Shown here: piece by piece, positions 1 to 64,000 of the stretch
Position numbering within the stretch: the stretch's first letter is position 1
How the letters are laid out: each line of letters begins with the position of its first letter
Assembly: GCA_030681595.1 (NCBI GenBank)
Contig: JAUXSB010000055.1
Span: 364 to 64,363 of the forward strand
Reading direction: 5' to 3'
DNA from: Candidatus Omnitrophota bacterium
Lineage (GTDB): Bacteria > Omnitrophota > Gorgyraeia > Ghiorseimicrobiales > Ghiorseimicrobiaceae
DNA: 64,000 nt
Translations under genes and position numbers: made by a program
Notes under the pieces: generated by a model
What the model was told of the DNA's origin: nothing
What the model saw: only the letters and a program-made list of their open reading frames with translations
Database searches by the model: none

Positions 1-2
1 CT

Positions 3-983
3 TCGGCTAGGCTTGCCCAGGCAGAAGGCGATAGTGATCTTTTCTCCAGGCAGAGCTCTTCTTTAAATAATGCGATTAATGAAAAAGACAAGCTTATTGC
101 CCAGTTAAATAAAAAGACTGACGAGAATAATTCTAAAATACAAGCAACAGCAAAGCAGAGCTCGGAATTAAAACAGGAAGTTGACAATGTAAGAGGAGAG
201 CTAACTGTTGTAATTGGGCAAAAAGTGGAATTAGGGCAAGAAATCAGCCGCCTGAAGAAACAATTGGAAAAACAACACTCCGATTCGGACGCTGTCTCAA
301 AGCAGTTACGCGAAAAAAATGAAGCTTTAGTTAAGACAATTAATGAGAAACAAGAAGAAAAGAGTGTATTACAAAACGATTTTAATAATCTTGATAAAAC
401 AACGAAACAAAATAAGCAGGAAATAGCCGGTTTAAAAGCCCAGGTATCTGATTTAAGGGCAGATTTATCCGCTAAAGATAAACAGCTAAATAACATTACC
501 GGCGAAGTAAATTCCCTTAAGGAAGCGCAAAATAAAAAAGACATCATCATTAAGGAGAAGGAAAACGAAGCGGCCAAGCTGAACGCAACACTCAAAGACT
601 TAAATACTAAACTCGATAATATAAATGTTATGAAGTCTACTCTGGAAGAAAATATAATAAGCCTGAAAAAAAGCCTTAAAGAAAAAGAAGCCGTATCCAC
701 TAGCCTCATGGCTAAGGATAAGAAAGAAGAGGCGACTAAGGCTGAGATTAGGCAGGGGCTGGTTAAAGAAGAAAATGCCGCTGTTGTTATCTCAACCGAT
801 ACGGTGATGTCTGACGACGAACTTATAAAAATGTATTTATCCAAAGCTGATGATTATAGCAAAAACGGGGATTATCTGGCCGCTAAAAAAGAAGTAGAGG
901 CGGCACTGAAAATAGATTTTGAAAATACCGAAGTTCTGGAGTTGCTTGAAAAGATAACTATGATACTTGATATTATCAAATAA
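3..983 (+). CDS. Coiled-coil protein, 5'-truncated at the window edge, with a TPR-like C-terminus. The reading frame is open from position 3; the ORF track begins at an internal GTG at 225.
   Basis: No stop codon in frame from nt 3. Heptad-like K/E/L-rich sequence throughout. C-terminal 'DYSKNGDYLAAKKEVEAALKIDFENTEV' resembles a TPR motif. Confidence 0.55.
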   Translation, partial: SARLAQAEGDSDLFSRQSSSLNNAINEKDKLIAQLNKKTDENNSKIQATAKQSSELKQEVDNVRGELTVVIGQKVELGQEISRLKKQLEKQHSDSDAVSKQLREKNEALVKTINEKQEEKSVLQNDFNNLDKTTKQNKQEIAGLKAQVSDLRADLSAKDKQLNNITGEVNSLKEAQNKKDIIIKEKENEAAKLNATLKDLNTKLDNINVMKSTLEENIISLKKSLKEKEAVSTSLMAKDKKEEATKAEIRQGLVKEENAAVVISTDTVMSDDELIKMYLSKADDYSKNGDYLAAKKEVEAALKIDFENTEVLELLEKITMILDIIK

Positions 984-1034
984 AAGGCTTAACTTATTCT
1001 ATCTAATAAATAGTTGCCCCTCATTTTCAAACAA

Positions 1035-1062
1035 CTCAAAATTCTCCTAAGAGAATTTTGAG
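1035..1062 (+). terminator. Perfect 12-bp stem hairpin 'ctcaaaattctc-ctaa-gagaattttgag', followed by a second hairpin 'tcccgcc-agag-ggcggga' at ~1084-1100.
   Basis: Inverted repeat read directly, 50 nt downstream of the stop at 983 and upstream of a strong RBS 'aaggaggaagg' before the ATG at 1119. Confidence 0.45.
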
Positions 1063-1118
1063 TTAAACTGCGGGGTAAATTAGTCCCGCCAGAGGCGGGA
1101 TTAATTTAAGGAGGAAGG

Positions 1119-2876
1119 ATGAAAAGAATAAAAAAATGTATCTGTATATTTCTTATTGGGTGGGTTTCTTTAGAATTTCCGGCAATAGGGTTTTCGGAAC
1201 TGGCCAAAGATTATTTTGACCGCGCCGCACAATATTATCTTAAGGGCAATATGGAACAAGCAAAGGCGCAGTTGGAAACGGCACAGCAGATAGACTCTGA
1301 ATATCAACCCGCCAAAAAATTAATGAATTTAGTGAAGGAAAAATTGGGGCTGGGGCTGAAAGGGGATACTTTGCTGTCTTTAGATTTTAAGGAAACCGAT
1401 ATTAATGTCGTGCTTCAGGCGTTATCGCAAGCCTACGGTTTAAATATCGTAGCTGGCGATGATGTAAAGGGTAAGGTTACGGTAAGTTTTAGGGATGTGA
1501 CGCTAGAGCAGGCTTTGGACAGTGTCTTAAAGGTAAACGGTTTTAGTTACGAGCGGGATAATAATATTATTATGGTGCGCCCGGCAAAAGGAAGCAAGAT
1601 TACTTCGGTGTTGCCGTTAAAATATATTTCGGCCGATGCGGCTAAAGGGATGTTGGCTAAAGCGCTTTCTTCTGATGGGGCGATAGAAGTGCATAAGGAA
1701 GCGAATGCGTTAGTTGTAACGGATTTATCTGAGAGCGTCAAGCAATTGAAAGGGTTAATTAAGGATATAGATATGCCGCCTCTGCAGGTAAGCATCGAGG
1801 CAAAATTAATCGATATCCAGTCTAAGGACCTGCGCGCCCTCGGCATAAAATACAGCGTAGATTATAAAGATACCAACATTTTTGGGCATAGAGGCGCTTC
1901 CAATACGACCGCCGAGGAAATTAAAAGCACATTTGACTTAGCCGAGCAGTCAGGTAATGTAACCGGCGGGCAATTTGTTTTAAATACATTCAGCATTAAA
2001 CATTGGGCTGCGGATGCCACGATTGACGCATTGATCTCTAAGCAAAAGGCGCATCTTTTAGCCAATCCTAGTATCACCACGCTAAACAATAATCAAGCTA
2101 AAATAATTATCGGCGAGAAAGTCCCTTTTAGAGAAGAAACCCAGACGCCGGTCGGTACAACCGAGACTACTAATTTTGTGGATGTCGGAATCTCTTTGAG
2201 TGTAACTCCGCGCGTAAATGACGACGGTTATATAACCATGACTATACATCCGGAGGTGAGTTCTGTTTCCGAGATATTAGCCGCCGGCCCGAGGATTACC
2301 ACGCGCGAGGCAGATACGACAGTGCGGGTCAGGGACGGTGAAACCGTGGTAATAGGCGGTTTGATTAAAAATCAGAATGATGGGACGCGTTCCCGTATTC
2401 CTATATTGGGCAGCCTTCCTTTGCTGGGGTTTCTTTTTAGCAACAGGACTGAAGATAAAATTCAGACTGAATTGGCAGTATTTATCACGCCTCATATAAT
2501 CCGGCCTGACCGCAAATCAAATTTAGAGACAAGTTTCGAGCCGGCGAACGCAGAAATTTTATATGATAATGCCGAAGACTTTTTAGGCGGTCTGGGCGTA
2601 GAGACATGGGATAGAAGCAGGAAAGAAATATTGATTCGCGCAGTTTCATTATTAGAGCAATTAGTAATCAGTTATCCTTTATCTGAGAAAGCAGACGACG
2701 CCCTTTACAGGGCAGGTTTAATCTATTATAGCGAAAAACCGGTAAAGGATTTAGCTAAGGCGAAGGCGAAATTTAAGCAGCTGATCGAGAAGTATCCCGG
2801 CTCTCAATATATAGACCGCGCAGCGGCTATCTTAAAGAAAATCGAGCAAAAGATAAAGCCAGCGGTAAAACGTTAA
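1119..2876 (+). CDS. Secretin of a type II secretion / type IV pilus system (GspD/PilQ family), with an extra C-terminal TPR-like (YbgF-like) region.
   Basis: N-terminal secretin-N-like region ('NNIIMVRP'). Secretin signature 'GETVVIGGLIKNQ...IPILGSLPLLGFLFS...AVFITPHII'. Signal-like N-terminus. Strong RBS. Confidence 0.8.
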   Translation: MKRIKKCICIFLIGWVSLEFPAIGFSELAKDYFDRAAQYYLKGNMEQAKAQLETAQQIDSEYQPAKKLMNLVKEKLGLGLKGDTLLSLDFKETDINVVLQALSQAYGLNIVAGDDVKGKVTVSFRDVTLEQALDSVLKVNGFSYERDNNIIMVRPAKGSKITSVLPLKYISADAAKGMLAKALSSDGAIEVHKEANALVVTDLSESVKQLKGLIKDIDMPPLQVSIEAKLIDIQSKDLRALGIKYSVDYKDTNIFGHRGASNTTAEEIKSTFDLAEQSGNVTGGQFVLNTFSIKHWAADATIDALISKQKAHLLANPSITTLNNNQAKIIIGEKVPFREETQTPVGTTETTNFVDVGISLSVTPRVNDDGYITMTIHPEVSSVSEILAAGPRITTREADTTVRVRDGETVVIGGLIKNQNDGTRSRIPILGSLPLLGFLFSNRTEDKIQTELAVFITPHIIRPDRKSNLETSFEPANAEILYDNAEDFLGGLGVETWDRSRKEILIRAVSLLEQLVISYPLSEKADDALYRAGLIYYSEKPVKDLAKAKAKFKQLIEKYPGSQYIDRAAAILKKIEQKIKPAVKR

Positions 2877-2891
2877 AAGAATAAATTTATT

Positions 2892-4109
2892 ATGCCTCTA
2901 TTCCGCTATAAAGTAAGAGACAGGTTCGGCGCAGCAGTAACCGGTCTTATCGAGGGGGATGTCTCGAAAACCGTTGCGGTTAACTTAAGAAAATTAGGTT
3001 ATAGCGTTATTTATATTGAAGAGCAGGCCGCGTTTGAAGTTTTTTTTGATAATCTGCTTAGCAAGATTAAAACGATTAAAACTGAGGAGGTAATTCTTTT
3101 TACAAGGCAGCTTTCCGCGATGATAAAATCCGGGTTGCCTCTTTTGGTAAGTTTAGACGGCACATTACCGGAAATACGCAATAAAAAATTTAAGGATACC
3201 ATAAATCAAGTTAAAAAAGACATAGAAGGCGGGATGAGTTTTCATGAAGCGTTAAGTAAACATCCTTTAGTTTTTTCCAGTCTCTATGTGAATATGGTAA
3301 AGGCTGGAGAATCAGCCGGTATATTAGACGCGATTTTGGAGCGCCTTGCGCAATTAGGCCTACGCGATATAGATTTAAAAAGCAAGATAAAGGCCGCTTT
3401 TGTTTATCCCATTGTCCTCTTGATACTTTCTGTAGCGGTAATAATATTTTTGTTAGTCGCTGTTTTGCCCAAGTTTGTTGCTATATTTGAGGCCTCTGAA
3501 ATGAGCCTCCCCCTGCCTACCATAATTTTAATTACTATGAGTAACCTTCTTAGGCATTTTTTTATCCCGTTCGCAATTATAATTATTTTTGTTGCTAGTT
3601 TATTTTTGAAGTATATCAGGACCGATAGGGGAAGGTATAACCTGCACCATTTTTTTTTGGGTATTCCCGTATTTGGCCTTCTTTGGCTTAAGATGATTGT
3701 TGCGCGCTTTGCTTATACGTTATCTTATTTAACTAAAAGCGGTGTGCCGCTATTGCAGGCTTTGGCAATAGTGGAAGGAACAATCAATAACGCTGTAGTC
3801 GTGCATGCGTTGCAGCATGTGCGTTCAAGCTTGACGGAAGGCCAAAGCCTTGCTGAGCCATTTAAAGCAAGCGGCCTTTTTCCGGCAATGGTCGTGCAGA
3901 TGGTGTCTGCGGGCGAGAAAACCGGAAAACTTGATACCATGCTTGAAGATATCGCCAACTTCTATGAATTAGAGACCGGCTATGCGATAAGAAATATGAC
4001 GGCTTTACTTGAGCCGGTCCTGCTTTTGTTTATGGGCTTGATGGTTGGGTTTATCGCGCTTTCAGTATTGCTTCCGATATTTAATGTTGTAAGGGCAATG
4101 CAGCATTAA
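2892..4109 (+). CDS. Type II secretion system protein F / PilC family inner-membrane platform protein.
   Basis: 405 aa. Duplicated GspF-type domains ('SGLPLLVSL', 'SGVPLLQALAIVEG') with three TM segments, typical of GspF/PilC. Confidence 0.85.
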   Translation: MPLFRYKVRDRFGAAVTGLIEGDVSKTVAVNLRKLGYSVIYIEEQAAFEVFFDNLLSKIKTIKTEEVILFTRQLSAMIKSGLPLLVSLDGTLPEIRNKKFKDTINQVKKDIEGGMSFHEALSKHPLVFSSLYVNMVKAGESAGILDAILERLAQLGLRDIDLKSKIKAAFVYPIVLLILSVAVIIFLLVAVLPKFVAIFEASEMSLPLPTIILITMSNLLRHFFIPFAIIIIFVASLFLKYIRTDRGRYNLHHFFLGIPVFGLLWLKMIVARFAYTLSYLTKSGVPLLQALAIVEGTINNAVVVHALQHVRSSLTEGQSLAEPFKASGLFPAMVVQMVSAGEKTGKLDTMLEDIANFYELETGYAIRNMTALLEPVLLLFMGLMVGFIALSVLLPIFNVVRAMQH

Positions 4110-4137
4110 GGCTTTATTTTGAAGCATTATATTGATA

Positions 4138-4176
4138 TTGACAATTTGTCCCTTGTTTAAATAAGGGATTTATACC
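4138..4176 (+). promoter_or_regulatory. Candidate promoter region. 'ttgaca' at 4138-4143, with the palindrome 'cccttgtttaaataaggg' where a -10 element would sit; the -10 itself is poor.
   Basis: -35 consensus hexamer read directly. No convincing TATAAT at 16-18 nt spacing. Confidence 0.2.
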
Positions 4177-4270
4177 GAAAGTAAAACGCTTAAAAATTTA
4201 TCCCAAATTTTTATCGCTGTTTTCGGTATCAATTCGTCCCGAAGCTTCGGGATTCTTTGAGGAGGTTTTA

Positions 4271-4732
4271 ATGTTTAAATTTCGCACAAGAAATGCAGGT
4301 TTTACTTTAGTTGAGCTTTTTATTGTAATGACGATCATCGGTATACTTGCCATGATACTTGTTCCTAGTTTTACCGGATTTGATGTGGGCGCCAGGGTTG
4401 CGGCAACCCAGAGCAATTTAAATATTCTACGAACGGCGGTTACGGTGTTCAGAAGCAAGGAAGGGGCTTATCCTGTTTCTTTGGTGGATTTGGTAAATAC
4501 CACCTACCTTGACGCAGGAGTCGCGCGCCCTTATTTGAAGAAAATGCCACCGGAATTAATCAGTGATAAGGCCGGTAATAATGAATATGTTGATCAGCTC
4601 TTTTCGGCTCCTTTGTCGGATAAAGGCGGTTGGGTTTATTTTACGGATAAGGCAGAGGTGGCAGTCAATATTAACACGCCGTTAGACAGCAAGTGGAGTG
4701 AATACAAAGGTCAAAGGCCCTCCGAATGGTAA
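4271..4732 (+). CDS. Major pseudopilin/pilin with a prepilin-type N-terminal cleavage/methylation domain (GspG-like).
   Basis: 'GFTLVELFIVMTIIGILA' class-III signal / N-methylation motif right after a short basic leader. 153 aa. RBS 'gaggaggtt' upstream. Confidence 0.8.
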   Translation: MFKFRTRNAGFTLVELFIVMTIIGILAMILVPSFTGFDVGARVAATQSNLNILRTAVTVFRSKEGAYPVSLVDLVNTTYLDAGVARPYLKKMPPELISDKAGNNEYVDQLFSAPLSDKGGWVYFTDKAEVAVNINTPLDSKWSEYKGQRPSEW

Positions 4733-4733
4733 G

Positions 4734-4853
4734 CCTCGTTAGAGATTGCAAGTATTTCACATTTGGTAAAATTGCACCTTGAGGAAGCATTAGCTAATAT
4801 AAAATTTAGCCCCCTATAGACGCCCCGAAGTTTCGGGGCTATCTCTAATGGGG
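4734..4853. mobile_element. MITE-like element, copy 1 (~120 bp). TIRs 'cctcgttagagat' and 'atctctaatgggg'. Subterminal hairpin 'tagacgccccgaagtttcggggct'.
   Basis: Terminal inverted repeats and subterminal hairpin shared with the copies at 14949, 16093 and 16764. Begins 2 nt after the pseudopilin stop. Confidence 0.6.
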
Positions 4854-4866
4854 TAAATTTCCCAAA

Positions 4867-5223
4867 ATGTCTATTAATCTTCGTCGCGGCGCTGTTTTAC
4901 TATTAACAATAATAATTATTTCTTCGCTTACCTTATTTGGGATGAGTTTGGTTAATTTAACGCTGTCCCGCATCAGTAGCGTAGATTTGGAAATCGAGAA
5001 AGTAAAAGCTTTGTATCTAGCTGAAGCAGGTATAGCAGAATCGCTCTATGAGTTAAAAAAAGGGATTGACCCCGGTCAAGACGGCATCGGCGTTATAAAA
5101 TCTGCTAAATTCGGCGATGGAACGTTTGAAGTTACTTATAATCCCGCAATGTTTACCTTTACGGCTGTCGGCCGCGTAAATAAAACTGAAAGAGCGGTGC
5201 AGCTAAAATGTGTCGGCGGATGA
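4867..5223 (+). CDS. Minor pseudopilin, PilX/GspK-like N-terminal domain protein.
   Basis: N-terminal 'RRGAVLLLTIIIISSLTLFG' hydrophobic segment typical of the PilX_N domain. Sits inside the pilus/T2SS cluster. Confidence 0.4.
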   Translation: MSINLRRGAVLLLTIIIISSLTLFGMSLVNLTLSRISSVDLEIEKVKALYLAEAGIAESLYELKKGIDPGQDGIGVIKSAKFGDGTFEVTYNPAMFTFTAVGRVNKTERAVQLKCVGG

Positions 5224-5660
5224 TGAAAAACGCACAGCGCAAAACGCACAGCGCAAAACGCAAAAAAGCATTCACTTATATCGAAATGGTAATTACCGTA
5301 GTGGTAATCGCCATCTGTTTTGTGCCTTTGATACAGATGTTTTCCAGTTCGATTGGCGAGGTGATCTATGCGGGGGATAAGCTTACCGCGCTTAACCTCG
5401 CCCGCGAAGAAATGGAAAAGTTTAGGAATTTAAACTTTACCGAAGTACAGCTTTTGTCTTTGGGTAACATGATTACGCCCGCGAAAAGCGAGCCGCCTTT
5501 AAAAAGAAATAGGGCGAATTGGCGTATTGAGCGTGTATTAAAGGAAAATTCCGATCCTTTAGAGGTAAATATTATTGTTTGGCGCCAAGCCAAAACGCCG
5601 CAAAAGATACTGGAATTGGCTACCTTAGTTGAGGATTTAGAGTGGACAGAAGAGGATTAA
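5208..5660 (+). CDS. Minor pseudopilin with a prepilin-type N-terminal methylation domain. The true start is probably an internal ATG near 5220.
   Basis: 'AFTYIEMVITVVVIAI' prepilin motif after a basic leader. The leader contains a tandem 13-nt duplication ('acgcacagcgcaaa' x2). Confidence 0.6.
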   Translation: MCRRMMKNAQRKTHSAKRKKAFTYIEMVITVVVIAICFVPLIQMFSSSIGEVIYAGDKLTALNLAREEMEKFRNLNFTEVQLLSLGNMITPAKSEPPLKRNRANWRIERVLKENSDPLEVNIIVWRQAKTPQKILELATLVEDLEWTEED

Positions 5661-6877
5661 CCCTTATTGAGTTATTGTTAGTAGTTATTCTGGCGGCTAC
5701 GGTAATAGGCGTAGTAAGTTTAGTCTTTAGAAATAGCTTAGATGCTTGGAGGGTGGGTGAGTCAGAGGTTTCTTTGCAGCGCGAGGCACAGAAAATAATG
5801 GAAGAAATGATAGAGGGCGGGGATAGAATCCCGGCTATCCGTGAGGCCTTGGAGGTAGTTGAAGCGACAGAAACTTCTTTTGGTTTTGTGCCATTTTGGA
5901 TAGATTATTCTAATGACTATAGAAAAGAATCAAACGAATTTATTTTAAGCAAGAAAGTCAAAGCCGGCAGTTCTGTTCCGATAGGGCAAATCAAAGCTCC
6001 GGGCGCCAAGCAGTTTTCTTCAGTGCCGACCATTTTTATATATAACAAAGAAAAAGGGCCTAACTCTCACGAAGATAAAGTTAGATTTATTAATCCTATA
6101 CCCGTAGGTTCTGACGTAAGAATCCTGTTTCATCCGGATTCTTCGTTAGAAGATAATGTAATTATGAGGTATTTTTGGGATGATAAGTCCAAACGGATAT
6201 TCCGTACATATAAAGGCGAGACTAATGATGTAATGAAATATGCGAAGAAGATAAAGGTCGTGGGTTTAAAATTACTTTATTACGACAATCTTAATCATCG
6301 CCTTGAAGCATTTTATTCGGCCCAGCCGGGTGATTCAGTCTCTTCAGCTCGAGCTTCGGCAATCCCTCTTTCTGCGATTGGAATAGAAGTTACATTAGAA
6401 GACGGCTCAATAAAACGGGAGTTATCTTCTTTTGTTAGTATCAGGACATTAGGGGGGAATTTAGGGAGCGGAATTATATTGGGCGAGGGATCGGAGGTTA
6501 GTATTCCGGACAGCCGCCATATTAGGACTCTAGTTTTGGATAATCTTGGCGGAATAGGGGATAATGATACAATGGAGTTGGAGATCAGTTCCGTTTTAAG
6601 CTCGACTTGGAAAATTAGTGTTAATTTCGGCATCGTTAACAACGAACCGTATATACTTGGTTTTGAAGTTGAATACCCTAAAGGCACCGTTGTGTATTCA
6701 AACGACCATAAAAGGCCTGCTAATAGCGGATTAAATCTCCTTAGGCTGGGCAACGATTATTATGATTACGACGATGATATTCATGCAGAAGATGTTGTTA
6801 GGATAGAGGGCAATGTTGTAAAGCTGAAGGTAGAAAAAATGAATATAGGGGCGGCGGCGCTGTTCGTGCGCCCGTAA
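5642..6877 (+). CDS. Large minor pseudopilin (GspJ/PilW-like) with a prepilin-type N-terminal domain.
   Basis: 'GLTLIELLLVVILAATVIGVV' class-III signal motif. 411 aa. Overlaps the upstream gene (translational coupling). Confidence 0.7.
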   Translation: MDRRGLTLIELLLVVILAATVIGVVSLVFRNSLDAWRVGESEVSLQREAQKIMEEMIEGGDRIPAIREALEVVEATETSFGFVPFWIDYSNDYRKESNEFILSKKVKAGSSVPIGQIKAPGAKQFSSVPTIFIYNKEKGPNSHEDKVRFINPIPVGSDVRILFHPDSSLEDNVIMRYFWDDKSKRIFRTYKGETNDVMKYAKKIKVVGLKLLYYDNLNHRLEAFYSAQPGDSVSSARASAIPLSAIGIEVTLEDGSIKRELSSFVSIRTLGGNLGSGIILGEGSEVSIPDSRHIRTLVLDNLGGIGDNDTMELEISSVLSSTWKISVNFGIVNNEPYILGFEVEYPKGTVVYSNDHKRPANSGLNLLRLGNDYYDYDDDIHAEDVVRIEGNVVKLKVEKMNIGAAALFVRP

Positions 6878-6888
6878 AATTCGGAGAC

Positions 6889-8610
6889 TTGATAATGGAA
6901 AAGGCGGATAAAAGAAGGGTATTAATAGGTGAGATTCTGTTAAAGCAGGGAAAAATTAATTCTAAGCAATTAGATGAAGTGTTGCAGGAGCAGCGTGCTA
7001 CAGGAAAGCCTTTGGGCGATATATTAGTTCAGAGCAAAATTGTCAGCGAAGAAGAGGTGGTTTTGCTCTTAAGCGAGCAGCTGAAGATTCCTTATGTAGA
7101 CTTAAATTCGTATTCGATAGACGCAGGGGTATTGTCTTTTATGCCGGAGGCGGCGGCTCGAAAATTTGAGGCAATGCCTCTTTTTAAAATAGGAGACACT
7201 ATTACAGTAGCAATGGTTGACCCCCTGGATATAAGCATTGCGGATCAGATTACCCAGGTTATTAAATGTACGGTAGAACCTGTTTTTGCGACTCCGTCAA
7301 GCATTAAAGCGGCTATAGATAAATATTACGGCGTGACCGGGATAAAATCATTTGATTATGCAGCGCAGCAGATAGCTACCGCAGAATTGCTTCCGCAGGC
7401 TGTGCAGTCAGAAAAAGAGAAAAAAGCCCAGATTTATCAGATGGCTCAGGCGGCTCAGGAGACACCTGTTGTTAAGCTTGTAAATTCGTTTATCGAAGAT
7501 GCGGTTGTTAATGGTGTCAGCGATATTCATCTTGAGCCGGCGGATAACGTATTGTTTGCGCGTTATAGGATAGATGGTGTGCTCTACGATGTAACGGCGC
7601 CGCCTAAAAAATTTCAGGACGCGATTATTTCCCGTGTGAAAATTATGGCAAATATGGATATTGCCGAAAAAAGGCTTCCTCAGGAAGGCCGCATACAAAT
7701 GCGGGTAAAAAATAAAGATATAGATTTAAGGGTTTCAACATTCCCGACTATTTACGGAGAAAATTTAGTCATTCGTATATTAGACCGCAGTAACATTTTA
7801 TTAGGTTTAAAAGATCTGGGTTTGGATTCTGATACGCTTACGCGATTTGAGTCTTTAATCCGTAGGCCTTACGGCATAATTTTAGTTACCGGCCCGACGG
7901 GATCAGGGAAAACTACCACACTTTATTCCGCCCTAAATACAATTAATTCAACCGATAAAAACATAATTACACTGGAAGACCCCGTGGAATATAAAATAGA
8001 GCGTATCCGCCAGTCCCAGATTGATGTAAAAACAGGGCTTACTTTTTCCCGGGGGCTTCGTTCAATTTTAAGGCAAGATCCCGATGTGATTATGGTGGGT
8101 GAAATCCGTGATTTGGAAACCGCAGAAATTGCAATACACGCCGCGCTTACCGGGCACCTCGTTTTTTCTACGCTACATACTAATGATGCTGCGGGAGCCG
8201 TCGGGCGCCTTATTGATATGAATATTGAGTCGTTTCTAATTTCTTCATCTTTGGCGGGCATTGTTGCTCAGCGGCTCGTGCGTTGTATCTGTAATGATTG
8301 TAAAGAATCTTACAGGCCACAGGAAAGGATAGTCAAAGAACTAGGCCTTGAGAGAGAATCATTATTATATAGAGGCAAGGGCTGTTCTAAATGTAGAAAT
8401 ACAGGTTACAAAGGCAGGACGGGCATTTTTGAGTTGCTTCTTCTGGATAATTCCGTTAAGGAATTAATTATTGCCAAGGCATCCTCGGATAAAATAAGAA
8501 AAGCCGCATTTAGCGCTAAGTCGGCCACACTTTACGAGCAGGGTATCGTAAAAGTTAAAGCAGGTGTTACTACAATAGAAGAGGTGATGCGCCTGACAAT
8601 AGAGGAATAA
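6889..8610 (+). CDS. Type II secretion / type IV pilus assembly ATPase (GspE/PilB family).
   Basis: N-terminal T2SSE_N-like domain. Walker A 'GPTGSGKTTT'. Asp and His boxes. C-terminal tetra-Cys 'CNDC...CSKC'. Confidence 0.9.
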   Translation: MIMEKADKRRVLIGEILLKQGKINSKQLDEVLQEQRATGKPLGDILVQSKIVSEEEVVLLLSEQLKIPYVDLNSYSIDAGVLSFMPEAAARKFEAMPLFKIGDTITVAMVDPLDISIADQITQVIKCTVEPVFATPSSIKAAIDKYYGVTGIKSFDYAAQQIATAELLPQAVQSEKEKKAQIYQMAQAAQETPVVKLVNSFIEDAVVNGVSDIHLEPADNVLFARYRIDGVLYDVTAPPKKFQDAIISRVKIMANMDIAEKRLPQEGRIQMRVKNKDIDLRVSTFPTIYGENLVIRILDRSNILLGLKDLGLDSDTLTRFESLIRRPYGIILVTGPTGSGKTTTLYSALNTINSTDKNIITLEDPVEYKIERIRQSQIDVKTGLTFSRGLRSILRQDPDVIMVGEIRDLETAEIAIHAALTGHLVFSTLHTNDAAGAVGRLIDMNIESFLISSSLAGIVAQRLVRCICNDCKESYRPQERIVKELGLERESLLYRGKGCSKCRNTGYKGRTGIFELLLLDNSVKELIIAKASSDKIRKAAFSAKSATLYEQGIVKVKAGVTTIEEVMRLTIEE

Positions 8611-8611
8611 A

Positions 8612-8700
8612 TTCCGCCTGACTCCCGCCCGAGCCAATGCCGTTCGGGCGCGGTCATTCAGATAGGTCCGCCTGGCTTCATTCGGGCAGGCCCGCATAAC
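8612..8700. repeat. Hairpin-rich intergenic repeat, 'cgcccgagccaatgccgttcgggcgcggtc ... ggcttcattcgggcagg', related to the element at 52255-52300.
   Basis: Shared core 'cgcccgaNcNaatNNNNNttcgggcgcggtc' plus 'ggcttcat' at both loci. May also act as a terminator for gspE. Confidence 0.45.
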
Positions 8701-8923
8701 GACTTTAAGGGAGCCGCAAATTGTTAACCTATTTTTTACATTTACCTTATTTGCCGCGTTACTAATTCTATCTTTTTTTTCTCCTGCTACAAATACCGCT
8801 ATTTTTTGGGTTAGGTTTTTCTGGTCGTTAATTGTTTCTTATTTCGGTTTTCTTATCTATAGAAGCCGGAAGATTTATCCTTACCGCGCCATCCTTTTTA
8901 TTCTAACCGCGTTTTTTTTCTTT

Positions 8924-9799
8924 GTGGAGTTTAAATTTTTCCGCTTTTTAAAATTTCCCGTAATAGAAGCCCCTTACTGTCATATCGCGCTTGCCCCAAC
9001 GATATTTAATTTTTTCCACGCTCAATTTTTGGCTCTAACCAGCGGAAATTGGCATATCTGGGGTTTTCTCACCTTAGGTTTTTTATGGTTATTTTTGATT
9101 TTTACCATTGGGCAGGGGATTTGCTCATGGGTTTGCTTTTACGGCGGTATAGACGAGGCATTCTCTAAAATATTGCCAAAACCGTTAATAAAATTAAAAA
9201 TCAGCAAAAAGTGGCGCGATTTTCCTCTGGCTTTTTTGGTATTTCTTTTAGTGATTTCTATTTTTCATGGCGCGGCTATATTCTGCAGCTGGTTTTGCCC
9301 GTTAAAAATGACGCCGTCGTTCGGCGACAACCTGATTTTACCTCGCGCTATGCAGATATTCTTTTTCGTTTTTATCTTCGGTTTATTTTTGATTTTACTG
9401 CCTATCCTTACTAAAAAGCGCACGTTTTGCGGCTTTATCTGCCCTTTTGGGGCATTGGTATGTATCTGCGGGAATGTCAGCCCTTACCGCGTAACTATTG
9501 ATAAAGAAAAATGTACCCTTTGCAAGAAATGTGCTGAAATATGCCCGGTTTTGGCGATTGACGGCGAAGAATTAGTCGAAAAATATAAAATTTCCTCATA
9601 TTGCAACAAGTGCGGGAAGTGTATCGATGCTTGTCCTGCGCAGGCAATAGGCGTATCTATTTTAGGTAAAAAAGAAAAAGGCCTCTTAGCGAGGAACATT
9701 TTTATATTCATTGCTTTATTATTAACCGGTGTGATCTCGGGTAACTTTGTTCCGCAGGCAATATTAGGCTTAATTGAGGGGTTTAGATGGTTCAGGTGA
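8924..9799 (+). CDS. NapH/MauN-like membrane-bound polyferredoxin (2x[4Fe-4S]) with N-terminal CxxxCP motifs. Start is uncertain (alternative start in an AT-rich region).
   Basis: 'CSWVCFYGG', 'CSWFCPLK' and 'CGFICPFGALVC' membrane motifs. Two ferredoxin motifs 'CTLCKKCAEICP' and 'CNKCGKCIDACP'. Confidence 0.6.
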   Translation: MEFKFFRFLKFPVIEAPYCHIALAPTIFNFFHAQFLALTSGNWHIWGFLTLGFLWLFLIFTIGQGICSWVCFYGGIDEAFSKILPKPLIKLKISKKWRDFPLAFLVFLLVISIFHGAAIFCSWFCPLKMTPSFGDNLILPRAMQIFFFVFIFGLFLILLPILTKKRTFCGFICPFGALVCICGNVSPYRVTIDKEKCTLCKKCAEICPVLAIDGEELVEKYKISSYCNKCGKCIDACPAQAIGVSILGKKEKGLLARNIFIFIALLLTGVISGNFVPQAILGLIEGFRWFR

Positions 9800-10404
9800 T
9801 TATCGAGGGCCTATTGTTGGGGTTATCCAGCGGTGCTTATTGCCTTGGTAGCTGCCTTGCTTTTTTTATGCCTTATCTCTTAAGCGAGGCAGAGACAAAA
9901 ATAAGAGAAAATATTAAAAATATATTGTTTTTTGTCTTGGGGAGGTTCGTTTCTTACATTATTTTTGCTTTGATAATAGGTTTTCTTGGCCAAAGATTCC
10001 GCAATATTTTTAGCGTTAAATTTTCTCATGCCAGCTTAATCATTGTTTCGCTTTTAATGTTAGCGTATTCTTTCGGAAAAAATTTTAATGAATCAAAATT
10101 CTGCCGGTTTATTTTGCCGCGTTTTGTTTCTCCGCGCATGCCGTTTATCTTAGGCTTATTTTTAGGGCTTAACCCTTGTGTTCCGTTTTTTACTGCCGCG
10201 CTGCGTATCTGGACAATCGGCGATATTTTTTCCGGGGTAGTTTTATTTACGGCCTTTTTTGTAGGGACGTCCATTTATTTAATTCCCATAACAATGATTT
10301 CTTATTTAAACCGCATTGAACGCATAAAGCAAATCGGTGTGATACTTACGATGCTAAGCGGCCTATGGTTTTTATTTGTGGGAATTTCAGGGCTAATCGG
10401 CTAA
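9787..10404 (+). CDS. Integral membrane protein (about 6 TM) with conserved intramembrane Cys motifs ('AYCLGSC', 'NPCVP'). Function unknown, possibly a thiol/metal-handling partner of the upstream ferredoxin.
   Basis: Hydrophobicity pattern. Overlaps the upstream gene by 13 nt. Confidence 0.4.
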   Translation: MVQVIIEGLLLGLSSGAYCLGSCLAFFMPYLLSEAETKIRENIKNILFFVLGRFVSYIIFALIIGFLGQRFRNIFSVKFSHASLIIVSLLMLAYSFGKNFNESKFCRFILPRFVSPRMPFILGLFLGLNPCVPFFTAALRIWTIGDIFSGVVLFTAFFVGTSIYLIPITMISYLNRIERIKQIGVILTMLSGLWFLFVGISGLIG

Positions 10405-10407
10405 CCT

Positions 10408-12594
10408 ATGCTTAATTTCACATTTTTATATTACGGAATATTTACCATAATCGCGCAACTGTTGGTTCTTAGGGAGGTGGCGTTTCTTTTCTTTTCTAAT
10501 GAGTTATTTCTCGGCACATATTTGGCAGCATGGCTTTTTTGGGTGGGAATGGGGAACCTTTTTATAAAACGTTTGTTAAAGGATAAGGATGCAAAGGCTT
10601 TATTTTGCTATTCGTTTTTGGCTCTTTCCGTTTTTCTTCCTATACAAATCTTAGCCATACGTTCTCTAAAAGGTATCTTTTCTTTTGGAATGGTAGCCGG
10701 GCCGCTGGCGATGGTCGCGTTCGTTATGGTAGTAATGGGGCCTTTTTGTTTTATTGTCGGCAGCCAGTTTAGCCTGGCCTGCGCTGTCGCCAAAGGGGAA
10801 AACGCGCTTAGCAGGGTTTACCGCTATGAGACACTGGGTTCGGTCGCTGGAGGCATTGTATTTACGTATCTTTTGATCGGGATAGTGCCGATATTTATTG
10901 TTTCACTGTTTTTATCATTCGGCTGCATTATTTGCGCATTCATGCTTTGCGAAAGGCCGCGCCCTAAAGATCTAGTCTTAATTTTATCCGTTTTTTTTAT
11001 ATTGTTTGCCGCTTTTAAAACGGAAGGCATAGCTAATAAAATTCAGTGGCAGGGATATAAGCTTATATCCAATAAGGAAACGCGTAATGGCAATTTAGCC
11101 GTCACACAGATGGGAAGCGTAAAGAGCCTTTTTGTAGACGGGCTGATTTCGGCGAATTTTTCAAGCCCCGAAGCCGATGAGCCTCCGGCACACTGGCCCA
11201 TGCTTTCAGTAGATAAATTAGAGAATGTTTTAGTAATCGGTGAGCCGGGTTTATGGATGCTTAAAGAGATTTTAAAGCATAATCCCCGCCGCCTAGACTA
11301 TGTCGTTTTAGATAAAGTTTTTATTGATTTTGTCAGGCCACATTTAGAAAAAGAAGATATTCTGGCTTTAGAAGATGTGCGCGTGGCCATCCATTATAAG
11401 GATGCGAGGTTATTTATCAGGGATAAGATAAATATCGCCAGGTATAAACTGCAATCCAATTTTTTCTATGATGCCATAATTTTAAATATTCCTGAGATAG
11501 CCAGCCTTAAGCTGAATAGGTTTCATACGCAGGAATTTTATAAAGAGGCCAAATCAATGCTTAACACTAAAGGTATGTTTAGTGTTAATATTGCTTCCTC
11601 TGAAAATTACATATCTCGCGTAACTAGAAGATTTAACGCCTCGATTTTTGCGACACTTTCATCTATGTTTAATAATGTGGAAATTATTCCCGGTGATAAC
11701 CTTATTTTTCTGTCCAGTCAGTCAAAAATAAATTTGGACAACGAGGCAATCGTAGAACGTGTCTTTAGGCGAAAAATAATTACCAGGTATCTCAATAAAG
11801 CATATTTTGCCTATAAACTTGAGCCGTTAAGGCGTGAGGCGTTAAAAAAACTTTTGGTTAATGAAAAGGATGCAGAAATAAACAGAGATTTTAAGCCTAT
11901 CGCCGCTTATTATTTTTCCCGGTTTTGGCAGAGCAGGTTTTCTTCTGCGCCAAGCTATCTTATCGCATGCTTGGCATTTATTGCGTTATGCGCAGCCGTC
12001 TTTAAAAAGAGGAAAGTTTTTTTGGGGGTTATGGAGAGAAGGTGGTCTGTCCTGATATTTTTCTTGGGTTTTGCCTCTATTTTACTTGAGCTGGTTCTTA
12101 TCTTAAGCTTTCAGATTACATCCGGTATAGTTTACTGGCAGATGGGCGTACTTTTTGCGTCTTTTATGCTTGGCCTCTTTCTAGGAAGCAGTTTTGCTTC
12201 ATTATTAAATAATAAGAAGGCGCAAAATTATTTCCGTTATTTAGCATTGTTATCAATCGTATTTGCGGTTGTTAGCGCGGGGCTACGTTTTCTTTTTGCG
12301 TATCTTATTTATTTTCCAGTGCTAGTTAATACTCTGGTTTTTTCTTTACTGTTGATTTTTAACGGTATTATTGTCGGATGCGCGTTTGTTTTTGCCGGAT
12401 TTTTGTCACCACAGGGTACGCTAGAAAAGGCAGGGCATCTTTATTCAGCCGACCTTTGGGGCGCGGCCTTAGGAGCAATGCTAGCAGGTAACTTTATTAT
12501 TCCTTATTTGGGTTTGTTCGGGGCTTTAAATGTTTGTGTAGTTATAGTGCTTACGGGGCTGTCAATTTTTATCATCGGCAATGAAAAACATTAA
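10408..12594 (+). CDS. Polytopic membrane protein with an embedded spermidine-synthase-like (aminopropyltransferase-fold) domain.
   Basis: 728 aa. Central 'VLVIGEPGLWMLKEIL...VLDKVFIDF...IILNIPE...FHTQEFYKEAKSMLNTKGMFSVN' resembles SpeE-fold methyl/aminopropyl-transferases. Many TM helices on both sides. Confidence 0.6.
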   Translation: MLNFTFLYYGIFTIIAQLLVLREVAFLFFSNELFLGTYLAAWLFWVGMGNLFIKRLLKDKDAKALFCYSFLALSVFLPIQILAIRSLKGIFSFGMVAGPLAMVAFVMVVMGPFCFIVGSQFSLACAVAKGENALSRVYRYETLGSVAGGIVFTYLLIGIVPIFIVSLFLSFGCIICAFMLCERPRPKDLVLILSVFFILFAAFKTEGIANKIQWQGYKLISNKETRNGNLAVTQMGSVKSLFVDGLISANFSSPEADEPPAHWPMLSVDKLENVLVIGEPGLWMLKEILKHNPRRLDYVVLDKVFIDFVRPHLEKEDILALEDVRVAIHYKDARLFIRDKINIARYKLQSNFFYDAIILNIPEIASLKLNRFHTQEFYKEAKSMLNTKGMFSVNIASSENYISRVTRRFNASIFATLSSMFNNVEIIPGDNLIFLSSQSKINLDNEAIVERVFRRKIITRYLNKAYFAYKLEPLRREALKKLLVNEKDAEINRDFKPIAAYYFSRFWQSRFSSAPSYLIACLAFIALCAAVFKKRKVFLGVMERRWSVLIFFLGFASILLELVLILSFQITSGIVYWQMGVLFASFMLGLFLGSSFASLLNNKKAQNYFRYLALLSIVFAVVSAGLRFLFAYLIYFPVLVNTLVFSLLLIFNGIIVGCAFVFAGFLSPQGTLEKAGHLYSADLWGAALGAMLAGNFIIPYLGLFGALNVCVVIVLTGLSIFIIGNEKH

Positions 12595-13717
12595 ACTATA
12601 CCTTATTTTAGGAAGTAATATCTGTATTAGTTTAGCGGTTGCTTTTATAATTGCGGTTAGTCCGCCGCCTAATACCGTGCATAACCTTATTTCTCTTGAT
12701 AAAGAAATAATTAAGCCGGCAATGTGGGAAAAGTTTGAATGTCTTGGAGTGCAGTGTGAATTGTGCCCATTTCGCTGTTATCTCCCTGAAGGCGCCCGCG
12801 GGATATGCCGGGTGAGGATGAATGTGTCGGGCAAGTTAAAAACCCTTGTTTATAATCAACCGGTAAGCGTGCATATTGACCCTATTGAAAAAAAACCGGT
12901 ATATCATATGTTGCCGGGAAGCCGCATATTTTCTATTGCCACCGTCGGCTGTAATTTAAGGTGCGCCTTTTGCCAAAATTGGGAAATTTCGCAATGTTAT
13001 CCTGAACAGGCTACGGGTAGGATAATGACACCGCAGGAAGTAGTGGATGAGGCAGTAAAGTCGGGGTGTGATTCTATCGCTTATACTTATTCCGAACCGA
13101 TAGTTTTTTATGAATACGTTTTGGATACGGCAAAGCTTGCAAAAGAAAAGGGTTTAAAAAATGTTTTAGTCAGCGCCGGCTACATCAATAGCGAACCTTT
13201 AAGAAAACTTGCCCCTTATTTTGACGTGATTAAAATTGACTTAAAGGGATTTAGCGAAAAATTTTATCGGGAGGTGGTAGGCGGAGAGCTGAAGTTTGTA
13301 TTAGAAACGCTAAAAGAATTAAATAGGATGGGTGTCCTTGTTGAGGTGGTTAATCTTGTTGTGCCCACTTTAAATGACAATATGGATGAGATTAAAAAAA
13401 TGTGCCAATGGATTTATCAAAATTTAGGCCGGGATACGCCGTTGTTCTTCTCGCGGTTTGGCCCGCAATACCGCCTTACAAATCTGCCGCCTACGCCCAT
13501 AGAAACCCTGGAGAAAGCCCGCGACGTTGCCTTAAAAACAGGGCTTAGGTATGTATATATCGGAAATGTTACAGGGCATCCGTCAGAAAATACTTATTGC
13601 CCTGTCTGCGGAAAAATCCTTGTGCGCCGCTACGGTTACGCCATATTGGAAAATAATATTGCTAAAGACGGTAAATGTCCGTTTTGCGGCGAAAAAATTC
13701 CCGGAGTATGGGAGTAG
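12581..13717 (+). CDS. AmmeMemoRadiSam-system-type radical SAM enzyme (PFL-activase-like), with an N-terminal hydrophobic anchor.
   Basis: N-terminal Cys cluster 'CELCPFRCYLPEGARGICRVR'. Radical SAM 'CNLRCAFCQNW'. C-terminal 'CPVCG...CPFCG'. Overlaps the upstream gene by 14 nt. Confidence 0.7.
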   Translation: MKNIKLYLILGSNICISLAVAFIIAVSPPPNTVHNLISLDKEIIKPAMWEKFECLGVQCELCPFRCYLPEGARGICRVRMNVSGKLKTLVYNQPVSVHIDPIEKKPVYHMLPGSRIFSIATVGCNLRCAFCQNWEISQCYPEQATGRIMTPQEVVDEAVKSGCDSIAYTYSEPIVFYEYVLDTAKLAKEKGLKNVLVSAGYINSEPLRKLAPYFDVIKIDLKGFSEKFYREVVGGELKFVLETLKELNRMGVLVEVVNLVVPTLNDNMDEIKKMCQWIYQNLGRDTPLFFSRFGPQYRLTNLPPTPIETLEKARDVALKTGLRYVYIGNVTGHPSENTYCPVCGKILVRRYGYAILENNIAKDGKCPFCGEKIPGVWE

Positions 13718-13727
13718 GCCGTGGTTC

Positions 13728-13756
13728 TTGACAAATTCGTTTGATTAAGGTATACT
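13728..13756 (+). promoter_or_regulatory. Sigma-70-like promoter: TTGACA, 17-nt spacer, TATACT.
   Basis: 'ttgaca aattcgtttgattaagg tatact' read directly, about 100 nt upstream of the sirC-like ATG at 13858. Confidence 0.5.
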
Positions 13757-13857
13757 TTTGTTTTGCATAGCATTTATCCGCATAAGTATTTGCGAGGCAA
13801 GTAGTTAAAATTTTAAAAATATTTTTTTCTGCGAGTTTGTGAAAAAAATAACAATCT

Positions 13858-14496
13858 ATGCCTAAATATTATCCTATAAATCTAAATTTAGAAGGTAAAA
13901 AGTGCGTTGTGGTTGGCGCGGGTAGTGTTGCCGAACGTAAAGTAAGGCGCTTGCTTGAATGCGGCGCAAGAGTAGAAGTGGTCGCTCCCGTTGCCACAAG
14001 ACGATTAGAGAAATTGGCGCGCGCCGGAAAAATAACTTTAAAGAAAAAACATATAAGTTTAAGGGATATTGATAATTCTTTTTTGGTAATTTCTGCTACC
14101 GGCGATAGAAGAATTAATAATTTGGTATCGCGTTATTGTCAGGAAAACCGTATTTTGGTTAATGTGGCGGATTCTCCGTATGAATGTAATTTTACTTTGC
14201 CTTCGATAATCAAGCGAGGAGATTTGCTTATCGGTATATCTACTTCGGGCGCAAGCCCCGCGCTTGCCAAAAAAATCCGCAAGGACTTAGAGAAAATTTT
14301 TGGTAAAGAATATGCGGCATTCTTAAGCCTGATGAAGCGTCTTCGTCCGAAGGTAATCGCAAAAATTGAGAACTTGAATACCAGGAAAAAATTCTTTGAA
14401 AAGGCGGTTAGTCGCGGCATAATTCAATTATTAAAGAGAGGCAAAGAAAAACAGGTAAAAGGAAAATTGGAGCAGATGTTAAAAAATGTGCGTTAA
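13858..14496 (+). CDS. sirC: Precorrin-2 dehydrogenase / sirohydrochlorin ferrochelatase (SirC/Met8-like; CysG N-terminal domain).
   Basis: 'KKCVVVGAGSVAERKVRRLLECGARVEVVAP' Rossmann motif and overall CysG-N architecture. 212 aa. Confidence 0.75.
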   Translation: MPKYYPINLNLEGKKCVVVGAGSVAERKVRRLLECGARVEVVAPVATRRLEKLARAGKITLKKKHISLRDIDNSFLVISATGDRRINNLVSRYCQENRILVNVADSPYECNFTLPSIIKRGDLLIGISTSGASPALAKKIRKDLEKIFGKEYAAFLSLMKRLRPKVIAKIENLNTRKKFFEKAVSRGIIQLLKRGKEKQVKGKLEQMLKNVR

Positions 14497-14956
14497 TCCG
14501 TCAATAGATTTTATATTAGGCTGTAAAAGCACATACTTTCTCTTGCATATTATCGCAATCCATATAAGCTATTTGGCGTTTTTTTCTGCTTTTCTTTCCG
14601 CGCTGCTCTATCTAATTCAGGACAATAATTTAAAAAATAAAAAATTAAATTCCATGTTTAGCCGCCTGCCGGATTTATCTGTATTAGACAGATGGAATTA
14701 TATATCTATTGGCCTGGGTTTTCCCGTGCTGACGCTTTCGATTGTAGGCGGTTTACTTTGGCTTAAGGGTATTGCGGGAATTTATTGGGTGTGGAATACG
14801 CGCGTGATTTATTCGTTGGTTTTATGGCTTCTCTATGCCATTATCCTGCATGTAAGGTTATCTGCCAAAATGCGGGGAAGGAAAGTCGCGTATCTTTCTA
14901 TACTTGCCTTTTTTATCATCGTATTTAGTTTTTTCAGCGCTTGTTCATCCCGTTAG
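14486..14956 (+). CDS. HemX-like CcsA-family membrane protein (truncated cytochrome-c-assembly-like protein, as found upstream of hemA in hemAXCDBL operons).
   Basis: C-terminal similarity to the CcsA paralog at 29324 ('YAIILHVRLSAKMRGRKVAYLSILAF' versus '[26 protein letters not shown]'). The stop codon lies inside the TIR of the adjacent MITE. Confidence 0.6.
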   Translation: MCVNPSIDFILGCKSTYFLLHIIAIHISYLAFFSAFLSALLYLIQDNNLKNKKLNSMFSRLPDLSVLDRWNYISIGLGFPVLTLSIVGGLLWLKGIAGIYWVWNTRVIYSLVLWLLYAIILHVRLSAKMRGRKVAYLSILAFFIIVFSFFSACSSR

Positions 14957-15068
14957 AGATTACGGATAGAACTATATACGGACAATTAAGATATATAGAA
15001 CATGAGGTTATTGCGGTGGTTATAGTAAATAGACGCCCCGACAGATATCGGGGCTATCTCTAACGGGG
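14949..15068. mobile_element. MITE-like element, copy 2 (120 bp). TIRs 'cccgttagagat' and 'atctctaacgggg'. Subterminal hairpin 'tagacgccccgacagatatcggggct'.
   Basis: Same TIRs and hairpin as the other copies. The left TIR supplies the last codons and the stop (…cgt tag) of the hemX-like gene. Ends 5 nt before the hemA ATG. Confidence 0.6.
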
Positions 15069-15073
15069 CAAGA

Positions 15074-16138
15074 ATGAAGTTAATTGTTTTAGGAATAAAT
15101 CACAAAACAGCTCCGGTAGAAATCAGAGAAAAGCTGTCTTTTAGCGCTAACGAAGTTATCCGCGCTAATCGGTCGTTAAGAGACACGCTTTCTTTATCGG
15201 AATGCCTGATTTTGTCTACCTGCAACCGCGTTGAAATTTATGTTGTTGCGCGCGATGATTGCGCAGGTGGCATAAAGCGGTTTTTAAGTAAGTTGCGCAA
15301 TATAGAAATAAGCGAATTTGAAAAGCGGCTTTATATCTATGAAGATAGTGATGCGGTAAAGCACTTATTCCGCGTAGCCGCCGGGCTTGATTCTATGGTG
15401 ATAGGTGAGATGGAAATATTAGGCCAGGTTAAAATCGCCTATCAGGATGCATCCGAAAGTAAAACCTTAGGTAAATTATTAAACCGTTTGTTTCAAAAGA
15501 CATTTAATGCTGCCAAAAAAATCCGCACCGAAACTTTAATTACGCGCGGCTCGGTATCGGTTAGTTCGGTAACGGTGCGCCTGTCAGAGAAGATTCTCGG
15601 GCACTTAGCAGATAAAAAAGTTTTGGTTATCGGAGCAGGAACGATAGGGGAGCAGTTGCTGCGATACCTAAAAAAGAACGGCGTAAAGATTATTGTAGTC
15701 GCTAATCGTACATATGAAAAGGCATTGGTTTTAGCGGATAGATTCGGCGCAACTGCCATAAAATTTGATGATTTCCCGCAGGATTTAATCGACGCTGATA
15801 TCGTGATTAGCTCAACCGGTGCTCCGCATACGATAATCCATAAAGATGATGTTTTGCGCCTTATGCCTAAGCGCCATCAGCGGCCGCTTTTTTTTATTGA
15901 CTTGGCAGTCCCCCGTGACATAGAGGCAGAAGTAAATAAGATTGACAACGTATATCTTTATAATATAGATGATTTGCAGAAGATCGTAGACGAAAACCTG
16001 AGCTTACGTAAAAATGAATTGGATAGCTGTAATGAGATTATCGAGAGCGCAGCCCTGCATTTTAAAAACTGGTTGGTTAAAGAGAGCTTTACCCCGTTAG
16101 AGATGAGGTTGAGTCCGACGGAAGGCGAAATTCGTTGA
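15074..16138 (+). CDS. hemA: Glutamyl-tRNA reductase.
   Basis: 'MKLIVLGINHKTAPVEIREKLSF', 'CNRVEIY' and an NADPH-binding 'VLVIGAGTIGE'. The final ~15 codons ('FTPLEMRLSPTEGEIR') are encoded by MITE copy 3. Confidence 0.9.
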   Translation: MKLIVLGINHKTAPVEIREKLSFSANEVIRANRSLRDTLSLSECLILSTCNRVEIYVVARDDCAGGIKRFLSKLRNIEISEFEKRLYIYEDSDAVKHLFRVAAGLDSMVIGEMEILGQVKIAYQDASESKTLGKLLNRLFQKTFNAAKKIRTETLITRGSVSVSSVTVRLSEKILGHLADKKVLVIGAGTIGEQLLRYLKKNGVKIIVVANRTYEKALVLADRFGATAIKFDDFPQDLIDADIVISSTGAPHTIIHKDDVLRLMPKRHQRPLFFIDLAVPRDIEAEVNKIDNVYLYNIDDLQKIVDENLSLRKNELDSCNEIIESAALHFKNWLVKESFTPLEMRLSPTEGEIR

Positions 16139-16213
16139 TTATGGAAGCGCAATTTTTGTTAGCAAATTTATTTTGAATAGACGGCCATCTAAGGACGGCT
16201 ATCTCTAACGGGG
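16093..16213. mobile_element. MITE-like element, copy 3 (121 bp). TIRs 'ccccgttagagat' and 'atctctaacgggg'. Subterminal hairpin 'tagacggccatctaaggacggct'.
   Basis: Overlaps the 3' end of hemA (stop at 16138 is inside the element). Ends 11 nt before the hemC ATG. Confidence 0.6.
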
Positions 16214-16224
16214 CGAGAAGCATC

Positions 16225-17277
16225 ATGAAGAATAATTGTATAATTATCGGCTCACGCGGCAGTAAATTAGCGCTTGCGCAGGCAGAGTTAGTTAAAAATA
16301 ATCTTAAAAATAATTATTCGTTTTTAACAATAGAGGTTAAAGTAATTAAGACTACCGGCGATAAGATTTTAGATGTGCCGCTTGCTAAAATTGGGGATAA
16401 GGGGTTATTTACAAAAGAGCTGGAAGAGGCATTATTAAGAAGCGAAATTGATTTAGCGGTGCACAGTATGAAGGATTTGCCAACGGATATACCTAAGGCT
16501 CTAGAAATCGGCGCGATAACGGCGCGCGAAGAAGCATGCGATGTTTTGGTTTCTCGCGAAAGTTTTACTATTAAAGCTTTGCCGAATAATGTAAAAGTCG
16601 GAACCAGCAGCCTGCGCCGCAGAGCACAGCTTTTATCTTTAAGGCCGGATATCCAAGCATTGGATTTACGCGGAAATTTAGATACGCGCTTGGCGAAATT
16701 AGACAGCGGTTTATATGGCGCGATCATTCTTGCTTATGCCGGGATAAAGCGATTGGGGCTTAACCCCGTTAGAGATAATTTATCGACCTTATATATAGAT
16801 ACAAAACTTATTTTAGGAAGCGATAGCGTATCCGAAGGTCTTAGCGTTATAGACGGCCGCCTGCGGCGGCCTATCTCTAACGGGGTAAATTTATCTATGA
16901 CAAGGATATCTTTTGACGAGATGCTTCCGCAGGCAGGCCAGGGTGCCTTGGGGATTGAAACCCGTAAAGGTGATTTCGATGTGCTGAATTTAATTAAAAC
17001 CCTGGATGATAGCGATTCGCGTTTATGTATCGAGGCAGAGCGGGCTTTGCTTTCTGGGTTAGGCGGCGGATGCCAAGTGCCTATCGGCGTATATGCCAAG
17101 ATAGAAGGCGGCGATGTTAATATAAAAGCAGGCGTATTTTCTTTAGACGGCAAAACCGTAATTAAAGACGAAATCCGTGGTAAGAAGAATGAAGCTGTAG
17201 TACTAGGTAAGCAGCTGGCTGATTTGTTACTTAAAAAAGGCGCAAAAAATATTTTAGAAGAGGTTTATCATGCTTAA
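16225..17277 (+). CDS. hemC: Porphobilinogen deaminase (hydroxymethylbilane synthase), carrying an in-frame ~45-aa insertion encoded by a MITE-like element.
   Basis: 'LALAQAELV', 'GDKILDVPLAKIGDKGLFTKELE', 'VGTSSLRR' and 'GGCQVPIG' HemC motifs. 350 aa compared with ~310 aa typical. Confidence 0.85.
   Translation: MKNNCIIIGSRGSKLALAQAELVKNNLKNNYSFLTIEVKVIKTTGDKILDVPLAKIGDKGLFTKELEEALLRSEIDLAVHSMKDLPTDIPKALEIGAITAREEACDVLVSRESFTIKALPNNVKVGTSSLRRRAQLLSLRPDIQALDLRGNLDTRLAKLDSGLYGAIILAYAGIKRLGLNPVRDNLSTLYIDTKLILGSDSVSEGLSVIDGRLRRPISNGVNLSMTRISFDEMLPQAGQGALGIETRKGDFDVLNLIKTLDDSDSRLCIEAERALLSGLGGGCQVPIGVYAKIEGGDVNIKAGVFSLDGKTVIKDEIRGKKNEAVVLGKQLADLLLKKGAKNILEEVYHA
16764..16885. mobile_element. MITE-like element, copy 4 (~122 bp). 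Perfect 14-bp TIRs 'ccccgttagagata' and 'tatctctaacgggg'. Subterminal hairpin 'tagacggccgcctgcggcggcct'. Inserted in-frame inside hemC.
   Basis: TIRs read directly. The hemC ORF continues through the element without a stop, encoding 'NPVRDNLSTLYIDTKLILGSDSVSEGLSVIDGRLRRPISNGVNLSM'. Confidence 0.65.
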
Positions 17278-18775
17278 AGGGAAAGTTTATTTAGTCGGGG
17301 CAGGGCCAGGGGATTATAAGTTAGCGACGCTTAGGGCGCTTGAGCTGATTAAGCGTGCTGATTGTATTGTTTATGATTATCTGGCAAATACAGCCTTACT
17401 TAAATCCGCGGATAAGGGTTGTAAGATTATTTATGTCGGTAAAAAGGGTGGCGCGCATACTTTGCCCCAAGGTAAGATAAATAGGCTTCTGATAGCTTCT
17501 GCCAAAAAATATAAAACTGTTGTGCGGCTTAAAGGCGGAGACCCGTTTATCTTTGGCAGGGGTGGAGAAGAAGCACTTTTTTTAAGAAAACACAAAATTA
17601 ATTTTGAGATTGTCCCGGGAGTTACGAGTGCAATCGCGGTAGCAAGCTATGCCGGAATTCCTTTAACCGAGCGCGCGTATAATTCCAGCGTTGGTTTCAT
17701 TACCGGCCACGAAGACCCGACAAAAAAAGAATCAAATATTGATTGGCAGGCATTGGCGCGCGGCTTAGGCACTTTGGTATTTTTAATGGGGGTGGGAAAT
17801 TTAGCATCAATTTCCAAGAAATTGCTTGCGGCGGGAAAACCTAAAAATACGCCTGTTGCGGTGATTCGCTGGGGTACAACCGCAAGGCAAAAAACAGTAA
17901 TTGGAAATTTAGGCAATATCGCGGAGGTTGCCCGTAAAAATAAAATAACCCCTCCTTCAATAATCGTAGTAGGTGAAGTCGTGGATTTACGCAAACAATT
18001 AAATTGGTTTGAAACAAAGCCGCTTTTTGGGCGAAGGATAATTGTAACCCGTACAAGGGAACAGGCAAGTAAATTATCGGAAAAGTTAGAAGATCTAGGT
18101 GGCAGCGTAATTGAGGCGCCGGCAATTAAGATTGTATCTATAGGCGCGGATAAAGAGGTAAGAGAATCCTTGGAAGAAAAGCCGGACTGGATATTTTTTA
18201 CCAGCCAGAACGGCGTAGCTGAATTTGCGCAAATTTTACAAAGGAATAAAAAAGATGCGCGTATATTAAATACGGCTAAGGTTTGCGCTATTGGCTCTGA
18301 AACTGCCAAGAGTTTAAGAGGGATCGGTATAAATGCCGATTACGTCCCGTCACAATATTATGCCGAGGCAATAATTAAGCATTTTGACAGCCTTGAATTT
18401 AAGAATAACTCCGCTCTTATATTGCGGGCAAAGAAGGCGCGCAATGTCCTAGCGCAAGGTTTACGCGATATAGGTATGCCGGTTAAAGTAATTGATCTTT
18501 ATGATACTCTTATTGACGATCAGACAAAGTTATTAGTAAAAGAGGCATTTAAGGAAAAAATAGATTGGGTTACTTTTACCAGTTCATCCACGGTTGAGAA
18601 TTTTATTAAATTATTGGGGAAGGGTTATCAAAAGAGTCTTTCCGGCATAAAACTTGCCTCAATCGGGCCGATTACTTCACAAACACTGCGAAAATTCGGC
18701 TTAAAACCTCATGTCGAGGCAAAGGTTTATACGATTGAAGGATTGGTTGATGCGATTATACGGAATAAACTTTAG
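17270..18775 (+). CDS. Bifunctional uroporphyrinogen-III C-methyltransferase / uroporphyrinogen-III synthase (CobA-HemD fusion).
   Basis: N-terminal SUMT motifs 'VYLVGAGPGD' and 'VVRLKGGDPFIFGRGGEE'. The C-terminal ~240 aa have a HemD-like duplicated fold. 501 aa. Confidence 0.8.
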   Translation: MLKGKVYLVGAGPGDYKLATLRALELIKRADCIVYDYLANTALLKSADKGCKIIYVGKKGGAHTLPQGKINRLLIASAKKYKTVVRLKGGDPFIFGRGGEEALFLRKHKINFEIVPGVTSAIAVASYAGIPLTERAYNSSVGFITGHEDPTKKESNIDWQALARGLGTLVFLMGVGNLASISKKLLAAGKPKNTPVAVIRWGTTARQKTVIGNLGNIAEVARKNKITPPSIIVVGEVVDLRKQLNWFETKPLFGRRIIVTRTREQASKLSEKLEDLGGSVIEAPAIKIVSIGADKEVRESLEEKPDWIFFTSQNGVAEFAQILQRNKKDARILNTAKVCAIGSETAKSLRGIGINADYVPSQYYAEAIIKHFDSLEFKNNSALILRAKKARNVLAQGLRDIGMPVKVIDLYDTLIDDQTKLLVKEAFKEKIDWVTFTSSSTVENFIKLLGKGYQKSLSGIKLASIGPITSQTLRKFGLKPHVEAKVYTIEGLVDAIIRNKL

Positions 18776-18971
18776 GATATTGTTCTCGGCGCTGAAAACT
18801 TTCGCCGAACGCTACGGTTTACGGCTTGTTCATTTGACGAAATTCCCTTCGGTCAGTTTCGTCATTCGGGGCACCCATCTGAAATGATGGGTCGCGTAAC
18901 TCCTTGTGTACATTTGCCGAAAGTTTTCTAATGCGCTTCGAACGAATCCTAAAATTTATTCATAAAAAACT
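18776..18971. repeat. ~195-bp structured intergenic element, paralogous to 20136-20408 (shared blocks 'gctgaaaactttcgccgaacgctacggtttacggct', 'gaattcccttcggtcagtt', 'catttgccgaaagttttctaatgcgctt').
   Basis: Direct comparison of the two spacers flanking the rSAM gene. Contains 'gccgaaag' hairpin arms related to the 42700/44255/45594 family. Confidence 0.5.
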
Positions 18972-20135
18972 ATGATAAACTGCACTCGTTTACTTTGTGG
19001 AAAATTAGGCCTTCAGGATGAAATCCGTTATAAAAAGGGTAAGCCCGCGGATACCAATAGGCCGATTGTGGTCTGGAATTCTACGCGCCGCTGTAACCTA
19101 AAATGTATTCATTGCTATATTGACGCAAAAAGAACGCAGGATGTGGGTGAGCTTACTAAAGAAGAAGCTAAAGCATTAATTGATGATTTAGCGCAATTTG
19201 GCGCGCCGGTATTTTTATTTTCCGGAGGTGAGCCGTTTATCCGCGAGGATTTGTTTGAATTAGGTAAGCATGCCAAGGATAAAGGCTTGCGCACGGTAAT
19301 TTCGACTAACGGCACATTAATTACCGACGATATGGCAAAAAAAGTAAAAGATGCCGGTTTTTCTTATGTGGGTATTAGTTTAGACGGTTTAGAAGCGACC
19401 AATGATAAATTTCGTGAACAAAAAGGAGCTTTTAAAAAAACTTTGGAAGGTATCAGGAACTGCTTGAAAAACAACGTGCGCGTGGGCCTGCGTTTTACAA
19501 TCAATAAACATAATTTTAAGGATGTTGCCGGCATATTTGATTTAATAGATGGAGAAGGCATTCCGCGCGCCTGTTTTTACCACTTGGTTTATTCGGGGCG
19601 CGGAAGCGAAATGATAAAAGATGACCTGGATCATAAAGAAGCACGTGACGCCATAGATTTAATTTTTGAGCGTTCCCGAAAACTCTGCGCTAAAGATAAA
19701 GACGTGGAAATTTTAACCGTAGATAATCATACGGACGGAGTTTATCTGTATCTAAAATTGAGAAAAGAAGACCCGAAGCGGGCAGAGGAAGTTTTAGAAT
19801 TGCTTAAAATTAACGGCGGCAATAAATCCGGTATTGGGATTGCTGATATAGATAATTTAGGGAATGTTCATCCTGACCAATTTTGGAGAGGTTATACCTT
19901 CGGCAATGTGAAAGAACGTAAGTTTAGCGAGATTTGGATGGATGAGGGCAATGAATTATTGCGTAATTTACGTAACCGCCTGCCGCTTTTAAAGGGAAAA
20001 TGCGGCATCTGCCACTTCCAGGACATCTGCGCCGGAAATTTCCGCGCCCGTGCCGAGGCATTCTACGGTGATACTTGGCAGGAAGACCCGGCGTGTTATT
20101 TGACGAAGGATGAGGTGCTAACTGTTCGGCAATGA
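18972..20135 (+). CDS. Radical SAM / SPASM-domain heme-biosynthesis enzyme of the NirJ family (AhbC/AhbD-type).
   Basis: 'RRCNLKCIHCY' CxxxCxxC. C-terminal Cys cluster 'CGICHFQDICAG'. Located inside the heme cluster. Confidence 0.7.
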   Translation: MINCTRLLCGKLGLQDEIRYKKGKPADTNRPIVVWNSTRRCNLKCIHCYIDAKRTQDVGELTKEEAKALIDDLAQFGAPVFLFSGGEPFIREDLFELGKHAKDKGLRTVISTNGTLITDDMAKKVKDAGFSYVGISLDGLEATNDKFREQKGAFKKTLEGIRNCLKNNVRVGLRFTINKHNFKDVAGIFDLIDGEGIPRACFYHLVYSGRGSEMIKDDLDHKEARDAIDLIFERSRKLCAKDKDVEILTVDNHTDGVYLYLKLRKEDPKRAEEVLELLKINGGNKSGIGIADIDNLGNVHPDQFWRGYTFGNVKERKFSEIWMDEGNELLRNLRNRLPLLKGKCGICHFQDICAGNFRARAEAFYGDTWQEDPACYLTKDEVLTVRQ

Positions 20136-20408
20136 AAGTCTTACGCTCCGCACTGAAATCTTTTGCCGACCGCTACAGTTTATGGCTCGTTCGCTTGCCA
20201 GCCCGATAATGTCGTTCTGGCGGGACGGAATTCCCTTCGGTCAGTTCCGTCGCTCACTCGCTATAAAACTTTGCAGTCATTTGCCAAAAGATTTCTAATG
20301 TGCTTACGCGTAAAACTTTCATTACCTTGCAAAGCATGTTTAGCTAAATCGTAAATTCGCTTCGAAAATACCAGCTTCGTTAAAAGTATTTGGAGAATTT
20401 GATTAAAT
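20136..20408. repeat. ~270-bp structured intergenic element, paralog of 18776-18971.
   Basis: See 18776-18971. Shared sequence blocks in the same order. Confidence 0.5.
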
Positions 20409-21416
20409 ATGTCGTATCCAAAAATAAGAATGAGAGATAGGCGAAAGGATGAGGCGACGCGCAAGCGGTTTCGCGAGACCGCACAAGTGTCGGCAAGTGA
20501 CCTGATCATGCCGGTTTTTGTTAAAGAGGGTATAGTAAAGAGAAAAGAAATCAAGTCAATGCCGGGGATATATCAGTTTCCGTTAAGAGAAGTAGCGGTT
20601 GAGGCAAGGAAGATTTACGATTTAGGTATTCCGGCGGTGATTTTATTCGGTATTCCTAAGTATAAAGATGAAATCGGCTCATCCGCTTATGATGATAACG
20701 GCATAACACAGGAGGCAATCCGCATAATTAAAAAGAAGGTTCCCATGTTAACCGTGATTGCCGATGTTTGTATGTGTGAATATGTCTCCCACGGTCACTG
20801 TGGTGTTATTAAAAAGAAACCAGAAACCAGTAACCAGAAACCAGAATTTGATGTGGACAATGACGAAACGATAAAGATATTAGCAAAAATCGCGGTTTCG
20901 TATGCTAAGGCCGGCGTAGATGTGGTGGCGCCAAGTGCTATGATGGATGGGCAGGTGAAAGCGATAAAAGGGGCATTAGTAAAAAATAATTTTCCAAAAA
21001 TAAAAATTATGTCGTATTCCTCAAAATACGCCTCAAGTTTTTATGGGCCGTTTAGGGATGCGGCAGAATCGCCTCCGCAGTTTGGCGACCGCAAGACTTA
21101 TCAGATGGATTATTATAATAGTGATGAGGCAGTATTAGAGGCAAAATTAGATATTGGCGAAGGTGCTGATATGGTGATGGTAAAGCCCGCTTTGGGGTAC
21201 CAGGATATAATTTACCGCTTAAAGAAAGAGCTTAAATTCCCGCTTGCCTGTTACAGCGTCAGCGGCGAGTACAGCATGATTAAGGCGGCGGCTTGTGCCG
21301 GGTGGCTGGATGAGAAAAAGGTTGTTTTAGAAATGTTAACCGGCTTTAAGCGCGCGGGTGCTGATAAAATAATTACCTATTACGCGAAAGCCGCAGCAAA
21401 ATGGTTTAAAACCTAA
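20409..21416 (+). CDS. hemB: Porphobilinogen synthase (delta-aminolevulinate dehydratase), with a short in-frame insertion made of AACCAGA heptamer repeats.
   Basis: 'CMCEYVSHGHCGV' Zn-site motif and active-site lysine context. Insertion 'KKKPETSNQKPEF' encoded by 'aaaccagaaaccagtaaccagaaaccagaa'. Confidence 0.9.
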   Translation: MSYPKIRMRDRRKDEATRKRFRETAQVSASDLIMPVFVKEGIVKRKEIKSMPGIYQFPLREVAVEARKIYDLGIPAVILFGIPKYKDEIGSSAYDDNGITQEAIRIIKKKVPMLTVIADVCMCEYVSHGHCGVIKKKPETSNQKPEFDVDNDETIKILAKIAVSYAKAGVDVVAPSAMMDGQVKAIKGALVKNNFPKIKIMSYSSKYASSFYGPFRDAAESPPQFGDRKTYQMDYYNSDEAVLEAKLDIGEGADMVMVKPALGYQDIIYRLKKELKFPLACYSVSGEYSMIKAAACAGWLDEKKVVLEMLTGFKRAGADKIITYYAKAAAKWFKT

Positions 21417-21456
21417 TTCCCACCTCCGAGGTGGGAAACGGTTAGAGTATAAATAT

Positions 21457-22500
21457 ATGGATAAGAAAAATGCTGACTTAAGGATGGTGGCGTGGGAGGT
21501 GACGCGCAGTTGCAATTTAGCCTGCGCGCATTGCCGTGCTTCCAGCAAAAAGGGGCCATATCCGAATGAGCTTTCCAAAGAAGAATGTTTCAAGGTTTTA
21601 GATGAAATTTCCGCGTTCGCCAAACCGGTGATAATCTTGACTGGCGGTGAGCCGCTATTAAGAAACGATATTTTTGAGATTGCTGAATATGGAAAAAAGT
21701 GCGGCCTTACAATGGTTATGGCGCCGAATGGGCTATTGCTTACGGATGAAAATATTAAAAAAATCATGGGCTCAGGTATTAAGCGCATATCGGTAAGTTT
21801 AGACGGCCCAGATGCAAAGACGCATGATGATTTAAGGCAGGTTTCGGGCGCATTTGTTGGAGCGGTTGAGGGGATAAAACGCGCAAAAAAAGCAGGATTG
21901 GAATTTCAGATAAATTCTACGATTACTAAACGCAATATCAAATACTTGCCTGACCTGATGAAATTGGCCAAGGATTTAGGGGCGGTGGCGCATCATATAT
22001 TTTTATTAGTGCCCACAGGACGCGGCAAGGAAATGGAGAAAGAGGAATTATCGCCACAGGAATATGAAGAAACGCTTAAATTTTTAGAAAAAGAAAAGAA
22101 AAATTTTCCTCTTCAGATAAAAGTTACCTGTGCTCCGCATTATAACCGGATACTGGCGCAGAATAACCCAGAAATTGGGGTTTCTTTGCGCGGCAGAGGT
22201 TGCATGGGAGGGGTAAGTTTTTGTTTTATTTCGCACGTGGGGGAGCTTTCGCCATGTGGTTATTTGGAGCTTAAATGCGGAAATGTGCGCAAAGAGGGTT
22301 TTAGAAAGGCATGGTTTGAGAGTGAGGTATTTAATAATTTAAGGGATTTTTCCAAGTTTAAAGGAAAATGTGGTATTTGTGAATTCAGGTTTGTTTGTGG
22401 AGGATGCCGTGCCCGCGCCTATGCCAAATACGGGGATTATCTTAGAGATGAACCGTATTGTGTGTATGAACCGAAAACCGCGGAACAACGCGGAAAGTAA
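21457..22500 (+). CDS. Radical SAM / SPASM heme-biosynthesis enzyme of the NirJ family (AhbC/AhbD-type), second copy.
   Basis: 'RSCNLACAHCR' CxxxCxxC. C-terminal 'CGICEFRFVCGGC'. Paralogous to 18972. Confidence 0.7.
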   Translation: MDKKNADLRMVAWEVTRSCNLACAHCRASSKKGPYPNELSKEECFKVLDEISAFAKPVIILTGGEPLLRNDIFEIAEYGKKCGLTMVMAPNGLLLTDENIKKIMGSGIKRISVSLDGPDAKTHDDLRQVSGAFVGAVEGIKRAKKAGLEFQINSTITKRNIKYLPDLMKLAKDLGAVAHHIFLLVPTGRGKEMEKEELSPQEYEETLKFLEKEKKNFPLQIKVTCAPHYNRILAQNNPEIGVSLRGRGCMGGVSFCFISHVGELSPCGYLELKCGNVRKEGFRKAWFESEVFNNLRDFSKFKGKCGICEFRFVCGGCRARAYAKYGDYLRDEPYCVYEPKTAEQRGK

Positions 22501-22523
22501 CGCGGAACAATGCGGAAAAGTAT

Positions 22524-22985
22524 ATGGTCAAAGAAAAACTAACGTTACTGGATAGGCAGATATTGAATAGGTTGCAGGAAGATATTCCGCTTGAGGCATG
22601 GCCGTGGCAAAAGATTGCTAGAGAGCTAAATATTAAAGAGGCAGCGTTTTTAAAACGCGTTGATTTTTTAAAGAAAAAGGGCATAATCCGGAGAATAGCC
22701 GCGACTTTTAATCCTAAAAAGGCTGGTTCTGTTTCAACGTTGGTAGCGGTAAACGCAAGCCCTTTAAAGGCGGATATTATTGCCAAAAGGATAAACGCCT
22801 TTAGCGAAGTAACGCATAATTACCTGCGCGATAACGAATATAATATTTGGTTTACAATTGTTGCACAAAGTAAAGAAAGAATTGCGCAGATCATAAAGAA
22901 GTTGAAACAGGATAAAGATATTGAGAAGATAATTGAACTTCCGGCAAAGCGATTGTTTAAGATAAGTGTAAGTTTTAAAATATAG
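22524..22985 (+). CDS. Siroheme decarboxylase subunit (AhbA/AhbB; Lrp/AsnC-like NirD/NirL family).
   Basis: 153 aa. N-terminal HTH-like 'DRQILNRLQEDIPLEAWPWQKIAREL' plus C-terminal AsnC-type domain. Tandem with a paralog. Confidence 0.65.
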   Translation: MVKEKLTLLDRQILNRLQEDIPLEAWPWQKIARELNIKEAAFLKRVDFLKKKGIIRRIAATFNPKKAGSVSTLVAVNASPLKADIIAKRINAFSEVTHNYLRDNEYNIWFTIVAQSKERIAQIIKKLKQDKDIEKIIELPAKRLFKISVSFKI

Positions 22986-22986
22986 A

Positions 22987-23448
22987 ATGTTATCAGCATT
23001 GGATAAAAAAGTAATCAGCTTAATCTCTCAAGATATCTCTTTAACAGGCAGGCCGTTTAGAGAGATGGCGGATAGGTTAAATATCAGCGAAGCCCAGCTC
23101 TTAGGCCGCATAAATGGCTATAAGAGAAGCGGGCTTTTACGAAAATTTTCCGCGGTGCTTAATCATCGCAAGGCAGGGTTTATTGCCAACGCGATGTGTG
23201 TTTGGAACGTGCCGGAAAAGTCAGTTGCAAGAGCAGGCAGGATAATTACCGGATTTTCCGAGGTCAGTCATTGTTACGAGCGTAAGCGTGCTTTAGGATG
23301 GAATTATAATCTATACGCTATGGTGCACGGGAAAACCAAAGCTGAATGCCTTGGAGCAGCCAAAAAGATATCGCAAAAAATCGGATTTTCTGATTGTAAA
23401 ATTTTATTTTCCTCAAAAGAGTATAAAAAAACAGGGGTAAAGTATTAA
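22987..23448 (+). CDS. Siroheme decarboxylase subunit (AhbA/AhbB), second paralog.
   Basis: 153 aa. 'KKVISLISQDISLTGRPFREMADRL' is the same architecture as 22524. Confidence 0.65.
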   Translation: MLSALDKKVISLISQDISLTGRPFREMADRLNISEAQLLGRINGYKRSGLLRKFSAVLNHRKAGFIANAMCVWNVPEKSVARAGRIITGFSEVSHCYERKRALGWNYNLYAMVHGKTKAECLGAAKKISQKIGFSDCKILFSSKEYKKTGVKY

Positions 23449-23484
23449 TAAAATACCAGGTAGCGGGTAGAGAGAAATATCACG

Positions 23485-24771
23485 ATGAAAAATCGCATAA
23501 AATCAAAACAATATTTTAGCCAAGCGCAAAAGGTTATTCCCGGCGGGGTGAATAGCCCGGTGCGGGCGTTTGGGGCTGTGGGCGGAGAGCCGGTATTTAT
23601 TGCTAGGGGTAAAGGGGCTTATATTTATGATGTGGACGGGAATAAATATATTGATTATGTTTTGTCTTGGGGGCCGATGATTTTGGGGCATGTTGATAGC
23701 AGGGTTATAAAAGAAGTTGCTAAAACTCTGAAAAATGGCACCAGTTTTGGCGCGCCGACTAAAAAGGAAATTGAATTAGCGGAGTTAATTACCGAGATTT
23801 ATCCTTCTATTGAAAAAGTGCGGTTGGTTTCATCTGGCACAGAGGCGGCAATGAGCGCAATCAGGCTTGCCCGGGGGTTTACGGGAAAAGATAAGATAAT
23901 TAAGTTTGAAGGCTGTTATCACGGTCATTTTGACAGCTTATTAGTTAAGGCCGGTTCCGGCCTTGCCACTTTTGGCGTGCCTTCATCAAAGGGCGTAACC
24001 AAAGGTATCGCGCAGGACACTATTGCTTTGCCGTTTAATGATATTGCTAAAGTAAAAGAGGTTATAGAAAAAGAAAAGGATAATCTTGCCTGCGTAATCG
24101 TTGAGCCGATTCCGGCAAATATGGGGGTTATTTTGCCAAAGGGCAATTTTCTGACAACGTTAAGGGAGATTACTAAAAAGTATAATATTGTGTTGATTTT
24201 TGATGAGGTAATTAGCGGTTTTCGTGTTGCTTTGGGCGGGGCGCAGGAAATTTTCGGGATAAAACCGGATTTAACGGTTTTGGGAAAAATTATCGGCGGT
24301 GGGTTTCCGATTGGTGCATTTGGCGGTAGGGCCGACATAATGAATTATCTTTCACCCGAAGGCCCGGTGTATCAGGCAGGTACTTTATCAGGGAATCCTG
24401 TGGCGGTCAGCGCGGGCCTTGCTACCATAAAAGCGCTTACGAAAGAAGGCACCCATGAAAAATTGGATAATATTACGCAAGCGTTAATAGGCGGGCTTAG
24501 TAAAATCATCGTAAAAACTAATCACAAAGCCGTAATCAATCGTATCGGCTCTTTATTTACGATATTTTTTAGTGACAAAAATATAATTTGTGATTATAAT
24601 GATGCTTCATCTTGCGATTTAAAAAAGTTTGCTAAGTTTTTCCAAGGGATGCTTGCGCAGGGGATATATCTAGCGCCGTCGCAATTTGAGGCGAATTTCA
24701 TTTCAGTAAAACACAGCCTGCAGGATATCGTAAAAACTATCAGGTCTGCCGAGCGCGTTTTGACTAAGTAG
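23485..24771 (+). CDS. hemL: Glutamate-1-semialdehyde 2,1-aminomutase.
   Basis: 'IPGGVNSPVRAF' and 'YIDYVLSWGPMILGH'. PLP-lysine region 'VLGKIIGGGFP'. Confidence 0.9.
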   Translation: MKNRIKSKQYFSQAQKVIPGGVNSPVRAFGAVGGEPVFIARGKGAYIYDVDGNKYIDYVLSWGPMILGHVDSRVIKEVAKTLKNGTSFGAPTKKEIELAELITEIYPSIEKVRLVSSGTEAAMSAIRLARGFTGKDKIIKFEGCYHGHFDSLLVKAGSGLATFGVPSSKGVTKGIAQDTIALPFNDIAKVKEVIEKEKDNLACVIVEPIPANMGVILPKGNFLTTLREITKKYNIVLIFDEVISGFRVALGGAQEIFGIKPDLTVLGKIIGGGFPIGAFGGRADIMNYLSPEGPVYQAGTLSGNPVAVSAGLATIKALTKEGTHEKLDNITQALIGGLSKIIVKTNHKAVINRIGSLFTIFFSDKNIICDYNDASSCDLKKFAKFFQGMLAQGIYLAPSQFEANFISVKHSLQDIVKTIRSAERVLTK

Positions 24772-24800
24772 CATGATTAGGGGAGGCGAGAAAAGAAGGA

Positions 24801-25640
24801 ATGAGTAATCTTGTAATCAGCAAGAAAAAGTTCTTTATAGCGATTGGCGTTTTATTTGTGCTCTCGGTAATCATTTTATTTGCGGGTATCAGCGTTTCCG
24901 AAAATCCTAAATTTTGCAATACCTGCCATATAATGAAACCTTATTACAAAGCATGGAAAGATTCAGCTCATAAAAATGTCCATTGCCTGGATTGTCACTA
25001 TGAACCAAATTGGAGATCACATCTAAAAGGTAAGATAAACGGCCTTGTTCAGGTTATTGATTATGTGACCGGGCGCTATTCCGAGCGGGCAGTTGCTAAA
25101 ATAGGCGATGCCTCCTGTTTAAGGGACGGTTGCCATACTAAGGAAAAAATCATAAATACCAAGATTATGTTTAAAGATAAGGTTTCGTTTAACCATGCTA
25201 CGCATTGGCGCGATTTTGATGAAATGGGCAAAGGGGTACACCTAAGATGCACAACTTGTCATTCGTGGTTGACTTATGATAAGCACATATCGGTAGATGA
25301 AAACACCTGTTTCATTTGTCATTTTAAGAATGTGCCTGTGGAAAAGATAACCGAGCAGTGCCAAAGTTGCCATACCGAGGTTGAGAGAATAGCCGGCCAC
25401 AAAGAATATTTAGCGGAGGGGATGCATTGCGCCGAGTGCCATGCTACCATAAAAACTACCAATGCCCCGGTATTACAACAGATGTGTTATTTCTGCCATG
25501 CGGATAGCGAAAAAATACACAAGGCCGATGAAGCAAATAAGGTAAAGAATAGGGAATTCTTGCATCAGAGGCATATTACTCAAAATAATGCCGATTGTAT
25601 TAATTGTCATGAGTTGATAAAACACGGAAAAGAAAATTAA
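24801..25640 (+). CDS. Membrane-anchored multiheme cytochrome c of the NapC/NirT/NrfH family (8-9 heme-binding motifs).
   Basis: N-terminal TM 'FFIAIGVLFVLSVIILFAGI', then CNTCH, CLDCH, an atypical C-x4-CH ('CLRDGCH'), CTTCH, CFICH, CQSCH, CAECH, CYFCH, CINCH. Confidence 0.75.
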   Translation: MSNLVISKKKFFIAIGVLFVLSVIILFAGISVSENPKFCNTCHIMKPYYKAWKDSAHKNVHCLDCHYEPNWRSHLKGKINGLVQVIDYVTGRYSERAVAKIGDASCLRDGCHTKEKIINTKIMFKDKVSFNHATHWRDFDEMGKGVHLRCTTCHSWLTYDKHISVDENTCFICHFKNVPVEKITEQCQSCHTEVERIAGHKEYLAEGMHCAECHATIKTTNAPVLQQMCYFCHADSEKIHKADEANKVKNREFLHQRHITQNNADCINCHELIKHGKEN

Positions 25641-25674
25641 AGCGCATAGAAATTTTACAAGTTTTATCTTTTTT

Positions 25675-27516
25675 TTGCTTCTTTTGGGTTTTTCGCAGGA
25701 TAAATCTTTTTGCCAAGAGGATATCCAAGATAAAGATTGCCTGGCCTGTCATGATGGCTTTAAGGTCGAGGAGTATAATACTTCTGCTCATGCTGCTAAG
25801 CTTTTTTGCGTATCTTGCCATGCCGATATCCGCCAAATTCCTCACCCTGAAAAATTAGCCAAAGTAAACTGCGCAAATTGTCATAGTATTGAATCTGAAG
25901 CCTACAATATTTCTGATCATGGCAAAGCTGTTAAAGCCGGCATTCCCGCGGCCGGCTGTCTTGATTGCCATGGAGCGCCTCATGCGATTTTGGAGCGAGG
26001 CAATCCTCATTCTTTGGTATATCATCTTAATATACCCCAGACGTGCGCAAAGTGCCACGAAGATGAAGAAAAAATAGAAAAGTATAATTTACTGGAAAAA
26101 AAACCGGTTACGTCATACTTAGAAACCGTCCATGGCAGAGCGATTACAGAACAAGGCATGATTTCAGCCGCGGTGTGTACTGATTGCCATGGCTCGCATG
26201 ATTCATTTTCTCAAACAAATCCAAAATCAAAGATCTATCGGCTAAACGTGCCTAATACCTGCGGTAAGTGCCACAGCGACATACTTGACGTTTATTCGCG
26301 CAGTATCCACGGTAAATCTGTAGCGGCCGGTAAGACAGATGCGCCGGTATGCACTGATTGCCATGGCGAACACACGATAAAATCGCATAAAGATCCCGCG
26401 TCATCAGTATATTCAACCGTGATAACGGAAAAGACATGCGGCCAATGCCATGCCTCTGAGCGAATCGCAAGTAAATATAAATTGCCTCCGGACCGCCTGG
26501 AAACCTATTTTGAGAGTTATCATGGGCTGGCTAGCAGGTTAGGCGTGACAACAGTGGCTAATTGCGCCAGCTGTCACGGGGTCCATGATATTCTGCCTTC
26601 CAGTGATCCAAGTTCCACGATTCATAAAAATAATATCCCGCATACCTGCGGTAAGTGCCATGAGAAAGCAGGAGTAAATTTAGCCAAAGGTTCAGTACAT
26701 ATTGCTCCGTCCCCAGAGCGAGATAAGGCGGTTTATTACGTAAGCCTGTTATATATTTTATTAATCAGCTTGACTATCAGCGGGATGTTGGTGCATAATA
26801 TTGTCTATCTTTTACCTAAGATAAGAGAGCATTACCGCAGGCATAAAGAAGAGGCCAAATATACCCGTTTTACAATAAACGAACGCCTGCAGCATCTTAT
26901 TTTGGTGGCTTCATTTATTTTATTAGCATACACGGGATTCGCTTTGCGGCATCCTAATGCTTGGTGGGCGGCTCCGTTTACAATTTGGAGCCCCGGCTTT
27001 GATTGGCGGGGGATAGCCCACAGAATACTGGCGATATTGTTTGGCGTTTTAGTGGCTTACCATACGTATTATTTGTATTGTACAAGGCGCGGGAGAGAAC
27101 AATGCAGGGCTTTATTACCCAAGAAGGAAGATGTATTTTATTTTATCAATCTAGCGCAATATAACTTAGGCATCAAACAGCAAAAACCGGCTCACGCCGC
27201 GAAGTATGACTATATTGAAAAAGTAGAGTATTGGGCGCTTGTCTGGGGATCGCTTATTATGATTGTTACGGGTTCAATGCTTGCTTTCGAAAACCTTTTC
27301 TTGCAGTATTTTCCTAAATGGGTATTGGATGTCGCCAGGTCAATACATTACTACGAAGCTGTCTTGGCTGTTTTGGCGATTATCGTCTGGCATATGTTTT
27401 TTGTTTTCTTTGATCCGGACCATTATCCGGTTAACCTGTCAATGTTAATAGGGAAATCAACCAAGAAATGTGATGAAGCGGACGGTGATATTAAGGAACA
27501 GCCGCCTAAAGCCTGA
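25675..27516 (+). CDS. Multiheme cytochrome c (11 CxxCH) fused to a C-terminal cytochrome-b (HydC/FdnI, Ni/Fe-hydrogenase b-type) membrane domain; CbcL-like. The N-terminus is probably longer than the track shows (see findings).
   Basis: 11 CxxCH. Repeating 'IHGK...CTDCHG(E/S)H...CGKCH' units. C-terminal 4-TM domain with conserved His ('HLILVASFILLAYTGFALRH', 'HRILAILFGVLVAYH', 'IHYYEA'). Confidence 0.75.
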   Translation: MLLLGFSQDKSFCQEDIQDKDCLACHDGFKVEEYNTSAHAAKLFCVSCHADIRQIPHPEKLAKVNCANCHSIESEAYNISDHGKAVKAGIPAAGCLDCHGAPHAILERGNPHSLVYHLNIPQTCAKCHEDEEKIEKYNLLEKKPVTSYLETVHGRAITEQGMISAAVCTDCHGSHDSFSQTNPKSKIYRLNVPNTCGKCHSDILDVYSRSIHGKSVAAGKTDAPVCTDCHGEHTIKSHKDPASSVYSTVITEKTCGQCHASERIASKYKLPPDRLETYFESYHGLASRLGVTTVANCASCHGVHDILPSSDPSSTIHKNNIPHTCGKCHEKAGVNLAKGSVHIAPSPERDKAVYYVSLLYILLISLTISGMLVHNIVYLLPKIREHYRRHKEEAKYTRFTINERLQHLILVASFILLAYTGFALRHPNAWWAAPFTIWSPGFDWRGIAHRILAILFGVLVAYHTYYLYCTRRGREQCRALLPKKEDVFYFINLAQYNLGIKQQKPAHAAKYDYIEKVEYWALVWGSLIMIVTGSMLAFENLFLQYFPKWVLDVARSIHYYEAVLAVLAIIVWHMFFVFFDPDHYPVNLSMLIGKSTKKCDEADGDIKEQPPKA

Positions 27517-27588
27517 TGGCGATGGCGGCTAAATTAAACCCGGAATTTATATCAGGGTATAATCCGGGTTGAAGAGGAGGGTGTTTAG

Positions 27589-28125
27589 ATGCGCAGGGTA
27601 GTTTTAAGCGGGGCAGCAGTATTGTCGTTGTGTCTAGGTAGCTTGGTCTTTGCACAAGGGAATCATAAGTATATCGGGGTAAAGAAGTGTTCTATGTGCC
27701 ATAAGTCTGATGAAAAGGGAAATCAATATAATCAGTGGCTTTCTACTAAGCATGCTAAAGCATATGAAACGTTAGCCACCGATGCAGGTAAAGAAACAGC
27801 GCAAAAAGCGGGAGTTACCGGGAATCCTCAAGAAGAACCTAAGTGTTTGAAGTGCCATGTGACAGCATATGGAGTGGATAGCGGTTTATTAGAGGAAGGT
27901 TTGAAGAAAGAAGACGGCGTGCAGTGCGAAGCTTGTCATGGCGCCGGAAGTGATTATATGTCGATGAGTGTTATGAAGGATAAACAAAAAGCAATTGAAG
28001 CGGGCCTTGTTATGCCGACACAAGAAGTTTGCCTAAAGTGCCATAATGAGGAAAGCCCGAATTATAAAGAGTTTAAGTTTGATGAGTTTTATCCAAAAGT
28101 TACGCATCCTAATCCAAAAAAATGA
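27589..28125 (+). CDS. Periplasmic tetraheme cytochrome c.
   Basis: Signal peptide 'MRRVVLSGAAVLSLCLGSLVFA'. CSMCH, CLKCH, CEACH, CLKCH. RBS 'gaggagggtg'. Confidence 0.8.
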   Translation: MRRVVLSGAAVLSLCLGSLVFAQGNHKYIGVKKCSMCHKSDEKGNQYNQWLSTKHAKAYETLATDAGKETAQKAGVTGNPQEEPKCLKCHVTAYGVDSGLLEEGLKKEDGVQCEACHGAGSDYMSMSVMKDKQKAIEAGLVMPTQEVCLKCHNEESPNYKEFKFDEFYPKVTHPNPKK

Positions 28126-28259
28126 AGCTATAAGTTATGGCGGCGTCAGCCAACATAACTTATTCGGTTGAATTTACCCAGCACTTATTTTATTAGCATT
28201 AAATAAGTGCTGGGTTCAATGCGCACCTATAAGTTACGTCGTTTGACACTCCGTAACTT
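28126..28259 (+). promoter_or_regulatory. Three consecutive hairpins: 'ataagttatg..cataacttat', a ~20-bp stem 'ttgaatttacccagcacttattt / aaataagtgctgggttcaa', and 'ataagttacg..cgtaacttat'.
   Basis: Inverted repeats read directly, between the cytochrome stop and the ccsB start. The outer hairpins belong to the 'ATAACTTA/TAAGTTAT' leader family. Confidence 0.4.
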
Positions 28260-29327
28260 ATGTGCTTACTGAAAATGATTAAGCAGACAAAAATCTGGAA
28301 GTTTTTTTCATCAATAAAGCTGGCGATATGGCTGCTTGCTATTATCGCTATATTTTCTTTGATTGGAACGTTTATTCCGCAAGGACAAGAGCCCGCGGAG
28401 TATACTAGCCATTACGGGAGTTCCGCATATAATCTCTTAAATATAACAGGCCTGACTCATGTTTATTCAAGCTGGTGGTTTATTTTATCGTTGGCTTTGC
28501 TTACCTTAAACCTTTCCGTTTGCCTTATCAATAGGTTTTCATTAAAGCCTATTTTATTGGGTACGATGATTTCGCATTTTAGCGTCTTGCTGATATTTGC
28601 CGGGGCATTGGTCGGCATGTTTTTCGGTGAAAAAGGCTATGTGCAGATTAAGGAAGGGGAAAGCATTAGTTCTTTTATTTCTGAAAATAAAAAAGTGGAT
28701 TTAGGTTTTACGCTTAGGTTAGATGATTTTATTTATGAGGAAGAAATAAGCCCTAAGGAAAAATTATTGATTTACTCTCATGAAGATAACAAACTTTTGA
28801 AAGAAGTTGCTGTGAGTTTAGGCAAAGAAATTAGTTTCGGCGAAGGCTATAAAGTTAAAATTATGCGTTTTATCCCTGATTTCAGCATGGATCTTACTAC
28901 AAAAGAGGTAGTAAGCCGTTCGTCTGAGCCGAGGAATCCCGCTATAGAGATAGAGCTGAAAGATAGAGAGGGCAATGCAAAAACATTTTGGGTGTTTGCG
29001 AATTTTCCAGATATGCATTCAGTGCAAACAGATTTTAGATTCGTCTATCAGTGGGGGATGCGGCGGCCAAAGGATTTTATCAGCAAGGTTACAGTATTAA
29101 AAGGCGCAGAAGAAGTAGCGAAGAAGGACATTAAGGTAAATTTTCCCCTGAAGTTTAACGGTTATTCCTTTTTTCAGTCAAGTTATGACAGGGAAAATTT
29201 AAGCTGGTCGGGGTTGCAAATAAATAAAGACCCGGGAGTGTCGGTAGTGTATACGGGGTTTCTTTTGCTGCTTTTAGGGTTAAGCATTATTTTTTATGTA
29301 AACCCTTTGGTTAGGAGGAAGAAATGA
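28260..29327 (+). CDS. ccsB: Cytochrome c biogenesis protein, system II (ResB/CcsB).
   Basis: N-terminal 'KIWKFFSSIKLAIWLLAIIAIFSLIGTFIPQ', a large periplasmic domain and a C-terminal TM, as in ResB. Immediately upstream of ccsA. Confidence 0.8.
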   Translation: MCLLKMIKQTKIWKFFSSIKLAIWLLAIIAIFSLIGTFIPQGQEPAEYTSHYGSSAYNLLNITGLTHVYSSWWFILSLALLTLNLSVCLINRFSLKPILLGTMISHFSVLLIFAGALVGMFFGEKGYVQIKEGESISSFISENKKVDLGFTLRLDDFIYEEEISPKEKLLIYSHEDNKLLKEVAVSLGKEISFGEGYKVKIMRFIPDFSMDLTTKEVVSRSSEPRNPAIEIELKDREGNAKTFWVFANFPDMHSVQTDFRFVYQWGMRRPKDFISKVTVLKGAEEVAKKDIKVNFPLKFNGYSFFQSSYDRENLSWSGLQINKDPGVSVVYTGFLLLLLGLSIIFYVNPLVRRKK

Positions 29328-30103
29328 ACATGCTTTCCCTGTATTTAAACATTGCTTTTGCCGCTTATTTTGCGGCGATGATTTTTTATTTTGCCAACTT
29401 ATTTTTTAAAAATAAAGCCATATCATATCTTGCGCGTTTATCTATTATTCTAGGCGTTTTAACGCTAACGATATATATAGCTCTGCGCGGGCTCGCTGCC
29501 GGGCGGCCGCCATTAAGTAATATGTTTGAATCGTTGGTTGTTTTTGCCTTGGCCATCGGCTTAACCGGAATATTTATTGACTTAAAATATAACCTCAAAA
29601 ATATTAATGCTTTGGTTTCTTTGATGGGGTTATTGAGTTTAGGGGCTGCTTCTTTGTTAGATAAGGAGATTGTTCCGTTAATGCCGGCCTTAAAGAGTAA
29701 TTGGTTGACTATCCATGTATTGACCTGTTTTGTCGGTTATGCCTCGCTCACCGTAGGTTTTGTTACAAGTTTAGTATTGGTATTTAGCAAAAGAAGCAGC
29801 GAGCAACTGGATACAATCAGCTATAAAATGATTGCTTTTGGCTTTCTTTTTTTAACACTTGGGATTATTACAGGGGCTGTTTGGGCGAATTCGGCTTGGG
29901 GCACATACTGGAGCTGGGATCCTAAAGAAACATGGTCATTAATCACATGGATTGTCTATGCCATATACTTGCATATGCGCCTGCGTGCCGGATGGCGCGG
30001 GAAAAAAGCGGCTTGGCTTTCGGTTATAGGGTTTTTAGCGATGCTTTTTACATATTTTGGGGTAAATTATTTACTTTCAGGGTTGCATAGTTATGCGTCA
30101 TAA
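29324..30103 (+). CDS. ccsA: Cytochrome c-type biogenesis protein CcsA/ResC (system II heme lyase subunit).
   Basis: WWD domain 'WGTYWSWDPKETWSLITW'. Conserved His residues. 259 aa. Overlaps ccsB by 4 nt. Confidence 0.85.
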   Translation: MNMLSLYLNIAFAAYFAAMIFYFANLFFKNKAISYLARLSIILGVLTLTIYIALRGLAAGRPPLSNMFESLVVFALAIGLTGIFIDLKYNLKNINALVSLMGLLSLGAASLLDKEIVPLMPALKSNWLTIHVLTCFVGYASLTVGFVTSLVLVFSKRSSEQLDTISYKMIAFGFLFLTLGIITGAVWANSAWGTYWSWDPKETWSLITWIVYAIYLHMRLRAGWRGKKAAWLSVIGFLAMLFTYFGVNYLLSGLHSYAS

Positions 30104-32864
30104 GAGGAGAGCACTATTATATTTTATAATTATTTTCTTGTGCGCACCTGCCGTTTACGCTTTCGAAAATGCCGATTGCCTTGCTTGCCACCAGGAAAAA
30201 AATTTTACTACAGAGCGTCAAAATAAGACAGTTTCGCTTTATGTAAACAAGCAGGAATTTAAGCAATCCGTTCACGGCGGCCTCGTATGCATTACCTGCC
30301 ACGCCGACCTTACTAATAGCGATTTTCCCCATAAAACACCTCTGCCGCCTGTAAATTGCATAATTTGCCATAAGGATATGCAGAAAGGGTTTTCAGGCAG
30401 CGTTCATGGGAAAGCTTTGGATAGAGGCGATAATCTTGCTCCCCGGTGCCAGAGTTGCCATGGCGCACATAACATCCGTTCTGTAAAGGATAAGGATTCT
30501 AATCTGTCCGCGTTGCGCGTTCCCTTTGTCTGCGGTTCATGCCACAGCGAAGGAAGCCCAGTGCAACTTCAACGTGAGATACACCAGAGTCACATTTTAG
30601 AGAATTATTCGGAAAGTATCCACGGAGAGGGCCTTTTTAAAAAAGGCCTAATCGTAAGTGCTACCTGTGTTTCCTGCCATGGCGCGCACGAGATATACCC
30701 TCATACAGACCCGCGGTCGTCAATCGCGCATGAAAATGTCGTAGATACCTGCCTAAAATGCCATGCTCAGATTGAAGAGGTTCATAGAAAAGTAATTAAC
30801 GGCGAATTATGGGAGGATAGGCCGCAAGCTATTCCTGTTTGTGTTGATTGCCACGAGCCGCATAAGGTGAGAAAAGTTTTTTATGAGCAGGGTGTGGCAG
30901 ATAAGGATTGCCTTTTGTGTCACGCGAAAGAGGAAATTAAATCATCGTCTGACGGCCGCTCTCTCTTTGTAAATTATGATGAGCTCAAGGGTTCTATGCA
31001 TTCTAAAACCTCCTGCGCTAAATGCCATAGTGAAGTTTTGCCTTCAAAAGAGCGCGCATGCGAAACAATAAAGTCAAAAGTTAATTGTGCGGTTTGTCAT
31101 AGCGATCAGGTGGGGCAGTATCAGCAAAGCACTCACGGCAAGCTTTATAATCAAAAAGATCCCAATGCGCCGTCATGTATAGAATGCCATGGAGCGCATT
31201 CTGTATTAAGCAAGAATAATGTTACATCGCAGACGTATCCAACAAATGTGCCGGTGTTGTGCGCTAGATGCCATAGAGAAGAAGAAAAGGCCGCGATTCG
31301 TTATCAGGGCAAAGAACATGAAATACCTGAGCATTATACGGAAAGTATCCACGGTAAGGGCTTATTGAAGAGTGGGCTTGTGGTAACAGCTATGTGCACT
31401 AGCTGTCATACGGCGCATATGGAATTGCCGTCACAGGATCCGCGCTCAAGCGTTAACCGTAGTAATATCGCCTCTACTTGTGCTAAGTGCCATAAAGGAG
31501 TTTATGAAAAATATATGGGCAGTATTCACGCCCCAGGGAAGAGCAAAACCCCTGATAAGCTTCCAGTATGCAGTGATTGTCATAGCGCGCATTCAATTAA
31601 GCGCACAGATATGGATACATTTAAATTTGATATTATGAATATCTGTGGCAAATGCCATTTAGATATCTCCAAAACATATTTTGAGACTTTTCATGGCAAA
31701 GCCACCAAGCTTGGTTATGCTAAGACTGCCAAATGTCATGACTGTCATGGGGCGCATGAGATCTTGCCTCCTGAAGATGCTCACTCCAGCTTAAGCCGTG
31801 AAAATATTATTTCTACATGTCAAAAATGCCATCCGGGCGCAACCAAGAGATTTGCAGGATATTTAACGCATGCCACTCATCACGATCCAAAGAAATACCC
31901 TTGGATTTTCTTGACTTTCTGGGCGATGACCGCGCTTCTTGTCGGCACATTTGTAGCCAGCGGGATTCATGTACTTTTATGGCTTCCAAAATCTTTGCAA
32001 ATGAGGCGGCTCTATCCGTCAAAAGCTTACGACCCTAATGAAAAGCAGTACATAAGGTTTTCTTTATTAAACAGGATACTTCATGCGGTAATGATTGTAA
32101 GTTTCTTGACCCTTTCTATTACCGGGATGACGCTAAAATTTTCTTATACGAAATGGGCAATTTTTATCTCGCGTCTTTTAGGAGGGTTTGAGGTTTCCGG
32201 GTTTCTGCACCGCTCGGCCGCGGTTTGCTTATTTGGGCTTTTTGCTGTCCATATTTGGGATCTCCTGCGTCGTAAGCGTTGTGAATTTAGAACTTGGAAA
32301 AACATGCTTTTGGGCCCAAACACGATACTTTTTACATTAAAAGACGTGCGTGAATTTATCGCGACAATTAAATGGTATATGGGCAAAGGTGAACGGCCGC
32401 AATACGGGTGCTGGACTTATTGGGAAAAGTTTGATTATTTCGCGGTATTTTGGGGTATTGCGGTTATCGGTTTTTCAGGGCTTATGCTTTGGTTTCCTGA
32501 AATCTTTACCAGAATTTTACCGGGTTGGGTCATTAATGTCGCGACCATTGTCCATAGCGACGAGGCCCTGTTGGCTGTCGGTTTTATTTTTACAATACAT
32601 TTTTTCAATACGCATTTTCGGCCGGAGAAGTTTCCTATGGATACGGTTATTTTTACAGGACGCCTGCCTTTAGAAGATTTAAAGCATGAAAGGCCGGCTG
32701 AATATGAAGAGCTTCTGGCGCGTAAGGAGTTTGAAAAACGCCTTGTCCTTCCCATGCCTCCAAAAGCAATGAAAACAATTAGGATTTTTGCCTGGACTGC
32801 GCTCATAATAGGTTTAAGCCTTGTTGTCTGTATTATTTATACGATGATATTTGCATATAAATGA
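30093..32864 (+). CDS. Giant multiheme cytochrome c (~19 CxxCH) fused to a C-terminal cytochrome-b (HydC/FdnI-like) membrane domain; second CbcL-like protein.
   Basis: 19 CxxCH motifs counted. Signal peptide 'LLYFIIIFLCAPAVYA'. C-terminal TM domain 'ILHAVMIVSFLTLSITGMTLKF...HRSAAVCLFGLFAVH...'. 923 aa. Confidence 0.8.
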   Translation: MRHKRRALLYFIIIFLCAPAVYAFENADCLACHQEKNFTTERQNKTVSLYVNKQEFKQSVHGGLVCITCHADLTNSDFPHKTPLPPVNCIICHKDMQKGFSGSVHGKALDRGDNLAPRCQSCHGAHNIRSVKDKDSNLSALRVPFVCGSCHSEGSPVQLQREIHQSHILENYSESIHGEGLFKKGLIVSATCVSCHGAHEIYPHTDPRSSIAHENVVDTCLKCHAQIEEVHRKVINGELWEDRPQAIPVCVDCHEPHKVRKVFYEQGVADKDCLLCHAKEEIKSSSDGRSLFVNYDELKGSMHSKTSCAKCHSEVLPSKERACETIKSKVNCAVCHSDQVGQYQQSTHGKLYNQKDPNAPSCIECHGAHSVLSKNNVTSQTYPTNVPVLCARCHREEEKAAIRYQGKEHEIPEHYTESIHGKGLLKSGLVVTAMCTSCHTAHMELPSQDPRSSVNRSNIASTCAKCHKGVYEKYMGSIHAPGKSKTPDKLPVCSDCHSAHSIKRTDMDTFKFDIMNICGKCHLDISKTYFETFHGKATKLGYAKTAKCHDCHGAHEILPPEDAHSSLSRENIISTCQKCHPGATKRFAGYLTHATHHDPKKYPWIFLTFWAMTALLVGTFVASGIHVLLWLPKSLQMRRLYPSKAYDPNEKQYIRFSLLNRILHAVMIVSFLTLSITGMTLKFSYTKWAIFISRLLGGFEVSGFLHRSAAVCLFGLFAVHIWDLLRRKRCEFRTWKNMLLGPNTILFTLKDVREFIATIKWYMGKGERPQYGCWTYWEKFDYFAVFWGIAVIGFSGLMLWFPEIFTRILPGWVINVATIVHSDEALLAVGFIFTIHFFNTHFRPEKFPMDTVIFTGRLPLEDLKHERPAEYEELLARKEFEKRLVLPMPPKAMKTIRIFAWTALIIGLSLVVCIIYTMIFAYK

Positions 32865-32924
32865 GCTTAAGGGGCATAGTATTTTTTGAATAGGAGTTGT
32901 TAATTTATTCGGGGGTGGGTAGCC

Positions 32925-33902
32925 ATGCATAACAAAACCAGAAACCAGAAACCAGAAGCCAGAAGCCAGAAAATTATTTCTTTTTACCGGTTTGTATGTT
33001 TGATTATATTTTTGTCTTCTTCCCATGTTTCTTTTGTAATTGCGCAGGAGAAGGAGTTCAAAAAGGGATGCCGCGCCTGCCATAGCGAACAAATAGATAA
33101 ATGGGATGCGTCAGAGGTCAGGCATTTTCCTTACGCTCGGGAAAAATGTGAGTCTTGCCATGCGGCGGAGCATAAAAAATTTACCCCGTTAGAGAAAAAC
33201 AGCGATAAGGTTAACAGTGAAAACATGGTTAGTAATGGTGAATTAACTCAGGCATCAGCAGGTACTGTTGGAGAAAGTTCTCTAACGGGGTTTACCGCAG
33301 AACAGGAGAAGCCTTGCTTAATCTGCCATGATTTAAATTCGGAAAAAATCAAAAAAGCGCATTTTTCCGGCGATTTAACCGGCGTAAATTGTTTTAACTG
33401 TCATTATACGCATGCCGCGGATAAAAAAGGCCTGCTTAAGGAATCTGTACATGAGCCGTTTGTTTCAGGTATGTGCGATGCCTGCCATAATATCAGCGCT
33501 GAAGGTAAAATAGAAGTGAAGGGACAAACCAAGAAAATCTGCCTTGCCTGTCATTCCAGTTTACTAACAAAGGACGATACAGTAAAACATTCCGGTTATG
33601 ATATGCTGGAATGTGTTGATTGTCACAATCCCCACACTAGTAGTGAAAAATGGCTTTTAAAGAAGAAAATAACACAAATTTGCTTTGATTGTCATGGTAA
33701 AGAGGAGGCGGCAAAGCACCCGTATGATGTAGTGCCTTCACAAAAAATAAATCTTGACAAAGGCAATGAAATATGGTTAACTAATGATAGGCAAATGAGT
33801 TGCGTAAGCTGCCATAATCCTCATTCAGCAAAAATTCCCTTTCTGCTGAGAGAGTCCCTCGAGGATGGGAAGCTCTGTAATATTTGTCATCCAAAACAAT
33901 AA
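32925..33902 (+). CDS. Decaheme c-type cytochrome with an N-terminal signal anchor. Contains a heptamer-repeat-encoded N-terminal stretch and an internal MITE-TIR-bounded insertion.
   Basis: 10 CxxCH (CRACH, CESCH, CLICH, CFNCH, CDACH, CLACH, CVDCH, CFDCH, CVSCH, CNICH). 'TRNQKPEARSQK' is encoded by (aaccaga)n. Confidence 0.8.
   Translation: MHNKTRNQKPEARSQKIISFYRFVCLIIFLSSSHVSFVIAQEKEFKKGCRACHSEQIDKWDASEVRHFPYAREKCESCHAAEHKKFTPLEKNSDKVNSENMVSNGELTQASAGTVGESSLTGFTAEQEKPCLICHDLNSEKIKKAHFSGDLTGVNCFNCHYTHAADKKGLLKESVHEPFVSGMCDACHNISAEGKIEVKGQTKKICLACHSSLLTKDDTVKHSGYDMLECVDCHNPHTSSEKWLLKKKITQICFDCHGKEEAAKHPYDVVPSQKINLDKGNEIWLTNDRQMSCVSCHNPHSAKIPFLLRESLEDGKLCNICHPKQ
33184..33292. mobile_element. 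MITE-related insertion, copy 5 (~109 bp) inside the decaheme cytochrome ORF. Bounded by 'ccccgttagaga' and 'tctctaacgggg', with an internal sequence unlike copies 1-4.
   Basis: Both 12-nt termini match the TIRs of the family in inverted orientation at the expected spacing. Encodes the in-frame linker 'FTPLEKNSDKVNSENMVSNGELTQASAGTVGESSLTGF' between heme motifs. Confidence 0.45.
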
Positions 33903-33915
33903 AAGGAGTAAAAGC

Positions 33916-34893
33916 ATGAAAAGGAAAAATCTTTTTATAAGTTTATTAGTGAAATTATTCACGGTGATATTTTTCACTATAATTTTTTGCGGTTATTCGG
34001 GCTTAAGATTTTGTTTTGGGGAAGCAGCCAGCCGATATAAATTTCTTTATGATTTAAGTTCTAATACTTCCGGAATAGGTTCTCTTAATCAGCCAGCGGG
34101 TATAGCTGTTGATATTGCGGGGAATATTTACGTGGCAGATACCGTGAACAGCCGAGTGGTGGTCTTTGATGAGTTGGGAAAAATAAAACTCAGTTTTGGA
34201 AAATTAGGAGATAAAGCAGGGGAATTAAATGCTCCAATGGCGCTAATTGTCGATTCAAAGGGAGAGAAAGTATATGTAGCGGATTCATCCAATAACCGGG
34301 TACAGGTGTTTAAAATTAATGGCGAATTTATTTCAACGATAGATTTAAGCAAGGCTCTTAGCGATAAAGACAGGCTAGTACGGCCGATTGGGATCGCTAT
34401 TTCAAGCCAAGGCAATATTTACATTTCAGATGCGGATAATAATTATATCCGAGTTTATGATAGCGCAGGGAATTTTTTGTTTAAATTCGGGGGTTTCGGT
34501 GCCGAAGAAGGCAAACTCTGCCTGCCGGTGGGGTTATCTATTGATAAAAAAGATAATGTTTATGTGGTGGATATGAATAACGCAAGGCTGCAGATTTTTG
34601 ATAAAGAAGGAAAATTTTTATCGAAAATTGGCTCTCCCGGGGATACAAAAGGCAGCTTCGGTAAACCGAAGAGTGTTTATGTGGATAATAAAGGGGTGAT
34701 TTATGTTTCCGATGGAGCGAATCTAGTTATCCAAGCATTTGATAAACAGGGAAACTTTATAGATTTAATTGGGGCGGAGAAAGAAAAAGAACTACAGTTT
34801 GCTTCTCCGTTTGGATTGAGCGGGTATAATAACCGCCTTTATATAACTGATAGATGGAGAAATAGCGTAAGAGTTTATGAGGTTAAAAATTAA
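33916..34893 (+). CDS. NHL-repeat six-bladed beta-propeller protein with an N-terminal signal/TM. Start moved to the ATG at 33916, behind the RBS 'aaaggag'.
   Basis: Six repeats of the type 'P.GIAVD..GNIYVADT.NSRVVVFD..GKF' (NHL). The upstream part of the track ORF overlaps the cytochrome gene by 38 nt. Confidence 0.75.
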   Translation: MKRKNLFISLLVKLFTVIFFTIIFCGYSGLRFCFGEAASRYKFLYDLSSNTSGIGSLNQPAGIAVDIAGNIYVADTVNSRVVVFDELGKIKLSFGKLGDKAGELNAPMALIVDSKGEKVYVADSSNNRVQVFKINGEFISTIDLSKALSDKDRLVRPIGIAISSQGNIYISDADNNYIRVYDSAGNFLFKFGGFGAEEGKLCLPVGLSIDKKDNVYVVDMNNARLQIFDKEGKFLSKIGSPGDTKGSFGKPKSVYVDNKGVIYVSDGANLVIQAFDKQGNFIDLIGAEKEKELQFASPFGLSGYNNRLYITDRWRNSVRVYEVKN

Positions 34894-34914
34894 AATAAGA
34901 AGGGGGGTGAATTA

Positions 34915-36000
34915 ATGAAAAAGAATTTGGTTTTACTGTTAGTATTAGGATTATTGGTGGGTGTATATAGTTTTTCTTTTGCCAGCGTGGTAAATACTAA
35001 ACACGATATGTTTTTTATGAGCAAAGGAATTGACCCTAATGTGTGCGGTTATTGTCACGTTCCGCACAATGCGGCTGGTGATAAAATCTGGTCAACATGG
35101 GCAAATGAAGCGCAGCTAACTAGTGGGCCTTCAAGTACCATCGGTAATATGTGTTATACCTGTCACGATGGAACGGCAACGTCTTTAGGCCAGACTACCG
35201 CGTTTAATGCGGCTTTACAGCAGCATAAAACAGATACTGGGACAGATTGTAATATTTGCCATACAGTACATGATAATGCCAATGGGAAGTTTCTTGGTAT
35301 CGCTAAGACTCAGAGCGCAAATACAGAGTCGGCTACATACTGCGAAACCTGTCATGACGCGACAATGTATCCGGGGGCTGATCCGCACGGTGACCATTTA
35401 GCGGGAACCGAGCATCCGTATAAGGATACAGGCGCGGTATTAGATGAAAGCTGTAATGCCTGCCATCAGATGCATGGCGCGGTAAATTATACTACTACTT
35501 CTTTGACTAACCCGATACTTAAGGTAGCTAATGCCGATTCAGCCTATTGTGCGACGTGCCATGTTGGATATGTGCAGGCGGCTATCGGCGGTAATAAACA
35601 TCCGGCTAACTTGTCATCCGGTGGTTCTTGGGGTAAGGTTGACTGTGCAACTTGCCATGATCCGCATCAGCCGGCTGATTCTGGAAGGCCGTCTATACTT
35701 AAGGATGCCAATACTGATTCCGCATATTGCGCAACTTGCCATCAGGCAACGGGAACAGTTAAAGGACCCACAGTAGGAACATTTAGCCATCCTACAAGCG
35801 TTGGCTTTACAACAGTCGGTTTAACACCCGCGGGTAATAACATTGACGACGATAATGACGGCGCAGATTATCCGGGTAATTCCGCGTCTTTAGTCTGCGA
35901 AAGCTGCCATTCGGTACATAAGAAAGGTGTGAGTGGTAAACTTCTGCGTATTACGGCAACAGCTGGCGCGTTATGCGTTAACTGTCATAGCGGTAAATAA
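34915..36000 (+). CDS. Secreted multiheme c-type cytochrome (~9-10 CxxCH), paralog A of a tandem triplet.
   Basis: Signal peptide. Conserved N-terminal block 'KHDMFFMSKGIDPNVCGYCHVPHNAAGDKIWSTWANEAQL'. CxxCH spaced with distal His ('CHDPHQ', 'CHSVHK'). S/T/G/N-rich linkers. Confidence 0.8.
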   Translation: MKKNLVLLLVLGLLVGVYSFSFASVVNTKHDMFFMSKGIDPNVCGYCHVPHNAAGDKIWSTWANEAQLTSGPSSTIGNMCYTCHDGTATSLGQTTAFNAALQQHKTDTGTDCNICHTVHDNANGKFLGIAKTQSANTESATYCETCHDATMYPGADPHGDHLAGTEHPYKDTGAVLDESCNACHQMHGAVNYTTTSLTNPILKVANADSAYCATCHVGYVQAAIGGNKHPANLSSGGSWGKVDCATCHDPHQPADSGRPSILKDANTDSAYCATCHQATGTVKGPTVGTFSHPTSVGFTTVGLTPAGNNIDDDNDGADYPGNSASLVCESCHSVHKKGVSGKLLRITATAGALCVNCHSGK

Positions 36001-36036
36001 GCTTAGAGTAAGAGCGGAGAGCTTAGAGTAAAAAGT

Positions 36037-36078
36037 AGAGGGTAGCCTGTTAACTTACCGGCTACTCTCTACTTCTAA
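36037..36078 (+). terminator. Hairpin 'aagtagagggtagcc-tgttaacttacc-ggctactctctactt' (14-bp stem, one mismatch), followed by 'tctaaag'.
   Basis: Inverted repeat read directly between the cytochrome paralogs. Preceded by the direct repeat 'agcttagagtaa' x2. Confidence 0.4.
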
Positions 36079-36080
36079 AG

Positions 36081-37238
36081 ATGACTTATTTAAAATTTTT
36101 TATATCTATAGTTTTTATATTTTTTGCTTGGGCGAATAGTTTTGCCGGCGTCGCCGGCTCAAAGCACGATATGTTTTTTTTAGGCAAAGGCACAGACCCC
36201 AACGTCTGCGGCTACTGCCACATCCCGCATAACGCCGCAGGCGTAAAAATCTGGTCTAAGTGGGGTAATGAGGCGCGGCTTTCCGGCTCTTATACAGAAA
36301 TAGGCAATATGTGTTATACCTGCCATGACGGGACCGCTACCAATATCGGACAGTCAACAGCTTTTAATACCAGCCTGCAACAACATAAAATAACTTCCGG
36401 GCAAGATTGTAATATGTGCCATTCGGTACACGATAATATTAACGGTATGTTTATGAATGTACCAGTAACACAAAATTTTTATTGCGTCAGCTGTCATAAT
36501 GCAACGCAAAACGCAGGCGGGTTAGGCGATTATACCTATGCTGCTACATCTAAGGGGCATCACCCAAGTTATTTTAGCTCAACCACGAGAAGATTCCGCC
36601 ATAGTACAGGTTCTCCGCCTACGGGCGCCTCATGTTCTGCTTGTCATCATGAACGTACACAGAGGGCTTCCAGCTATAATAGTTGCGGGCTTTGTCACGA
36701 AGTCCACGCGGGAGTGAATTATTCCACTGCCAGTGTATCTAATCCTATATTAAGGATTGATAATACTGATAGCGTCTTTTGCGCCAGTTGTCATCCGATA
36801 ATCGTGCAAAGTACAAGCAGCGGCAATAAGCACCCGGCGAATTTAAGTTCCGGCGGCAGCTGGGGCAAGGTTGATTGCATGGCTTGCCATGATTCTCATC
36901 AGTCAAATCAGGATACGGTTTTTATCTTGCGCGATAAAAACGTTGATTCGGCATATTGTCTTACTTGCCATGATACAACAAGCACCGCCAACGGCCCAAA
37001 AATCGGAAACGGCCATCCGGTAAATGTAGCGTTTGAGACGACACCGGTAGATCCTTCGAAAGCTCCGGCAGGAAATGCTATTAATGACGATGGTTTTTAC
37101 GGTGTAGATTACCCGGCAAATTCGGCTAATGTAATTTGTGAAACTTGTCATTCCATACATAGAAAAGGTGTGGCTAGTCCATTATTACGCATAGATAATA
37201 GCGGGAGCGCCCTTTGCCTTAATTGCCACCAGATGTAA
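36081..37238 (+). CDS. Secreted multiheme c-type cytochrome, paralog B of the tandem triplet.
   Basis: 'SKHDMFFLGKGTDPNVCGYCHIPHNAAGVKIWSKWGNEARL' N-terminal block shared with 34915 and 37245. About 10 CxxCH. Confidence 0.8.
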   Translation: MTYLKFFISIVFIFFAWANSFAGVAGSKHDMFFLGKGTDPNVCGYCHIPHNAAGVKIWSKWGNEARLSGSYTEIGNMCYTCHDGTATNIGQSTAFNTSLQQHKITSGQDCNMCHSVHDNINGMFMNVPVTQNFYCVSCHNATQNAGGLGDYTYAATSKGHHPSYFSSTTRRFRHSTGSPPTGASCSACHHERTQRASSYNSCGLCHEVHAGVNYSTASVSNPILRIDNTDSVFCASCHPIIVQSTSSGNKHPANLSSGGSWGKVDCMACHDSHQSNQDTVFILRDKNVDSAYCLTCHDTTSTANGPKIGNGHPVNVAFETTPVDPSKAPAGNAINDDGFYGVDYPANSANVICETCHSIHRKGVASPLLRIDNSGSALCLNCHQM

Positions 37239-37244
37239 TAATAA

Positions 37245-38417
37245 ATGAAAAATAAAAAATTAAAAAGTAAAAACAAAAAACTTGTACTGTCTGGATTTTT
37301 TTTCTTTTTTACCACCTTCTTTTTATTTTATGGCGTTTTTGCCTTTGCCGGAGTCGCGGGTTCAAAACACGACATGTATTTTTTAGCTAAAGGCACAGAT
37401 CTCAATGTCTGTAGTTATTGCCATATCCCGCATAATGCGGCAGGTGAAAAGATCTGGTCTACTTGGGCGAATGAAGCGCGGCTTTCAGGCTCATATACAG
37501 AAATAGGCAATATGTGTTATACCTGTCATGATGGGACTGCCACAAATCTCGGACAGACATCAGCGTTTAATGCGTCTCTGCAACAGCACAAAATGTCTTC
37601 GAGCCAGGACTGTGATATGTGCCATAGCGTGCACGATAATACCAATGGAAAGTTTATGAATGTTGTAAAATTAGATTCATATTGTTCCTCTTGCCATAAT
37701 GCGGTTACTAATGCCGGGGGATTGGGCGATCATGTCAACGGGGTAAATCACCCGGATTGCGGCGCCTGCCATGGCGCGACAGAACTCGATCTTTTAGGTT
37801 CCGATGGAGATAATGCAAGTTGTCATCTTTGTCATGCCAAGGCACACGGGGCGGCTAATTATTCAACACCTAGCGTTGCAAATCCCATTTTAAAATGGGG
37901 TAATCCTGACAGCCAAATGTGTGGCGTCTGCCATGCGGATAAAGTTCAGGCAAGCAGTGGGGGCGCTAAGCACCCTGCTAACATGAGCAGCTCCGGCTCT
38001 TATGGAAAATTAATTTGCCAAACATGCCATGATGTGCATCAGCCGGGAGTAACGAACCATCTGTATTTATTGAGTGAGCCGAATATCGATTCTCAGATGT
38101 GTATCAATTGCCATAATGGCACAAGCGGCCCGGACATTGGCCACTCGCATCCTTACCAAATAGGTTTTGGGGCTATTATTCCTGTAGATGCATCGGCAAC
38201 TACTGGCACGCCAGCAGGCAATGTGATTAACGATAATGATTATGTTACTGATCATATATGGCCGGATGAATATCCGGATTATCCGACAAACTCCGCGAAT
38301 TTAATCTGCGAAACCTGCCATGGTATTCATAATAAATCAGATAATCCGGGTACCAAATTATTACGGATAACTAACACTAATTCCGCGTTGTGTTTAAATT
38401 GTCATACGGATAAATAA
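37245..38417 (+). CDS. Secreted multiheme c-type cytochrome, paralog C of the tandem triplet.
   Basis: 'SKHDMYFLAKGTDLNVCSYCHIPHNAAGEKIWSTWANEARL'. About 10 CxxCH. Insertion 'NDNDYVTDHIWPDEYPDYPTNSA' at the position where the paralogs carry 'DDDNDGADYPGNSA' and 'NDDGFYGVDYPANSA'. Confidence 0.8.
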   Translation: MKNKKLKSKNKKLVLSGFFFFFTTFFLFYGVFAFAGVAGSKHDMYFLAKGTDLNVCSYCHIPHNAAGEKIWSTWANEARLSGSYTEIGNMCYTCHDGTATNLGQTSAFNASLQQHKMSSSQDCDMCHSVHDNTNGKFMNVVKLDSYCSSCHNAVTNAGGLGDHVNGVNHPDCGACHGATELDLLGSDGDNASCHLCHAKAHGAANYSTPSVANPILKWGNPDSQMCGVCHADKVQASSGGAKHPANMSSSGSYGKLICQTCHDVHQPGVTNHLYLLSEPNIDSQMCINCHNGTSGPDIGHSHPYQIGFGAIIPVDASATTGTPAGNVINDNDYVTDHIWPDEYPDYPTNSANLICETCHGIHNKSDNPGTKLLRITNTNSALCLNCHTDK

Positions 38418-38481
38418 GTAGAGAGTATAGTGTATTGAGTATAGAGCAAAAGAATTAAAAATGAAGAATGAAGAATTATAA

Positions 38482-39927
38482 ATGAAAAATAATAAAACAC
38501 CAGTTTTTCTTTTAGCTACTTTAGGGATTTTTCTGTTTATTGTGCCTATTTATGCCGAGCATTATGAAGGCCGGGATTGCAGCGAGTGCCATCAGGAGCA
38601 TAATAATGACGAATATAAAATTTTAACCGATACAGCAGTCAATGGCGGTGACGTTCCTTGTTTTAGCTGTCATTCGCAAGAGAGGCCGAGTAGTCCCGCG
38701 CCCGATACAAAGAAGGAATTTGATATGGCTAGTTCCCGCCATCCCTTAGGAAGCGACAAGGAATGCCTTATCTGCCATGAATTAAACAATAAGCATAATG
38801 ATGGGCATATAGATTCTTGGCCGGATGTGGGGTTGCGTGATCCCGACTCGCAAGATTCTCACGTTTATAGCGGCGATAAAATCAATAATTTTTGTTTGAG
38901 TTGTCATGATAATTCGCCGGTTAGCCTTGGGGATCCGCCGCGGACGCCTATTGATTTATCTAGCGCGTATGAATTTAGCGGACACGGCCGCATAGATATA
39001 AACGAGCCATGCACAAGCTGCCATAAACCCCATGCCTCCATAAATAAGCCTTATATGATTCAAGACGTGATTAATGAAACTGTGATTACAGGAAATGACA
39101 ATAGCGTCTGTTTTGCCTGCCATAGTTATTCAGAAGGTATTTATCCCGGGAAGAACACTTATTTAACCAGCGAGCACGGGATAGAGAATAAACTCTGTAT
39201 TGATTGCCATAATCCCCATGGGGACAATAAGGACCTTTGTTATCTCTGCCATAACGACAAATATTCCGCGCATTATAGCGCAAAGCGCGATAAGCTTTGC
39301 ATTGACTGCCATAATCCCCATGAAAAAGGCGGACTAAAAATGACCAAAGAAGATGAGGAAAAATTGTGTTTTGCCTGCCATAAAGAATTGGAGAGGGAGT
39401 TCGGAAACTTGCGCGACGGCGTATCGGGAAGCTTTTCGCACCATAAAGTTGACGATGAAGAATACGGAGGAGGAAAAGTAGAATGTTTCGACTGCCATAA
39501 TCCGCATATAGTGAATAAAATGAATATCGTAAGCGATCCGGATTCATCGAGTATGAATATGCCGCCAAGGGCGTTCCCGAAAGACAGCTATAGTTATAAA
39601 ACAGATATTTACGATGAATTTTGCCTTGCCTGCCATGACGGCTCGCGCATTTCGGCAAAAAATATAAAATCAGAATTAGACAGTGTTTCGAATTTAGAAA
39701 CCGAATTTACGCAAGGCCAGGCTAACAACCTGCATAAAACCCATAAAGAAAGAGGCTATGGCTGTCAGAATTGCCATAACGCGCATTCAAGCAATGGGAC
39801 AAGCGGCATTAGAAAGGGCGCCTTATTAGATGAGCGGCTCGCTATTACTCATTGGAACCAAACGGATAAATACTCAGATGGAAAGAATTCCTGCAGCGGT
39901 TCCGGGTTAGCGTTAGGATGCCATTAA
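38482..39927 (+). CDS. Multiheme c-type cytochrome (~13 CxxCH) with a signal peptide; candidate periplasmic or outer component of a porin-cytochrome conduit.
   Basis: Signal 'PVFLLATLGIFLFIVPIYA'. 13 CxxCH including repeated 'C(I/F)DCHNPH' units. 481 aa. Confidence 0.8.
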   Translation: MKNNKTPVFLLATLGIFLFIVPIYAEHYEGRDCSECHQEHNNDEYKILTDTAVNGGDVPCFSCHSQERPSSPAPDTKKEFDMASSRHPLGSDKECLICHELNNKHNDGHIDSWPDVGLRDPDSQDSHVYSGDKINNFCLSCHDNSPVSLGDPPRTPIDLSSAYEFSGHGRIDINEPCTSCHKPHASINKPYMIQDVINETVITGNDNSVCFACHSYSEGIYPGKNTYLTSEHGIENKLCIDCHNPHGDNKDLCYLCHNDKYSAHYSAKRDKLCIDCHNPHEKGGLKMTKEDEEKLCFACHKELEREFGNLRDGVSGSFSHHKVDDEEYGGGKVECFDCHNPHIVNKMNIVSDPDSSSMNMPPRAFPKDSYSYKTDIYDEFCLACHDGSRISAKNIKSELDSVSNLETEFTQGQANNLHKTHKERGYGCQNCHNAHSSNGTSGIRKGALLDERLAITHWNQTDKYSDGKNSCSGSGLALGCH

Positions 39928-39936
39928 AAAGTTAAA

Positions 39937-41736
39937 ATGCAAAATGTAAAACGCAAAATGAATATAGTAAGAAAGCCATTTTTATTTATCATTATATTTT
40001 TTTGCGCTTCTTTATTAGTTTTTAAAAGTTCTTATGCTAATCCTACCGAGAGGTTGAATATAGACGCGGAAGTTGAATATAAGGTAAGCGATTTTGAGCG
40101 CGATCCTGAGCCGGCGCTGTCTTCAACGGGCAGCAATTTAGCTCAGGATTATCGTTTTTATTTAGAAGGCAGTATATTAAAAGAAGGCCTGCTTGATTCA
40201 TTATTTGGTGTTTCATTAGGCGACAAGTATAGAAAAGACGACACGGATTTTGAAAATAAATTGCGTTTTGATTATGGCCGCTGGCTGACTATCGATACCT
40301 TGAGCCATCACGAAACAGACGAAGAAATATTCTTTTCCGGAACCACTGAGCCGCAATCGCCCATTCACACTATTATTAAAAAATATGAGACTCGGCTTGC
40401 GTTAGATCCCGCTACATCTCTTTACTATAGCTTTGAAGATAATGAGCGCAAAGATGTCCTTTTGGGCACAACCACAGGAGAGAAAACAAGGTCTGAAACT
40501 GTAAGGCTTAAGCGGGAAAATGGCCCTTTGAATTTTAACAGCGAATACAGGGAAGTTAATTTTGACGACCTTTTGGGCACAAGGAGTGATGTCAGGAGCC
40601 GTGATTTAAACCTGGATATGTCTTACCGTCCGATGGATTCTTTTAGTATTTCGGGATTTTTAGAAAATAAAAAAGATATAGATATTATTAATAATACGGC
40701 CTTGGATTCAGATGAGTACCGTTTGGAGTTTGCCTTAAAGCCGCTTAAAGAGCTAAAACTGCGTAACCGTTTAAAATTAAGCCAGGATAACGACACTAAG
40801 ACAGGCGAAGATTTATCAAATAAGTCTGATGAAATCATTATTAATCTGGACCCAGTTAAGCAGTTGGGTGTTGAGTTCGCTTATAAAAGAGAGGATGAAG
40901 ATAAGGAAAGGGTATCTTCGGAAATAGATTCTGCAATTAATGAAGAGAGGCTTAGGCTTAGAATTACGCCTTTTTCTTGCGTAAATATCCAGTCTGGATA
41001 CGAGGTTTCGGATAAAACAAGCACTTCTTCTACTGAAAATATAAAGAATACCAAGCTTTATTCGGATATTTCCCTAACCCCTATAAATAACTTACGGTTA
41101 GGGGTTAATTTTTCCAATGCCAAGCAAAAAAATACCTTTACTTCTACGGTAGAATCTGATACAAATTTAATATCGGCCTCTACGCAGTATAGAGTAAACG
41201 AGAAAGCGTCTTTATTTGTGCAGATAGATACTTCCAAGACAGATAATCCTTCAACCGGCGCGTTCACTAAGACGGATACTTTAAGTTCGCGTATCAGCGT
41301 TGACCCTTTTTCTTTTTTGAATATGTCTTTGCGGAATAGCGCTCAGGAGACTAGCGGAACATCTACTTCGGCATTATCCGAGAGGCTATTGAATGCGTTG
41401 GAACTGGATATAAAACTTCTGGATAACCTCAAAGTTTCCACAGAGTATGAATTAGTTATGTCCAGCGGCACTACTTCTTCCGATGAGAACCTGTTTGATA
41501 TCGCGACATTTTATAATATAGGCAAGTTTGATTTCTCTTTGCGTTTTCAGGACAGAGGTGTTACCGGAGACAATCCAACGGATAAAACCGCGGTGTTAAG
41601 CAATATTAAATACCGGCTTTCGCCTAATGCCGTATTCAGCTTTAGGTTTTCTCTTATTAACTACACAGATAAATTAACCGCGGCCAACAGCTACGATTCA
41701 ACCACAATCGAGAGTTTGTTATCGATGAGGTTTTAA
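39937..41736 (+). CDS. Outer-membrane beta-barrel protein (porin-like; candidate cytochrome-sheathing porin of an MtrB/OmbB-like conduit).
   Basis: Signal peptide 'KPFLFIIIFFCASLLVFKSSYA'. 599 aa rich in S/T/N/D/Y with alternating hydrophobic beta-strand dyads throughout. C-terminal '...LLSMRF' ending in Phe (OMP signature). Directly between two multiheme cytochrome genes with 9-nt and 2-nt spacers. Confidence 0.65.
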   Translation: MQNVKRKMNIVRKPFLFIIIFFCASLLVFKSSYANPTERLNIDAEVEYKVSDFERDPEPALSSTGSNLAQDYRFYLEGSILKEGLLDSLFGVSLGDKYRKDDTDFENKLRFDYGRWLTIDTLSHHETDEEIFFSGTTEPQSPIHTIIKKYETRLALDPATSLYYSFEDNERKDVLLGTTTGEKTRSETVRLKRENGPLNFNSEYREVNFDDLLGTRSDVRSRDLNLDMSYRPMDSFSISGFLENKKDIDIINNTALDSDEYRLEFALKPLKELKLRNRLKLSQDNDTKTGEDLSNKSDEIIINLDPVKQLGVEFAYKREDEDKERVSSEIDSAINEERLRLRITPFSCVNIQSGYEVSDKTSTSSTENIKNTKLYSDISLTPINNLRLGVNFSNAKQKNTFTSTVESDTNLISASTQYRVNEKASLFVQIDTSKTDNPSTGAFTKTDTLSSRISVDPFSFLNMSLRNSAQETSGTSTSALSERLLNALELDIKLLDNLKVSTEYELVMSSGTTSSDENLFDIATFYNIGKFDFSLRFQDRGVTGDNPTDKTAVLSNIKYRLSPNAVFSFRFSLINYTDKLTAANSYDSTTIESLLSMRF

Positions 41737-41738
41737 TA

Positions 41739-42656
41739 ATGTGGTATCAAGTATCCCCGCCTGTGGCGGGACAGGCAGGTATCAAGTATCAAGTAATAAT
41801 TGCTGTTGCGGTTTCGCTATTGTACTTTTGTTTTCTGCCGGCTTATGGCTCGTCTGAGTGCAGCCAGTGCCATCAAATAGAGGCAGAAAGTTTTGCTTTG
41901 ACTAAACACGCGATAGATAAAAACTGCGATATTTGCCACGGGAGCAGCGAGAAACACTTAACTGCAGAGGTTAAAAAGGATAATATTATTAATCCCAACG
42001 GGTTAAATCTTAAAAAGGGGAATGGTATATGCCTTAGCTGTCATACGGAAAAAGCGAAAGACGTAAGTGAGAGGTTTGTTGCTGTAGCGAGCCTGCATGA
42101 TGATTTACGTTGTTATGAATGCCATACGGTACATTTAAAAAGCTCTGACGAAGAGGCCGATGTAGATTTATTTAAAGACGACCTATATGTTGATTGTTCC
42201 CTTTGTCATAGTAATCAGGCGGAAAATTTTTCTGATTCCGGGCATGGTTTGTCAGGAATAAAATGTTTAGACTGCCATAAGCCGCATGAAGCAAAAACAA
42301 TAAGTCAGGATATAGAAGGAGAAATTGATAAATGCTTGTCTTGCCATCCGGCTCAGGAGTTGGAATTTAAATCTTTTTACGCGCATCCGCTTCGCCAGAG
42401 GCAGATTAGGTGCAGTGATTGCCATAACCCACATAGTAACAATTATGATAAAATGCTCAAAAAAGACGCGGATGATTTATGCGGGGATTGCCACGCCGGT
42501 ATTATGATTGAAGGGGGTAAGCATCCGCTAAGCAAGAATACGAACCATCCGTTTAAAACGGTGGAATGCCTGGATTGTCACCGGCCTCACGGTTCAAATT
42601 TTGATAAGCTGTTAAAACACAATATAGACAATATCTGCAAAACATGCCATAATTAA
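41739..42656 (+). CDS. Multiheme c-type cytochrome (11 CxxCH) with a signal peptide; second cytochrome partner of the beta-barrel.
   Basis: CSQCH, CDICH, CLSCH, CYECH, CSLCH, CLDCH, CLSCH, CSDCH, CGDCH, CLDCH, CKTCH. N-terminal hydrophobic 'VIIAVAVSLLYFCFLPAYG'. Confidence 0.8.
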   Translation: MWYQVSPPVAGQAGIKYQVIIAVAVSLLYFCFLPAYGSSECSQCHQIEAESFALTKHAIDKNCDICHGSSEKHLTAEVKKDNIINPNGLNLKKGNGICLSCHTEKAKDVSERFVAVASLHDDLRCYECHTVHLKSSDEEADVDLFKDDLYVDCSLCHSNQAENFSDSGHGLSGIKCLDCHKPHEAKTISQDIEGEIDKCLSCHPAQELEFKSFYAHPLRQRQIRCSDCHNPHSNNYDKMLKKDADDLCGDCHAGIMIEGGKHPLSKNTNHPFKTVECLDCHRPHGSNFDKLLKHNIDNICKTCHN

Positions 42657-42699
42657 AAATACGGATTAACACGGATAAAATATACGGATTCATACGGAT

Positions 42700-42870
42700 T
42701 TAAGGAGTTGCGCCGAAAGCAGAGCACTTGAAAATTTGTAACAAATTTTCTCATAGCTTTCGGCATCTCCGCCACAAAGCGTTGGCGGATCCGCCTCTGG
42801 CGGAAATTCTGTCATGCGCAAATAACTTACATCTGCTACGCATTCGTAAGTTATGCGCTCATTGAGGAGG
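42700..42870 (+). promoter_or_regulatory. Composite 5'-leader repeat. Nested hairpin 'gcgccgaaagc..gaaaatttgtaacaaattttc..gctttcggc', then palindrome 'ataacttac..gtaagttat', then 'gcgctcattgaggagg' (SD) directly before the ATG at 42876.
   Basis: Same modules in the same order at 44255-44375 and 45594-45820; the last module is also at 52245-52325. Read directly. Confidence 0.5.
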
Positions 42871-42875
42871 ATTGA

Positions 42876-43769
42876 ATGTGTAATAGCAATACGAAGAAAT
42901 TATTTTCATTTTTCACTTTTAATTTTTCACTTTTAATTTTTTTAGCCGGTTGCGCATCCGGCCCGTCCAGCTATTTTAGGTTAAAGCCGGTATCTAAGGA
43001 TACACATGTAAAAACGGCTATTATTCCTTTTACTAATCTTACATCTGAAAAAGACGCGGAGAAAAAAATCGCCTACGCATTAATAACACACCTTCTAAAT
43101 ACGACTTATTTTGATATTGTTGAAACAGGAGAGGTACAGAAAGCGATGCGCGATGGTAAGGTGCGCAAAGACGAGGACTTATCTTTAGAGAATATAAAAA
43201 GTATCGGCCAGCTTACCGGCGCAGACGTCCTTTTAATGGGCGTGGTTGAAGAATACAAGATTGATTCCAGTACTCTGTTAGGCGAAAAAGTATTCGTTCC
43301 GGAAGCCTCTGTCAGCCTGCGGCTTGTCAGCGTCAAAGACGGCTCAATCGTCTGGTCGGTAAACCACCACCGCAGAGGCGATGACCGCGTGACTATCTTT
43401 GGTATGGGCAGGGTAGATTCCATAAGTACTCTTACGGATATAATCATAAAGAATAGCGTTGATTCTTTAATGCGGGTGATGAGAAAAAGGCGTAATGCCT
43501 TAGCGATGTTAAAGAACAACCCGCCTGCCGAAGAAGCCGTTGGTAAGGATGCTGTTATAAAAAAAACAGATAAACAGGGCAGAAAAGATGCGGGCCGGCA
43601 AAAGGCGATAGAGGATGCCATAAAAGGATCCGGGAGCAAAAAAGAAATAAAAAAAGAAAAGGCTGTTTCTTTGCCGCCTGTTAAAGATGTTACTAAGCCT
43701 AAAGACGCACGCCAGGAAATAAAAGACCAGTATAACCAGGAATACGAAAAAATCAAAAAACAATACTAA
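42876..43769 (+). CDS. Outer-membrane lipoprotein of the CsgG/FlgO-like family (curli-secretion-channel-like fold), with a K/E-rich low-complexity C-terminus.
   Basis: Lipobox 'LIFLAGC'. 'TAIIPFTNLT...KIAYALITHLLNTTYFDIVETGEVQKAM...IGQLTGADVLLMGVVEEY' matches the CsgG-family N-terminal consensus (AVxPFxN...L...FxVVER...GAD.ll.G.V). Confidence 0.45.
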   Translation: MCNSNTKKLFSFFTFNFSLLIFLAGCASGPSSYFRLKPVSKDTHVKTAIIPFTNLTSEKDAEKKIAYALITHLLNTTYFDIVETGEVQKAMRDGKVRKDEDLSLENIKSIGQLTGADVLLMGVVEEYKIDSSTLLGEKVFVPEASVSLRLVSVKDGSIVWSVNHHRRGDDRVTIFGMGRVDSISTLTDIIIKNSVDSLMRVMRKRRNALAMLKNNPPAEEAVGKDAVIKKTDKQGRKDAGRQKAIEDAIKGSGSKKEIKKEKAVSLPPVKDVTKPKDARQEIKDQYNQEYEKIKKQY

Positions 43770-43789
43770 TTTTTTATTAAGGGAAATTT

Positions 43790-44224
43790 ATGGCAAGATT
43801 CAGAATGTTGGGGGCGGCCATATTTATTTTTTTATTTTTTCTGTTTGCCATCAGTTATTGTATTTCTCAAGTAGCCAATGATGGTGATTACTGCTTATCC
43901 TGCCACAATAAGGACGTAAATTTAAGCAAGAAATTCCTGCATCCATTAGTTAAGGAAAAGAAATGCCGGGCTTGTCATATATCTTATGATAACAGCCGTC
44001 ATAAAGAAGGCGATGAACCTGTATTTAGTGCGTGTATAAGTTGCCATAGTGAAGAAAAATTAGGGCGTTCGCATCCGGTAGGAGATGGCGTCATTGATCC
44101 TAATACCAAAGATACGATGACTTGCGTATCCAGCTGCCACATACCGCATGGATCAGACTATAAGTATCAGCTGGCATTTAAGAACAATATGGAGTTATGT
44201 CTTAGTTGTCATAAGGATTTTTGA
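43790..44224 (+). CDS. Small c-type cytochrome (4-5 heme motifs) with a signal peptide.
   Basis: 'AAIFIFLFFLFAISYC' signal. CLSCH, CRACH, CISCH, CVSSCH (C-x3-CH), CLSCH. Confidence 0.7.
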   Translation: MARFRMLGAAIFIFLFFLFAISYCISQVANDGDYCLSCHNKDVNLSKKFLHPLVKEKKCRACHISYDNSRHKEGDEPVFSACISCHSEEKLGRSHPVGDGVIDPNTKDTMTCVSSCHIPHGSDYKYQLAFKNNMELCLSCHKDF

Positions 44225-44254
44225 TAGGGAGATTTTAAATTTCGTTATGCGGTT

Positions 44255-44375
44255 TAAGGAGTTGCGCCGAAAGCTAAACACTCGAAAATTTGTTACAAAT
44301 TTTCTTATAGCTTTCGGTATCAATTCGCGCAAATAACTTACATCTGCTGCGCATTCGTAAGTTATGCGCTCATTG
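44255..44375 (+). promoter_or_regulatory. Second copy of the composite leader repeat ('gcgccgaaagc' nested hairpin, then 'ataacttac..gtaagttat', then 'gcgctcattgaaagg'), directly before the ATG at 44389.
   Basis: Near-identical to 42700-42870 (for example 'ttgcgccgaaagctaaacactcgaaaatttgttacaaattttcttatagctttcggtatc'). Confidence 0.5.
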
Positions 44376-44388
44376 AAAGGATAAAATT

Positions 44389-44967
44389 ATGGAAGGCAAG
44401 AATTTCAAGCGAAAAAAATATTTTTTAAAAAATTCCTCGCAGCCGGTTTTAATTTTAAAAGTTTATCTTTTGCTTATTGTAGTGATGTTTTTGTCTGGCG
44501 CGGTATTTTATTTTATCGGAAACAAAAATTTAACTCATGAGTTATTCCAGGCGCACTCGGTAATAAAAACTACAATGCAGCTTTTATTTCCGGCTTTACT
44601 TTTGGTAAATATTATCGGCCTTTTGGGCGCAGCCTCTTTAGTAATATTTTTTACGCATTCTATCGCCGGGCCGATTCACCGCCTTAAGACTTTATCGGAA
44701 AAGATTGCCAGCGGAGATTTAACACTAGAAGTAAAATTCCGCAAGAGAGATGAAATTCAGGAATTAGCCGCGGTGATAAACAATATTATTAAAGGGTTGA
44801 ATTTCCGATTAAGAAATTTTGAAAATTCTTTATATAAGCTGCGCGGATTATCCGTAAAAATAAACGATATCGATAAACTTTCGCATGGGGAACTTAACAA
44901 CCTTAAAAATTCTCTTATGGCGGTAAGCGAAGAACTGGAAGAAAAGATAAAAAAGTTTAATTTATAG
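44389..44967 (+). CDS. Membrane protein with a HAMP-like linker domain (signal-transduction-type); function unknown.
   Basis: Two TM segments flanking a periplasmic loop. 'IAGPIHRLKTLSEKIASGDLTLEVKFRKRDEIQELAAVINNIIKGL' resembles a HAMP domain. Confidence 0.45.
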   Translation: MEGKNFKRKKYFLKNSSQPVLILKVYLLLIVVMFLSGAVFYFIGNKNLTHELFQAHSVIKTTMQLLFPALLLVNIIGLLGAASLVIFFTHSIAGPIHRLKTLSEKIASGDLTLEVKFRKRDEIQELAAVINNIIKGLNFRLRNFENSLYKLRGLSVKINDIDKLSHGELNNLKNSLMAVSEELEEKIKKFNL

Positions 44968-45089
44968 CATCTACCCCGTATATTAAGAAGCTAGCGTTTT
45001 TCAAACCCGCGTTTTTTACTTCTCTAATGTCTTATTCAATGCTATAATTGCCCATAGTTATTATTTAAACAGCAAAAAAGGAGGCCTTT

Positions 45090-45593
45090 ATGGAGAATCC
45101 GTTGCGAAAGAATCTTATTTTTGCGCTCATTACGATCTCTATTGGAGGATTGCTGTTGCATTTAAGGATTCATCCTCTTATTGTAGATGGAATTTTAGAA
45201 TTCGAGCATCTTATTCCTGCTGTTTTTGGCGCTTTAAGCGTTATTGTAGTACCTTGTCTTTTTTTAAAACAAAATACTGCGGATTTGGCGTATCTTTTAA
45301 CCGGATTAAGCGTTATTTTTGGCGCGATCATAATGAGCCATTTATCTATCGCGACATGGGAAGGGGGAGTCTCCTTGCTGAAAATTATGCTTAAGACGAC
45401 ATTAGCTGATTCCTTGATACTCTTAGCGAAGTTTTTTATAGGAAAAGCCTTATTTGAGAGCTATTTTCCTGAGCGCCTAAAATTAAATTGTCAATTTCCT
45501 CAAAGTTTTCGGTTTTTGTTTGACGGTTGGTGGCTTCTGCATTTTATAGGCATTACGGTGGTTTATACGTTGGGAGCGGTTTTATTTAAGTAA
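45090..45593 (+). CDS. Hypothetical integral membrane protein (about 5 TM).
   Basis: Hydrophobicity only. RBS 'aaaaggagg' upstream. Confidence 0.4.
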   Translation: MENPLRKNLIFALITISIGGLLLHLRIHPLIVDGILEFEHLIPAVFGALSVIVVPCLFLKQNTADLAYLLTGLSVIFGAIIMSHLSIATWEGGVSLLKIMLKTTLADSLILLAKFFIGKALFESYFPERLKLNCQFPQSFRFLFDGWWLLHFIGITVVYTLGAVLFK

Positions 45594-45820
45594 GGATGCG
45601 CCGAAAGCAAAACGCGCGAAAATTTCAAAAAATTTTCTTGCTGCTTTCGGCATCAATTCGCGCAAATAACTTATTCACGCTACACATTCGTAAGTTATGC
45701 ATTGCGCCGAAAGCAAAGCACTCGAAAATTTCAAAAAATTTTCTTGCTGCTTTCGGCATCAATTCCGACAGATAGTTTACGTAAATTTCATTTACGTAAA
45801 CTATGCCGTCATTGAGGAGG
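45594..45820 (+). promoter_or_regulatory. Two tandem copies of the 'gcgccgaaagc..ttttcttgctgctttcggcatcaattc' hairpin module, each followed by a palindrome ('ataacttattcacgctacacattcgtaagttat', then the variant 'tagtttacgtaaatttcatttacgtaaacta'), ending in 'gccgtcattgaggagg'.
   Basis: Read directly. Same family as 42700 and 44255. Confidence 0.5.
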
Positions 45821-45826
45821 GAACTC

Positions 45827-45931
45827 ATGAAAATAATAAAATATTTCACGATTGGCAAGCCCGGTTTTTGGATACTACATATAGCAGCTGTCGCAGGGAT
45901 TTTATTTTTAGGGGCAAAGATTAGATTCTAA
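45827..45931 (+). CDS. Small hydrophobic peptide (34 aa, MKIIKYFTIGKPGFWILHIAAVAGILFLGAKIRF); hypothetical.
   Basis: ATG 7 nt after the strong SD 'gaggaggg' that closes the conserved leader element. Single predicted TM helix. Not in the ORF track because it is shorter than the track cut-off. Confidence 0.35.
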   Translation: MKIIKYFTIGKPGFWILHIAAVAGILFLGAKIRF

Positions 45932-45945
45932 CAAATATAACGCAA

Positions 45946-47766
45946 ATGGATTTTTTTAGAAATTATAATTTTAAAAGCGCGATTAATAGGCCCTGGGTAA
46001 TCAGCGTTGTATTAATCGCGTTGATAGCGATAGTCGGATTTTATATTTACGCTAATTGTTTAGACGGAAAATTTATCTGGGATGATGTCTGGTATGTAAA
46101 AAATAATTTCCATATAAAGCACTGGTCGCATATCCGTAAGATTTTTACAAGTGATATATACCTCAGGACAGATTTTGGCACGGGTAACGCATTCTACCGG
46201 CCGCTTCAGATGTTTAGCTATATGATTGATTATTCTGTCTGGAAGCTTAATGTAAAAGGATACCATCTTAGCAATATTGCCTTACATATCCTCACCGCGT
46301 TAAGCATATACTGGTTAATTAATATCCTCTGGCGCGATCAATACCTTTCATTGTTTACCGCCTTATTATTTATCACCCATCCCATACATACTGAAGCGGT
46401 TGACTATATAGCTGGACGGGCGGATTCTTTAGCCGCTTTGTTTGTAATCATTTCTTTCGTATTATATATAAAGCAGATTGATGGCAGGCGTATGGGTATA
46501 AGCTTCTTGATGCTGGCAAGCTATATTTTAGCGCTTCTTTCTAAGGAATACAGCTTGATCTTATTGGGGGTATTGCTGCTCTATAGTTATACTTTTAAAC
46601 GCAGCTTAAAGAACAGGGGTTTTTATCTGATTTTAATCGCCAGCTTTAGCTATATCTTATTGAGGCTGACTATCCTAAAGAAATTACTGATTGTGCAGTT
46701 AAGCTTCGATAATGGCTTTTTAGAAAGAATCCCGGGATTCTTTGTCGCGATAACCAATTATATAAGGCTTCTAGTGTTTCCGTTTAATCTGCATATGGAA
46801 TACGGCATTGATTTATTTGATATTAGGGACCCCAAGGCGATAGCAGGTGCTTTATCGGCTATTCTTTTGCTTTTTTTTGCGTTTAAAAAACGAAAGACAG
46901 ATAAATTAGCCTTTTTTTCTGTTTCCTGGTTTTTTATAACATTGCTGCCGGTTTCAAATCTTTATCCTATCAATGCTTATATGGCCGAACACTGGTTATA
47001 TTTGCCTTCCTTAGGATTTTTTTTAATCGTCGCGAGATTCCTATGGTCGCTATTTAGGACGGCGCGTTTTAGAAGCATTGCGTTGTTTTGCGTGCTAGCC
47101 CTGGCGTCGTTTTACTCGTATTTGACTATAAAACAAAACGAATATTGGAGGGATCCGATAGTTTTTTTTCAGAGGACGCTCGAGTATTCTCCTTATAGTG
47201 CGCGATTATACCTTAATCTCGCCAATGCTTATAGCGATTCCGGCAGATATGACGAAGCCATTGGTTCATACAAGAAAGCAATAGAACTACTCCCGGATTG
47301 CGCTGATGCATACACCAATTTTGGCGTAGTCTATAGCAGGCTGGGTAGGCACGAGGAGGCGATTGCCTTATACAAGAAGGCGATAGAAATAGCTCCGGAT
47401 AACGCGCAGGCATACACAAACCTCGGTAATGCTTATATGGATATTGGAAGGCATAATGAGGCGATTGTCTTATACAGGAAGGCGATAGAAATAAATAAGG
47501 GCCATGCGGAAGCATATTATAATTTAGGAGTGGCATATGATAGGCTCGAGAATCCTAAAGAGGCGATCATTGCTTACAGAAAGGCGATCGAGATTAACCC
47601 GGCGCATACGGATGCTTATTATAATCTTGGGATTTTGTATGTTGGCTTAGGCGATAAGTTAAAAGCAATAGAATTTTTCAAAAAATCCATAGAAGCCGAT
47701 CCTGATAATATTGATGCCGCCTATAACCTTGAGGTTATGCGTATTTCACAGGGCAGTAAAAATTAG
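45946..47766 (+). CDS. Polytopic membrane protein (GT-C / protein-O-mannosyltransferase-like N-terminal domain) fused to C-terminal TPR repeats.
   Basis: About 11 TM helices in the N-terminal 400 aa. Then 7 or more canonical 34-aa TPR units ('AYTNLGNAYMDIGRHNEAIVLYRKAIEI...'). Confidence 0.65.
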   Translation: MDFFRNYNFKSAINRPWVISVVLIALIAIVGFYIYANCLDGKFIWDDVWYVKNNFHIKHWSHIRKIFTSDIYLRTDFGTGNAFYRPLQMFSYMIDYSVWKLNVKGYHLSNIALHILTALSIYWLINILWRDQYLSLFTALLFITHPIHTEAVDYIAGRADSLAALFVIISFVLYIKQIDGRRMGISFLMLASYILALLSKEYSLILLGVLLLYSYTFKRSLKNRGFYLILIASFSYILLRLTILKKLLIVQLSFDNGFLERIPGFFVAITNYIRLLVFPFNLHMEYGIDLFDIRDPKAIAGALSAILLLFFAFKKRKTDKLAFFSVSWFFITLLPVSNLYPINAYMAEHWLYLPSLGFFLIVARFLWSLFRTARFRSIALFCVLALASFYSYLTIKQNEYWRDPIVFFQRTLEYSPYSARLYLNLANAYSDSGRYDEAIGSYKKAIELLPDCADAYTNFGVVYSRLGRHEEAIALYKKAIEIAPDNAQAYTNLGNAYMDIGRHNEAIVLYRKAIEINKGHAEAYYNLGVAYDRLENPKEAIIAYRKAIEINPAHTDAYYNLGILYVGLGDKLKAIEFFKKSIEADPDNIDAAYNLEVMRISQGSKN

Positions 47767-47812
47767 CCGATAATTTTAAGTATTTAAATAGCGCCAGAGG
47801 AGGAAGGAAGAT

Positions 47813-48526
47813 ATGTCGAACGATGCGATTATTTTAATAGGAGCCGCGTTGAGCATCGGTTTTTTTCATACTGTATTTGGGCCGGACCATTACTTGCCTT
47901 TTGTTGCGATGTCTAAGGCGCGAAAGTGGAATATGGCTAAAACCGGAGTAGTCACATTATTATGCGGCTTGGGGCATGTGTTAAGTTCCGTTGTGCTTGG
48001 GTTTATAGGCATAGCTTTGGGTGTTGCCGTTTTTAAATTAGAGTCTATTGAGTCTTTTCGCGGCGATATCGCCGCCTGGTTTATGCTTATTTTTGGTTTT
48101 ACCTATTTTGTCTGGGGCTTGCGCATGGCAATCCGTAACAAGCCCCACAACCATTCTCATGAACACGCCAGGCATGGGTTGCATGAACATCCGCATAAGC
48201 ATAGCGATGAACACCTGCATATTCACGCGGCCAATGAAAAAGCCAATATAACTCCGTGGGTTCTTTTTACCATTTTTGTATTCGGGCCATGCGAGCCGCT
48301 CATCCCTATTTTAATGTACCCGGCAGCCAAGGGTAATATAACATCGGTAGCGATAGTGGCAGCGGTTTTTGGCATCGCTACTATTTCTACGATGCTGGCA
48401 TTAGTATTTATTTTTTCTTACGGTTTATCTAAGATTCCGCTTGCAAGATTAGAAAGGTATTCGCATGCCCTTGCCGGCCTGATAATTTTTTTCTGCGGGG
48501 GGGCAATTAAGTTTTTGGGGTTATAG
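47813..48526 (+). CDS. RcnA/HupE-UreJ-like nickel/cobalt transporter with a His-rich cytoplasmic loop.
   Basis: 'FGPDHYLP' and 'FGPCEPLIP' TM motifs. Loop 'NHSHEHARHGLHEHPHKHSDEHLHIHAANE'. Confidence 0.6.
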   Translation: MSNDAIILIGAALSIGFFHTVFGPDHYLPFVAMSKARKWNMAKTGVVTLLCGLGHVLSSVVLGFIGIALGVAVFKLESIESFRGDIAAWFMLIFGFTYFVWGLRMAIRNKPHNHSHEHARHGLHEHPHKHSDEHLHIHAANEKANITPWVLFTIFVFGPCEPLIPILMYPAAKGNITSVAIVAAVFGIATISTMLALVFIFSYGLSKIPLARLERYSHALAGLIIFFCGGAIKFLGL

Positions 48527-48530
48527 ATAC

Positions 48531-50213
48531 TTATTCTGCGGGATTATTTAATCCGAGCGGCTCTTTAAATTTATCCGCAACTTCATAGCCAAACCAGATA
48601 GCCTTTTTAAAATATTTCCTTGCCATATCATAATCCTTGCAATAATAGTAAACAGTAGCTAATTCACGGTAAGCCTTCGCAAAGCTGGGATCAATCTCTA
48701 TTGCTTTGCTTAGTGCTTTGATTGCCTCATCCGGTTTATTTATTTCATTATATACAACACCGAGATTACGATATGCAGATGGATAATTCGGCTGGATTTT
48801 CAGGGCTTTTTCAAATGCCTTAATCGCTTCAGCATATTCACGGATTATGAAATAACAACAACCTATATTATTATATACCTCTGCCGAATCAGGATAAATC
48901 TTAACAATCTTGAATAGTATCGCTAGTGCTTTTTTCGCCTCTCCTGTCTTAGAATATTCATCTCCGAGATTAATAAGCATATCCGGGTTATCAGGATTAT
49001 AGCGCAGCGATTGCTCGTAAAGCGATACAGGGTTATTCCAAAAGTAATTTTGCTTTATTGTCAAAAAGGAAAACATTAAAACCGCGCAAACCGTAGCTGA
49101 TATTGCGTACGGTTTTATTTGTTTTAAGCCGCAGAAATATAGAAGCACCCGTGCTAGAATAAGAAAAAAGCCAAAAGAAGGAAGATAAAGGAAGTGTTCG
49201 GCCATAAAGAATGCCAGCGGATATATATTTGAAACGGGTAGCAGCGTAATTAAAAACCAGATAAGCGCAAAAGACAACAGAGGATTTTGTTTTCTTTGTT
49301 TTACAGCGATAATGCATATTACGATTACAGCGCATATACCGGTGATTACTATCGCGTCGCTAAGAAGGAATATTTTTTTCCCGTAGTTTATATGGAGATG
49401 AATCGGGAACGTCAAGAGCCGGACATAGCTCAATATTGCGGCAAAAAACCCCGGGATCCTTTCTGGGATTGTCGAGATAGATGATGGCCTGAATGGAGCT
49501 GATTGGAGAATAAATAGCCGTAAGATAACGTATGTGCAAGTAAATATTGCCGTGGTAATAAAGGCCGCAATAGGTATTCGTTTGCGAAAGATGTAATGAT
49601 AAGAAAGTAAAAGCGCCGGAAATATCAAGGCATCCTCTTTCGATAGTAGCGCAAGGGTATAAGAAAGCGCCATAGCGGCATAATAGGCGATTTTGTTTTT
49701 TCTGTTGGTATCGATATTTTTTATATAGCAGATAAATCCAGTCAGGATAAATAACGCAGATAAAATTCCGCCTCGCCCGGAAATATAACTAACCGATTCA
49801 GCGTGAACAGGATGTGTAATAAATAATACCGATGTCAAAAAAGAAAGATAGCTATTTCCGGATAATAGGTAGGTTAGCCAATAGATACACAGTGCTACAA
49901 AAATATGCAGGATTGTATTTGTAATATGGTATCCGGTAACTGACAGATTCGAAAAATAATAATCTGCCATATAAGTGATTATTTGCAGGGGGCGGTAAAA
50001 AGCACTTCTTGTCTCTACTTGACCGCTACCTTTAAAACTGGTTGTTAAAACTGTTGGTGTATTGCGGAAACTTCTTATATGAACATTATCCGTAATCAGG
50101 CCAGAATCATCCCAGATAAACGGCGCATCAAAGGATGTGCTGTATGTGCGCCAGCCCAGAAGGATTATTAATATTGTTGTTAATAAATGAAATATTTTGT
50201 GATTGTTCTGCAT
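48531..50213 (-). CDS. Paralog of 45946-47766: polytopic GT-C/PMT-like membrane domain fused to TPR repeats. This is the only minus-strand gene.
   Basis: Same architecture, with shared blocks such as 'YHLSNIALHILTALSIYWLI' versus 'YHITNTILHIFVALCIYWLT' and 'FITLLPVSNLYPINAYMAEHWLYLPSLGFFLI' versus 'FLITLLPVSNIYPLAFFMAEHFLYLPSFGFFLI'. Confidence 0.65.
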   Translation of the reverse strand: MQNNHKIFHLLTTILIILLGWRTYSTSFDAPFIWDDSGLITDNVHIRSFRNTPTVLTTSFKGSGQVETRSAFYRPLQIITYMADYYFSNLSVTGYHITNTILHIFVALCIYWLTYLLSGNSYLSFLTSVLFITHPVHAESVSYISGRGGILSALFILTGFICYIKNIDTNRKNKIAYYAAMALSYTLALLSKEDALIFPALLLSYHYIFRKRIPIAAFITTAIFTCTYVILRLFILQSAPFRPSSISTIPERIPGFFAAILSYVRLLTFPIHLHINYGKKIFLLSDAIVITGICAVIVICIIAVKQRKQNPLLSFALIWFLITLLPVSNIYPLAFFMAEHFLYLPSFGFFLILARVLLYFCGLKQIKPYAISATVCAVLMFSFLTIKQNYFWNNPVSLYEQSLRYNPDNPDMLINLGDEYSKTGEAKKALAILFKIVKIYPDSAEVYNNIGCCYFIIREYAEAIKAFEKALKIQPNYPSAYRNLGVVYNEINKPDEAIKALSKAIEIDPSFAKAYRELATVYYYCKDYDMARKYFKKAIWFGYEVADKFKEPLGLNNPAE

Positions 50214-50417
50214 TTTTTGTCAAAACTAAGGATGAGTATTAAATTATTGGCTTTGAATCTATTTTAATATTTTTGCTTGAGGTAATCAAGTTAATTTTAA
50301 AGTTTATAATCGTCATCGTGATCCGGATTAGGGATAGTTCTGAAAAAAGTTGCGACAGGATTATAATTATTGTATACTAATACAGTAACTTATAACAGTA
50401 TAGGTGGTTAGAACAAA

Positions 50418-51125
50418 ATGAAACTGTCTATTATCATCCCCACATATAATGAATCAAATACCATCGATGGCCTTATTAAATACGTGCAGTCTGTAAGCTT
50501 TCCCATTGATTATGAGATTATTATTATCGACGATGCTTCGGTTGATAGAACGCTTGAGAAAGAATTTTTGATCAAACAAAAGAATAAATTCGAAAAGAAT
50601 AATATCAGAATATTCCGGAATCGTCTTAACCGCGGAAAAGGATTTTCGATACGTAAGGGGATCCGGCGAGCAAAAGGGGATATTTTGATTATACAGGATG
50701 CCGATATGGAGTATGACCCCAGCGATATCCCTAAATTAATCGATCCGCTTATTAAAGGGGAAGCAGAGGTAGTATACGGAAGCCGGTTTTTAAATAGCGC
50801 GCGTCCTGAAGGGATGGCGTTTCCAAATTGGATAGCAAATAAGGTCCTTACAAAAATCACAAATATGCTTTTTGGGCTTAGGCTTACCGATATGGAGACA
50901 TGTTATAAGGTCTTTAGGGCAAGTATTATTAAAGGCATTAAGCTACGAACGAACAGGTTCACTTTTGAACCGGAAATCAGCGCTTTATTAGCTAAAAGGA
51001 AAATAAAAATTAAGGAATTACCGATAAAATATCACGGACGGACATCAAGAGAAGGAAAGAAGATAAAAGCGATTGATTTTGTGTTTGCTGTTTTGGTGTT
51101 GTTCTGGCAACGCCTTACACCATAA
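50418..51125 (+). CDS. Family-2 glycosyltransferase (polyprenol/dolichol-phosphate mannosyltransferase-like).
   Basis: 'LSIIIPTYNE', 'DDASVDRT' and 'IQDADMEYDP' GT2 motifs. 235 aa. Confidence 0.75.
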   Translation: MKLSIIIPTYNESNTIDGLIKYVQSVSFPIDYEIIIIDDASVDRTLEKEFLIKQKNKFEKNNIRIFRNRLNRGKGFSIRKGIRRAKGDILIIQDADMEYDPSDIPKLIDPLIKGEAEVVYGSRFLNSARPEGMAFPNWIANKVLTKITNMLFGLRLTDMETCYKVFRASIIKGIKLRTNRFTFEPEISALLAKRKIKIKELPIKYHGRTSREGKKIKAIDFVFAVLVLFWQRLTP

Positions 51126-51384
51126 ATAACTTCTGTTATGCCGTTTAGGCAGCGGTATTCGAAAGCTTGGAGCATCGGTTATGCTGGATGTAACAAAGAA
51201 AAGATACAGGTTATGAATTATTATCTGTGCCTAAATAATTAAAATACTTTTCAATTCTAATCAATTATAATATAATAAATGTATGTGTTGTTTACGCGCC
51301 AAAGGATAAATTCAGTCCTATGGCTTGCGCAGAGGCATATACTGTTCGTAGGTTATATCTTCATGCGAAAAAAGGAGTTTTTTA

Positions 51385-51681
51385 ATGTTTGATAAGATGA
51401 AACAATTATTTGAACTGCAAGGTAAAATGCAGGCTGTAAAGAAGGAATTGGAAAATTCTTCGGTGGAATCACAGTCAAGAGGCGGCGACATCAAGATTGT
51501 GATTAGGGGGGATCAAAAAGTAAGTTCTATCAATATAGCCGATTCTTTGTTGAGCCCGGAAAACAAGGCTTTATTTGAGAGAGATTTAGTTAATTGTTTT
51601 AATGAGGCCATAAAGAAATCTCAAGGCTTAGCCGCTGAAAAAATGAAACAGGTAACCGGGATAAATTTACCGGGGTTTTAA
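51385..51681 (+). CDS. ybaB: YbaB/EbfC family nucleoid-associated DNA-binding protein.
   Basis: 98 aa. 'MKQLFELQGKMQAVKKELE...GGDIKIVIRGDQKVSSINI' is the typical YbaB pattern. Confidence 0.8.
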   Translation: MFDKMKQLFELQGKMQAVKKELENSSVESQSRGGDIKIVIRGDQKVSSINIADSLLSPENKALFERDLVNCFNEAIKKSQGLAAEKMKQVTGINLPGF

Positions 51682-51744
51682 AGAAGAAAGCAAGGGCAAG
51701 CGAATCTTAAGGAAAGGTATTAACTAACCTTGGCCTTATAATCG

Positions 51745-52134
51745 TTGAATCGAGTGAAAGCTATAAAAAATATTATTTGCCTATTTTTCGGCTTGTGTTT
51801 GTTATCCGGATGTTTCAGCCGTGAGAAGATGCAGGCTATTAATACTCTGCGCGATATAGCCAAAGAACGCGCGGAACAAGAAAAAATAGTTGAGCAGGAA
51901 AAGAAGAAGTTTCAACTGTTGCTTAAAGATATAGAAAACGGTACGCTGAAAAAGGGTTTAAGAGAGGGCGAAGTTTATAGGTCGTATGGCGCCCCATTAA
52001 GTACTAAATATTCAGAGGGGGAAGAAAAAAATAAAATATTGGTATTTGCCGAGCCGCTAAATTATTTTGGCGCCGGTAAGGTCTATTTGTATTTTGATGA
52101 ATATAACAAATTGGGTTCGTGGGAGGTTAAGTGA
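51745..52134 (+). CDS. Hypothetical lipoprotein.
   Basis: Lipobox 'LLSGCFS'. 129 aa. No recognisable domain. Confidence 0.4.
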   Translation: MNRVKAIKNIICLFFGLCLLSGCFSREKMQAINTLRDIAKERAEQEKIVEQEKKKFQLLLKDIENGTLKKGLREGEVYRSYGAPLSTKYSEGEEKNKILVFAEPLNYFGAGKVYLYFDEYNKLGSWEVK

Positions 52135-52325
52135 AGCCTCCGCCGAAGGCTGATCCGCCTGCGGCGGGGTCATTGTCCCGATAGCAAAGCGCTGCGTAGA
52201 TTTTTTCAAAATCTACTTGCAGCTATCGGGATTAATTCCGGCTGATAACTTATGCCCGCCCGACCAAATAGTCATTCGGGCGCGGTCGCCCCCAGGCTTC
52301 ATAAGTTATGCCGTCATTGAGGAGG
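52135..52325 (+). promoter_or_regulatory. Leader repeat: 'gataacttatg' - 'cgcccgaccaaatagtcattcgggcgcggtc' hairpin - 'cataagttatgccgtcattgaggagg' (SD).
   Basis: Combines the 8612-type hairpin with the 'ATAACTTA/TAAGTTAT'+SD module seen at 42820, 44320 and 45770. Confidence 0.45.
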
Positions 52326-52331
52326 AAGAAT

Positions 52332-52565
52332 ATGCCGTATGATAAGAATTTGGATGCTGAAATTTTTTCCGAAATCGTCGACTTCGGAGATACAAAAATA
52401 ACCGTAAGCGTGTTTTCTTATAACAAGGCTGAACCTAAATTGCAGGTTTCCCGACAGGTGAAAAGGGCGCAGGACGAATGGATTTTTGCTAAGCTGGGCA
52501 GGTTAAATAAACCTGAGGCGGAAGCAGTCGTACCATTGATGCAGAAAGCCATGGGGAAGATGTAA
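52332..52565 (+). CDS. Small hypothetical protein (77 aa), possibly a PC4/YdbC-like ssDNA-binding fold. Start moved to the ATG after the SD.
   Basis: ATG 7 nt after 'gaggagg'. 'ITVSVFSYNKAEPKLQVSRQ...KRAQDEWIFAKLGRL' resembles bacterial PC4-like proteins (weak). Confidence 0.4.
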   Translation: MPYDKNLDAEIFSEIVDFGDTKITVSVFSYNKAEPKLQVSRQVKRAQDEWIFAKLGRLNKPEAEAVVPLMQKAMGKM

Positions 52566-52602
52566 TTTCCGCGCTTGAGGTAGATTAAATTACGAGAAGG
52601 AT

Positions 52603-54003
52603 ATGAAAAACGGCTTACGCAAAAGAATAGAGGTTTTTGCATTATTTCTGCCTGAGATAAAAGAATTAATCTCTGCAAAAGATTTTAATGGGCTTAAGGC
52701 ATTGCTTAAAACTATACCTTCTATGGACCTCGCCGAGGGCTGGAAGTTATTGGAGCCAAAAGAAAAAATACTCATTTTTAAATTGCTAGGGACAAAAAAG
52801 GCGGTAGAGGTTTTTGAGAATTTGAAGTTTTCCGAGCAGAGCTTTATTCTAAACAATTTAGATAATGCCGAGGTGTCCCAGATTATCAATGAAATGGCTT
52901 CCGATGTAAGGGCCGACCTTTTCAAGGAGTTCCCCCAGAAAGTATTTAAGAAATTCTTTAGCCTTGTAAATAAAGAAAAGGCGCGGGATCTCACCCAATT
53001 GCTTGATTACAAGGAAGGGACCGCCGGCAGTTTAATGACCACTGAGTTGGTGGAATTAAAAAAGGATATGACGGCGAGGGCGGCCATCCTTTCTATTCAG
53101 GAAAATTTAAGGGCAGAGCACCGTGAAAATATCTATTCGGTTTTTGTCACTGATGAAGGACATCATTTGATTGGAAGCATTTCTTTACAGGATTTATTAA
53201 AGGCGCCGCCCGATATTATTATTAAGGATGTTATGGAGGGCGCGGAGTTTATAAAAATTGACGTTAATTCAAGCGTAGAAGAAGTGGGCGGCCAATTTAA
53301 GCGGTATGACTTATTGGATGCGCCTATTGTAGATAAGGAAAATACGCTTTTAGGGATAATTACTGTCGACGACATAGTTGCGACAATAGAAAAGCAGGCT
53401 ACCAAAGATATTTACGAAATAGGTAAAATGGACGCCAAGGGCGGTGAGATAATCAGCTATGCCCGGATAACGGTCCGGGGATTAATTAAAAGGCGCGCCG
53501 GATGGCTTATACTTTTGTTAATCTTTGATTTTTTAACCGGAACGGTTTTAAAAAATTTTGAACATACTTTAAGTTCGGTGGTTGCTTTAGCATTTTTTAT
53601 CCCGATGCTCTTAGATACTGGAGGTAATGCCGGGGCTCAAACCTCCATTACTATTATAAGGGGTTTGGCTACCGGGGATGTTAACCTAAAAAATGTTTTT
53701 AAAATTATTAAATTAGAACTTAGTACCGCGGCATTAATGGGTTTAATCGTCGGAGGCGTAGCTTTCGGGAGGGCATTTCTTTTGCAGAAAGATTTATTCC
53801 TTGCTTCAACAGTAGGTTTAAGCATGCTGTTTATCGCGATAATCGCGATTGCCACGGGTATATTTTTGCCTCTTTTCTCTAAGAAAGTCGGGCTTGACCC
53901 CGCAGTTTTAGCCGGCCCTATAACCACCAGCGTAGTTGATGTCTTCGGACTGATTATTTATTTTAAGGTTGCCCAGTTTTTCATTCCGGCATTGAGGATA
54001 TAA
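52603..54003 (+). CDS. mgtE: Magnesium transporter MgtE.
   Basis: MgtE N-domain, tandem CBS ('HHLIGSISLQDLL', 'LLGIITVDDIV') and C-terminal 5-TM MgtE domain with 'DTGGNAGAQ'. Confidence 0.9.
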   Translation: MKNGLRKRIEVFALFLPEIKELISAKDFNGLKALLKTIPSMDLAEGWKLLEPKEKILIFKLLGTKKAVEVFENLKFSEQSFILNNLDNAEVSQIINEMASDVRADLFKEFPQKVFKKFFSLVNKEKARDLTQLLDYKEGTAGSLMTTELVELKKDMTARAAILSIQENLRAEHRENIYSVFVTDEGHHLIGSISLQDLLKAPPDIIIKDVMEGAEFIKIDVNSSVEEVGGQFKRYDLLDAPIVDKENTLLGIITVDDIVATIEKQATKDIYEIGKMDAKGGEIISYARITVRGLIKRRAGWLILLLIFDFLTGTVLKNFEHTLSSVVALAFFIPMLLDTGGNAGAQTSITIIRGLATGDVNLKNVFKIIKLELSTAALMGLIVGGVAFGRAFLLQKDLFLASTVGLSMLFIAIIAIATGIFLPLFSKKVGLDPAVLAGPITTSVVDVFGLIIYFKVAQFFIPALRI

Positions 54004-54004
54004 G

Positions 54005-55396
54005 ATGCGTAGTAAAGTTAGGCAGCAGCCGGCTAAAGAGCGTATAAAGAATTTCTTTGAAGTTGCTTTAGGATTTTCTAAAGAACAGGCAGAAAAAGAA
54101 GCGGCTCGTTGCCTGCAGTGTAAGAATCCCCCGTGTGTCCGCGGTTGCCCCGTTGAGATAGACATCCCGGCGTTTATCGCTTTAATCAAAGAGGGTAGGG
54201 TTGGCGAATCGCTGGCTAAAATAAAAGAAAAAAATAGCTTGCCGGCAGTGTGCGGACGGGTATGTCCGCAGGAGAATCAGTGCGAGGCGGCCTGTATTTT
54301 AAGCAAGAAAGGCGAACCGATTGACATCGGAGCGCTGGAGAGATTTGCGGCGGATTACGGCGAGTCACCAGTCACCAGTCATACCCTAACGGGCACAGGC
54401 CAGTCACCAGTTAAAAATAAATTAACTAAGGTGGCGGTGGTGGGCTCTGGCCCAGCAGGCTTGACCGCGGCAGGTGAACTTGCTAAAATGGGTTATTCCG
54501 TTACGCTCTTTGAGTCTTTGCACTCAGCCGGAGGAGTTTTAGTTTATGGTATTCCGGAATTTCGCCTGCCTAAAAAAATAGTGCAAAATGAAGTTGACTA
54601 CATTCAAAGTTTAGGCGTAGAATTACGAACCGATTTTTTAGTCGGTAAGACGATAACTGTTTCCGATTTACTTAAAGAGGGTTACAGCGCTATTTTTATC
54701 GCAACCGGCGCCGGGCTTCCGCAGTTTTTAGGTATTCCCGGAGAAAATGCTTTAGGGGTTTATTCGGCGAATGAGTTTTTAACGCGGATAAACCTGATGA
54801 AGGCTTATAAATTTCCCGAGTACGCTACACCGGTAAATATCGGCAAAAAAGTAGCGGTTATCGGCGGCGGTAATGTTGCGCTTGATTGCGCAAGGAGCGC
54901 ACTTAGGCTTGGCAAGGAAGTAATATTAGTTTATCGTAGAGGCGAGAAAGAAATGCCCGGCCGCCTTGAGGAAATAGAAAACGCTAGAGAAGAAGAGGTT
55001 ATTTTTAACTTTTTAACCCAGCCGGTAAAAATTATCAGCGATAAAAACGGGGTCGTAAAGGGCCTTGAATGCGTTAAGATGGAATTGGGCGAGCCGGACG
55101 AGTCAGGGCGCAGAAGGCCTCATCCGGTAAAAGATTCAAGTTTTATTCTTGATTTAGATACGATAATTCTGGCTATCGGCCAAGAGCCCAACCCGCTTTT
55201 GATTCGGGCAACACCCGAGCTAAAAACAAATCCCGACGGGACAATTGCCGTCGATGAACATTTTCAAACTTCGATGAGCGGAGTTTTTGCCGGGGGCGAT
55301 ATTACTACCGGAGCCGATACGGTTATTTCGGCAATGGGGGCGGGTAAAAAAGCGGCAAGGGGGATTGATGGGTACATTCGAAATAAACCAAAATAG
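54005..55396 (+). CDS. NADPH-dependent FAD/iron-sulfur oxidoreductase of the GltD/SudA family (glutamate synthase small-chain-like).
   Basis: N-terminal Cys clusters 'CLQCKNPPCVRGCP' and 'CGRVCPQENQCEAAC'. Two dinucleotide folds 'VAVVGSGPAGLTAA' and 'VAVIGGGNVALDCA'. Carries the in-frame repeat 'caccagtcaccagtcataccctaacgggcacaggccagtcaccagtt'. Confidence 0.75.
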   Translation: MRSKVRQQPAKERIKNFFEVALGFSKEQAEKEAARCLQCKNPPCVRGCPVEIDIPAFIALIKEGRVGESLAKIKEKNSLPAVCGRVCPQENQCEAACILSKKGEPIDIGALERFAADYGESPVTSHTLTGTGQSPVKNKLTKVAVVGSGPAGLTAAGELAKMGYSVTLFESLHSAGGVLVYGIPEFRLPKKIVQNEVDYIQSLGVELRTDFLVGKTITVSDLLKEGYSAIFIATGAGLPQFLGIPGENALGVYSANEFLTRINLMKAYKFPEYATPVNIGKKVAVIGGGNVALDCARSALRLGKEVILVYRRGEKEMPGRLEEIENAREEEVIFNFLTQPVKIISDKNGVVKGLECVKMELGEPDESGRRRPHPVKDSSFILDLDTIILAIGQEPNPLLIRATPELKTNPDGTIAVDEHFQTSMSGVFAGGDITTGADTVISAMGAGKKAARGIDGYIRNKPK

Positions 55397-55529
55397 AATC
55401 CCAATGTCCAATTACCAATGTCAAATAAATTCCCAGTGACCAATGCCCAATTACGATTGGAGATTGGAAAATTGGAAATTTATTGGGATTCGGTAATTAA
55501 TAATGGGTCATTGTTAAGAAGGGGTCGGC
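55397..55529. repeat. Low-complexity intergenic spacer built as an imperfect long palindrome: (CCAAT)n-rich left half, (ATTGG)n-rich right half.
   Basis: 'cccaatgtccaattaccaatg...ccaatgcccaatt' then 'gattggagattggaaaattggaaatttattggg'. A similar spacer lies at 58299-58435. Confidence 0.45.
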
Positions 55530-56387
55530 ATGGATACTCAAAAAGTTACAGTTTCGGATATACGAGAAGCTAAGGGTAAGCGCAAGCTAACAATGTTGAC
55601 CGCCTATGATTATCCTTTGGCTTCACTGATCGATAAAGCAGGCATCGATATGATTCTAGTCGGTGATTCGCTAGCTAACGTAGTTTTGGGATTACAATCA
55701 ACCACGCAAGTGGGAATGACGGAGATGTTGCATCATGCAAGAGCTGTAACCCGGGCGGTAAAACATGCCTTGGTCATTGGCGATATGCCTTATGGTTCTT
55801 ATCAGGCATTACCCGACGGTAGACAGGTAATGCCCGCCGAATCAGTAAAAAACGCGAAAAGATTTATTGATGAGGCAAATTGTGATGTAGTGAAGCTAGA
55901 GTGGTTTGATAAATGTTTAGATGTAACAAAAGAAATTATTAATTCGGGAATTCCCGTAATGGGGCATATCGGGCTCACCCCGCAGACCGCGGATAAGCTA
56001 GGCGGTTTTAAGGTCCAAGGCAAAGACGCCCAGGCAGCACAAAGGCTGATTAAGCAGGCAGAAGATTTAGAGAAGTTGGGATGTTTTGCGATAGTGCTTG
56101 AATGTGTGCCGGATAAAATTGCTGAAATAATCACGCAAAAATTAAGTATTCCTACTATAGGCATTGGCGCGGGTGTTGCTTGTGACGGCCAGGTTTTGGT
56201 CAGCTACGATATGTTGGGTCTATTTGAGCGTTTTACCCCAAAGTTTGTGAAAAAATATATTAATTTATCCGAACAGATTTTTAGCGCCGTTAAGGCATAC
56301 AAAAGCGAAGTTGAAAAGGGAGAATTTCCCGCGAAAGAGCATACGTTTAGCATAAAGCAGGAAGAGGTCGATAAGGTAAAAAAATGA
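55530..56387 (+). CDS. panB: 3-methyl-2-oxobutanoate hydroxymethyltransferase.
   Basis: 'LTMLTAYDYPLASLIDKAGIDMILVGDSLANVVLG' and 'VVKLEW'. 285 aa. Confidence 0.9.
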   Translation: MDTQKVTVSDIREAKGKRKLTMLTAYDYPLASLIDKAGIDMILVGDSLANVVLGLQSTTQVGMTEMLHHARAVTRAVKHALVIGDMPYGSYQALPDGRQVMPAESVKNAKRFIDEANCDVVKLEWFDKCLDVTKEIINSGIPVMGHIGLTPQTADKLGGFKVQGKDAQAAQRLIKQAEDLEKLGCFAIVLECVPDKIAEIITQKLSIPTIGIGAGVACDGQVLVSYDMLGLFERFTPKFVKKYINLSEQIFSAVKAYKSEVEKGEFPAKEHTFSIKQEEVDKVKK

Positions 56388-56396
56388 AATAGGGGG

Positions 56397-56801
56397 GTGT
56401 CTATGGCGAACGCGCATTTAATAAAAGAAATCCGCATTGAAACAGAGGACAGGCCGGGGATGCTTGAGGAGATTTCCAGCGCTCTTTCGGATAGTAAGAT
56501 AAATATCAAGCATATTGCCGCTTACGCGCAGGAAGGTAAGGCGCATTTTATGATAGTCAGCGAGGATAACGAAAAGGCATATCAGGCGTTGAGAAGCAAG
56601 GGATACGTGGCCATAGAAAAAGAGGTTGTCCTTTTAGGGTTGGCAGATACGGTGGGGATGCTTAAGCAGGTAGCCGAAAAAATAAAGGCGGCCGGAATAA
56701 GCCTTAATTATCTCTATGGTACAACTTGTGCTGATGGTTGCGAGTCTCAATTAATTATGTCTTCAAATGATAACAAGAAATTACTCTCAGTATTGGCTTA
56801 G
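56397..56801 (+). CDS. ACT-domain-containing protein.
   Basis: 'IRIETEDRPGMLEEISSALSDSKINIKHIAAY' is an ACT fold signature. 134 aa. Confidence 0.6.
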   Translation: MSMANAHLIKEIRIETEDRPGMLEEISSALSDSKINIKHIAAYAQEGKAHFMIVSEDNEKAYQALRSKGYVAIEKEVVLLGLADTVGMLKQVAEKIKAAGISLNYLYGTTCADGCESQLIMSSNDNKKLLSVLA

Positions 56802-56809
56802 GAGAGGGG

Positions 56810-56838
56810 TTGACAAAATAAAAATTAGGTATATCATA
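56810..56838 (+). promoter_or_regulatory. Sigma-70-like promoter: TTGACA, 16-nt spacer, TATCAT.
   Basis: 'ttgaca aaataaaaattaggta tatcat' read directly upstream of glyQS. Followed by a 'cataagttatg' motif and the hairpin 'tggctttggc...gccaaacca'. Confidence 0.45.
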
Positions 56839-56918
56839 TATTGTTTGCTTTGCATAAGTTATGTGGCTTTGGCTATCGGAGGCCAAACCACTGCCTTCTG
56901 GCTATGAAGGTTTTGAAT

Positions 56919-58298
56919 ATGGAAGTTAAATCAATGGATAAAGTTGTCTCGCTTTGCAAAAGGCGGGGTTTTATTTTTCAGTCATCCGAGATTTACGGCG
57001 GATTGAGCAATACCTGGGATTACGGGCCGTACGGGGTGGAACTAAAAAACAACCTCAAGCGCGCTTGGTGGAAGGCAAATGTTTATGAGCGCGATGATAT
57101 CTACGGGATGGATGCGGCGATTTTAATGCATCCGAAAGTATGGGAGGCAAGTGGGCACATAGACAATTTTTTTGATGTTATGTTGGATTGTAATAAATGC
57201 AAAAAAAGATTTCGGATTGATCAGGTTCAGCAGAAATATCCCGATAAGGTAGTTATGGAGACGGTAACAATTGAAGGGAAAACGTGCGTTCAAAGCCAGG
57301 TAATTGGTACGTTAAAATGTTTTGAATGTGATGGTGAGTTGGGTATGGCACGGAAATTTAACTTGATGTTTAAAACATTTCAAGGCCCAGTTGAGGATAG
57401 GGCTAATTTATTGTTTATGAGGCCGGAGACCGCGCAGGGTATGTTTGTGAATTTCTCAAATGTCCTTGATTCTCGCCATCCGAAATTGCCTTTTGGGTTA
57501 GCTCAAATAGGCAAGGCCTTTCGTAACGAAATCACGCCGGGGAATTTTACCTTTCGCACGCGCGAGTTTGAACAGATGGAAATTGAGTATTTTGTCCGGC
57601 CCGAAGATGCGGATAAAAAATTAGAAGAATGGGTTGAGGCGCGTTTTGGCTGGTACCTAAATTTAGGGATGACAAAAGAAAATCTCCGTAAACGCCCGCA
57701 CGCAAAAGATGAATTGGCGCATTATGCTAAGGCTTGTACGGATATAGAATATAACTTTTCTTTTGGCTGGAGCGAGCTCGAAGGTATAGCTAACCGGACG
57801 GATTTTGACTTAAAACAGCATGCCGCCGGCAGCGGTAAGGATTTGCAATATTTCAACAACGTAACAAACGAGCGGTTTTATCCTTATATTATTGAGCCTT
57901 CAGGTGGAGTAGACAGAAGTGTTTTAGCCTTCATGGTGGATTCTTATAGCGAAGAACAGGTAAAAAATGATATCAGGGTGGTTTTAAAATTACACAAGGA
58001 TCTGGCTCCGGTAAAAATAGCCGTGTTACCGCTTTTAAGGAACAGGCCGGAAATTGTGGAGTTGGCAAAAAAAATAGCCCATGATTTAAAGAAAAGTTTT
58101 GTTACGGTTTATGATGATACCGGCGCAATCGGTAAGCTCTACCGTCGGCAGGATGAAGTAGGGACTTTATATTGTGTAACTGTAGATGTGCAGACATTAG
58201 AAGATAGAGAGGTAACGGTACGGGACAGGGATACAATGTTGCAAGAGAGGATTGGGATAGACAGGCTAAAGGAGTATCTTTCAGAAAAATTAAGTTAA
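56919..58298 (+). CDS. glyQS: Glycyl-tRNA synthetase, dimeric class II (GlyQS type). The start is uncertain (ATG at 56919 or 56934; the track ORF begins at 56841).
   Basis: 'SSEIYGGLSNTWDYGPYGVELKNNLKRAWWK', 'FRNEITPGNFTFRTREFEQMEIEYF' and 'GGGVDRSVLAFMV' class-II motifs. Confidence 0.85.
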   Translation: MEVKSMDKVVSLCKRRGFIFQSSEIYGGLSNTWDYGPYGVELKNNLKRAWWKANVYERDDIYGMDAAILMHPKVWEASGHIDNFFDVMLDCNKCKKRFRIDQVQQKYPDKVVMETVTIEGKTCVQSQVIGTLKCFECDGELGMARKFNLMFKTFQGPVEDRANLLFMRPETAQGMFVNFSNVLDSRHPKLPFGLAQIGKAFRNEITPGNFTFRTREFEQMEIEYFVRPEDADKKLEEWVEARFGWYLNLGMTKENLRKRPHAKDELAHYAKACTDIEYNFSFGWSELEGIANRTDFDLKQHAAGSGKDLQYFNNVTNERFYPYIIEPSGGVDRSVLAFMVDSYSEEQVKNDIRVVLKLHKDLAPVKIAVLPLLRNRPEIVELAKKIAHDLKKSFVTVYDDTGAIGKLYRRQDEVGTLYCVTVDVQTLEDREVTVRDRDTMLQERIGIDRLKEYLSEKLS

Positions 58299-58435
58299 TG
58301 ACCAAATCCTAATTCTCAACGTCTAATCAATCCCCAATGACTAATAGTAAATTGAAAATTGTAAAATTGGGAATTAATTGAGATTTGGAAATTGGTTAAT
58401 TGGAAATTTAACAGAGAGGGAGGGTTTTAAAAGCA
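58299..58435. repeat. Second CCAAT/ATTGG-type low-complexity palindromic spacer.
   Basis: 'accaaatcctaattctcaacgtctaatcaatccccaatgactaat' then 'attgaaaattgtaaaattgggaattaattgagatttggaaattggttaattgg'. Confidence 0.45.
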
Positions 58436-61225
58436 ATGGGTAGTAAAAAATATGTTTACAGCTTTGGCGGAGGGAAAGCAGACGGTAATGAGAGTATGAA
58501 GAATCTATTGGGTGGAAAGGGCGCTAATTTAGCCGAGATGGCCGGCCATAAGGAGCTCAGGCTTCCCGTCCCTCCGGGGTTTACTCTTAGTACCGAAGTC
58601 TGCACCTATTATTATAAGAATAGAAGGACATATCCTAAAACATTAAAGGCCGAAGTAAACAGTGCCTTAGAAAAAGTTGAGAAATTAATGGGCAGAAAAT
58701 TCGGCGATCCCGTTAATCCTCTTTTGGTTTCAGTGAGGAGCGGGGCGCGTAAGTCAATGCCCGGGATGATGGAGACGGTTTTAAACGTAGGCTTAACCGA
58801 AAAAACTATCCCCGGTTTAGTCAAGCAGGCCCGCCAGACCCGCCTGACTTCATTCGGGCAGGCCGAAGTCGGGCTGGCCGGCGGAAACGAACGTTTTGTT
58901 TATGACGCCTATCGCCGCCTGATTATGATGTATTCCGATGTGGTTATGGAAAAGGCCGCCGGCATTGAGCCTAAGGATGAAGAAGGAATACGTAAACAGC
59001 TTGAGCATCTTATGGCTGTTATGAAAAAGGAAAGAGGTGTTAAGTCCGATACGGATTTAACTGCCGAGGATTTGAAAAAACTCTGTGGGCTTTTTAAGCA
59101 AAAAATCAAGGAAGTATTAAAGAAGGAGTTTCCTGATAATCCGATTGAGCAGTTATGGGGCGGTATAGGCGCGGTATTTTCTTCCTGGAATGGCAAACGC
59201 GCGATCAGCTACCGCCGGATAGAAAATATTCCCGATGAATGGGGCACCGCGGTAAATGTCCAGACCATGGTATTTGGTAATATGGGCAGTGATTCAGCGA
59301 CCGGTGTCGCTTTTTCGCGTAACCCCGGAAACGGCGAAAATGAGTTTTACGGCGAGTATTTGATTAACGCCCAAGGCGAGGATGTGGTTGCCGGGATTCG
59401 CACCCCAGCACCTATTAACAGCTATTCCCAGTCAGAGCATAACAAGGAACTATTAACCCTGGAAAAAGTAATGCCTTCGCTTTATGAAGAGTTGGTAGGC
59501 TACCGCAATCGCTTAGAAAAGCATTACCGCGATATGCAGGATATAGAGTTTACTATTGAAAAAGACCGCCTTTTTATGTTGCAGTGCCGTGTGGGTAAAC
59601 GCAATGGGCCTGCGGCAGTACGTATGGCTATGGATATGTTGAAAGAAAAATTAATTAAGAAGGAAGAAGCGGTGATGCGGGTAACACCTGCTCAGCTTGA
59701 TGAATTACTACATCCGGTTATTGACCCTAAGCAGGAAATGAAACATAAGTCTTTAGCCAAAGGCCTTCCGGCAGGCCCGGGTGGCGCTACGGGCCAGATT
59801 GTTTTTTCGGCTAATGACGCTGTAGAGTGGGCAAAAACGGGCAAAAAAGTAATTCTTGTGCGCGAAGAAACTAATCCTGAAGACGTTGAAGGCATGCGCG
59901 CGGCAGAGGCGATTTTGACCGCTCGCGGCGGCATGACTTCACACGCAGCACTCGTTGCCCGCGGATGGGGTAAATGCTGTGTCGTGGGATGTTCAGCGCT
60001 GCATATTGATTATAAAGCAAGAGAGATTCATGCTGATGGAAAAGTCCTTAAAGAAGGTGACTGGGTTACTTTAAACGGCACTAAAGGCAATGTTTACGAA
60101 GGCAAGCTTTCTATGATGGATGCTACCGCAGAAAATAAGCTACTTGATGATTTCTTAAAAATTTGCGGCTCCATTAAAAAATTAGGCATTCGTACCAATG
60201 CCGATACACCGGAAGACGCGGCAAAGGCGCGGCAGTTTGGCGCAGAAGGTATAGGTCTATTCCGTACCGAACATATGTTTTACGGTAAAGGTTCGGATGA
60301 GCCGCTTTTTATCCTGCGTAAGATGATTGTTTCAAAAACGCTTGCTGAAAGAAAGAAAGCCTTGGACGAATTATTCCCTTATGTAAAAAAAGATATAAAG
60401 GGAACGCTTGCGGCAATGGACGGCTATCCTGTGGTAATCCGTCTGCTTGATCCGCCGTTACATGAGTTTGTGCCGCGTCAGGCGGAAAAATTAGGCGAAC
60501 TCGCCCGCGAGTTAAATATTAGTTTGGAGGAATTGGCAAAACGCGCAGAATTCCTACATGAGTCAAATCCGATGATGGGTCATCGCGGCGTGCGCTTAGG
60601 GGTTACCTATCCGGAAGTAAGTTCTATGCAAATCCGCGCGGTTTTTGAGTCGGCAGCGGAGTTGATTAAGGAAGGCAAAAAACCCTATCCTGAAATAATG
60701 GTACCGGTAGTCTGCGATGTCAAAGAATTAAATGACCAAAAAGCTATTTTTAAGCAGGTTTATCAGGAGGTACTTGTAAAATATAACCTTAAAAAGATTA
60801 AGCATATGTTTGGCACCATGATTGAGATACCGCGTGCGGCTTTAGTCGCAGGAAAACTTGCCGAGGTAGCGGAATTCTTTTCATACGGTACCAATGATTT
60901 AACCCAGATGGGCTTTGGTTTTTCACGCGATGATATCGGCGGATTCCTGCCGGATTACCTTAAAAAGGGAATTTTGCCGGAAGATCCGTTCCAATCAATA
61001 GACCAGGAAGGAATCGGCGAGTTGATTAAGATCGGTATTGAGCGTGGGAGAAAAACCCGTAAAGGCTTAGAGGTGGGTATCTGTGGAGAGCACGGAGGCG
61101 AGCCGAAGTCTGTTGAGTTTTGCTATCGCGTTGGGATGGACTATGTTAGTTGTTCACCGTTTCGGGTACCGATCGCAAAACTTGCTGCGGCACAGGCAGT
61201 GTTAAAAGAAAAGATAAAAAAGTAA
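58436..61225 (+). CDS. ppdK: Pyruvate, phosphate dikinase.
   Basis: 929 aa. 'GGKGANLAEM'. Phosphohistidine region 'GGMTSHAALVARGWGKCCVVG'. PEP-utilising 'IGTNDLTQ'. C-terminal 'CGEHGG'. Confidence 0.95.
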   Translation: MGSKKYVYSFGGGKADGNESMKNLLGGKGANLAEMAGHKELRLPVPPGFTLSTEVCTYYYKNRRTYPKTLKAEVNSALEKVEKLMGRKFGDPVNPLLVSVRSGARKSMPGMMETVLNVGLTEKTIPGLVKQARQTRLTSFGQAEVGLAGGNERFVYDAYRRLIMMYSDVVMEKAAGIEPKDEEGIRKQLEHLMAVMKKERGVKSDTDLTAEDLKKLCGLFKQKIKEVLKKEFPDNPIEQLWGGIGAVFSSWNGKRAISYRRIENIPDEWGTAVNVQTMVFGNMGSDSATGVAFSRNPGNGENEFYGEYLINAQGEDVVAGIRTPAPINSYSQSEHNKELLTLEKVMPSLYEELVGYRNRLEKHYRDMQDIEFTIEKDRLFMLQCRVGKRNGPAAVRMAMDMLKEKLIKKEEAVMRVTPAQLDELLHPVIDPKQEMKHKSLAKGLPAGPGGATGQIVFSANDAVEWAKTGKKVILVREETNPEDVEGMRAAEAILTARGGMTSHAALVARGWGKCCVVGCSALHIDYKAREIHADGKVLKEGDWVTLNGTKGNVYEGKLSMMDATAENKLLDDFLKICGSIKKLGIRTNADTPEDAAKARQFGAEGIGLFRTEHMFYGKGSDEPLFILRKMIVSKTLAERKKALDELFPYVKKDIKGTLAAMDGYPVVIRLLDPPLHEFVPRQAEKLGELARELNISLEELAKRAEFLHESNPMMGHRGVRLGVTYPEVSSMQIRAVFESAAELIKEGKKPYPEIMVPVVCDVKELNDQKAIFKQVYQEVLVKYNLKKIKHMFGTMIEIPRAALVAGKLAEVAEFFSYGTNDLTQMGFGFSRDDIGGFLPDYLKKGILPEDPFQSIDQEGIGELIKIGIERGRKTRKGLEVGICGEHGGEPKSVEFCYRVGMDYVSCSPFRVPIAKLAAAQAVLKEKIKK

Positions 61226-61317
61226 CCAGAACCCAGCTGTACCCTGTCGGGCACAGGCCAGAAACCAGAAAATAATAAAATTCTGGTTGCTGATTACTGG
61301 TATCTGGTTTCTACCGA
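61226..61317. repeat. Spacer containing (AACCAGA)n heptamers, the 'gtaccctgtcgggcacaggccag' core, and an inverted (TCTGGTT)-rich arm forming a hairpin ('ccagaaaccagaaaataataaaattctggtt').
   Basis: Same heptamer and core as inside hemB (20820), the cytochrome at 32935 and the gltD-like gene (54362). Confidence 0.5.
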
Positions 61318-61332
61318 GTGAAGCGAGGGCTT

Positions 61333-62148
61333 ATGGAAGGAATACGCGCATATTTTAAGCAGTTAAGGGTAATTCCTCTTTTGACAGCAAAAGAGGAAGT
61401 GGAACTTAGTCGGCGTGTAAGAAAGGGCGACGAAGAGGCGCGTAAGAAGATGATTCAGGCAAATTTGCGCCTGGTTGTGAGCATTGCTAAACGTTATGCA
61501 TATTTAGGCGTGCCTTTGATGGATCTAATTGAAGAAGGCAATGTCGGTTTAATGCGCGCGGTTGAGAAATTCAGCCCTCGGCGCGGGTTTCGTTTTTCTA
61601 CTTATGCTGCCTGGTGGATAAAACAAGGGATATCGCGCTCTATTTTTGACCAGTCAAAGATTATTCGTATTCCGGTTTATATGAATGAAAAAATGAACAA
61701 ATGGAAAAAAGTAAACGAAGAGCTATCTCAGAAGCTAAAGCGCATACCTACATCAAAAGAGATAGCTAGGGCAATGAAAATTTCCATAAAAAAGGTGGAA
61801 GATATAAATAAATGGATGACTAAGGTTTCTTCGCTGGAAGCGCCGGTGGGCGAAGAAGGCGAAGGCGAAATGATTGATTTGATAGAAGATGAAAAATCCG
61901 TAAGCCCGGATAGTGAACTCAACCGTTTTATTGATAAAGAAAGGGTAAACGGGCTTTTAGAGGTTATGGATCAGCGCGAGAAGGAAATTCTTGATTTACG
62001 TTTCGGTTTAGCAGACGGAGCCAGCCATACATTAGCTGAAGTAGCAGAACGGCTTAGCCTTTCAAGGGAGCGTATCCGGCAAATAGAGGAAAGAGCTTTA
62101 AAGAAGCTGCGTAAATTTATTATCGAGCGGGAGGGGGAATCGGGGTAA
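61333..62148 (+). CDS. Sigma-70 family RNA polymerase sigma factor (group 1/2-like, RpoD/RpoS-type regions 2-4). Start moved to the ATG at 61333 behind 'gaggg'.
   Basis: Region 2 '[31 protein letters not shown]'. Region 4 '[28 protein letters not shown]'. Confidence 0.8.
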
Positions 62149-63008
62149 TGCTTAAACAGGTATGCAATCGCAAAGTATTTGCTTTGGTTGTGCGGCGTTT
62201 TGAAGACATTTTTCATTCGTTTTATGTAACGGAAGTAATAAGAGGCGCTTCGTATTCAGCAAGCAGGCTCAAGGTAGATTTACTCATTCATATTACCGAA
62301 AAGACCGTCCATGCGGATTGGTTGACCGCGCCGAGTTTAAACCTTGATTGTATTGATGGAATTTTATTTGCCGATATTGACTCAGATGTTAAAACCCTGA
62401 AAAAAGTAGTAGAGAAAAAAATCCCCTGTTTGGTAATGAATAATTACCTTAAGGAGCCGATTAATTGTATTGCTATAGATAATAAGGGTGCTGCCGTAGA
62501 AGTAGTAAATTACTTAGCCGGTTTGGGGCATAAAAAAATTGCTACTATTACCGGTGATTTAAGTACGCAGGCAGGGATTGACAGGCTGGAGGGCTATAAA
62601 GTAGCCTTAACTCAACATAAGATTGCCGTGAACGCAAACTATATACGCACGGGAAATTTCTTGCGTACGCCGGCGCATCAGGCAGCCCAGACTTTGCTTA
62701 CTTTAAGAGAGCGGCCAAGCGCGATTTTCGCAGCATCCGATATCATGGCGTTAGAGGTAATCAGTGTTGCCAAAGAAAAAAAGATTAAGGTTCCGCAGGA
62801 TTTGTCCGTGGTCGGTTTTGACGATAATCCTTTAGCTGAATACAGTTCAGTGGGGCTGACCACGGTAAGGCAACCCATTACTGAAATGGGCAGGCTGGCA
62901 GTGGAAAATCTTTATAACATTGTTACGGGAAAGACAAGAGACCTCCCGGTTAAGATTCTTCTTCCGACAGAATTAATTCAGAGAAAAAGTTGCGAAAGGA
63001 GAGATTAG
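62148..63008 (+). CDS. LacI/PurR-type periplasmic-binding-fold (ligand-binding) domain protein lacking the N-terminal HTH.
   Basis: 'IAIDNKGAAVEVVNYLAGLGHKKIATITGDL...GYKVAL', 'AIFAASDIMALEVISVAKEKKIKVPQDLSVVGFDD'. No HTH_LacI motif at the N-terminus. Start overlaps the sigma factor stop (taATG). Confidence 0.6.
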   Translation: MLKQVCNRKVFALVVRRFEDIFHSFYVTEVIRGASYSASRLKVDLLIHITEKTVHADWLTAPSLNLDCIDGILFADIDSDVKTLKKVVEKKIPCLVMNNYLKEPINCIAIDNKGAAVEVVNYLAGLGHKKIATITGDLSTQAGIDRLEGYKVALTQHKIAVNANYIRTGNFLRTPAHQAAQTLLTLRERPSAIFAASDIMALEVISVAKEKKIKVPQDLSVVGFDDNPLAEYSSVGLTTVRQPITEMGRLAVENLYNIVTGKTRDLPVKILLPTELIQRKSCERRD

Positions 63009-63529
63009 TGACTGTAAAGCAATTAGAAAAAGCTATCCGCGCAATTCCTGATTTTCCCAAAAAAGGCATATTATTCCGCGATATCACCACGCTTTTAAAA
63101 GATAAAAAAGCTTTTCGTACTTCCATAGACCTTATTTCCAGGCCGTATCAGAATAAAAAAATAGACGCCGTTGTTGCGGTAGAATCGCGGGGTTTTATTT
63201 TCGGCTCAGCCATTGCTTATAAACTAAAATGCGGATTTATCCCGGTAAGAAAAAAAGGCAAGCTCCCCTATAAGACCCGTAGTGTTACATATGAATTAGA
63301 GTACGGTACTGATACTTTAGAAATCCATCAGGATGCCATAGCTCGCGGCGCGCGGATTTTAATTGTCGATGATCTTTTGGCTACAGGCGGAACAGTTAGG
63401 GCAGTGACAGAGTTAGTTAAGCAATTAGAGGGTAGAATTGTCGGCATTGCTTTTCTCATTGAGCTTTCCGCTTTATCCGGCCGTAATAAACTTAAAGGCC
63501 TGCCGATCCATTCGTTGATTAAATATTAA
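63008..63529 (+). CDS. apt: Adenine phosphoribosyltransferase. GTG start at 63008 behind the RBS 'aaaggagag'.
   Basis: 'DFPKKGILFRDITTLL', PRPP motif 'ILIVDDLLATGGT'. About 174 aa from the GTG. Confidence 0.85.
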   Translation: MTVKQLEKAIRAIPDFPKKGILFRDITTLLKDKKAFRTSIDLISRPYQNKKIDAVVAVESRGFIFGSAIAYKLKCGFIPVRKKGKLPYKTRSVTYELEYGTDTLEIHQDAIARGARILIVDDLLATGGTVRAVTELVKQLEGRIVGIAFLIELSALSGRNKLKGLPIHSLIKY

Positions 63530-63542
63530 ATTTTTTTATCTT

Positions 63543-63616
63543 GCGCCTGTAGCTCAGTTGGATAGAGCGTCCGCCTCCTAAGTGGAAGGTCCCCGGTTCA
63601 ACTCCGGGCAGGCGCG
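63543..63616 (+). tRNA. tRNA-Arg (anticodon CCU).
   Basis: Folded by eye. Acceptor gcgcctg/caggcgc. D-arm gctc-agttggat-agagc. Anticodon stem tccgc/gtgga with loop 'ctCCTaa'. T-arm cccgg-ttcaact-ccggg. Discriminator g. No encoded CCA. Confidence 0.85.
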
Positions 63617-63693
63617 TATTAGAAATTAAAAATGAAAAGTGAAAAATTAAAAATTAAATATAGATACATCGCGAGTCAAGAGGAGAACCGAAG

Positions 63694-64000
63694 ATGAAGG
63701 TAAAAGTTTTTTTTGTATTTCTATCTACCTTATTTTTTCTTAACAATGGAGCGAATGCAATGGCTGAAAAAATCGTAGTTTTAGAAACCAATCAAGGAAA
63801 TATTGAAGTAAGGCTTATGCTGGATGCAGCTCCCAAGGCCTGTGAGAATTTTATCGGCTTGGTGGAGAAGGGGTATTATAATGGTATAATCTTTCACCGC
63901 GTAATAAAGAAATTTATGATTCAGGGAGGAGATCCTACCGGAACCGGCAGAGGTGGAGAATCTCTCTGGGGTAAGCCTTTTGAAGATGAGCTGAAGGAAA
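63694..64000 (+). CDS. Peptidyl-prolyl cis-trans isomerase (cyclophilin type) with a signal peptide; 3'-truncated at the window end.
   Basis: RBS 'aggaga'. '[22 protein letters not shown]' signal. '[29 protein letters not shown]' cyclophilin signature. Confidence 0.8.

Follow-up and report, generated by a model that had tools for sequence, protein, structure and literature searches.

A multiheme cytochrome cluster with a putative role in extracellular electron transfer in an uncultivated Candidatus Omnitrophota genome

The window analysed here, a stretch of 64 kb from an uncultivated Candidatus Omnitrophota known as a MAG, carries a cluster of multiheme cytochrome genes whose assignment to extracellular electron transfer (EET) finds good support in both homology and synteny. 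On the whole, we consider it rather probable that the cluster works as a self-contained EET supra-operon. All ORFs of at least 100 aa judged to be genes between 1119 and 48526 lie on the + strand, bearing out the co-directional stretch described in a first-pass annotation, and the sole - strand gene of the window occupies 48531-50213. The functional layers named there, namely secretion, heme synthesis, maturation, an NrfH-like cytochrome, cytochrome-b fusions and a barrel, are each found by HMM search (Table 1), while the "low GC" is corrected to about 41%, even over the window. No integrase or tRNA is seen at the borders, and the housekeeping genes flanking the cluster are syntenic in relatives, showing a stable chromosomal supra-operon; a horizontally acquired island is rejected on the same grounds.

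Table 1. Features of the cluster, with positions in the window
Feature	Position	Strand	Evidence
Secretin, PilQ/GspD-like (STN, N0, C-terminal TPR)	1119..2876	+	Pfam Secretin 174.5 bits, STN, Secretin_N
GspF/PilC-like platform protein	2892..4109	+	Pfam T2SSF 186 bits
Major (pseudo)pilin, aromatic-rich	4271..4732	+	Pfam N_methyl
Three small/minor pilin-like proteins	4867-5223, 5208-5660, 5642-6877	+	N-terminal TM helices
GspE/PilB-like assembly ATPase with MshEN	6889..8610	+	Pfam T2SSE 469 bits, MshEN 74.7
Four-gene module: NapH-like polyferredoxin membrane protein, DsbD_2 (CcdA-like), 728-aa membrane SpeE-like protein, AmmeMemoRadiSam-type radical SAM enzyme	8924..13717	+	
Complete Ahb siroheme-dependent heme b pathway	13858..24771	+	Pfam, NCBIfam
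NrfH/NapC/NirT-like cytochrome, 1 TM helix, 8 CxxCH	24801..25640	+	Pfam Cytochrom_NNT 41.3 (cutoff 24.1)
CbcL/MtrH/MtoC-like, 11 c-type hemes + FdnI/HydC-type cytochrome b	25636..27516	+	Pfam Ni_hydr_CYTB 63.4 (cutoff 30.1)
Periplasmic tetraheme cytochrome, c554-like	27589..28125	+	Pfam Cytochrome_C554 77.8 bits
ResB/CcsB	28260-29327	+	Pfam ResB 165 bits
CcsA	29324-30103	+	Pfam Cytochrom_C_asm 180 bits
Second CbcL-like, 19-heme cytochrome c + cytochrome b	30093..32864	+	19 CxxCH
10-heme secreted cytochrome, opening the conserved core	32925..33902	+	PDB MtrA partial match E = 2.4e-11
NHL-repeat beta-propeller	33865..34893	+	Pfam NHL 115 bits
Three tandem OmcE-like paralogs, 10/11/11 hemes	34915-36000, 36081-37238, 37245-38417	+	
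13-heme secreted cytochrome, directly 5' of barrel gene	38482..39927	+	Position kept in 7/7 loci
Large outer-membrane beta-barrel, orphan family, 599 aa	39937..41736	+	Signal peptide; C-terminal Phe invariant
MtrA/DmsE-like 11-heme cytochrome	41739..42656	+	PDB MtrA 6R2Q_A E = 2.8e-21
Lipoprotein, LAGC lipobox, LpoB/CsgG-like domain	42876..43769	+	Pfam LpoB 35.2, CsgG 31.0, both over cutoffs
Small 4-heme cytochrome	43790..44224	+	Kept in all loci
Membrane HAMP-domain protein, closing the conserved core	44389..44967	+	Pfam HAMP 39.3

The 11 cytochrome ORFs at 24801-44224 (19.4 kb, 4384 aa) contain 112 CxxCH motifs against a single one in the remaining 44 ORFs (15106 aa), and over all six reading frames the + strand encodes 113 such motifs and the - strand none, showing an enrichment far beyond chance. 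The concentration of heme motifs noted earlier is thus real, while its figure of about 130 in about 20 kb is too high. Three of the 11 cytochromes are anchored in the inner membrane, so that eight are soluble or secreted, fewer than the "at least 10" first proposed. The proteins have about two His per heme, a count that fits bis-His electron-transfer hemes. The catalytic CxxCK motif is absent from all 11, and NCBIfam equivalog matches to NrfA, NrfB and sulfite-reductase partners are all far below cutoffs; on this basis the identity as ordinary nitrite or sulfite reductase partners, which the first-pass annotation had named as fatal to its proposal, is rejected.

The inner-membrane cytochromes are of two kinds. 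The protein at 24801 matches NrfH in the PDB (2J7A_C, E = 3.2e-7) with a TIGR03153 score of 60.2, under the cutoff of 134, and is not ImcH, whose 7 hemes and 3 TM helices contrast with 8 and 1 here. For the first CbcL-like gene the non-canonical ATT at 25636 is likely the true start instead of the listed ORF start at 25675, upstream of which lies an in-frame signal peptide. The 25675 protein has 7993 homologs at E <= 0.001, and for the best 120 of these the source names given are nearly all Omnitrophota/Omnitrophica. The second CbcL-like protein scores 31.6 for Ni_hydr_CYTB, barely over the cutoff of 30.1; its gene is at the same position in L006 but missing there in L002, L003 and L005, while homologs of 910-930 aa are found at other positions in L007 and L009.

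Heme supply and maturation are encoded on the same strand. The heme pathway comprises SirC/CysG-N, a small CcsA-like protein, HemA, HemC, CobA-HemD, AhbC, HemB, AhbD, AhbA, AhbB and HemL. Among them, AhbA (149, cutoff 140), AhbB (179, cutoff 125) and CysG_Nterm (176, cutoff 62) are above the NCBIfam cutoffs, while AhbC (552, cutoff 650) and AhbD (493, cutoff 500) are the top-scoring models yet under equivalog cutoffs. ResB/CcsB and CcsA form a system II cytochrome c maturation pair; in L002, L003, L005 and L006 their genes lie immediately upstream of the cytochrome core, and the c554-like gene adjoins them in L006 and L007. The four-gene module, with its AmmeMemoRadiSam-type enzyme (TIGR04337 373 bits, cutoff 220), is intact in L009, L010, L011 and L012, adjoining cytochrome or heme genes or within tens of kb of them.

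Seven loci share one gene order: 10-heme cytochrome, NHL propeller, one to four OmcE-like genes (10-11 hemes; three here), 13-heme cytochrome, barrel, MtrA-like cytochrome, lipoprotein, 4-heme cytochrome and HAMP protein. The order from the 13-heme to the HAMP gene is invariant with barrels down to 50% identical. The 10-heme cytochrome and the lipoprotein are kept in all related loci, the HAMP gene in L002-L005, L011 and L017, and the propeller adjoins cytochromes in every related locus and also in remoter OmcE-like clusters. The comparison across related MAGs that had been proposed as a check therefore supports the core in 7 of 7 loci but not the whole layout: the entire 43 kb is kept only in one relative, 82-92% identical, and in remoter relatives the modules are shuffled.

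This limited conservation bears on a second reading, possible but in our judgement doubtful, by which the cytochrome core and ccsBA would be the only functional unit, the heme pathway housekeeping, and the T2SS/T4P-like genes Omnitrophota-typical genes for attachment or host interaction placed here by lineage-specific accident. The type IV filament genes all score under equivalog cutoffs and thus are not assignable between T2SS and T4P: the secretin scores 262 for PilQ and 252 for GspD, the platform protein 364 for GspF (cutoff 424), and the ATPase 634 for PilB and 618 for GspE, each slightly under its cutoff. Also in favour of the accident, the four-gene module occurs without neighbouring T2SS genes in L009, L010 and L011, and T4aP and Tad pili were tracked as symbiosis-related genes in Omnitrophota (Seymour et al.). 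However, heme genes recur beside cytochrome or ccs genes (hemL in L007; hemA, hemB, hemL and hemCD in L009; hemA in L004), and in the distant L017 T2SSE, T2SSF and five pilins are directly upstream of the core in a different arrangement. In the ATPase, whose MshEN domain is of the c-di-GMP-binding type, the c-di-GMP motif scores 59 (cutoff 38). The mature major pilin has 11.2% F/Y/W, with aromatics at mature positions 1, 24, 27, 50 and 57 and a maximal aromatic-free gap of 22 aa, values within the in-silico limits for e-pilins set in bioRxiv 10.1101/668343. Two of the three small pilin-like ORFs have weak N_methyl matches under the gathering score, and the ORF at 4867 has no family match.

A further reading takes the core as an omcE-type filament locus, whose paralogs would polymerise into an extended multiheme filament, with the barrel as an usher-like secretion pore or anchor rather than an MtrB-like sheath and a T2SS-like pseudopilus expelling the subunits. 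We regard it as unlikely. The paralogs match OmcE in the PDB (7TFS_A, E = 6e-8 and 4e-7; D. soudanensis 9YUQ_N, E = 2.6e-6 and 2.7e-8), and retain the KHD...CxxCHxPHNA head, the HPxN motif and the CxxCHxxH...CxxCH tail; 4 of 4 OmcE CxxCH and 4 of 4 distal-His motifs are kept in them. The minimal omcE cluster is matched by the propeller, OmcE-like subunit, barrel, two multiheme cytochromes and adjacent resB/ccsB; T2SS-like genes are again adjacent in L017; and a metagenome scan shows KHD-headed cytochromes beside NHL propellers with 4-5 hemes (L028), 10-11, and up to 18-24. Against this, the similarity is remote and owed in part to the widespread, generic Paired_CXXCH_1 motif, and the subunits have 10-11 hemes in 360-390 aa, with an internally duplicated tetraheme unit (E = 1e-8), versus 4 hemes in about 220 aa for OmcE; to our knowledge no filament is built of subunits of that kind. 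The MtrA-like gene, moreover, is closely coupled to the barrel gene, which favours a conduit over filament assembly: it starts 2 nt past the barrel stop codon, and the pair is closely spaced or overlapping across the seven loci. Its protein aligns over residues 92-304 with MtrA 61-282 and scores 138.6 for TIGR03508, under the cutoff of 192.

The barrel, whose sequence is 100% identical to a protein of a Candidatus Omnitrophota MAG at NCBI, is modelled with about 22 confident strands and about 9 more at low confidence, while general porins have 16-18. Plug, TonB and MtrB Pfam matches are all absent, the Porin_4 match (24.7 bits) is under the cutoff of 27, multiheme cytochrome genes flank it in all seven loci, and homolog searches found no relatives outside a cytochrome context. 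The identity as a generic porin, which the first-pass annotation had set against a cytochrome-linked conduit, is accordingly rejected, and the MtrA-like neighbour agrees with the conduit. It is very improbable that the cytochromes feed a soluble-acceptor reductase (nitrite, sulfite, tetrathionate) beside an ordinary diffusion porin: weak partial matches to NrfH, NrfB, HmcA, TmcA and octaheme tetrathionate reductase models, the weak Porin_4 match and the partial denitrification encoded by some Omnitrophia speak for it, but the reductase-partner scores and missing CxxCK, a window without a reductase gene, and a barrel much larger than general porins and seen only with cytochromes speak against it.

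In the EET supra-operon that we prefer, heme b is made via the Ahb pathway, exported by ResB/CcsA, probably assisted by the CcdA-like DsbD_2, and attached at the 112 CxxCH sites, as homology and synteny show. The NrfH-like and two CbcL-like proteins may trade electrons with the quinone pool, covering different potential windows as in Geobacter; the c554-like, 10-, 13- and 4-heme cytochromes would relay them through the periplasm, and the MtrA-like rod within the lineage-specific barrel would carry them through the outer membrane and on to the three OmcE-like paralogs as the putative cell-surface or extracellular chain end. The propeller and the lipoprotein may serve as scaffolds, and placement of the folded cytochromes outside the cell is probably aided by the T2SS/T4P-like machine and its aromatic-rich pseudopilin. 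Flow outward to minerals or partners and flow inward would both be compatible with this scheme. Counted against it are the MtrA-like, NrfH-like, AhbC and AhbD scores under NCBIfam equivalog cutoffs, the remote OmcE similarity, T2SS genes not adjacent in L009, L010 and L011, and the quinone biosynthesis and terminal reductase genes, none of which is visible within the window.

Compared with known systems, the clustering that was first called notable has precedents: omcE clusters of Desulfuromonadia also adjoin resB/ccsB, and related clusters in the phylum are already in the literature. The minimal omcE cluster consists of resB/ccsB, multiheme cytochromes, beta-propeller, OmcE-like subunit and large barrel (bioRxiv 10.1101/2025.10.22.684050), a parts list that matches the present one including the resB/ccsB adjacency; Omnitrophota is outside the five phyla given for it. 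The paralogs here share the KHD head and paired-CxxCH tail of OmcE (PDB 7TFS, 9YUQ), but differ in their heme number, duplicated unit and tandem arrangement; the omcE clusters have beta-propeller protein(s), here a single one. As in MtrCAB, MtoAB and PioAB, an MtrA-family rod gene adjoins that of a very large outer-membrane barrel, but the barrel is without the MtrB_PioB signature, precedes the MtrA-like gene, and is paired with an 11-heme rod; an MtrC/OmcA-family lipoprotein cytochrome is absent (no TIGR03507 match). The protein at 24801 shares the NapC/NirT N-terminal TM-plus-heme module with NrfH/CymA. Both CbcL-like proteins have the N-terminal multiheme c domain plus FdnI/HydC-type cytochrome b of CbcL/MtrH/MtoC, with 11 and 19 hemes versus 9 in Geobacter CbcL and 3-23 reported among homologs. 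The CbcL family was defined, and its homologs counted in Candidatus Omnitrophica, in PMC6295460, and CbcL/ImcH homologs and metal-reduction cytochromes were reported earlier for the phylum. In Desulfovibrio ferrophilus IS5, genes for 12-14-heme cytochromes cluster with those for NHL propellers (DFE_448-451, DFE_461-465), and the products have been suggested to assemble into a complex in the outer membrane (PMC5815863); of 23 Omnitrophia species, 10 have homologs (Seymour et al.). Compared by description, these clusters resemble the present one in combining multiheme cytochromes with a propeller, there the proposed scaffold, but a beta-barrel is not described there and the proposed direction is electron uptake. 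A further known case is the Omnitrophica MAG from Crystal Geyser with ten adjacent multiheme cytochromes, reported together with an aromatic-dense pilin that shares a branch with OxpG, the T2SS pseudopilin of Geobacter (Bray et al., bioRxiv 10.1101/668343). Its cluster, mentioned in passing without the barrel, MtrA-like, OmcE-like and CbcL-like identities or the heme-synthesis linkage, is from the same phylum and probably belongs to the same locus family; L003, from a CG11 Omnitrophica MAG, shares the core order and the 11- and 13-heme proteins. To that cluster the present genome adds the 19-heme/cytochrome-b gene within it and T2SS-like genes on the same-strand run.

All gene-accepted ORFs of at least 100 aa between 1119 and 48526 are located on the + strand (ORF listing and translation), and the single co-directional stretch described in the first-pass annotation thus holds good. 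The CxxCH heme motifs concentrate in 11 ORFs (4384 aa), named here by their start positions, which carry 112 motifs, against a single one in the remaining 44 ORFs (15106 aa); translated in all six frames, the sequence yields 113 motifs on the + strand and 0 on the - strand. The roughly 130 motifs claimed previously are an overcount, and so is the number of at least 10 soluble or secreted multiheme cytochromes, since 8 of the 11 are of this type and the other 3 are anchored in the inner membrane. The His content of the cytochromes, about two per heme, is consistent with bis-His electron-transfer hemes, and no CxxCK catalytic motif is present among the 11. Every functional layer listed in that annotation, namely secretion, complete siroheme-dependent heme synthesis, system II maturation (ccsB/ccsA) and, in the inner membrane, an NrfH-like cytochrome and two cytochrome-b-fused multiheme proteins, is backed by Pfam and NCBIfam.

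Positions of features in the window and in related loci (L numbers denote loci of relatives or metagenome contigs)
Feature	Locus	Position	Remark
Cytochrome ORFs	window	24801-44224	
OmcE-like paralogs	window	34915-38417	
Genes downstream of core	window	45946-51125	
Four-gene module	window	8924-13717	
Four-gene module	L009	8262-13330	
Four-gene module	L010	8315-13323	
Four-gene module	L011	8206-13047	
Four-gene module	L012	8517-13307	
Peptide upstream of CbcL-like gene	window	25636-25680	
Peptide upstream of CbcL-like gene	L006 (92% relative)	9950-10010	
Rieske/cytochrome-b (bc-type) pair	L007/L008	2836-4414	
Rieske/cytochrome-b (bc-type) pair	L009	180-2138	
Heptanucleotide tandem repeat	window	32935-32972	inside coding region
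Heptanucleotide tandem repeat	window	5227-5265	inside coding region
Heptanucleotide tandem repeat	window	42903-42941	inside coding region
Heptanucleotide tandem repeat	window	20815-20846	inside coding region
Direct repeat, 106 bp	window	45597-45806	2 copies, 80% match
tRNA-Arg	window	63542-63617	
NuoL/M-like, NuoH-like, fused 30-kDa/49-kDa subunits (faint NiFe-hydrogenase)	L014	3422-10285	about 2-9 kb beyond right window end

The stretch holds a conserved cytochrome core. In seven loci (the window, L002, L003/L015, L004, L005, L011 and L017; their barrels are as little as 50% identical, and some core genes of L011 are called shorter), the order is invariant: a 10-heme cytochrome, an NHL propeller, one to four OmcE-like cytochromes, a 13-heme cytochrome, the barrel, an MtrA-like 11-heme cytochrome, an LpoB/CsgG-like lipoprotein, a 4-heme cytochrome and a HAMP protein. 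ResB-CcsA usually lies immediately 5' of the core. Heme genes also stand beside cytochrome and ccs genes elsewhere, including hemL in L007, hemA, hemB, hemL and hemCD in L009, and hemA in L004. The proposal to treat the 43 kb as one unit is overstated: a relative from another sample with 82-92% protein identity does share the complete arrangement, secretin through core, but in more distant genomes the modules are shuffled.

The barrel and its neighbour form the putative conduit of this core. In the barrel (39937), a signal peptide is present and the C-terminal Phe is invariant; its AlphaFold model shows 22 strands in the confident C-terminal part of 400 residues and about nine low-confidence strands N-terminally. 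Pfam finds no Plug, TonB or MtrB_PioB domain in it. A word-indexed search of 5.8 billion proteins gives 15 homologs, and only one full-length cluster and three fragments emerge when 1.84 billion representatives are searched with a profile. A Candidatus Omnitrophota MAG encodes a hypothetical protein 100% identical to the barrel. The four genome loci with relatives all come from uncultivated MAGs, three of them titled Omnitrophota/Omnitrophica. A generic porin unrelated to the cytochromes had been named as the alternative; given the tiny family, the missing known domains and the cytochrome-only context, the barrel is instead lineage-specific. It is adjacent to the MtrA-like gene in all seven loci, with spacing from a small overlap to 27 nt. 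The MtrA-like protein itself (41739, 11 hemes) aligns with MtrA 6R2Q_A over about 210 aa and eight heme motifs (E = 2.8e-21), and scores 138.6 against TIGR03508 with a curated cutoff of 192.2.

The three OmcE-like paralogs (34915, 36081 and 37245) match the OmcE nanowire subunits 7TFS_A and 9YUQ_N. They retain the N-terminal KHD...CxxCHxPHNA head, CxxCHDG, the HPxN His and the CxxCHxxH...CxxCH tail, which represent all four OmcE heme sites and the four distal His; for 36081 and 34915, all eight OmcE motifs align (KHD, CxxCHxPH, CxxCHDG, HPxN, CxxCHxxH and the terminal CxxCH among them). Whereas OmcE is a tetraheme protein of about 220 aa, the paralogs have 361-390 aa and an internally duplicated tetraheme unit (E = 1e-8), which brings them to 10-11 hemes each. 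AlphaFold2 applied to 36081 without hemes, with an alignment of the three paralogs, gave an unusable model (pLDDT 29.9). Scanning metagenomes with the paralogs reveals KHD-headed cytochromes adjoining NHL propellers with a range of heme numbers, from tandem 4-5-heme proteins (L028) through the 10-11-heme Omnitrophota type to giants of 18-24 hemes linked to split CbcL-like genes. Another widespread cluster type (L018, L020, L021, L023, L025, L026, L030, L034 and L045; GC 39-58%) consists of an NHL propeller, a KHD-headed 11-heme protein, an 8-heme protein, a split CbcL-like pair (a 7-heme c subunit and a separate cytochrome b), a 3-heme protein, a second NHL propeller and a giant 18-24-heme OmcE-like protein of 790-1044 aa.

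In the inner membrane, 24801 (8 hemes, a single TM helix) is an NrfH/NapC-like cytochrome. NrfH/NapC/NirT proteins have a tetraheme module and a TM helix at the N-terminus; 24801 matches Cytochrom_NNT at 41.3 (cutoff 24.1) over profile positions 12-100 of 174 only and scores 60.2 against the NrfH model TIGR03153 (cutoff 134). ImcH was rejected for this gene since ImcH has 3 TM helices and 7 hemes. The two CbcL-like proteins, 25675 (11 CxxCH, 5-6 TM helices) and 30093 (19 CxxCH), match Ni_hydr_CYTB at 63.4 and 31.6 respectively (cutoff 30.1). Both join a multiheme c domain and an FdnI/HydC-type cytochrome b in one chain, as do CbcL/MtrH/MtoC, where the former is N-terminal and the latter C-terminal with multiple TM helices (PMC6295460). 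A gene of the 30093 type between ccsA and the core is found only in the window and the 92% relative. For 25675, a canonical start codon is absent ahead of the signal peptide: the nominal TTG start is TTA in the 92% relative, a synonymous Leu, and the upstream in-frame peptide KKIKAHRNFTSFIFFLLLLGFSQ is identical in both. The ATT at 25636 shares one base with the TAA stop of the NrfH-like gene (AATTAA), which suggests translational coupling of the two genes through a non-canonical ATT start. In addition, a Rieske/cytochrome-b pair occurs amid multiheme cytochrome, ccsBA and CbcL-like genes in other Omnitrophota, with none in the window.

For heme supply we looked for HemA, L, B, C and D, SUMT, precorrin-2 dehydrogenase/chelatase and AhbA, B, C and D. 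The siroheme-dependent (Ahb) route is complete, with a best-hit gene for each step (HemA, HemL, HemB, HemC, CobA-HemD, CysG-N/SirC, AhbA, AhbB, AhbC and AhbD); AhbA, AhbB and CysG_Nterm score above cutoff, and AhbC (552 vs 650) and AhbD (493 vs 500) slightly under it. In System II maturation, ResB (165 bits) and CcsA (Cytochrom_C_asm, 180 bits) are encoded by neighbouring genes, two DsbD_2 proteins are candidates for the CcdA role, and no ResA/CcsX thioredoxin-like protein is seen. A four-gene module, comprising a NapH-like polyferredoxin, DsbD_2, a 728-aa membrane SpeE-like protein and an AmmeMemoRadiSam-type radical SAM protein, may also have a role in cytochrome maturation. It is always intact, lacks AMMECR1 and Memo partners, and recurs near cytochrome or heme genes in Omnitrophota: in L009 it adjoins a cytochrome-b fusion, in L011 it follows the core directly, and in L010 a cytochrome cluster lies about 20 kb away.

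The secretion genes encode a secretin (STN, N0, TPR), a GspF/PilC-like protein and major prepilin-like and minor pilin-like proteins, as well as a GspE/PilB-like ATPase bearing an MshEN domain for c-di-GMP binding. The D-, E-, F- and G-like proteins score about equally as T2SS and as T4P (PilQ, PilB, PilC), all under the equivalog cutoffs, so the label stops at a type IV filament machine, T2SS-like. GspC, L, M, PilMNOP and prepilin peptidase were not detected in the cluster. The pilin would be classed as an e-pilin by published in-silico criteria, which are only a heuristic. T2SS-like genes are absent from the contexts of the four-gene module in L009, L010 and L011. In L017, T2SSE, T2SSF and five pilins lie in a different order immediately upstream of the core, and this gene arrangement favours a possible functional link between the T2SS-like genes and the cytochromes.

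A horizontally acquired island was rejected on account of the even GC, the borders without integrase or tRNA, and the syntenic flanking housekeeping genes. An anammox Planctomycete origin, first entertained for the low GC, the Ahb pathway, System II maturation and the genes for NHL proteins and cytochromes, was dropped because the proteins match Candidatus Omnitrophota MAGs. Rfam and tRNA scans find a tRNA-Arg only, and promoter and terminator sites in 24700-44600 are no commoner than in shuffled sequence. No terminal reductase is encoded within the window; a complex-I/group-4-hydrogenase-like membrane module lies about 4 kb past its right end and looks like an energy-converting hydrogenase or complex-I-like module. 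An intergenic direct repeat follows the gene of a 167-aa membrane protein. Among the heptanucleotide repeats, (AAACCAG)x5 immediately follows the start ATG of 32925, the 10-heme gene, and is missing from all 12 loci compared; others fall in the N-terminal regions of the pilin-like 5208 and the lipoprotein 42876. As the repeat unit is not divisible by 3, they could cause frameshift phase variation.

Homology establishes which gene families are present and that the gene order within the core is conserved; what the first-pass annotation had found is real, and its interpretation is largely supported in silico. Quinones would exchange electrons with the three inner-membrane cytochromes, periplasmic cytochromes would relay them, the MtrA-like protein inside the barrel would cross the outer membrane, and the OmcE-like cytochromes would be located at or past the cell surface, with the type IV filament machine assisting export. 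With regard to electron direction, Geobacter OmcE and CbcL act in reduction. For the D. ferrophilus homologs, in contrast, electron uptake has been proposed (PMC5815863).

Members of Omnitrophota are mainly ultra-small, possibly host-dependent cells. If the prediction holds, some of them respire via extracellular electron transfer. A bolder reading, which we consider improbable, is that the 10-11-heme paralogs build a new heme-dense, possibly heteromeric filament on the barrel, aided by a T2SS-like pseudopilus, and that the four-gene module is a dedicated, undescribed accessory maturation system; were the filament to exist, ultra-small Omnitrophota would be wired electrically to minerals, host or partner cells. 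New are an orphan giant barrel without sequence relationship to any known conduit, OmcE-type cytochromes grown from 4 to 10-11 hemes, and the gathering, in one co-directional run, of a type IV filament machine with genes for heme synthesis and attachment and for the predicted inner-membrane entry and outer-membrane crossing.

Metal-reducing cytochromes in Omnitrophota are already known as a general idea, and since this is published and the organism uncultivated, practical consequences are limited. Three homologs each of CbcL and ImcH were counted in Candidatus Omnitrophica by Zhong and Shi (PMC6295460); according to Seymour et al., 10 of 23 Omnitrophia species have homologs of the metal-reduction cytochromes of D. 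ferrophilus; and Nobu et al. placed Omnitrophota, from digester transcriptomes, among the phyla possibly performing DIET via multiheme cytochromes. To call the clustering unprecedented is an overstatement: Bray et al. noted ten adjacent multiheme cytochromes in an Omnitrophica MAG and predicted an outer-membrane or extracellular location for three of them (11 or 13 hemes), and aromatic-dense pilins of Crystal Geyser Omnitrophica group with Geobacter OxpG (bioRxiv 10.1101/668343). L003, from a CG11 Omnitrophica MAG whose naming agrees with that of Crystal Geyser MAGs, has the core as in the window and is a candidate match to that Crystal Geyser cluster.

Compared with known systems, the core fits the parts list of the omcE clusters, which the D. 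soudanensis OmcE preprint defines by two multiheme cytochromes, a large barrel and beta-propeller lipoproteins beside resB/ccsB, with Omnitrophota absent from the five phyla it lists; many of these clusters continue with GT2/GT39/TPR glycosylation genes (bioRxiv 10.1101/2025.10.22.684050). The core has a single propeller, whose lipoprotein status is uncertain. The genes downstream of the core, a 9-TM TPR protein, a second DsbD_2, a TPR protein on the - strand with a weak PMT (GT39-like) match and a GT2 glycosyltransferase, resemble the glycosylation set and are only partly found in relatives. In MtrAB conduits, the barrel is of the MtrB/PioB family with 26 strands, whereas here the barrel does not match Pfam MtrB_PioB; the MtrA/DmsE-family cytochrome of such conduits is a periplasmic decaheme, and the MtrA-like 41739 has 11 hemes. 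The adjacency of barrel and cytochrome genes is common to both.

Follow-up and report, generated by a model that had tools for sequence, protein, structure and literature searches.

Five short repeats in a 64-kb window of an Omnitrophota genome (the window being the whole stretch of DNA analysed here) are very probably copies of a non-autonomous DNA transposon (MITE) that is mobilised in trans. They combine terminal inverted repeats of 12–13 bp with a target duplication of fixed length and variable sequence, they are present in one genome and absent from the same place in a relative, and their copies are small, non-coding and dispersed. The preliminary description of this DNA had already called them MITE-like, and the inverted repeats, the 4-bp duplication, the dispersed, nested and tandem copies and the empty sites all bear this out.

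Five elements with common ends

The elements measure 107–122 bp and have the ends CCCCGTTAGAGAT and ATCTCTAACGGGG. A search of the window with the 13-mer CCCCGTTAGAGAT, allowing up to two mismatches, returned ten half-sites that form five inverted pairs, where 0.88 were expected and none of 100 shuffled sequences reached ten. The terminal inverted repeats span 12–13 bp and are perfect in copies 3 and 4, with one or two mismatches in copies 1, 2 and 5. Apart from small shifts (starts at 14948 and 16092, end at 33290), all five lie where they had been placed before.

Copy 1 (4734..4853, forward strand, hairpin at 4822-4839) is located between a prepilin-like gene, whose TAA stop occupies 4730-4732, and the next ORF, which starts with the ATG at 4867; its ends are CCTCGTTAGAGAT and ATCTCTAATGGGG and its flanks TAAG and TAAA. 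A possible solitary and degenerate half-site, CGCCGTTAGACAG (4677..4689, forward strand), 45 nt upstream inside the prepilin-like ORF, may be a chance occurrence. Copy 2 (14948..15068, forward strand, hairpin at 15035-15054) separates a CcsA-like gene from hemA. As had been noticed for the same gene under the name hemX-like, the element provides its stop, the TAG at 14954-14956 in the left repeat, while the GGGG of the right end lies 5 nt upstream of the hemA ATG. Copy 3 (16092..16213, forward strand) lies between hemA and hemC and gives hemA its final 16 codons (about 15 in the earlier reading) and its stop, so that the protein ends in FTPLEMRLSPTEGEIR in place of the tail LKHHES found in a relative.

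The other two copies are inside genes and are read through in frame. Copy 4 (16764..16885, forward strand, hairpin at 16855-16871) interrupts hemC, where its 122 bp and the 4-bp duplication (TTAA at 16760-16763, TAAA at 16886-16889) together make 126 bp or 42 aa. Copy 5 (33184..33290, forward strand with uncertain orientation) belongs to a subtype with AGAGAA/TTCTCT ends; its 107 bp and a perfect TTTA duplication (33180-33183 and 33291-33294) lengthen the gene of a cytochrome with ten CXXCH motifs by 111 bp, or 37 aa, at a point between heme motifs 2 and 3. Both frames are intact, as first described, and the inserts are shorter than the lengths of about 45 and 38 aa given at the time. Judging from these frames, copies 4 and 5 are probably translated as inserts of 42 and 37 aa. 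While the duplication is perfect in copy 5 and matches at three of four positions in copies 1 and 4, it is not recognisable in copy 2 (flanks TTCA/CAAG) or copy 3 (TTTA/CGAG), which counts against the transposon reading, given how well the repeats of these two copies are kept.

Empty sites in relatives

All five sites are empty in a syntenic Omnitrophota relative (ENA ERZ21828306 contig-100_39, about 80–86% nucleotide identity), and BLAST alignment blocks between the two genomes break exactly at the element ends. The window shows a net gain of 127, 126 and 111 bp at copies 3, 4 and 5, respectively. At the site of copy 2 the relative has a 25-nt spacer instead, and at that of copy 3, where the window has the 127 extra bases, its hemA and hemC genes overlap. 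The site of copy 1 is empty in the relatives L208 and L209. The syntenic relative carries an element of its own at another site; with all five window sites empty, the number of orthologous copies from which selection on the resident elements could be gauged is zero.

The proteins tell the same story. The seven closest HemC orthologs (300–311 aa, 75–81% identical) lack the insert, and removal of 126 bp from hemC yields GLNLSMTR, colinear with their GLKLSMTK. In the cytochrome, six of the seven closest aligned orthologs read EHKK followed directly by FTAE, where the window reads EHKK-FT, the insert PLE...SLTG and then FT-AE. The closest orthologs of both proteins are thus shorter by exactly 42 and 37 residues, the length of the element with its 4-bp duplication. 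With the five empty sites, this shows the repeats to be insertions; the ortholog comparison proposed in the preliminary description thus agrees with its view of mobile insertions. Its placement of the HemC insert in a loop also holds; this loop varies in other Omnitrophota HemC proteins and is modelled as disordered by AlphaFold. The seventh cytochrome ortholog (P0128) has a different element at the same site; the ortholog in L123 has a different element at exactly the same TTTA. The use of one TTTA by two different elements in two orthologs is compatible with seamless excision as well as with a target hot spot.

A family in many phyla

The same ends were found at 120 or more loci in public genomes, in Omnitrophota, CPR/Patescibacteria, Planctomycetota, Elusimicrobiota, Desulfobacterota, Nitrospirota, Bacillota, WOR-3 and others, amounting to at least ten phyla across which 11–12 nt of the ends are identical. 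Our statistics are based on 131 copies from about 115 genomes. These elements are 92–129 bp long and have the repeat consensus (C/T)CCCGTTAGAGA(T/C) ... (A/G)TCTCTAACGGG(G/A). Perfect 4-bp direct repeats flank 82 of them, with the consensus T-N-N-A and at least 15 different 4-mers; the identity between left and right flank is 0.71–0.81 per position, and in 30 of the 131 the flanks show no relation of either kind. We observed a nested insertion (L001), tandem copies with one common duplication (L042 and L008) and near-identical copies within one genome (L060/L069). Viral contigs contained no copy. A literature search by repeat sequence returned only unrelated primer matches, and a search for MITEs in CPR or Omnitrophota found nothing relevant.

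Most subfamilies carry a G+C-rich, hairpin-forming palindrome of 6–9 bp, located 2 nt inside one of the repeats. In window copies 1, 2 and 4 this hairpin is clear and ends 2 nt before the right repeat. The earlier claim of a hairpin common to copies 1–4 is correct for these three, whereas copy 3 has it in degenerate form; the one hairpin of copy 5 is weak and of a different kind. Each window copy folds more stably than its own shuffles (z scores of -3.8 to -5.0). Across the family, hairpin positions pair in 91% of cells compared to 68% in shuffles and at most 51% in shifted controls, and changes on both sides of the hairpin occurred in 114 cells versus 46. The hairpin is therefore maintained by compensatory changes. 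A palindrome that keeps its pairing and not its sequence suggests a role as single-stranded DNA or RNA, unlike the site of one sequence-specific protein binding double-stranded DNA. No Rfam 15 family matched at its gathering score in the whole window or in 17 related loci with CPR and three-hairpin copies, nor did any match window copies 2–4 or the three-hairpin locus L112 at the gathering score or at E <= 5.

Between the conserved ends, the window copies resemble each other very little (identity of 0.49–0.67 compared to 0.55 +/- 0.04 for shuffled sequence). All five post-date the split from the relative, and a recent burst from a single master copy would not usually leave interiors so different.

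Orientation and start codons

With the hairpin used to set the orientation of each element, 74 downstream genes share the strand of their element and 18 lie on the opposite one (p = 3e-9). Together with the breadth across phyla and the placement of CPR copies exactly on genuine start codons, this strong bias is an unusual feature of the family. In the CPR subtype, the terminal A of the element and the TG of the duplication form an ATG. In 41 of 50 cases this ATG begins a frame of 100 codons or more, and for TypA/BipA, MurG and ribosomal protein L9 it marks the genuine N-terminus. Elements of the Omnitrophota subtype have their terminal GGGG 5–13 nt ahead of a start codon (copy 2, 5 nt; copy 3, 11 nt; copy 1, 13 nt).

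These observations raise the possibility, a rather doubtful one at present, that the element serves as a portable expression module, supplying the gene beyond its hairpin end with an outward promoter, a 5' leader or both, and being selected by the host for this; such a role is compatible with a MITE and would add to it. Outward promoters are known from IS1380 members and Correia elements (PMC9330008; PMC10969869), and 29 of 103 elements have a sigma-70-like -35/-10 match on their sense strand; the antisense strand gave 14 and shuffled sequences 11.8 +/- 3.3. However, this is only 28% of elements, the position of the match varies, and window copies 2–4 have none on the sense strand. The placement at start codons could also be explained by very short intergenic spacers, a preference for TGAA/TAAA targets and purifying selection. 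Moreover, G.U and A.C mispairs in the repeat stem (12 versus 8), compared as a possible sign of a stem at the RNA level, show no strand bias. Most leader ORFs opened by the duplicated ATG stop before they leave the element; only nine of 36 reach the right repeat, so coupling of such an ORF to a stop at the real ATG is not general. Two further candidates were rejected. Terminator-like tails, which as antisense terminators might have caused the orientation bias, are present in seven of 76 elements in antisense orientation, and by inspection the sequences TATCTC/TGTCTC of the right repeat lack the key A2 and T6 of a -10 box that could give rise to leaderless mRNAs.

Mode of insertion

As a MITE, each copy would have been inserted by a transposase encoded elsewhere, which would cut the target with a 4-nt stagger and so leave the 4-bp T-N-N-A duplication. 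All five copies would have arrived after the split from the relative of about 80–86% nucleotide identity. Three probably landed in very short operon spacers, thereby creating a new stop codon, a C-terminal tail and new sequence upstream of two start codons, and two in tolerant protein loops, where they would have survived because element and duplication add up to a multiple of three and are free of stops.

Among enzyme classes, a DDE transposase of the IS1380/piggyBac type appears the most likely, and we offer it as a tentative lead, based on a 4-bp duplication of the form T..A, on CCC...GGG termini and on an arrangement of terminal repeat, short spacer and palindrome that only one end shows. 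PiggyBac duplicates a 4-bp TTAA and has CCC ends, with some relatives using TAAA, TCAA or TTAG; its left end, CCCTAGAAAGATA, is separated from an internal repeat by a 3-bp spacer, and this spacing is not the same at the two ends (PMC5861402; PMC10813416). The ends of IS1678 of the IS1380 family consist of CCTGAAT preceded by TATA(C) and of ATTCAGG followed by TATAC. Our elements, with T-N-N-A and (C/T)CCC...GGG(G/A), share with this group (ISEcp1, IS1678, ISPme1) the T..A duplication (4 bp; 4–5 bp in IS1380), the CC(C)...(G)GG termini and, at one end, a palindrome or subterminal repeat within a few bp of the terminal repeat, all of them cis features, and nine of 13 positions of the repeat match piggyBac (CCCTAGAAAGATA versus CCCGTTAGAGATA). 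They differ in that the target is not strictly TTAA and in that the palindrome keeps pairing rather than sequence. Among the 120 loci, no repeat pair 0.17–4 kb apart encloses a long ORF, as only nested or neighbouring MITEs were found; all-versus-all clustering of 900 ORFs near elements gave housekeeping families and no recurrent transposase family; tblastn with the ISEcp1 transposase found no match on the loci (up to 8 kb); and a Pfam scan of 20 window ORFs detected no transposase. A scan of metagenome contigs with an IS1380 profile identified 80 loci, mostly close ISEcp1 relatives, whose repeats differ from ours (CCTAGATTC/CCCGGATTC).

The flanking sequences also contain features which a symmetric transposase complex does not predict, since they depend on orientation. 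At least ten of 13 flanks in a three-hairpin subfamily away from genes are TTTA and none is the complementary TAAA, and the flanking 4-mer of CPR copies is likewise orientation-dependent. This dependence on orientation and subfamily would suit a miniature integrative element of a tyrosine-type recombinase, with the repeats as arms and the flanking 4–6 nt as crossover of a circular form (about 12-4-12, dif/loxP-like). The tandem junction in L042, TCTCTAACGGGA-TGAA-TCCCGTTAGAGA, is indeed a perfect 12-4-12 palindrome, both near-identical pairs keep their flank (TAAA in L060/L069, TTTA in L036), and the reuse of one TTTA in the L123 ortholog points the same way. Nevertheless, we consider this origin improbable: empty target sites have no similarity to the arms, at least 15 flanking 4-mers are in use, with different ones even within one genome (TTGA and TTCA in L031, TGAA and TGAG in L101), no recombinase gene is recurrent near the elements, and a double-stranded circle of about 120 bp would be sterically unfavourable.

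Highly improbable is a mode in which a Y1 HUH transposase recognises the hairpin, moves the element as single-stranded DNA in the manner of IS200/IS605 or REP/RAYT, and inserts it 3' of a short target that happens to equal its last four bases. A hairpin conserved as structure and the strong strand bias would be in line with it, as would the constant position of the three-hairpin subfamily after (T)TTAC, which resembles TTAC, the target of IS608. However, IS200/IS605 and REP families have neither long terminal inverted repeats nor a duplication, whereas here variable 4-mers are duplicated, and we did not see a guide tetranucleotide covarying with the flank. Y1_Tnp genes do occur in three of the 120 loci; those Y1_Tnp/RAYT genes (L010, L059 and L113) have unrelated flanking hairpins of their own and are not adjacent to the elements, and we rejected them as partners. 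We also discarded integron attC sites, which require RYYYAAC ... GTTRRRY (R'' before R'), since both strands of the elements read GTTAGAG ... CTCTAAC with the boxes in reverse order.

In-frame copies

The preliminary description had read the recurring repeat frame as selection for stop-free insertion. The family does not support this. One frame of each terminal repeat contains a stop (TAG in the left, TAA in the right), lengths modulo 3 are evenly distributed over the 131 copies (47/44/40), 87 of them have no open frame in any of the six frames, and only six (about 5%) are read through inside long ORFs. The mean number of open frames per copy, 0.48, is only about 2 SD above the 0.38 +/- 0.05 of shuffled interiors. 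All six intragenic copies have a length of 2 modulo 3 and are stop-free in the frame of the host gene, a set in which detection favours such cases; in-silico precise excision, applied to find out-of-frame intragenic copies, gave five weak candidates, mostly spurious long frames. The in-frame copies are best seen as rare survivors: their length leaves a remainder of 2 on division by three, which the 4-bp duplication makes up, and by chance they contain no stop. The suggested intein-like niche finds no support either.

It is hardly conceivable that copies 4 and 5 are intervening sequences removed from mRNA or protein to leave HemC and the cytochrome without insert: the repeats could form a 13-bp stem joining both junctions, and removal of the element with one duplication restores colinearity with the orthologs, but an open frame of the kind found in the six intragenic copies (favoured by detection, as stated) is required only if they are translated, there are no Rfam ribozyme or intron matches and no intein motifs, known self-splicing introns are longer than 107–122 nt, and the large majority of copies are intergenic.

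Relation to known elements

The elements resemble bacterial MITEs such as Correia/NEMIS, ERIC, RUP, MITEAba12 and Nezha in their small size, terminal inverted repeats, short duplication and high copy number. Like these, they are found in transcribed spacers near genes, fold into long hairpins and occasionally contain promoter-like sequences (PMC10969869). Known MITE families are, however, confined to a genus or family and have common interiors, whereas here the ends recur in at least ten phyla and, apart from them, one hairpin is all that is conserved, the interiors being mostly unrelated.

In-frame fusions of MITEs have been described before for Rickettsia RPEs, Coxiella QMITE1 and intragenic ERIC/BOX elements (PMC10969869). 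RPE and QMITE1 are palindromic elements of about 100–150 bp which, as in hemC and the cytochrome, lie in frame in housekeeping genes at fold-compatible positions. Our family is nevertheless not of the RPE type. About half of RPE copies lie within genes, and the peptide that each RPE family encodes is conserved. In our elements the intragenic share is about 5%, the interiors encode no conserved peptide, and even the repeat frames differ, with PVRD...ISNG in hemC and TPLE...SLTG in the cytochrome and hemA. REPINs of the REP-RAYT system share the intergenic location and the design, in which a variable spacer of some 70–100 nt lies between two conserved arms in inverted orientation. REPs themselves are short, lineage-bound palindromes without duplication that flank a RAYT gene, none of which is true here; the duplication and terminal repeats set our elements apart from both REP/REPIN sequences and IS200/IS605 PATEs.

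In its fullest form, the picture would be that of an undescribed MITE superfamily of many phyla, moved by a piggyBac/IS1380-like transposase, placed in fixed orientation at translation starts, regenerating the start codon with its own terminal A in CPR, carrying a portable leader or promoter, and leaving seamlessly so that gene insertions are reversible. That all of these parts hold together seems to us unlikely.

Implications

The insertions explain why hemC and the decaheme cytochrome encode 42 and 37 residues more than their close orthologs, and they account for the foreign C-terminal tail of hemA and the broken hemA-hemC overlap. Annotators should not take such inserted segments for domains. 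MITE families are normally restricted to one lineage. Base-exact ends in at least ten phyla, most of them uncultivated, imply that a very promiscuous transposase circulates among co-resident groundwater and sediment bacteria or else that the ends are under strong constraint. The element could also mark horizontal exchange. Moreover, its placement at the start codons of the essential genes rplI, murG and typA in the streamlined CPR could inform how translation starts in these bacteria. If the piggyBac-like reading is true, a much-used family of eukaryotic tools would be tied to an abundant non-autonomous relative in bacteria.

A family of inverted-repeat elements

With up to two mismatches allowed, the 13-mer CCCCGTTAGAGAT occurs ten times in the window, as five inverted pairs, against a mean of 0.88 and a maximum of 3 occurrences in shuffled sequence. 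The five MITE-like copies of the preliminary description (MITE, a small non-autonomous transposon) are therefore real. Copy 1 (4734-4853) follows a prepilin-like gene, copy 2 (14948-15068) occupies the spacer between a CcsA-like gene and hemA, copy 3 (16092-16213) lies at the hemA/hemC boundary, copy 4 (16764-16885) within hemC and copy 5 (33184-33290) within a decaheme cytochrome gene. Copies 1 to 4 have a hairpin at the 3′ side, and the + strand carries every large ORF near the copies. Pairing of the two ends makes each copy fold strongly compared with its own shuffles (z -3.8 to -5.0). What the aligned copies have in common is limited to these ends and a short motif in which ATAGACG precedes a G+C hairpin; identity among the five interiors is 0.49-0.67 versus 0.55 +/- 0.04 in shuffled sequence. 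hemA is flanked by the directly oriented copies 2 and 3, and the three together span 1,266 bp (14948-16213) and resemble a composite transposon; we found no evidence that hemA and these two copies have moved as a unit. Unrelated to the element are a tRNA gene at the window end (63543-63616) and an FMN riboswitch in an Omnitrophota locus that also carries the element (L018 3645-3800; L numbers denote loci from public genomes).

A scan of one genome per species with the exact pattern CCCGTTAGAGA, 75-105 nt and TCTCTAACGGG matched at least 120 loci. Among the matches listed are Omnitrophota, Planctomycetota, many CPR/Patescibacteria lineages, Elusimicrobiota, WOR-3, Thermodesulfovibrionia, Geobacteraceae, other Deltaproteobacteria and Clostridia. 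No copy was found in viral contigs, no Rfam family matches the element, and a literature search for the repeat found no relevant context. Across 131 copies, the element is 92-129 bp long (median 119) and has the ends (C/T)CCCGTTAGAGA...TCTCTAACGGG(G/A), the terminal bases being T...A in CPR copies and C...G in most others. A perfect 4-bp direct repeat with the consensus T-N-N-A flanks 82/131 copies; the flank 4-mers include TTTA, TAAA, TGAA, TGAG, TGGA, TTGA, TTCA, TCAA, TTAG, CTTA, CAAG and CGGG. Near-identical copies occur inside one genome, one copy has inserted into another copy's hairpin loop (L001 3773-4160), and neighbours in tandem arrays have one 4-bp repeat in common (L042 5472-5711, L008 5898-6279). 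The element is a real and previously uncatalogued MITE family.

Recent insertions and their effect on genes

Comparison with a syntenic Omnitrophota relative (ENA ERZ21828306 contig-100_39; about 80-86% nucleotide identity) gave BLAST blocks that end exactly at the element ends. Copy 1 is missing from this genome and from a second relative. The window has 127 net additional bases at copy 3, where hemA and hemC overlap in the relative, 126 at copy 4, and 111 at copy 5, where the relative reads AAATTTACCGCG and the window AAATTTA[CCCC...GGGG]TTTACCGCAG. Copy 2 is not a simple insertion; the relative has a 25-nt spacer there. The relative's own copy of the element sits at a different site, directly after a stop codon. 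Insertion with a 4-bp duplication and mobility since the split from the relative are established, as is the rewriting of one stop codon, one C-terminal tail and two start-proximal regions. An assembly artefact is ruled out by the same architecture in >100 independent assemblies. The two genomes also differ in gene content: the relative (locus L121, 6956-7603 and 14081-16074, versus window 13717-13858 and 20135-20409) has a phosphoribosyltransferase, an ORF of unknown function and a Fic/RhuM gene that are missing from the window. The arrangement of the downstream multiheme cytochrome paralogs (window 34.9-39 kb) differs as well.

Insertion was tolerated in two protein loops, and copies 4 and 5 are presumably translated. 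The seven closest HemC orthologs (300-311 aa) do not have the copy-4 segment, and deleting 122 bp plus one 4-bp repeat from hemC restores GLNLSMTR, colinear with the orthologs' GLKLSMTK. Residues 2-180 and 233-349 of the window HemC align to E. coli HemC 2-180 and 192-308. In an AlphaFold model from 19 sequences the core is confident but pLDDT falls below 50 at residues 182-220, which makes the modelled insert a disordered loop at the domain hinge. The same position is occupied in other Omnitrophota HemC by unrelated inserts that vary in length; across the hinge region (columns 209-279 of alignment A2; codons 180-222 of the window hemC), such inserts measure 8-60 aa in nine of these proteins (P0042, P0048, P0060, P0063, P0065, P0072, P0083, P0018, P0045), and no repeat-encoded peptide is recognisable in them. 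Either the hinge loop is a general insertion hot spot or the nine inserts are old, decayed elements.

In the cytochrome, six of the seven closest aligned orthologs (283-295 aa) read EHKK/FTAE with no insert where the window protein has EHKK-FT-PLEKN...SSLTG-FT-AE. In the seventh, P0128 (60% identity to the window cytochrome; encoded by a more distantly related Omnitrophota genome), exactly the same TTTA is occupied by another family member of 62 bp, whose repeats are CCCCGTTAGAAG (L123 2233-2298) and which is likewise in frame, encoding 22 aa. In the four orthologs closer to the window cytochrome than P0128 the site is empty, so that the shared TTTA is either a hot spot (GTTTAC) or the place of an old insertion with later seamless losses.

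The preliminary description had proposed selection for stop-free insertion and hence a coding-tolerant design, which the family as a whole does not support. One frame of each repeat holds a stop, element lengths modulo 3 are distributed 47/44/40 over the 131 copies, and for 87/131 all six frames are closed; the mean of 0.48 open frames per copy is about 2 SD above the 0.38 +/- 0.05 of shuffled interiors. Read-through inside a long ORF was seen for only six copies, two in the window and one each in L003, L036, L087 and L096, and all have a length of 2 modulo 3 because the 4-bp duplication requires it. L007 has no read-through frame and enters through the in-silico excision test alone. The copies found in frame are thus survivors and do not speak for a design. 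In-frame MITE fusions have been documented for Rickettsia RPEs, Coxiella QMITE1, and ERIC and BOX elements (PMC10969869), and the insertions in hemC and the cytochrome gene are a new example of this known phenomenon. That copies are removed at the RNA level has no support.

Orientation and start codons

With the hairpin used to orient each element, the gene downstream shares its strand in 74 cases versus 18 (p = 3e-9). In CPR copies the last base, A, and the TG of the duplication form an ATG, which in 41/50 cases begins a frame of 100 codons or more; the ATG is rebuilt from the element's last base, and a second ATGAA copy remains at the other end. Genuine N-termini at this junction include MEIRNIAIIAHVDHGKTT (TypA), MKILLTGGGTGGH (MurG) and MKVILLKDV (ribosomal protein L9), and the element adjoins genuine start codons of such conserved genes (typA, murG, rplI) at L077 4710-4829, L009 1293-1421, L098 6908-7033, L020 1402-1521 and about 40 other loci. 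Native upstream regions at the CPR loci mostly have no Shine-Dalgarno motif. The GGGG end of Omnitrophota-type copies is 5-19 nt upstream of the start codon, sometimes with a native Shine-Dalgarno sequence in between. Sigma-70-like matches are found in sense in 29/103 copies versus 14 in antisense (shuffles 11.8 +/- 3.3), and none in window copies 2-4. That the element is a host-useful portable leader or promoter has some support and is compatible with its being a MITE.

Structure and possible mechanism of mobility

About 76 copies contain a perfect hairpin, 6 bp or longer, that stops exactly 2 nt short of one repeat. Over the six outer pairs in 67 copies, 91% of cells pair versus 68% in shuffles (reached in 0/500), a percentage inflated by drawing the alignment from copies that fold; 114 cells are changed on both sides versus 46 in shuffles, and shifted controls pair at no more than 51%. 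The compensated stems are genuinely diverse. A second subtype, with three hairpins, contains an internal repeat copy (CCGTTAGAGRAC) able to pair with the terminal repeat instead of the far end; it is kept, with compensatory changes, in MAGs of Thermodesulfovibrionia, WOR-3, Omnitrophota, Deltaproteobacteria and Saccharibacteria (L112 6312-6419, L044 4328-4436, L041 1171-1280, L018 1525-1636, L007 901-1011, L060 2860-2967, L087 2767-2877 and others). These copies lie away from genes and, in their own orientation, are flanked by TTTAC...GTTTAC in at least 10/13 cases and never by the complement.

Such orientation-specific flanks, together with the perfect 12-4-12 palindrome at the junction of tandem copies, would fit a tyrosine-recombinase mini-element, a reading weakened by targets without arms and by the diversity of the flanks. 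A single-strand HUH element would account for the hairpin and the strand bias but conflicts with the terminal repeats and real duplications; moreover, nearby IS200-like Y1_Tnp (RAYT-like) genes (L010 233-985; L059 1875-2531 and L113 3000-3461, both on the - strand) have their own short G+C hairpins, e.g. ACTTGGGTGCTCCGCACCCAAGT, unrelated to the element repeats.

For the MITE family, mobilisation would involve a trans-acting transposase making 4-nt staggered cuts; no mobilising enzyme was found in the window, at 120 element loci or at 80 IS1380 loci. The cis features point to the piggyBac/IS1380 group as the closest, in the sense of resemblance and not membership. The piggyBac end CCCTAGAAAGATA matches the element's CCCGTTAGAGATA at 9/13 positions. 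The distance between the terminal and internal repeats of piggyBac is 3 bp at one end and 31 bp at the other; piggyBac duplicates TTAA, and some relatives duplicate TAAA, TCAA or TTAG (PMC5861402, PMC10813416). Outward promoters occur in IS1380, the bacterial relative of piggyBac (PMC9330008); the sequence of an IS1678 copy is TATA(C)/CCTGAAT...ATTCAGG/TATAC. Four features do not follow from a simple symmetric transposase model: the orientation-specific flanks of the three-hairpin subtype, the perfect repeats and missing duplication of copies 2 and 3, a palindrome kept as structure and not as sequence, and the unrelated interiors of five recent copies.

The interest of the element lies at the level of the family, with its identical ends in many phyla, structurally conserved hairpin, sense-orientation bias, start-codon placement in CPR genomes and piggyBac-like ends.

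Follow-up and report, generated by a model that had tools for sequence, protein, structure and literature searches.

Two genes in a 64,000-nucleotide stretch of DNA from a Candidatus Omnitrophota bacterium (hereafter the window, whose positions we use throughout), named B (25675-27516) and F (30093-32864), most probably encode inner-membrane bc-type cytochromes of the CbcL/MtoC/MtrH kind. These would mediate quinol:cytochrome electron transfer, likely in the outward direction; we put the probability of this reading at roughly 0.8. Few gates are known that connect the quinone pool with extracellular electron transfer; the CbcL-type bc cytochromes are one of them, and within this type studies cover the nine-heme protein of Geobacter alone. 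B and F are new representatives of a known type of protein, and they do not overturn current understanding. Architecture, ligand conservation, fold, topology signals, repeats and gene context were obtained directly. The genes and domains given with coordinates below lie on the + strand.

Both open reading frames are present as the earlier note described them, with 11 CxxCH motifs in B (613 aa as listed) and 19 in F (923 aa). Shuffled copies of the two proteins contain 0.07-0.11 such motifs per copy, with a maximum of 2. F is 100% identical to the NCBI MAG protein Q8L26_07635 (Candidatus Omnitrophota bacterium). Each protein has the CbcL architecture that had been proposed for it, a periplasmic multiheme c domain fused to a diheme cytochrome b of FdnI/HydC type.

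The heme-c domain of B (aa 17-345, 25723-26709) consists of an octaheme block and a triheme, that together hold the 11 motifs. It is followed by a linker helix, TM0 (aa 353-375, 26731-26799), predicted to run from periplasm to cytoplasm, and by a cytochrome-b core of four helices (aa 398-580, 26866-27414), assigned from PF01292, the FdnI alignment and the fold. F starts with a Sec-type signal peptide (MRHKRRALLYFIIIFLCAPAVYA, 30093-30161), read from the sequence. Its heme-c domain comprises octaheme block 1 (aa 24-262, 30162-30878, hemes 1-8), which is the extra copy relative to B, octaheme block 2 (aa 263-506, 30879-31610, hemes 9-16) and a juxtamembrane triheme (aa 507-600, 31611-31892, hemes 17-19) with an invariant THATHH motif. 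Next come TM0 (aa 604-628, 31902-31976), bearing the invariant His626, a FdnI-type cytochrome-b core (aa 655-841, 32055-32615), assigned from PF01292, ligand conservation and fold, and a C-terminal sixth helix (aa 899-921, 32787-32855) that is absent from B. The membrane domains thus count five TM helices in B and six in F, rather than the four of the earlier note: TM0 precedes the core in both, and F adds the C-terminal helix.

B and F are paralogous, with c hemes laid out as 8+3 in B and 8+8+3 in F. B aligns end to end with residues 261-857 of F at 32% identity (E 1e-99), and a profile comparison of the two gives E 3e-113. Within F, blocks 1 and 2 are 37% identical (E 6e-57) and have the same heme spacings; block 1 also shares 33% identity with the block of eight hemes in B. 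The duplication in F was established by comparing explicit segments, self-BLASTP having returned the identity alignment only. A diheme unit, HG(K)..CxxCHGxH..N(I/V)PxTCxxCH, is found by regular expression in three copies in B and six in F, and together with the octaheme copies it bears out the internal amplification suspected earlier. F probably arose from a B-like protein (octaheme, triheme and cytochrome b) by the gain of another octaheme block and of the sixth helix.

Outside the motifs, the heme-c domain of B contains 11 invariant His, a number equal to that of its hemes, so that all c hemes of B should be bis-His. In the corresponding domain of F there are 18 invariant non-motif His, plus C323 or H596, for 19 hemes. 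Cys323, part of an invariant R321-x-C323 in block 2, occupies the position of a distal His. Judging from sequence, bis-His ligation is expected for all c hemes of both proteins. We also considered a catalytic multiheme enzyme and rejected it, since CxxCK and other special motifs are missing and a candidate distal ligand can be assigned to each heme.

PF01292 (Ni_hydr_CYTB, curated cut-off 30.1 bits) matches B with 63.4 bits (aa 398-580) and F with 31.6 bits (aa 655-836), the latter marginal at 1.5 bits above the cut-off. Many F homologues have no precomputed PF01292 match, and the membrane domain of F alone retrieved no PDB sequence at E<=1. For the membrane domain of B, the best PDB match by sequence is FdnI (1kqf_C), with E 4e-9. 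When the AlphaFold models of B and F were compared with the PDB by Foldseek, FdnI was the top fold match of both, with a probability of 1.00 and with TM-scores, taken on FdnI, of 0.55 (B) and 0.77 (F). The above-threshold profile matches and the FdnI fold agree with the HydC/FdnI-type diheme cytochrome b that the earlier note had placed at both C-termini.

The assigned heme-b ligands are His407 (TM1), His449 (TM2), His558 and His573 (TM4) in B, and His664 (TM1), His706 (TM2), His821 and His836 (TM4) in F; each is 100% conserved, in 107 B-type and 117 F-type sequences, respectively. The same four His are found on helices 1, 2 and 4 of FdnI, as H18, H57, H155 and H169. In the sequence alignment of B, H18, H155 and H169 pair with H407, H558 and H573, whereas His449 stands beside a gap, offset from FdnI His57 by 4 residues, or one helical turn. 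The two TM4 His are 15 residues apart in B and F and 14 in FdnI. Conserved His on TM2 and TM4 had been pointed out before, correctly, but the ligand on TM1 had been left out.

Unlike FdnI, B and F possess additional conserved His on the cytoplasmic side of TM0 and TM2. These further cytoplasmic-side residues are H374 (TM0) and H463 (TM2) in B and H626, H720 and H841 in F, and they more likely serve the quinone site or the heme propionates. A third heme b was discarded: H374 and H463 are kept in only 89% and 96% of the B family (Tyr, Gln or Glu instead, with Tyr in the others at position 374), and their replacements do not co-occur.

The loops after TM0, TM2 and TM4 contain 5-12 Lys/Arg and the other loops 1-2; both proteins satisfy the positive-inside rule. 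This distribution and the Sec signal of F point to an N-out topology, clearly for F and probably for B, with the heme-c domains in the periplasm. Neither a cytoplasmic CxxCH domain nor the loss of a heme-b His, the two findings that the earlier note had named as fatal to its proposal, is seen in B or F.

From its listed start at TTG 25675, B lacks a signal peptide. The in-frame stretch just upstream (25636-25674) is signal-peptide-like when read together with the first residues of B (I/M-KAHRNFTSFIFFLLLLGFSQDKSFC), and the homologues of B have their signal peptide at the matching position. There is no ATG, GTG or TTG in the frame of B between the upstream stop (25618-25620) and TTG 25675. The signal peptide would be in frame only if translation begins at a non-canonical codon, and B presumably initiates at ATT 25636, a candidate start that overlaps the stop codon of gene A. 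In L001, a relative that is 89% identical, 47 of 48 bases of the upstream stretch are the same; the sole change turns TTG 25675 into TTA and is synonymous, so 25675 is not a conserved start.

The lack of a usable start ahead of the signal peptide might instead mean that B is a decaying or non-exported gene, which we consider very unlikely. Besides the missing canonical codon, this reading could call on a search that gave no B protein from the source MAG, yet matched F at 100%, and on a 92%-identical homologue truncated likewise by the gene caller. However, the open reading frame is unbroken in both of two genomes whose bases differ by 11%, and the identities of 95%, 96% and 76% at the three codon positions indicate purifying selection. 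All 11 motifs and every ligand His are retained, and the signal-peptide-like stretch differs by the one synonymous change. A fusion of genes A and B by read-through or frameshift was rejected on topology, as a hydrophobic helix would lie between the heme-c domains and leave the hemes of B in the cytoplasm.

The connection to CbcL is based on a published homologue table and on motif spacing. Zhong & Shi (2018) described homologues of CbcL, MtrH and MtoC with 3-23 heme motifs and 4-6 TM helices (PMC6295460), among them 19-heme and 11-heme proteins from Omnitrophica and Elusimicrobia. Their Table S2 lists A3C47_05160, other 19-heme proteins of ~910-950 aa and an 11-heme Omnitrophica protein of 649 aa. 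F is 73% identical to the Omnitrophica protein A3C47_05160 (P0008). F falls within the 19-heme clade of that table (for example OGW82754.1 A3C47_05160, OGW95399.1, WP_105502606.1, BAX79136.1): motifs, spacings and the six TM helices agree, and nothing past species-level divergence sets it apart. Literature searches on 19-heme proteins, on extracellular electron transfer in Omnitrophota and on CbcL/ImcH in Acidobacteria MAGs gave no study of the clade beyond the 2018 survey. The 11- and 19-heme forms are catalogued, widespread and little-studied, the 19-heme clade having been listed and never dissected.

CbcL of Geobacter sulfurreducens (GSU0274) is, like B and F, a single polypeptide with an N-terminal periplasmic bis-His multiheme c domain, a linker helix and a FdnI/HydC-type "three-helix" diheme cytochrome b, devoid of FeS, flavin and Mo subunits. 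Its nine hemes were found to be low-spin and bis-His by experiment (PMC9129911). The last four heme spacings are 30, 29, 42 and 28 in B and 29, 28, 43 and 28 in CbcL, and the TM helices of the two are spaced almost identically. CbcL comes from Desulfuromonadia, not Omnitrophota; its hemes number 9 and its predicted TM helices 6, against 11 and 5 in B and 19 and 6 in F. Potential-dependent switching is a trait of CbcL. The heme and helix counts rule out orthology to CbcL; they are compatible with a place in the family as published.

MtoC (Dechloromonas, Gallionella) and MtrH (Rhodoferax) have the fusion architecture in common with B and F, and outer-membrane conduit genes adjoin theirs as they do here. 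It is F that resembles them at the juxtamembrane end, with last heme spacings of 30, 25, 30 and 28 against 31, 25, 30 and 28, and with a C-terminal sixth helix. MtoC and MtrH have 9 hemes in ~655-673 aa, ten fewer than F, and are linked to mtoAB/mtrAB, whereas the conduit at this locus is of a Pcc-like type.

FdnI itself (the gamma subunit of E. coli formate dehydrogenase-N, 1KQF chain C) is a separate subunit of 217 aa that receives electrons from the FeS clusters of FdnH, in contrast with the fused B and F. Its K108-W118 loop, which we take to line the menaquinone pocket, aligns with a conserved motif of B and F at the cytoplasmic start of TM3, where GRWTYWEKFDY is invariant in the F family. 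Could B and F then be the cytochrome-b subunits of a periplasmic formate dehydrogenase, hydrogenase or thiosulfate reductase? JGI names homologues "cytochrome b subunit of formate dehydrogenase" or "thiosulfate reductase cytochrome b subunit", and there are weak NCBIfam matches to FdnI/FdoI/HydC; these score far under their cut-offs, though (49.6 versus 115.85, others similar). Molybdopterin, NiFe and FeS catalytic genes are absent from the window and from seven related loci, and the fused heme-c domain already supplies the periplasmic partner covalently. We regard a dehydrogenase subunit as exceedingly improbable.

ImcH (GSU3259) and the NapC/NirT/NrfH/CymA proteins provide extracellular electron transfer with alternative ways in at the inner membrane; they have no cytochrome b and a quinol site on the periplasmic side, and B and F do not belong to them. 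ImcH has three N-terminal TM helices, a NapC/NirT-like region and seven motifs at spacings of ~24, 49, 106-109, 117, 20 and 38-40. The comparison with ImcH that the earlier note had suggested does set B and F apart: their C-terminal cytochrome b and different heme spacings rule out this identity. In 27 of 80 species loci, ImcH-like genes (spacing 49, 109, 117, 20, 40) do lie directly beside a B-type gene; none is present in the window. ActA is the pentaheme subunit of Alternative Complex III, encoded in an ActABCDEF operon together with a NrfD-like quinol subunit, and no act-type genes are found among the Pfam assignments of the window.

Directly upstream of B lies gene A (24801-25640), for a NapC/NirT/NrfH-like cytochrome c of 279 aa with an N-terminal TM helix, 8 CxxCH and one CxxxxCH. 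It matches PF03264 with 41 bits and TIGR03153 (NrfH) with 60 bits, the latter under the cut-off, and is a candidate third quinol-interacting module. A gene sits at the same position in L001; in other phyla an ImcH-like gene does. Between B and F we find gene C (27589-28125), for a soluble tetraheme c554-like cytochrome of 178 aa with a signal peptide (PF13435, 78 bits). It is a candidate periplasmic partner, and its type recurs beside B-type genes in several phyla. The genes of system II cytochrome c maturation (28260-30103), ccsB (ResB, 28260-29327) and ccsA (29324-30103), also sit between B and F, as the earlier note had stated, with matches of 165 bits to PF05140 and 180 bits to PF01578.

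Downstream of F extends a series of periplasmic or extracellular cytochromes (32925-38417): a 10-heme protein (32925-33902), an NHL beta-propeller (33865-34893) and three paralogues with 10, 11 and 11 hemes (34915-38417). Three further genes would form an outer-membrane conduit of the porin-cytochrome type (38482-42656). The first (38482-39927) encodes a 13-heme cytochrome and the last (41739-42656) one with 11 hemes; between them lies the gene of a barrel-like protein of 599 aa (39937-41736) that has a signal peptide and ends in ...SMRF. This middle protein is a putative beta-barrel, with a Porin_4 match under the cut-off. The window also holds CcdA and heme synthesis genes of the siroheme/Ahb route with radical-SAM enzymes, a route typical of anaerobes, and no quinone biosynthesis genes. 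The gene order of the locus is repeated in a related genome. Between 23000 and 42900, promoter-like sites number 51, against 50.6 in shuffles, and terminator-like sites 14, against 20.5, with no intergenic terminator; neither count is informative on operon limits. In a phylum of which few members are in culture, the locus offers a concrete respiratory chain that can be put to the test, from heme supply and maturation through three candidate inner-membrane modules and periplasmic carriers to an outer-membrane conduit.

We now propose how B and F may work; the quinone site, the direction of flow and the redox partners are what we infer. Both proteins would be exported N-terminus first, and their c hemes attached in the periplasm by CcsBA. 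TM0 would return the chain to the cytoplasm, and the four-helix FdnI-type bundle would hold two stacked b hemes, the periplasmic-side one between the TM2 and TM4 His and the cytoplasmic-side one between the TM1 and TM4 His. If FdnI and CbcL are a guide, (mena)quinol would be oxidised, or quinone reduced, in a pocket beside the cytoplasmic-side heme b. The two b hemes would carry electrons across the membrane into the bis-His chain of c hemes (11 in B, 19 in F), from which soluble cytochromes (gene C, genes G-K) and the downstream porin-cytochrome conduit would receive them. Outward flow, that is quinol oxidation for extracellular respiration, is the most likely direction.

The same parts could run the other way. 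B and F would then reduce quinone with electrons drawn from outside the cell, be it from Fe(II), a cathode or a partner cell; this is the role proposed for MtoC. Together with a cytoplasmic-side quinone site, inward flow would consume protons from the cytoplasm and conserve energy in the manner of the FdnI half-loop; the FdnI-type arrangement is energy-conserving in that direction (10.1101/2022.08.31.506072). Homologues of CbcL, MtrH and MtoC are known from Fe(III) reducers as well as from Fe(II) oxidisers, with no sequence feature to separate them (PMC6295460); MtoC-type relatives are found in Fe(II) oxidisers, and the juxtamembrane heme spacing of F is that of MtoC/MtrH, not of CbcL. Against this, genes for Cyc2, a terminal oxidase or CO2 fixation are missing from the window, and its heme synthesis follows the anaerobe-type route. 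In related loci, moreover, B-type genes are accompanied by ImcH-like genes, and ImcH occurs only in Fe(III) reducers according to Zhong & Shi (PMC6295460). We hold inward flow to be clearly less probable than quinol oxidation.

Both forms extend far beyond Omnitrophota. At least 583 species-level genomes from many phyla encode the 11-heme form; most belong to uncultured lineages of soil and groundwater. The 19-heme clade of ~920-aa proteins spans many phyla as well, with 59-83% identity across them, and is unusually conserved for a multiheme cytochrome. A quinol-facing cytochrome with 19 hemes, which the earlier note had thought unusually large, is no exception: 114 of the best 120 matches to F have 19 motifs, the 2018 table already covers 3-23 motifs, and one relative reaches 30 hemes.

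That relative, the metagenomic protein P0032 (1566 aa, 30 CxxCH), joins a B-type part to an F-type part via the signal-peptide helix of F. In Omnitrophota, Acidobacteriota, Planctomycetota and Kiritimatiellales, genes of the B and F types are direct neighbours or separated by a few genes. This neighbourhood and the natural fusion raise the prospect that B and F are two subunits of one complex, for example a cytochrome-b heterodimer with 30 c hemes. We find it rather unlikely: about 70% of 80 B-type loci lack an F-type gene nearby and some F-type genes are found on their own, the fusion comes from a single contig, and adjacent paralogues would equally fit alternative oxidases of different potentials, as in Geobacter.

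Beyond the role of B and F as separate quinol:cytochrome oxidoreductases, a joint proposal, which we advance as speculative and doubtful as a whole, is that the chain of F spans most of the periplasm up to the conduit, that the Cys323 heme is a His/Cys-ligated low-potential gate, and that B, F and a NapC- or ImcH-type protein form one module. If it were true, a 19-heme chain would wire the quinone pool directly to the outer-membrane conduit, and the combination of B-type, F-type and NapC- or ImcH-type proteins would be a conserved multi-entry module for extracellular electron transfer. The 8+3 and 8+8+3 blocks, the His-to-Cys swap and the B-F pairing provide handles for structural and genetic work.

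Heme-c and cytochrome-b domains need not be fused in such systems. In Geobacter, CbcBA pairs a multiheme c subunit with a cytochrome-b subunit that jointly act as a quinol oxidase, where B and F have both in one chain. Acidobacteriota show a split form of their own, with an 11-heme cytochrome and a separate F-type cytochrome b of ~305 aa beside the B-type gene, in 13-18 of 80 loci.

Both open reading frames reported in the earlier note, B (25675-27516, + strand, 613 aa) and F (30093-32864, + strand, 923 aa), were recovered. They contain exactly 11 and 19 CxxCH motifs, matching the 11 and about 19 hemes attributed to them; shuffled sequences of the two proteins have on average about 0.1 such motif and never more than 2. 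Neither B nor F has CxxCK or any other heme motif of catalytic type. A hypothetical protein from a 'Candidatus Omnitrophota bacterium' MAG matches F at 100% identity; the same search found no B protein from this MAG.

The C-terminal part of each protein is an FdnI-like cytochrome b, as had been proposed. Both exceed the Pfam cut-off of PF01292 (30.1 bits), B clearly with 63.4 bits and F marginally with 31.6 bits. E. coli FdnI (1kqf_C) is the sole meaningful PDB sequence match of the B C-terminal part (E 4e-9), and the equivalent search with F returned nothing. AlphaFold2 models of B and F, built on 107 and 117 homologues, reached a mean pLDDT of 84.5 and 81.4, respectively. FdnI is the top Foldseek PDB match of both (probability 1.00), with TM-scores of 0.55 for the B model and 0.77 for the F model.

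In the sequence alignment, His407, His558 and His573 of B pair with the FdnI heme ligands His18, His155 and His169; His449 lies four residues off FdnI His57, beside an alignment gap. These four residues are invariant in 107 of 107 homologues of B (B-type), and so are their counterparts His664, His706, His821 and His836 in 117 of 117 homologues of F (F-type). Since none of the four is lost in either family, the objection that the domain might lack its heme-b ligands falls. The conserved histidines had been placed on the second and fourth helices. Both do carry ligands, and so does the first: the pattern involves core helices 1, 2 and 4, the 'three-helix' motif described for CbcL and Fdn.

The membrane domain is larger than the four-helix unit first suggested. 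In both proteins, a long linker helix after the last c heme (TM0) precedes the four core helices (TM1-TM4), and F alone has one further helix at residues 899-921, so that B has five transmembrane helices and F six. This last helix is shared by F and its nine-heme published relatives CbcL (GSU0274), MtoC and MtrH, whereas B and its close Omnitrophota relatives lack it. At its N-terminus F has a standard Sec signal peptide (MRHKRRALLYFIIIFLCAPAVYA). Lys/Arg are frequent in the loops that follow TM0, TM2 and TM4 (5-12 each) and scarce in those that follow TM1 and TM3 (1-2); these charges fit a predicted periplasmic heme-c domain and an FdnI-like cytochrome-b core with a cytoplasmic N-terminus. 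The C-terminus of B (window 27415-27516) is an acidic cytoplasmic tail, likewise found in close Omnitrophota relatives. On the cytoplasmic side there are additional conserved histidines that correspond to none of the FdnI ligands: His374 on TM0 (26794-26796) and His463 on TM2 (27061-27063) in B, and His626 and His720 in F, together with His841 after TM4. They are kept in 100% of the F family, and in 89% and 96% of the B family. As a ligand pair they were rejected: their replacements in the B family (Tyr, Gln, Glu) are uncorrelated.

The heme-c domains are built from repeats at two levels. The diheme unit noticed earlier, HG-x-CxxCHGxH-x-CxxCH, occurs three times in B and six times in F under a strict pattern, and matches the Pfam 'doubled CXXCH' model. 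The suspected internal amplification is real as well, in the form of a larger octaheme block with two copies in F: residues 24-262 and 263-506 of F are 37% identical (E 6e-57), and the former is 33-36% identical to B 17-238. B as a whole is collinear with F 261-857 (32% identity, E 1e-99; E 3e-113 in profile-profile comparison). The heme spacings, with octaheme blocks in parentheses, are (23,21,29,29,44,28,30), 29,42,28 in B and (37,23,30,28,45,28,30), 23, (35,24,30,28,45,28,30), 25,30,28 in F. As block identities and spacings agree, we read B from its sequence as octaheme, triheme and cytochrome b, and F as octaheme, octaheme, triheme, cytochrome b and one further helix.

Outside its CxxCH motifs B has 11 invariant histidines, one per heme, as would be expected for bis-His electron-transfer hemes; those of CbcL were measured to be bis-His (PMC9129911). 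In an alignment of the three octaheme blocks, the invariant distal 'PH' histidine (His80 of F, His57 of B) is replaced in the second block of F by Cys323. The motif R321-x-C323 (window 31053-31061) is invariant in 117 of 117 F-type proteins. One heme of F may thus be His/Cys-ligated, because the invariant cysteine stands at the position of the distal ligand.

A 19-heme protein of this kind had been thought unusually large. It is instead the standard form of its clade and no outlier: 114 of the 120 best database matches of F have exactly 19 motifs, and F-type proteins of about 920 aa, at 59-83% identity, occur in Omnitrophota, Elusimicrobia, Acidobacteria and Latescibacteria. Exactly 11 motifs are found in 107 of the best matches of B. 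Scanning one genome per species, we found a B-type relative in at least 583 species; Acidobacteriota predominate among the best 80. The survey of CbcL/MtrH/MtoC homologues by Zhong & Shi 2018 (PMC6295460) covers 15 phyla, with proteins of 416-1034 aa that have 3-23 CxxCH motifs and, in most cases, six transmembrane helices. Its Table S2, which also tabulates motif and helix positions of CbcL GSU0274, contains A3C47_05160 (73% identical to F), further proteins with 19 hemes (907-952 aa) and, from Omnitrophica, one with 11 hemes (649 aa). By spacing of the last hemes, B (30,29,42,28) matches CbcL (29,28,43,28), and F (30,25,30,28) matches MtoC/MtrH (31,25,30,28). The CbcL-type reading of the earlier note was therefore right in substance, the likeness being one of motif spacing and of the published homologue table, and on these same grounds both architectures are already catalogued in the literature. 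The remaining interest lies in the 8+8+3 block structure of F with its His-to-Cys swap, in the recurrent co-location of B with F (and ImcH/NapC), natural fusion included, and in the non-canonical start of B.

B-type and F-type genes stand side by side in Acidobacteriota, other Omnitrophota, Planctomycetota, Kiritimatiellales and Terriglobales (L002 10001-14978, L003 10001-14980, L005 8157-12790, and loci L014, L026, L030 and L049). In Acidobacteria, a 13-heme B-type gene (714 aa, 40% identical to B) comes immediately after F; the order is the reverse, B and then F, in other Omnitrophota, Planctomycetes, Kiritimatiellales and Terriglobales. A single gene, P0032 (L087 1008-5708; 1566 aa, 30 CxxCH), fuses the two: its two parts, 42% identical to B and 58% to F, are joined through the signal-peptide helix of F. 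This fusion was seen once, on one 7-kb metagenomic contig.

Neighbours of B-type genes were counted in the best 80 of the at least 583 species. The fused 19-heme F-type gene occurs in 5 of these loci and ccs genes in 10. A split F-type module, in which an 11-heme cytochrome and a cytochrome b of about 305 aa are encoded separately, is present in 13-18 loci. In Terracidiphilus and other Acidobacteriaceae (L029, L031, L035, L041, L043, L062, L067, L071, L074, L075, L083 and L086), this pair immediately precedes the B-type gene, and its cytochrome b best matches the F membrane domain; the pair resembles an F-type module whose parts are not fused. In 27 of 80 loci (L005 6610-8118; L007, L009-L011, L014 and L019 among them), an ImcH-like protein of about 500 aa is encoded directly beside the B-type gene, and shares with published ImcH homologues the spacing 49,109,117,20,40 after a CxxxCH motif. 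In the window, gene A (24801-25640, + strand) occupies this position and encodes something else, a NapC/NrfH-like cytochrome with eight CxxCH and one CxxxxCH.

Heme and cytochrome genes form an island at ~8.9 to ~48.5 kb of the window, all on the + strand and either overlapping or separated by short gaps; its gene order is conserved in the related genome of locus L001. Heme-supply genes (8924-24771 and 47813-48526) encode SirC, HemA, HemC, CobA-HemD, HemB and HemL, two radical-SAM/SPASM and two NirD/L-like proteins. The island also encodes a 4Fe-4S protein and two CcdA/DsbD-like proteins; a short, truncated second CcsA-like frame lies at 14486-14956 (+). The radical-SAM and NirD/L-like proteins are the signature of the siroheme-dependent (Ahb) heme route. 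Between B and F lie a tetraheme c554-like cytochrome (27589-28125, +) and, as described earlier, ccsBA (ResB/CcsB 28260-29327, CcsA 29324-30103). F is followed by a 10-heme cytochrome, then by a beta-propeller of NHL repeats, which has a hydrophobic helix at its N-terminus, and three paralogous cytochromes of 10, 11 and 11 hemes (33865-38417, +), which have in common the N-terminal motif SKHDMFF..G.DPNVCGYCH.PHNA. The next set (38482-43769, +) resembles a porin-cytochrome conduit and is a candidate for one: a 13-heme cytochrome, a Ser/Thr/Asp-rich 599-aa protein (signal peptide, C-terminal SMRF, weak Porin_4 match), an 11-heme cytochrome and a lipoprotein (LpoB/CsgG-like, LAGC lipobox). The heme island is immediately preceded by a type II secretion/type IV pilus set (1119-8610: secretin, GspF-like, prepilin-like, GspE/MshE-like ATPase), which could serve the export of outer-surface cytochromes. 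The window has no gene for a catalytic partner such as a formate dehydrogenase or hydrogenase, which argues against the automatic label 'formate dehydrogenase cytochrome b subunit'.

A strongly conserved motif (YIEKxEYW in B, invariant GRWTYWEKFDY in F), placed where TM3 begins on the cytoplasmic side, aligns with FdnI K108-W118. FdnI residues N110, G112 and Q113 presumably line the menaquinone/HQNO pocket. By homology with FdnI, and by the reasoning of Joshi et al. for CbcL, the quinone site would be next to the cytoplasmic-side heme b. Electrons would pass from quinol to the cytoplasmic-side heme b, the periplasmic-side heme b and the c-heme chain, and from there to soluble cytochromes and an outer-membrane conduit. 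Such outward flow would release protons in the cytoplasm and conserve little energy, the same argument as made for CbcL. Inward flow would instead form an energy-conserving half-loop, like that of Fdn-N. Given the architecture, we lean towards the outward direction (probability roughly 0.6), because related loci have ImcH-like neighbours, the heme route is an anaerobic one, and the window has no oxidase or Fe(II)-oxidation markers.

Finally, the start of B is probably not TTG 25675. In the region examined (25618-25690), no in-frame ATG, GTG or TTG occurs between the stop at 25618-25620 and this codon; the stretch upstream of it reads together with the first B residues as a good signal peptide, found at the same position in homologues of B. 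The B gene of L001 shares 88.9% of bases with that of the window (95%, 96% and 76% by codon position). In the region compared in L001 (9935-10010), 47 of the 48 bases from ATT 25636 are the same, and the single change turns TTG 25675 into TTA, synonymous for Leu. On account of the missing canonical start, the TTA codon and this conservation, we infer that the likeliest start is ATT 25636, overlapping the TAA of gene A.
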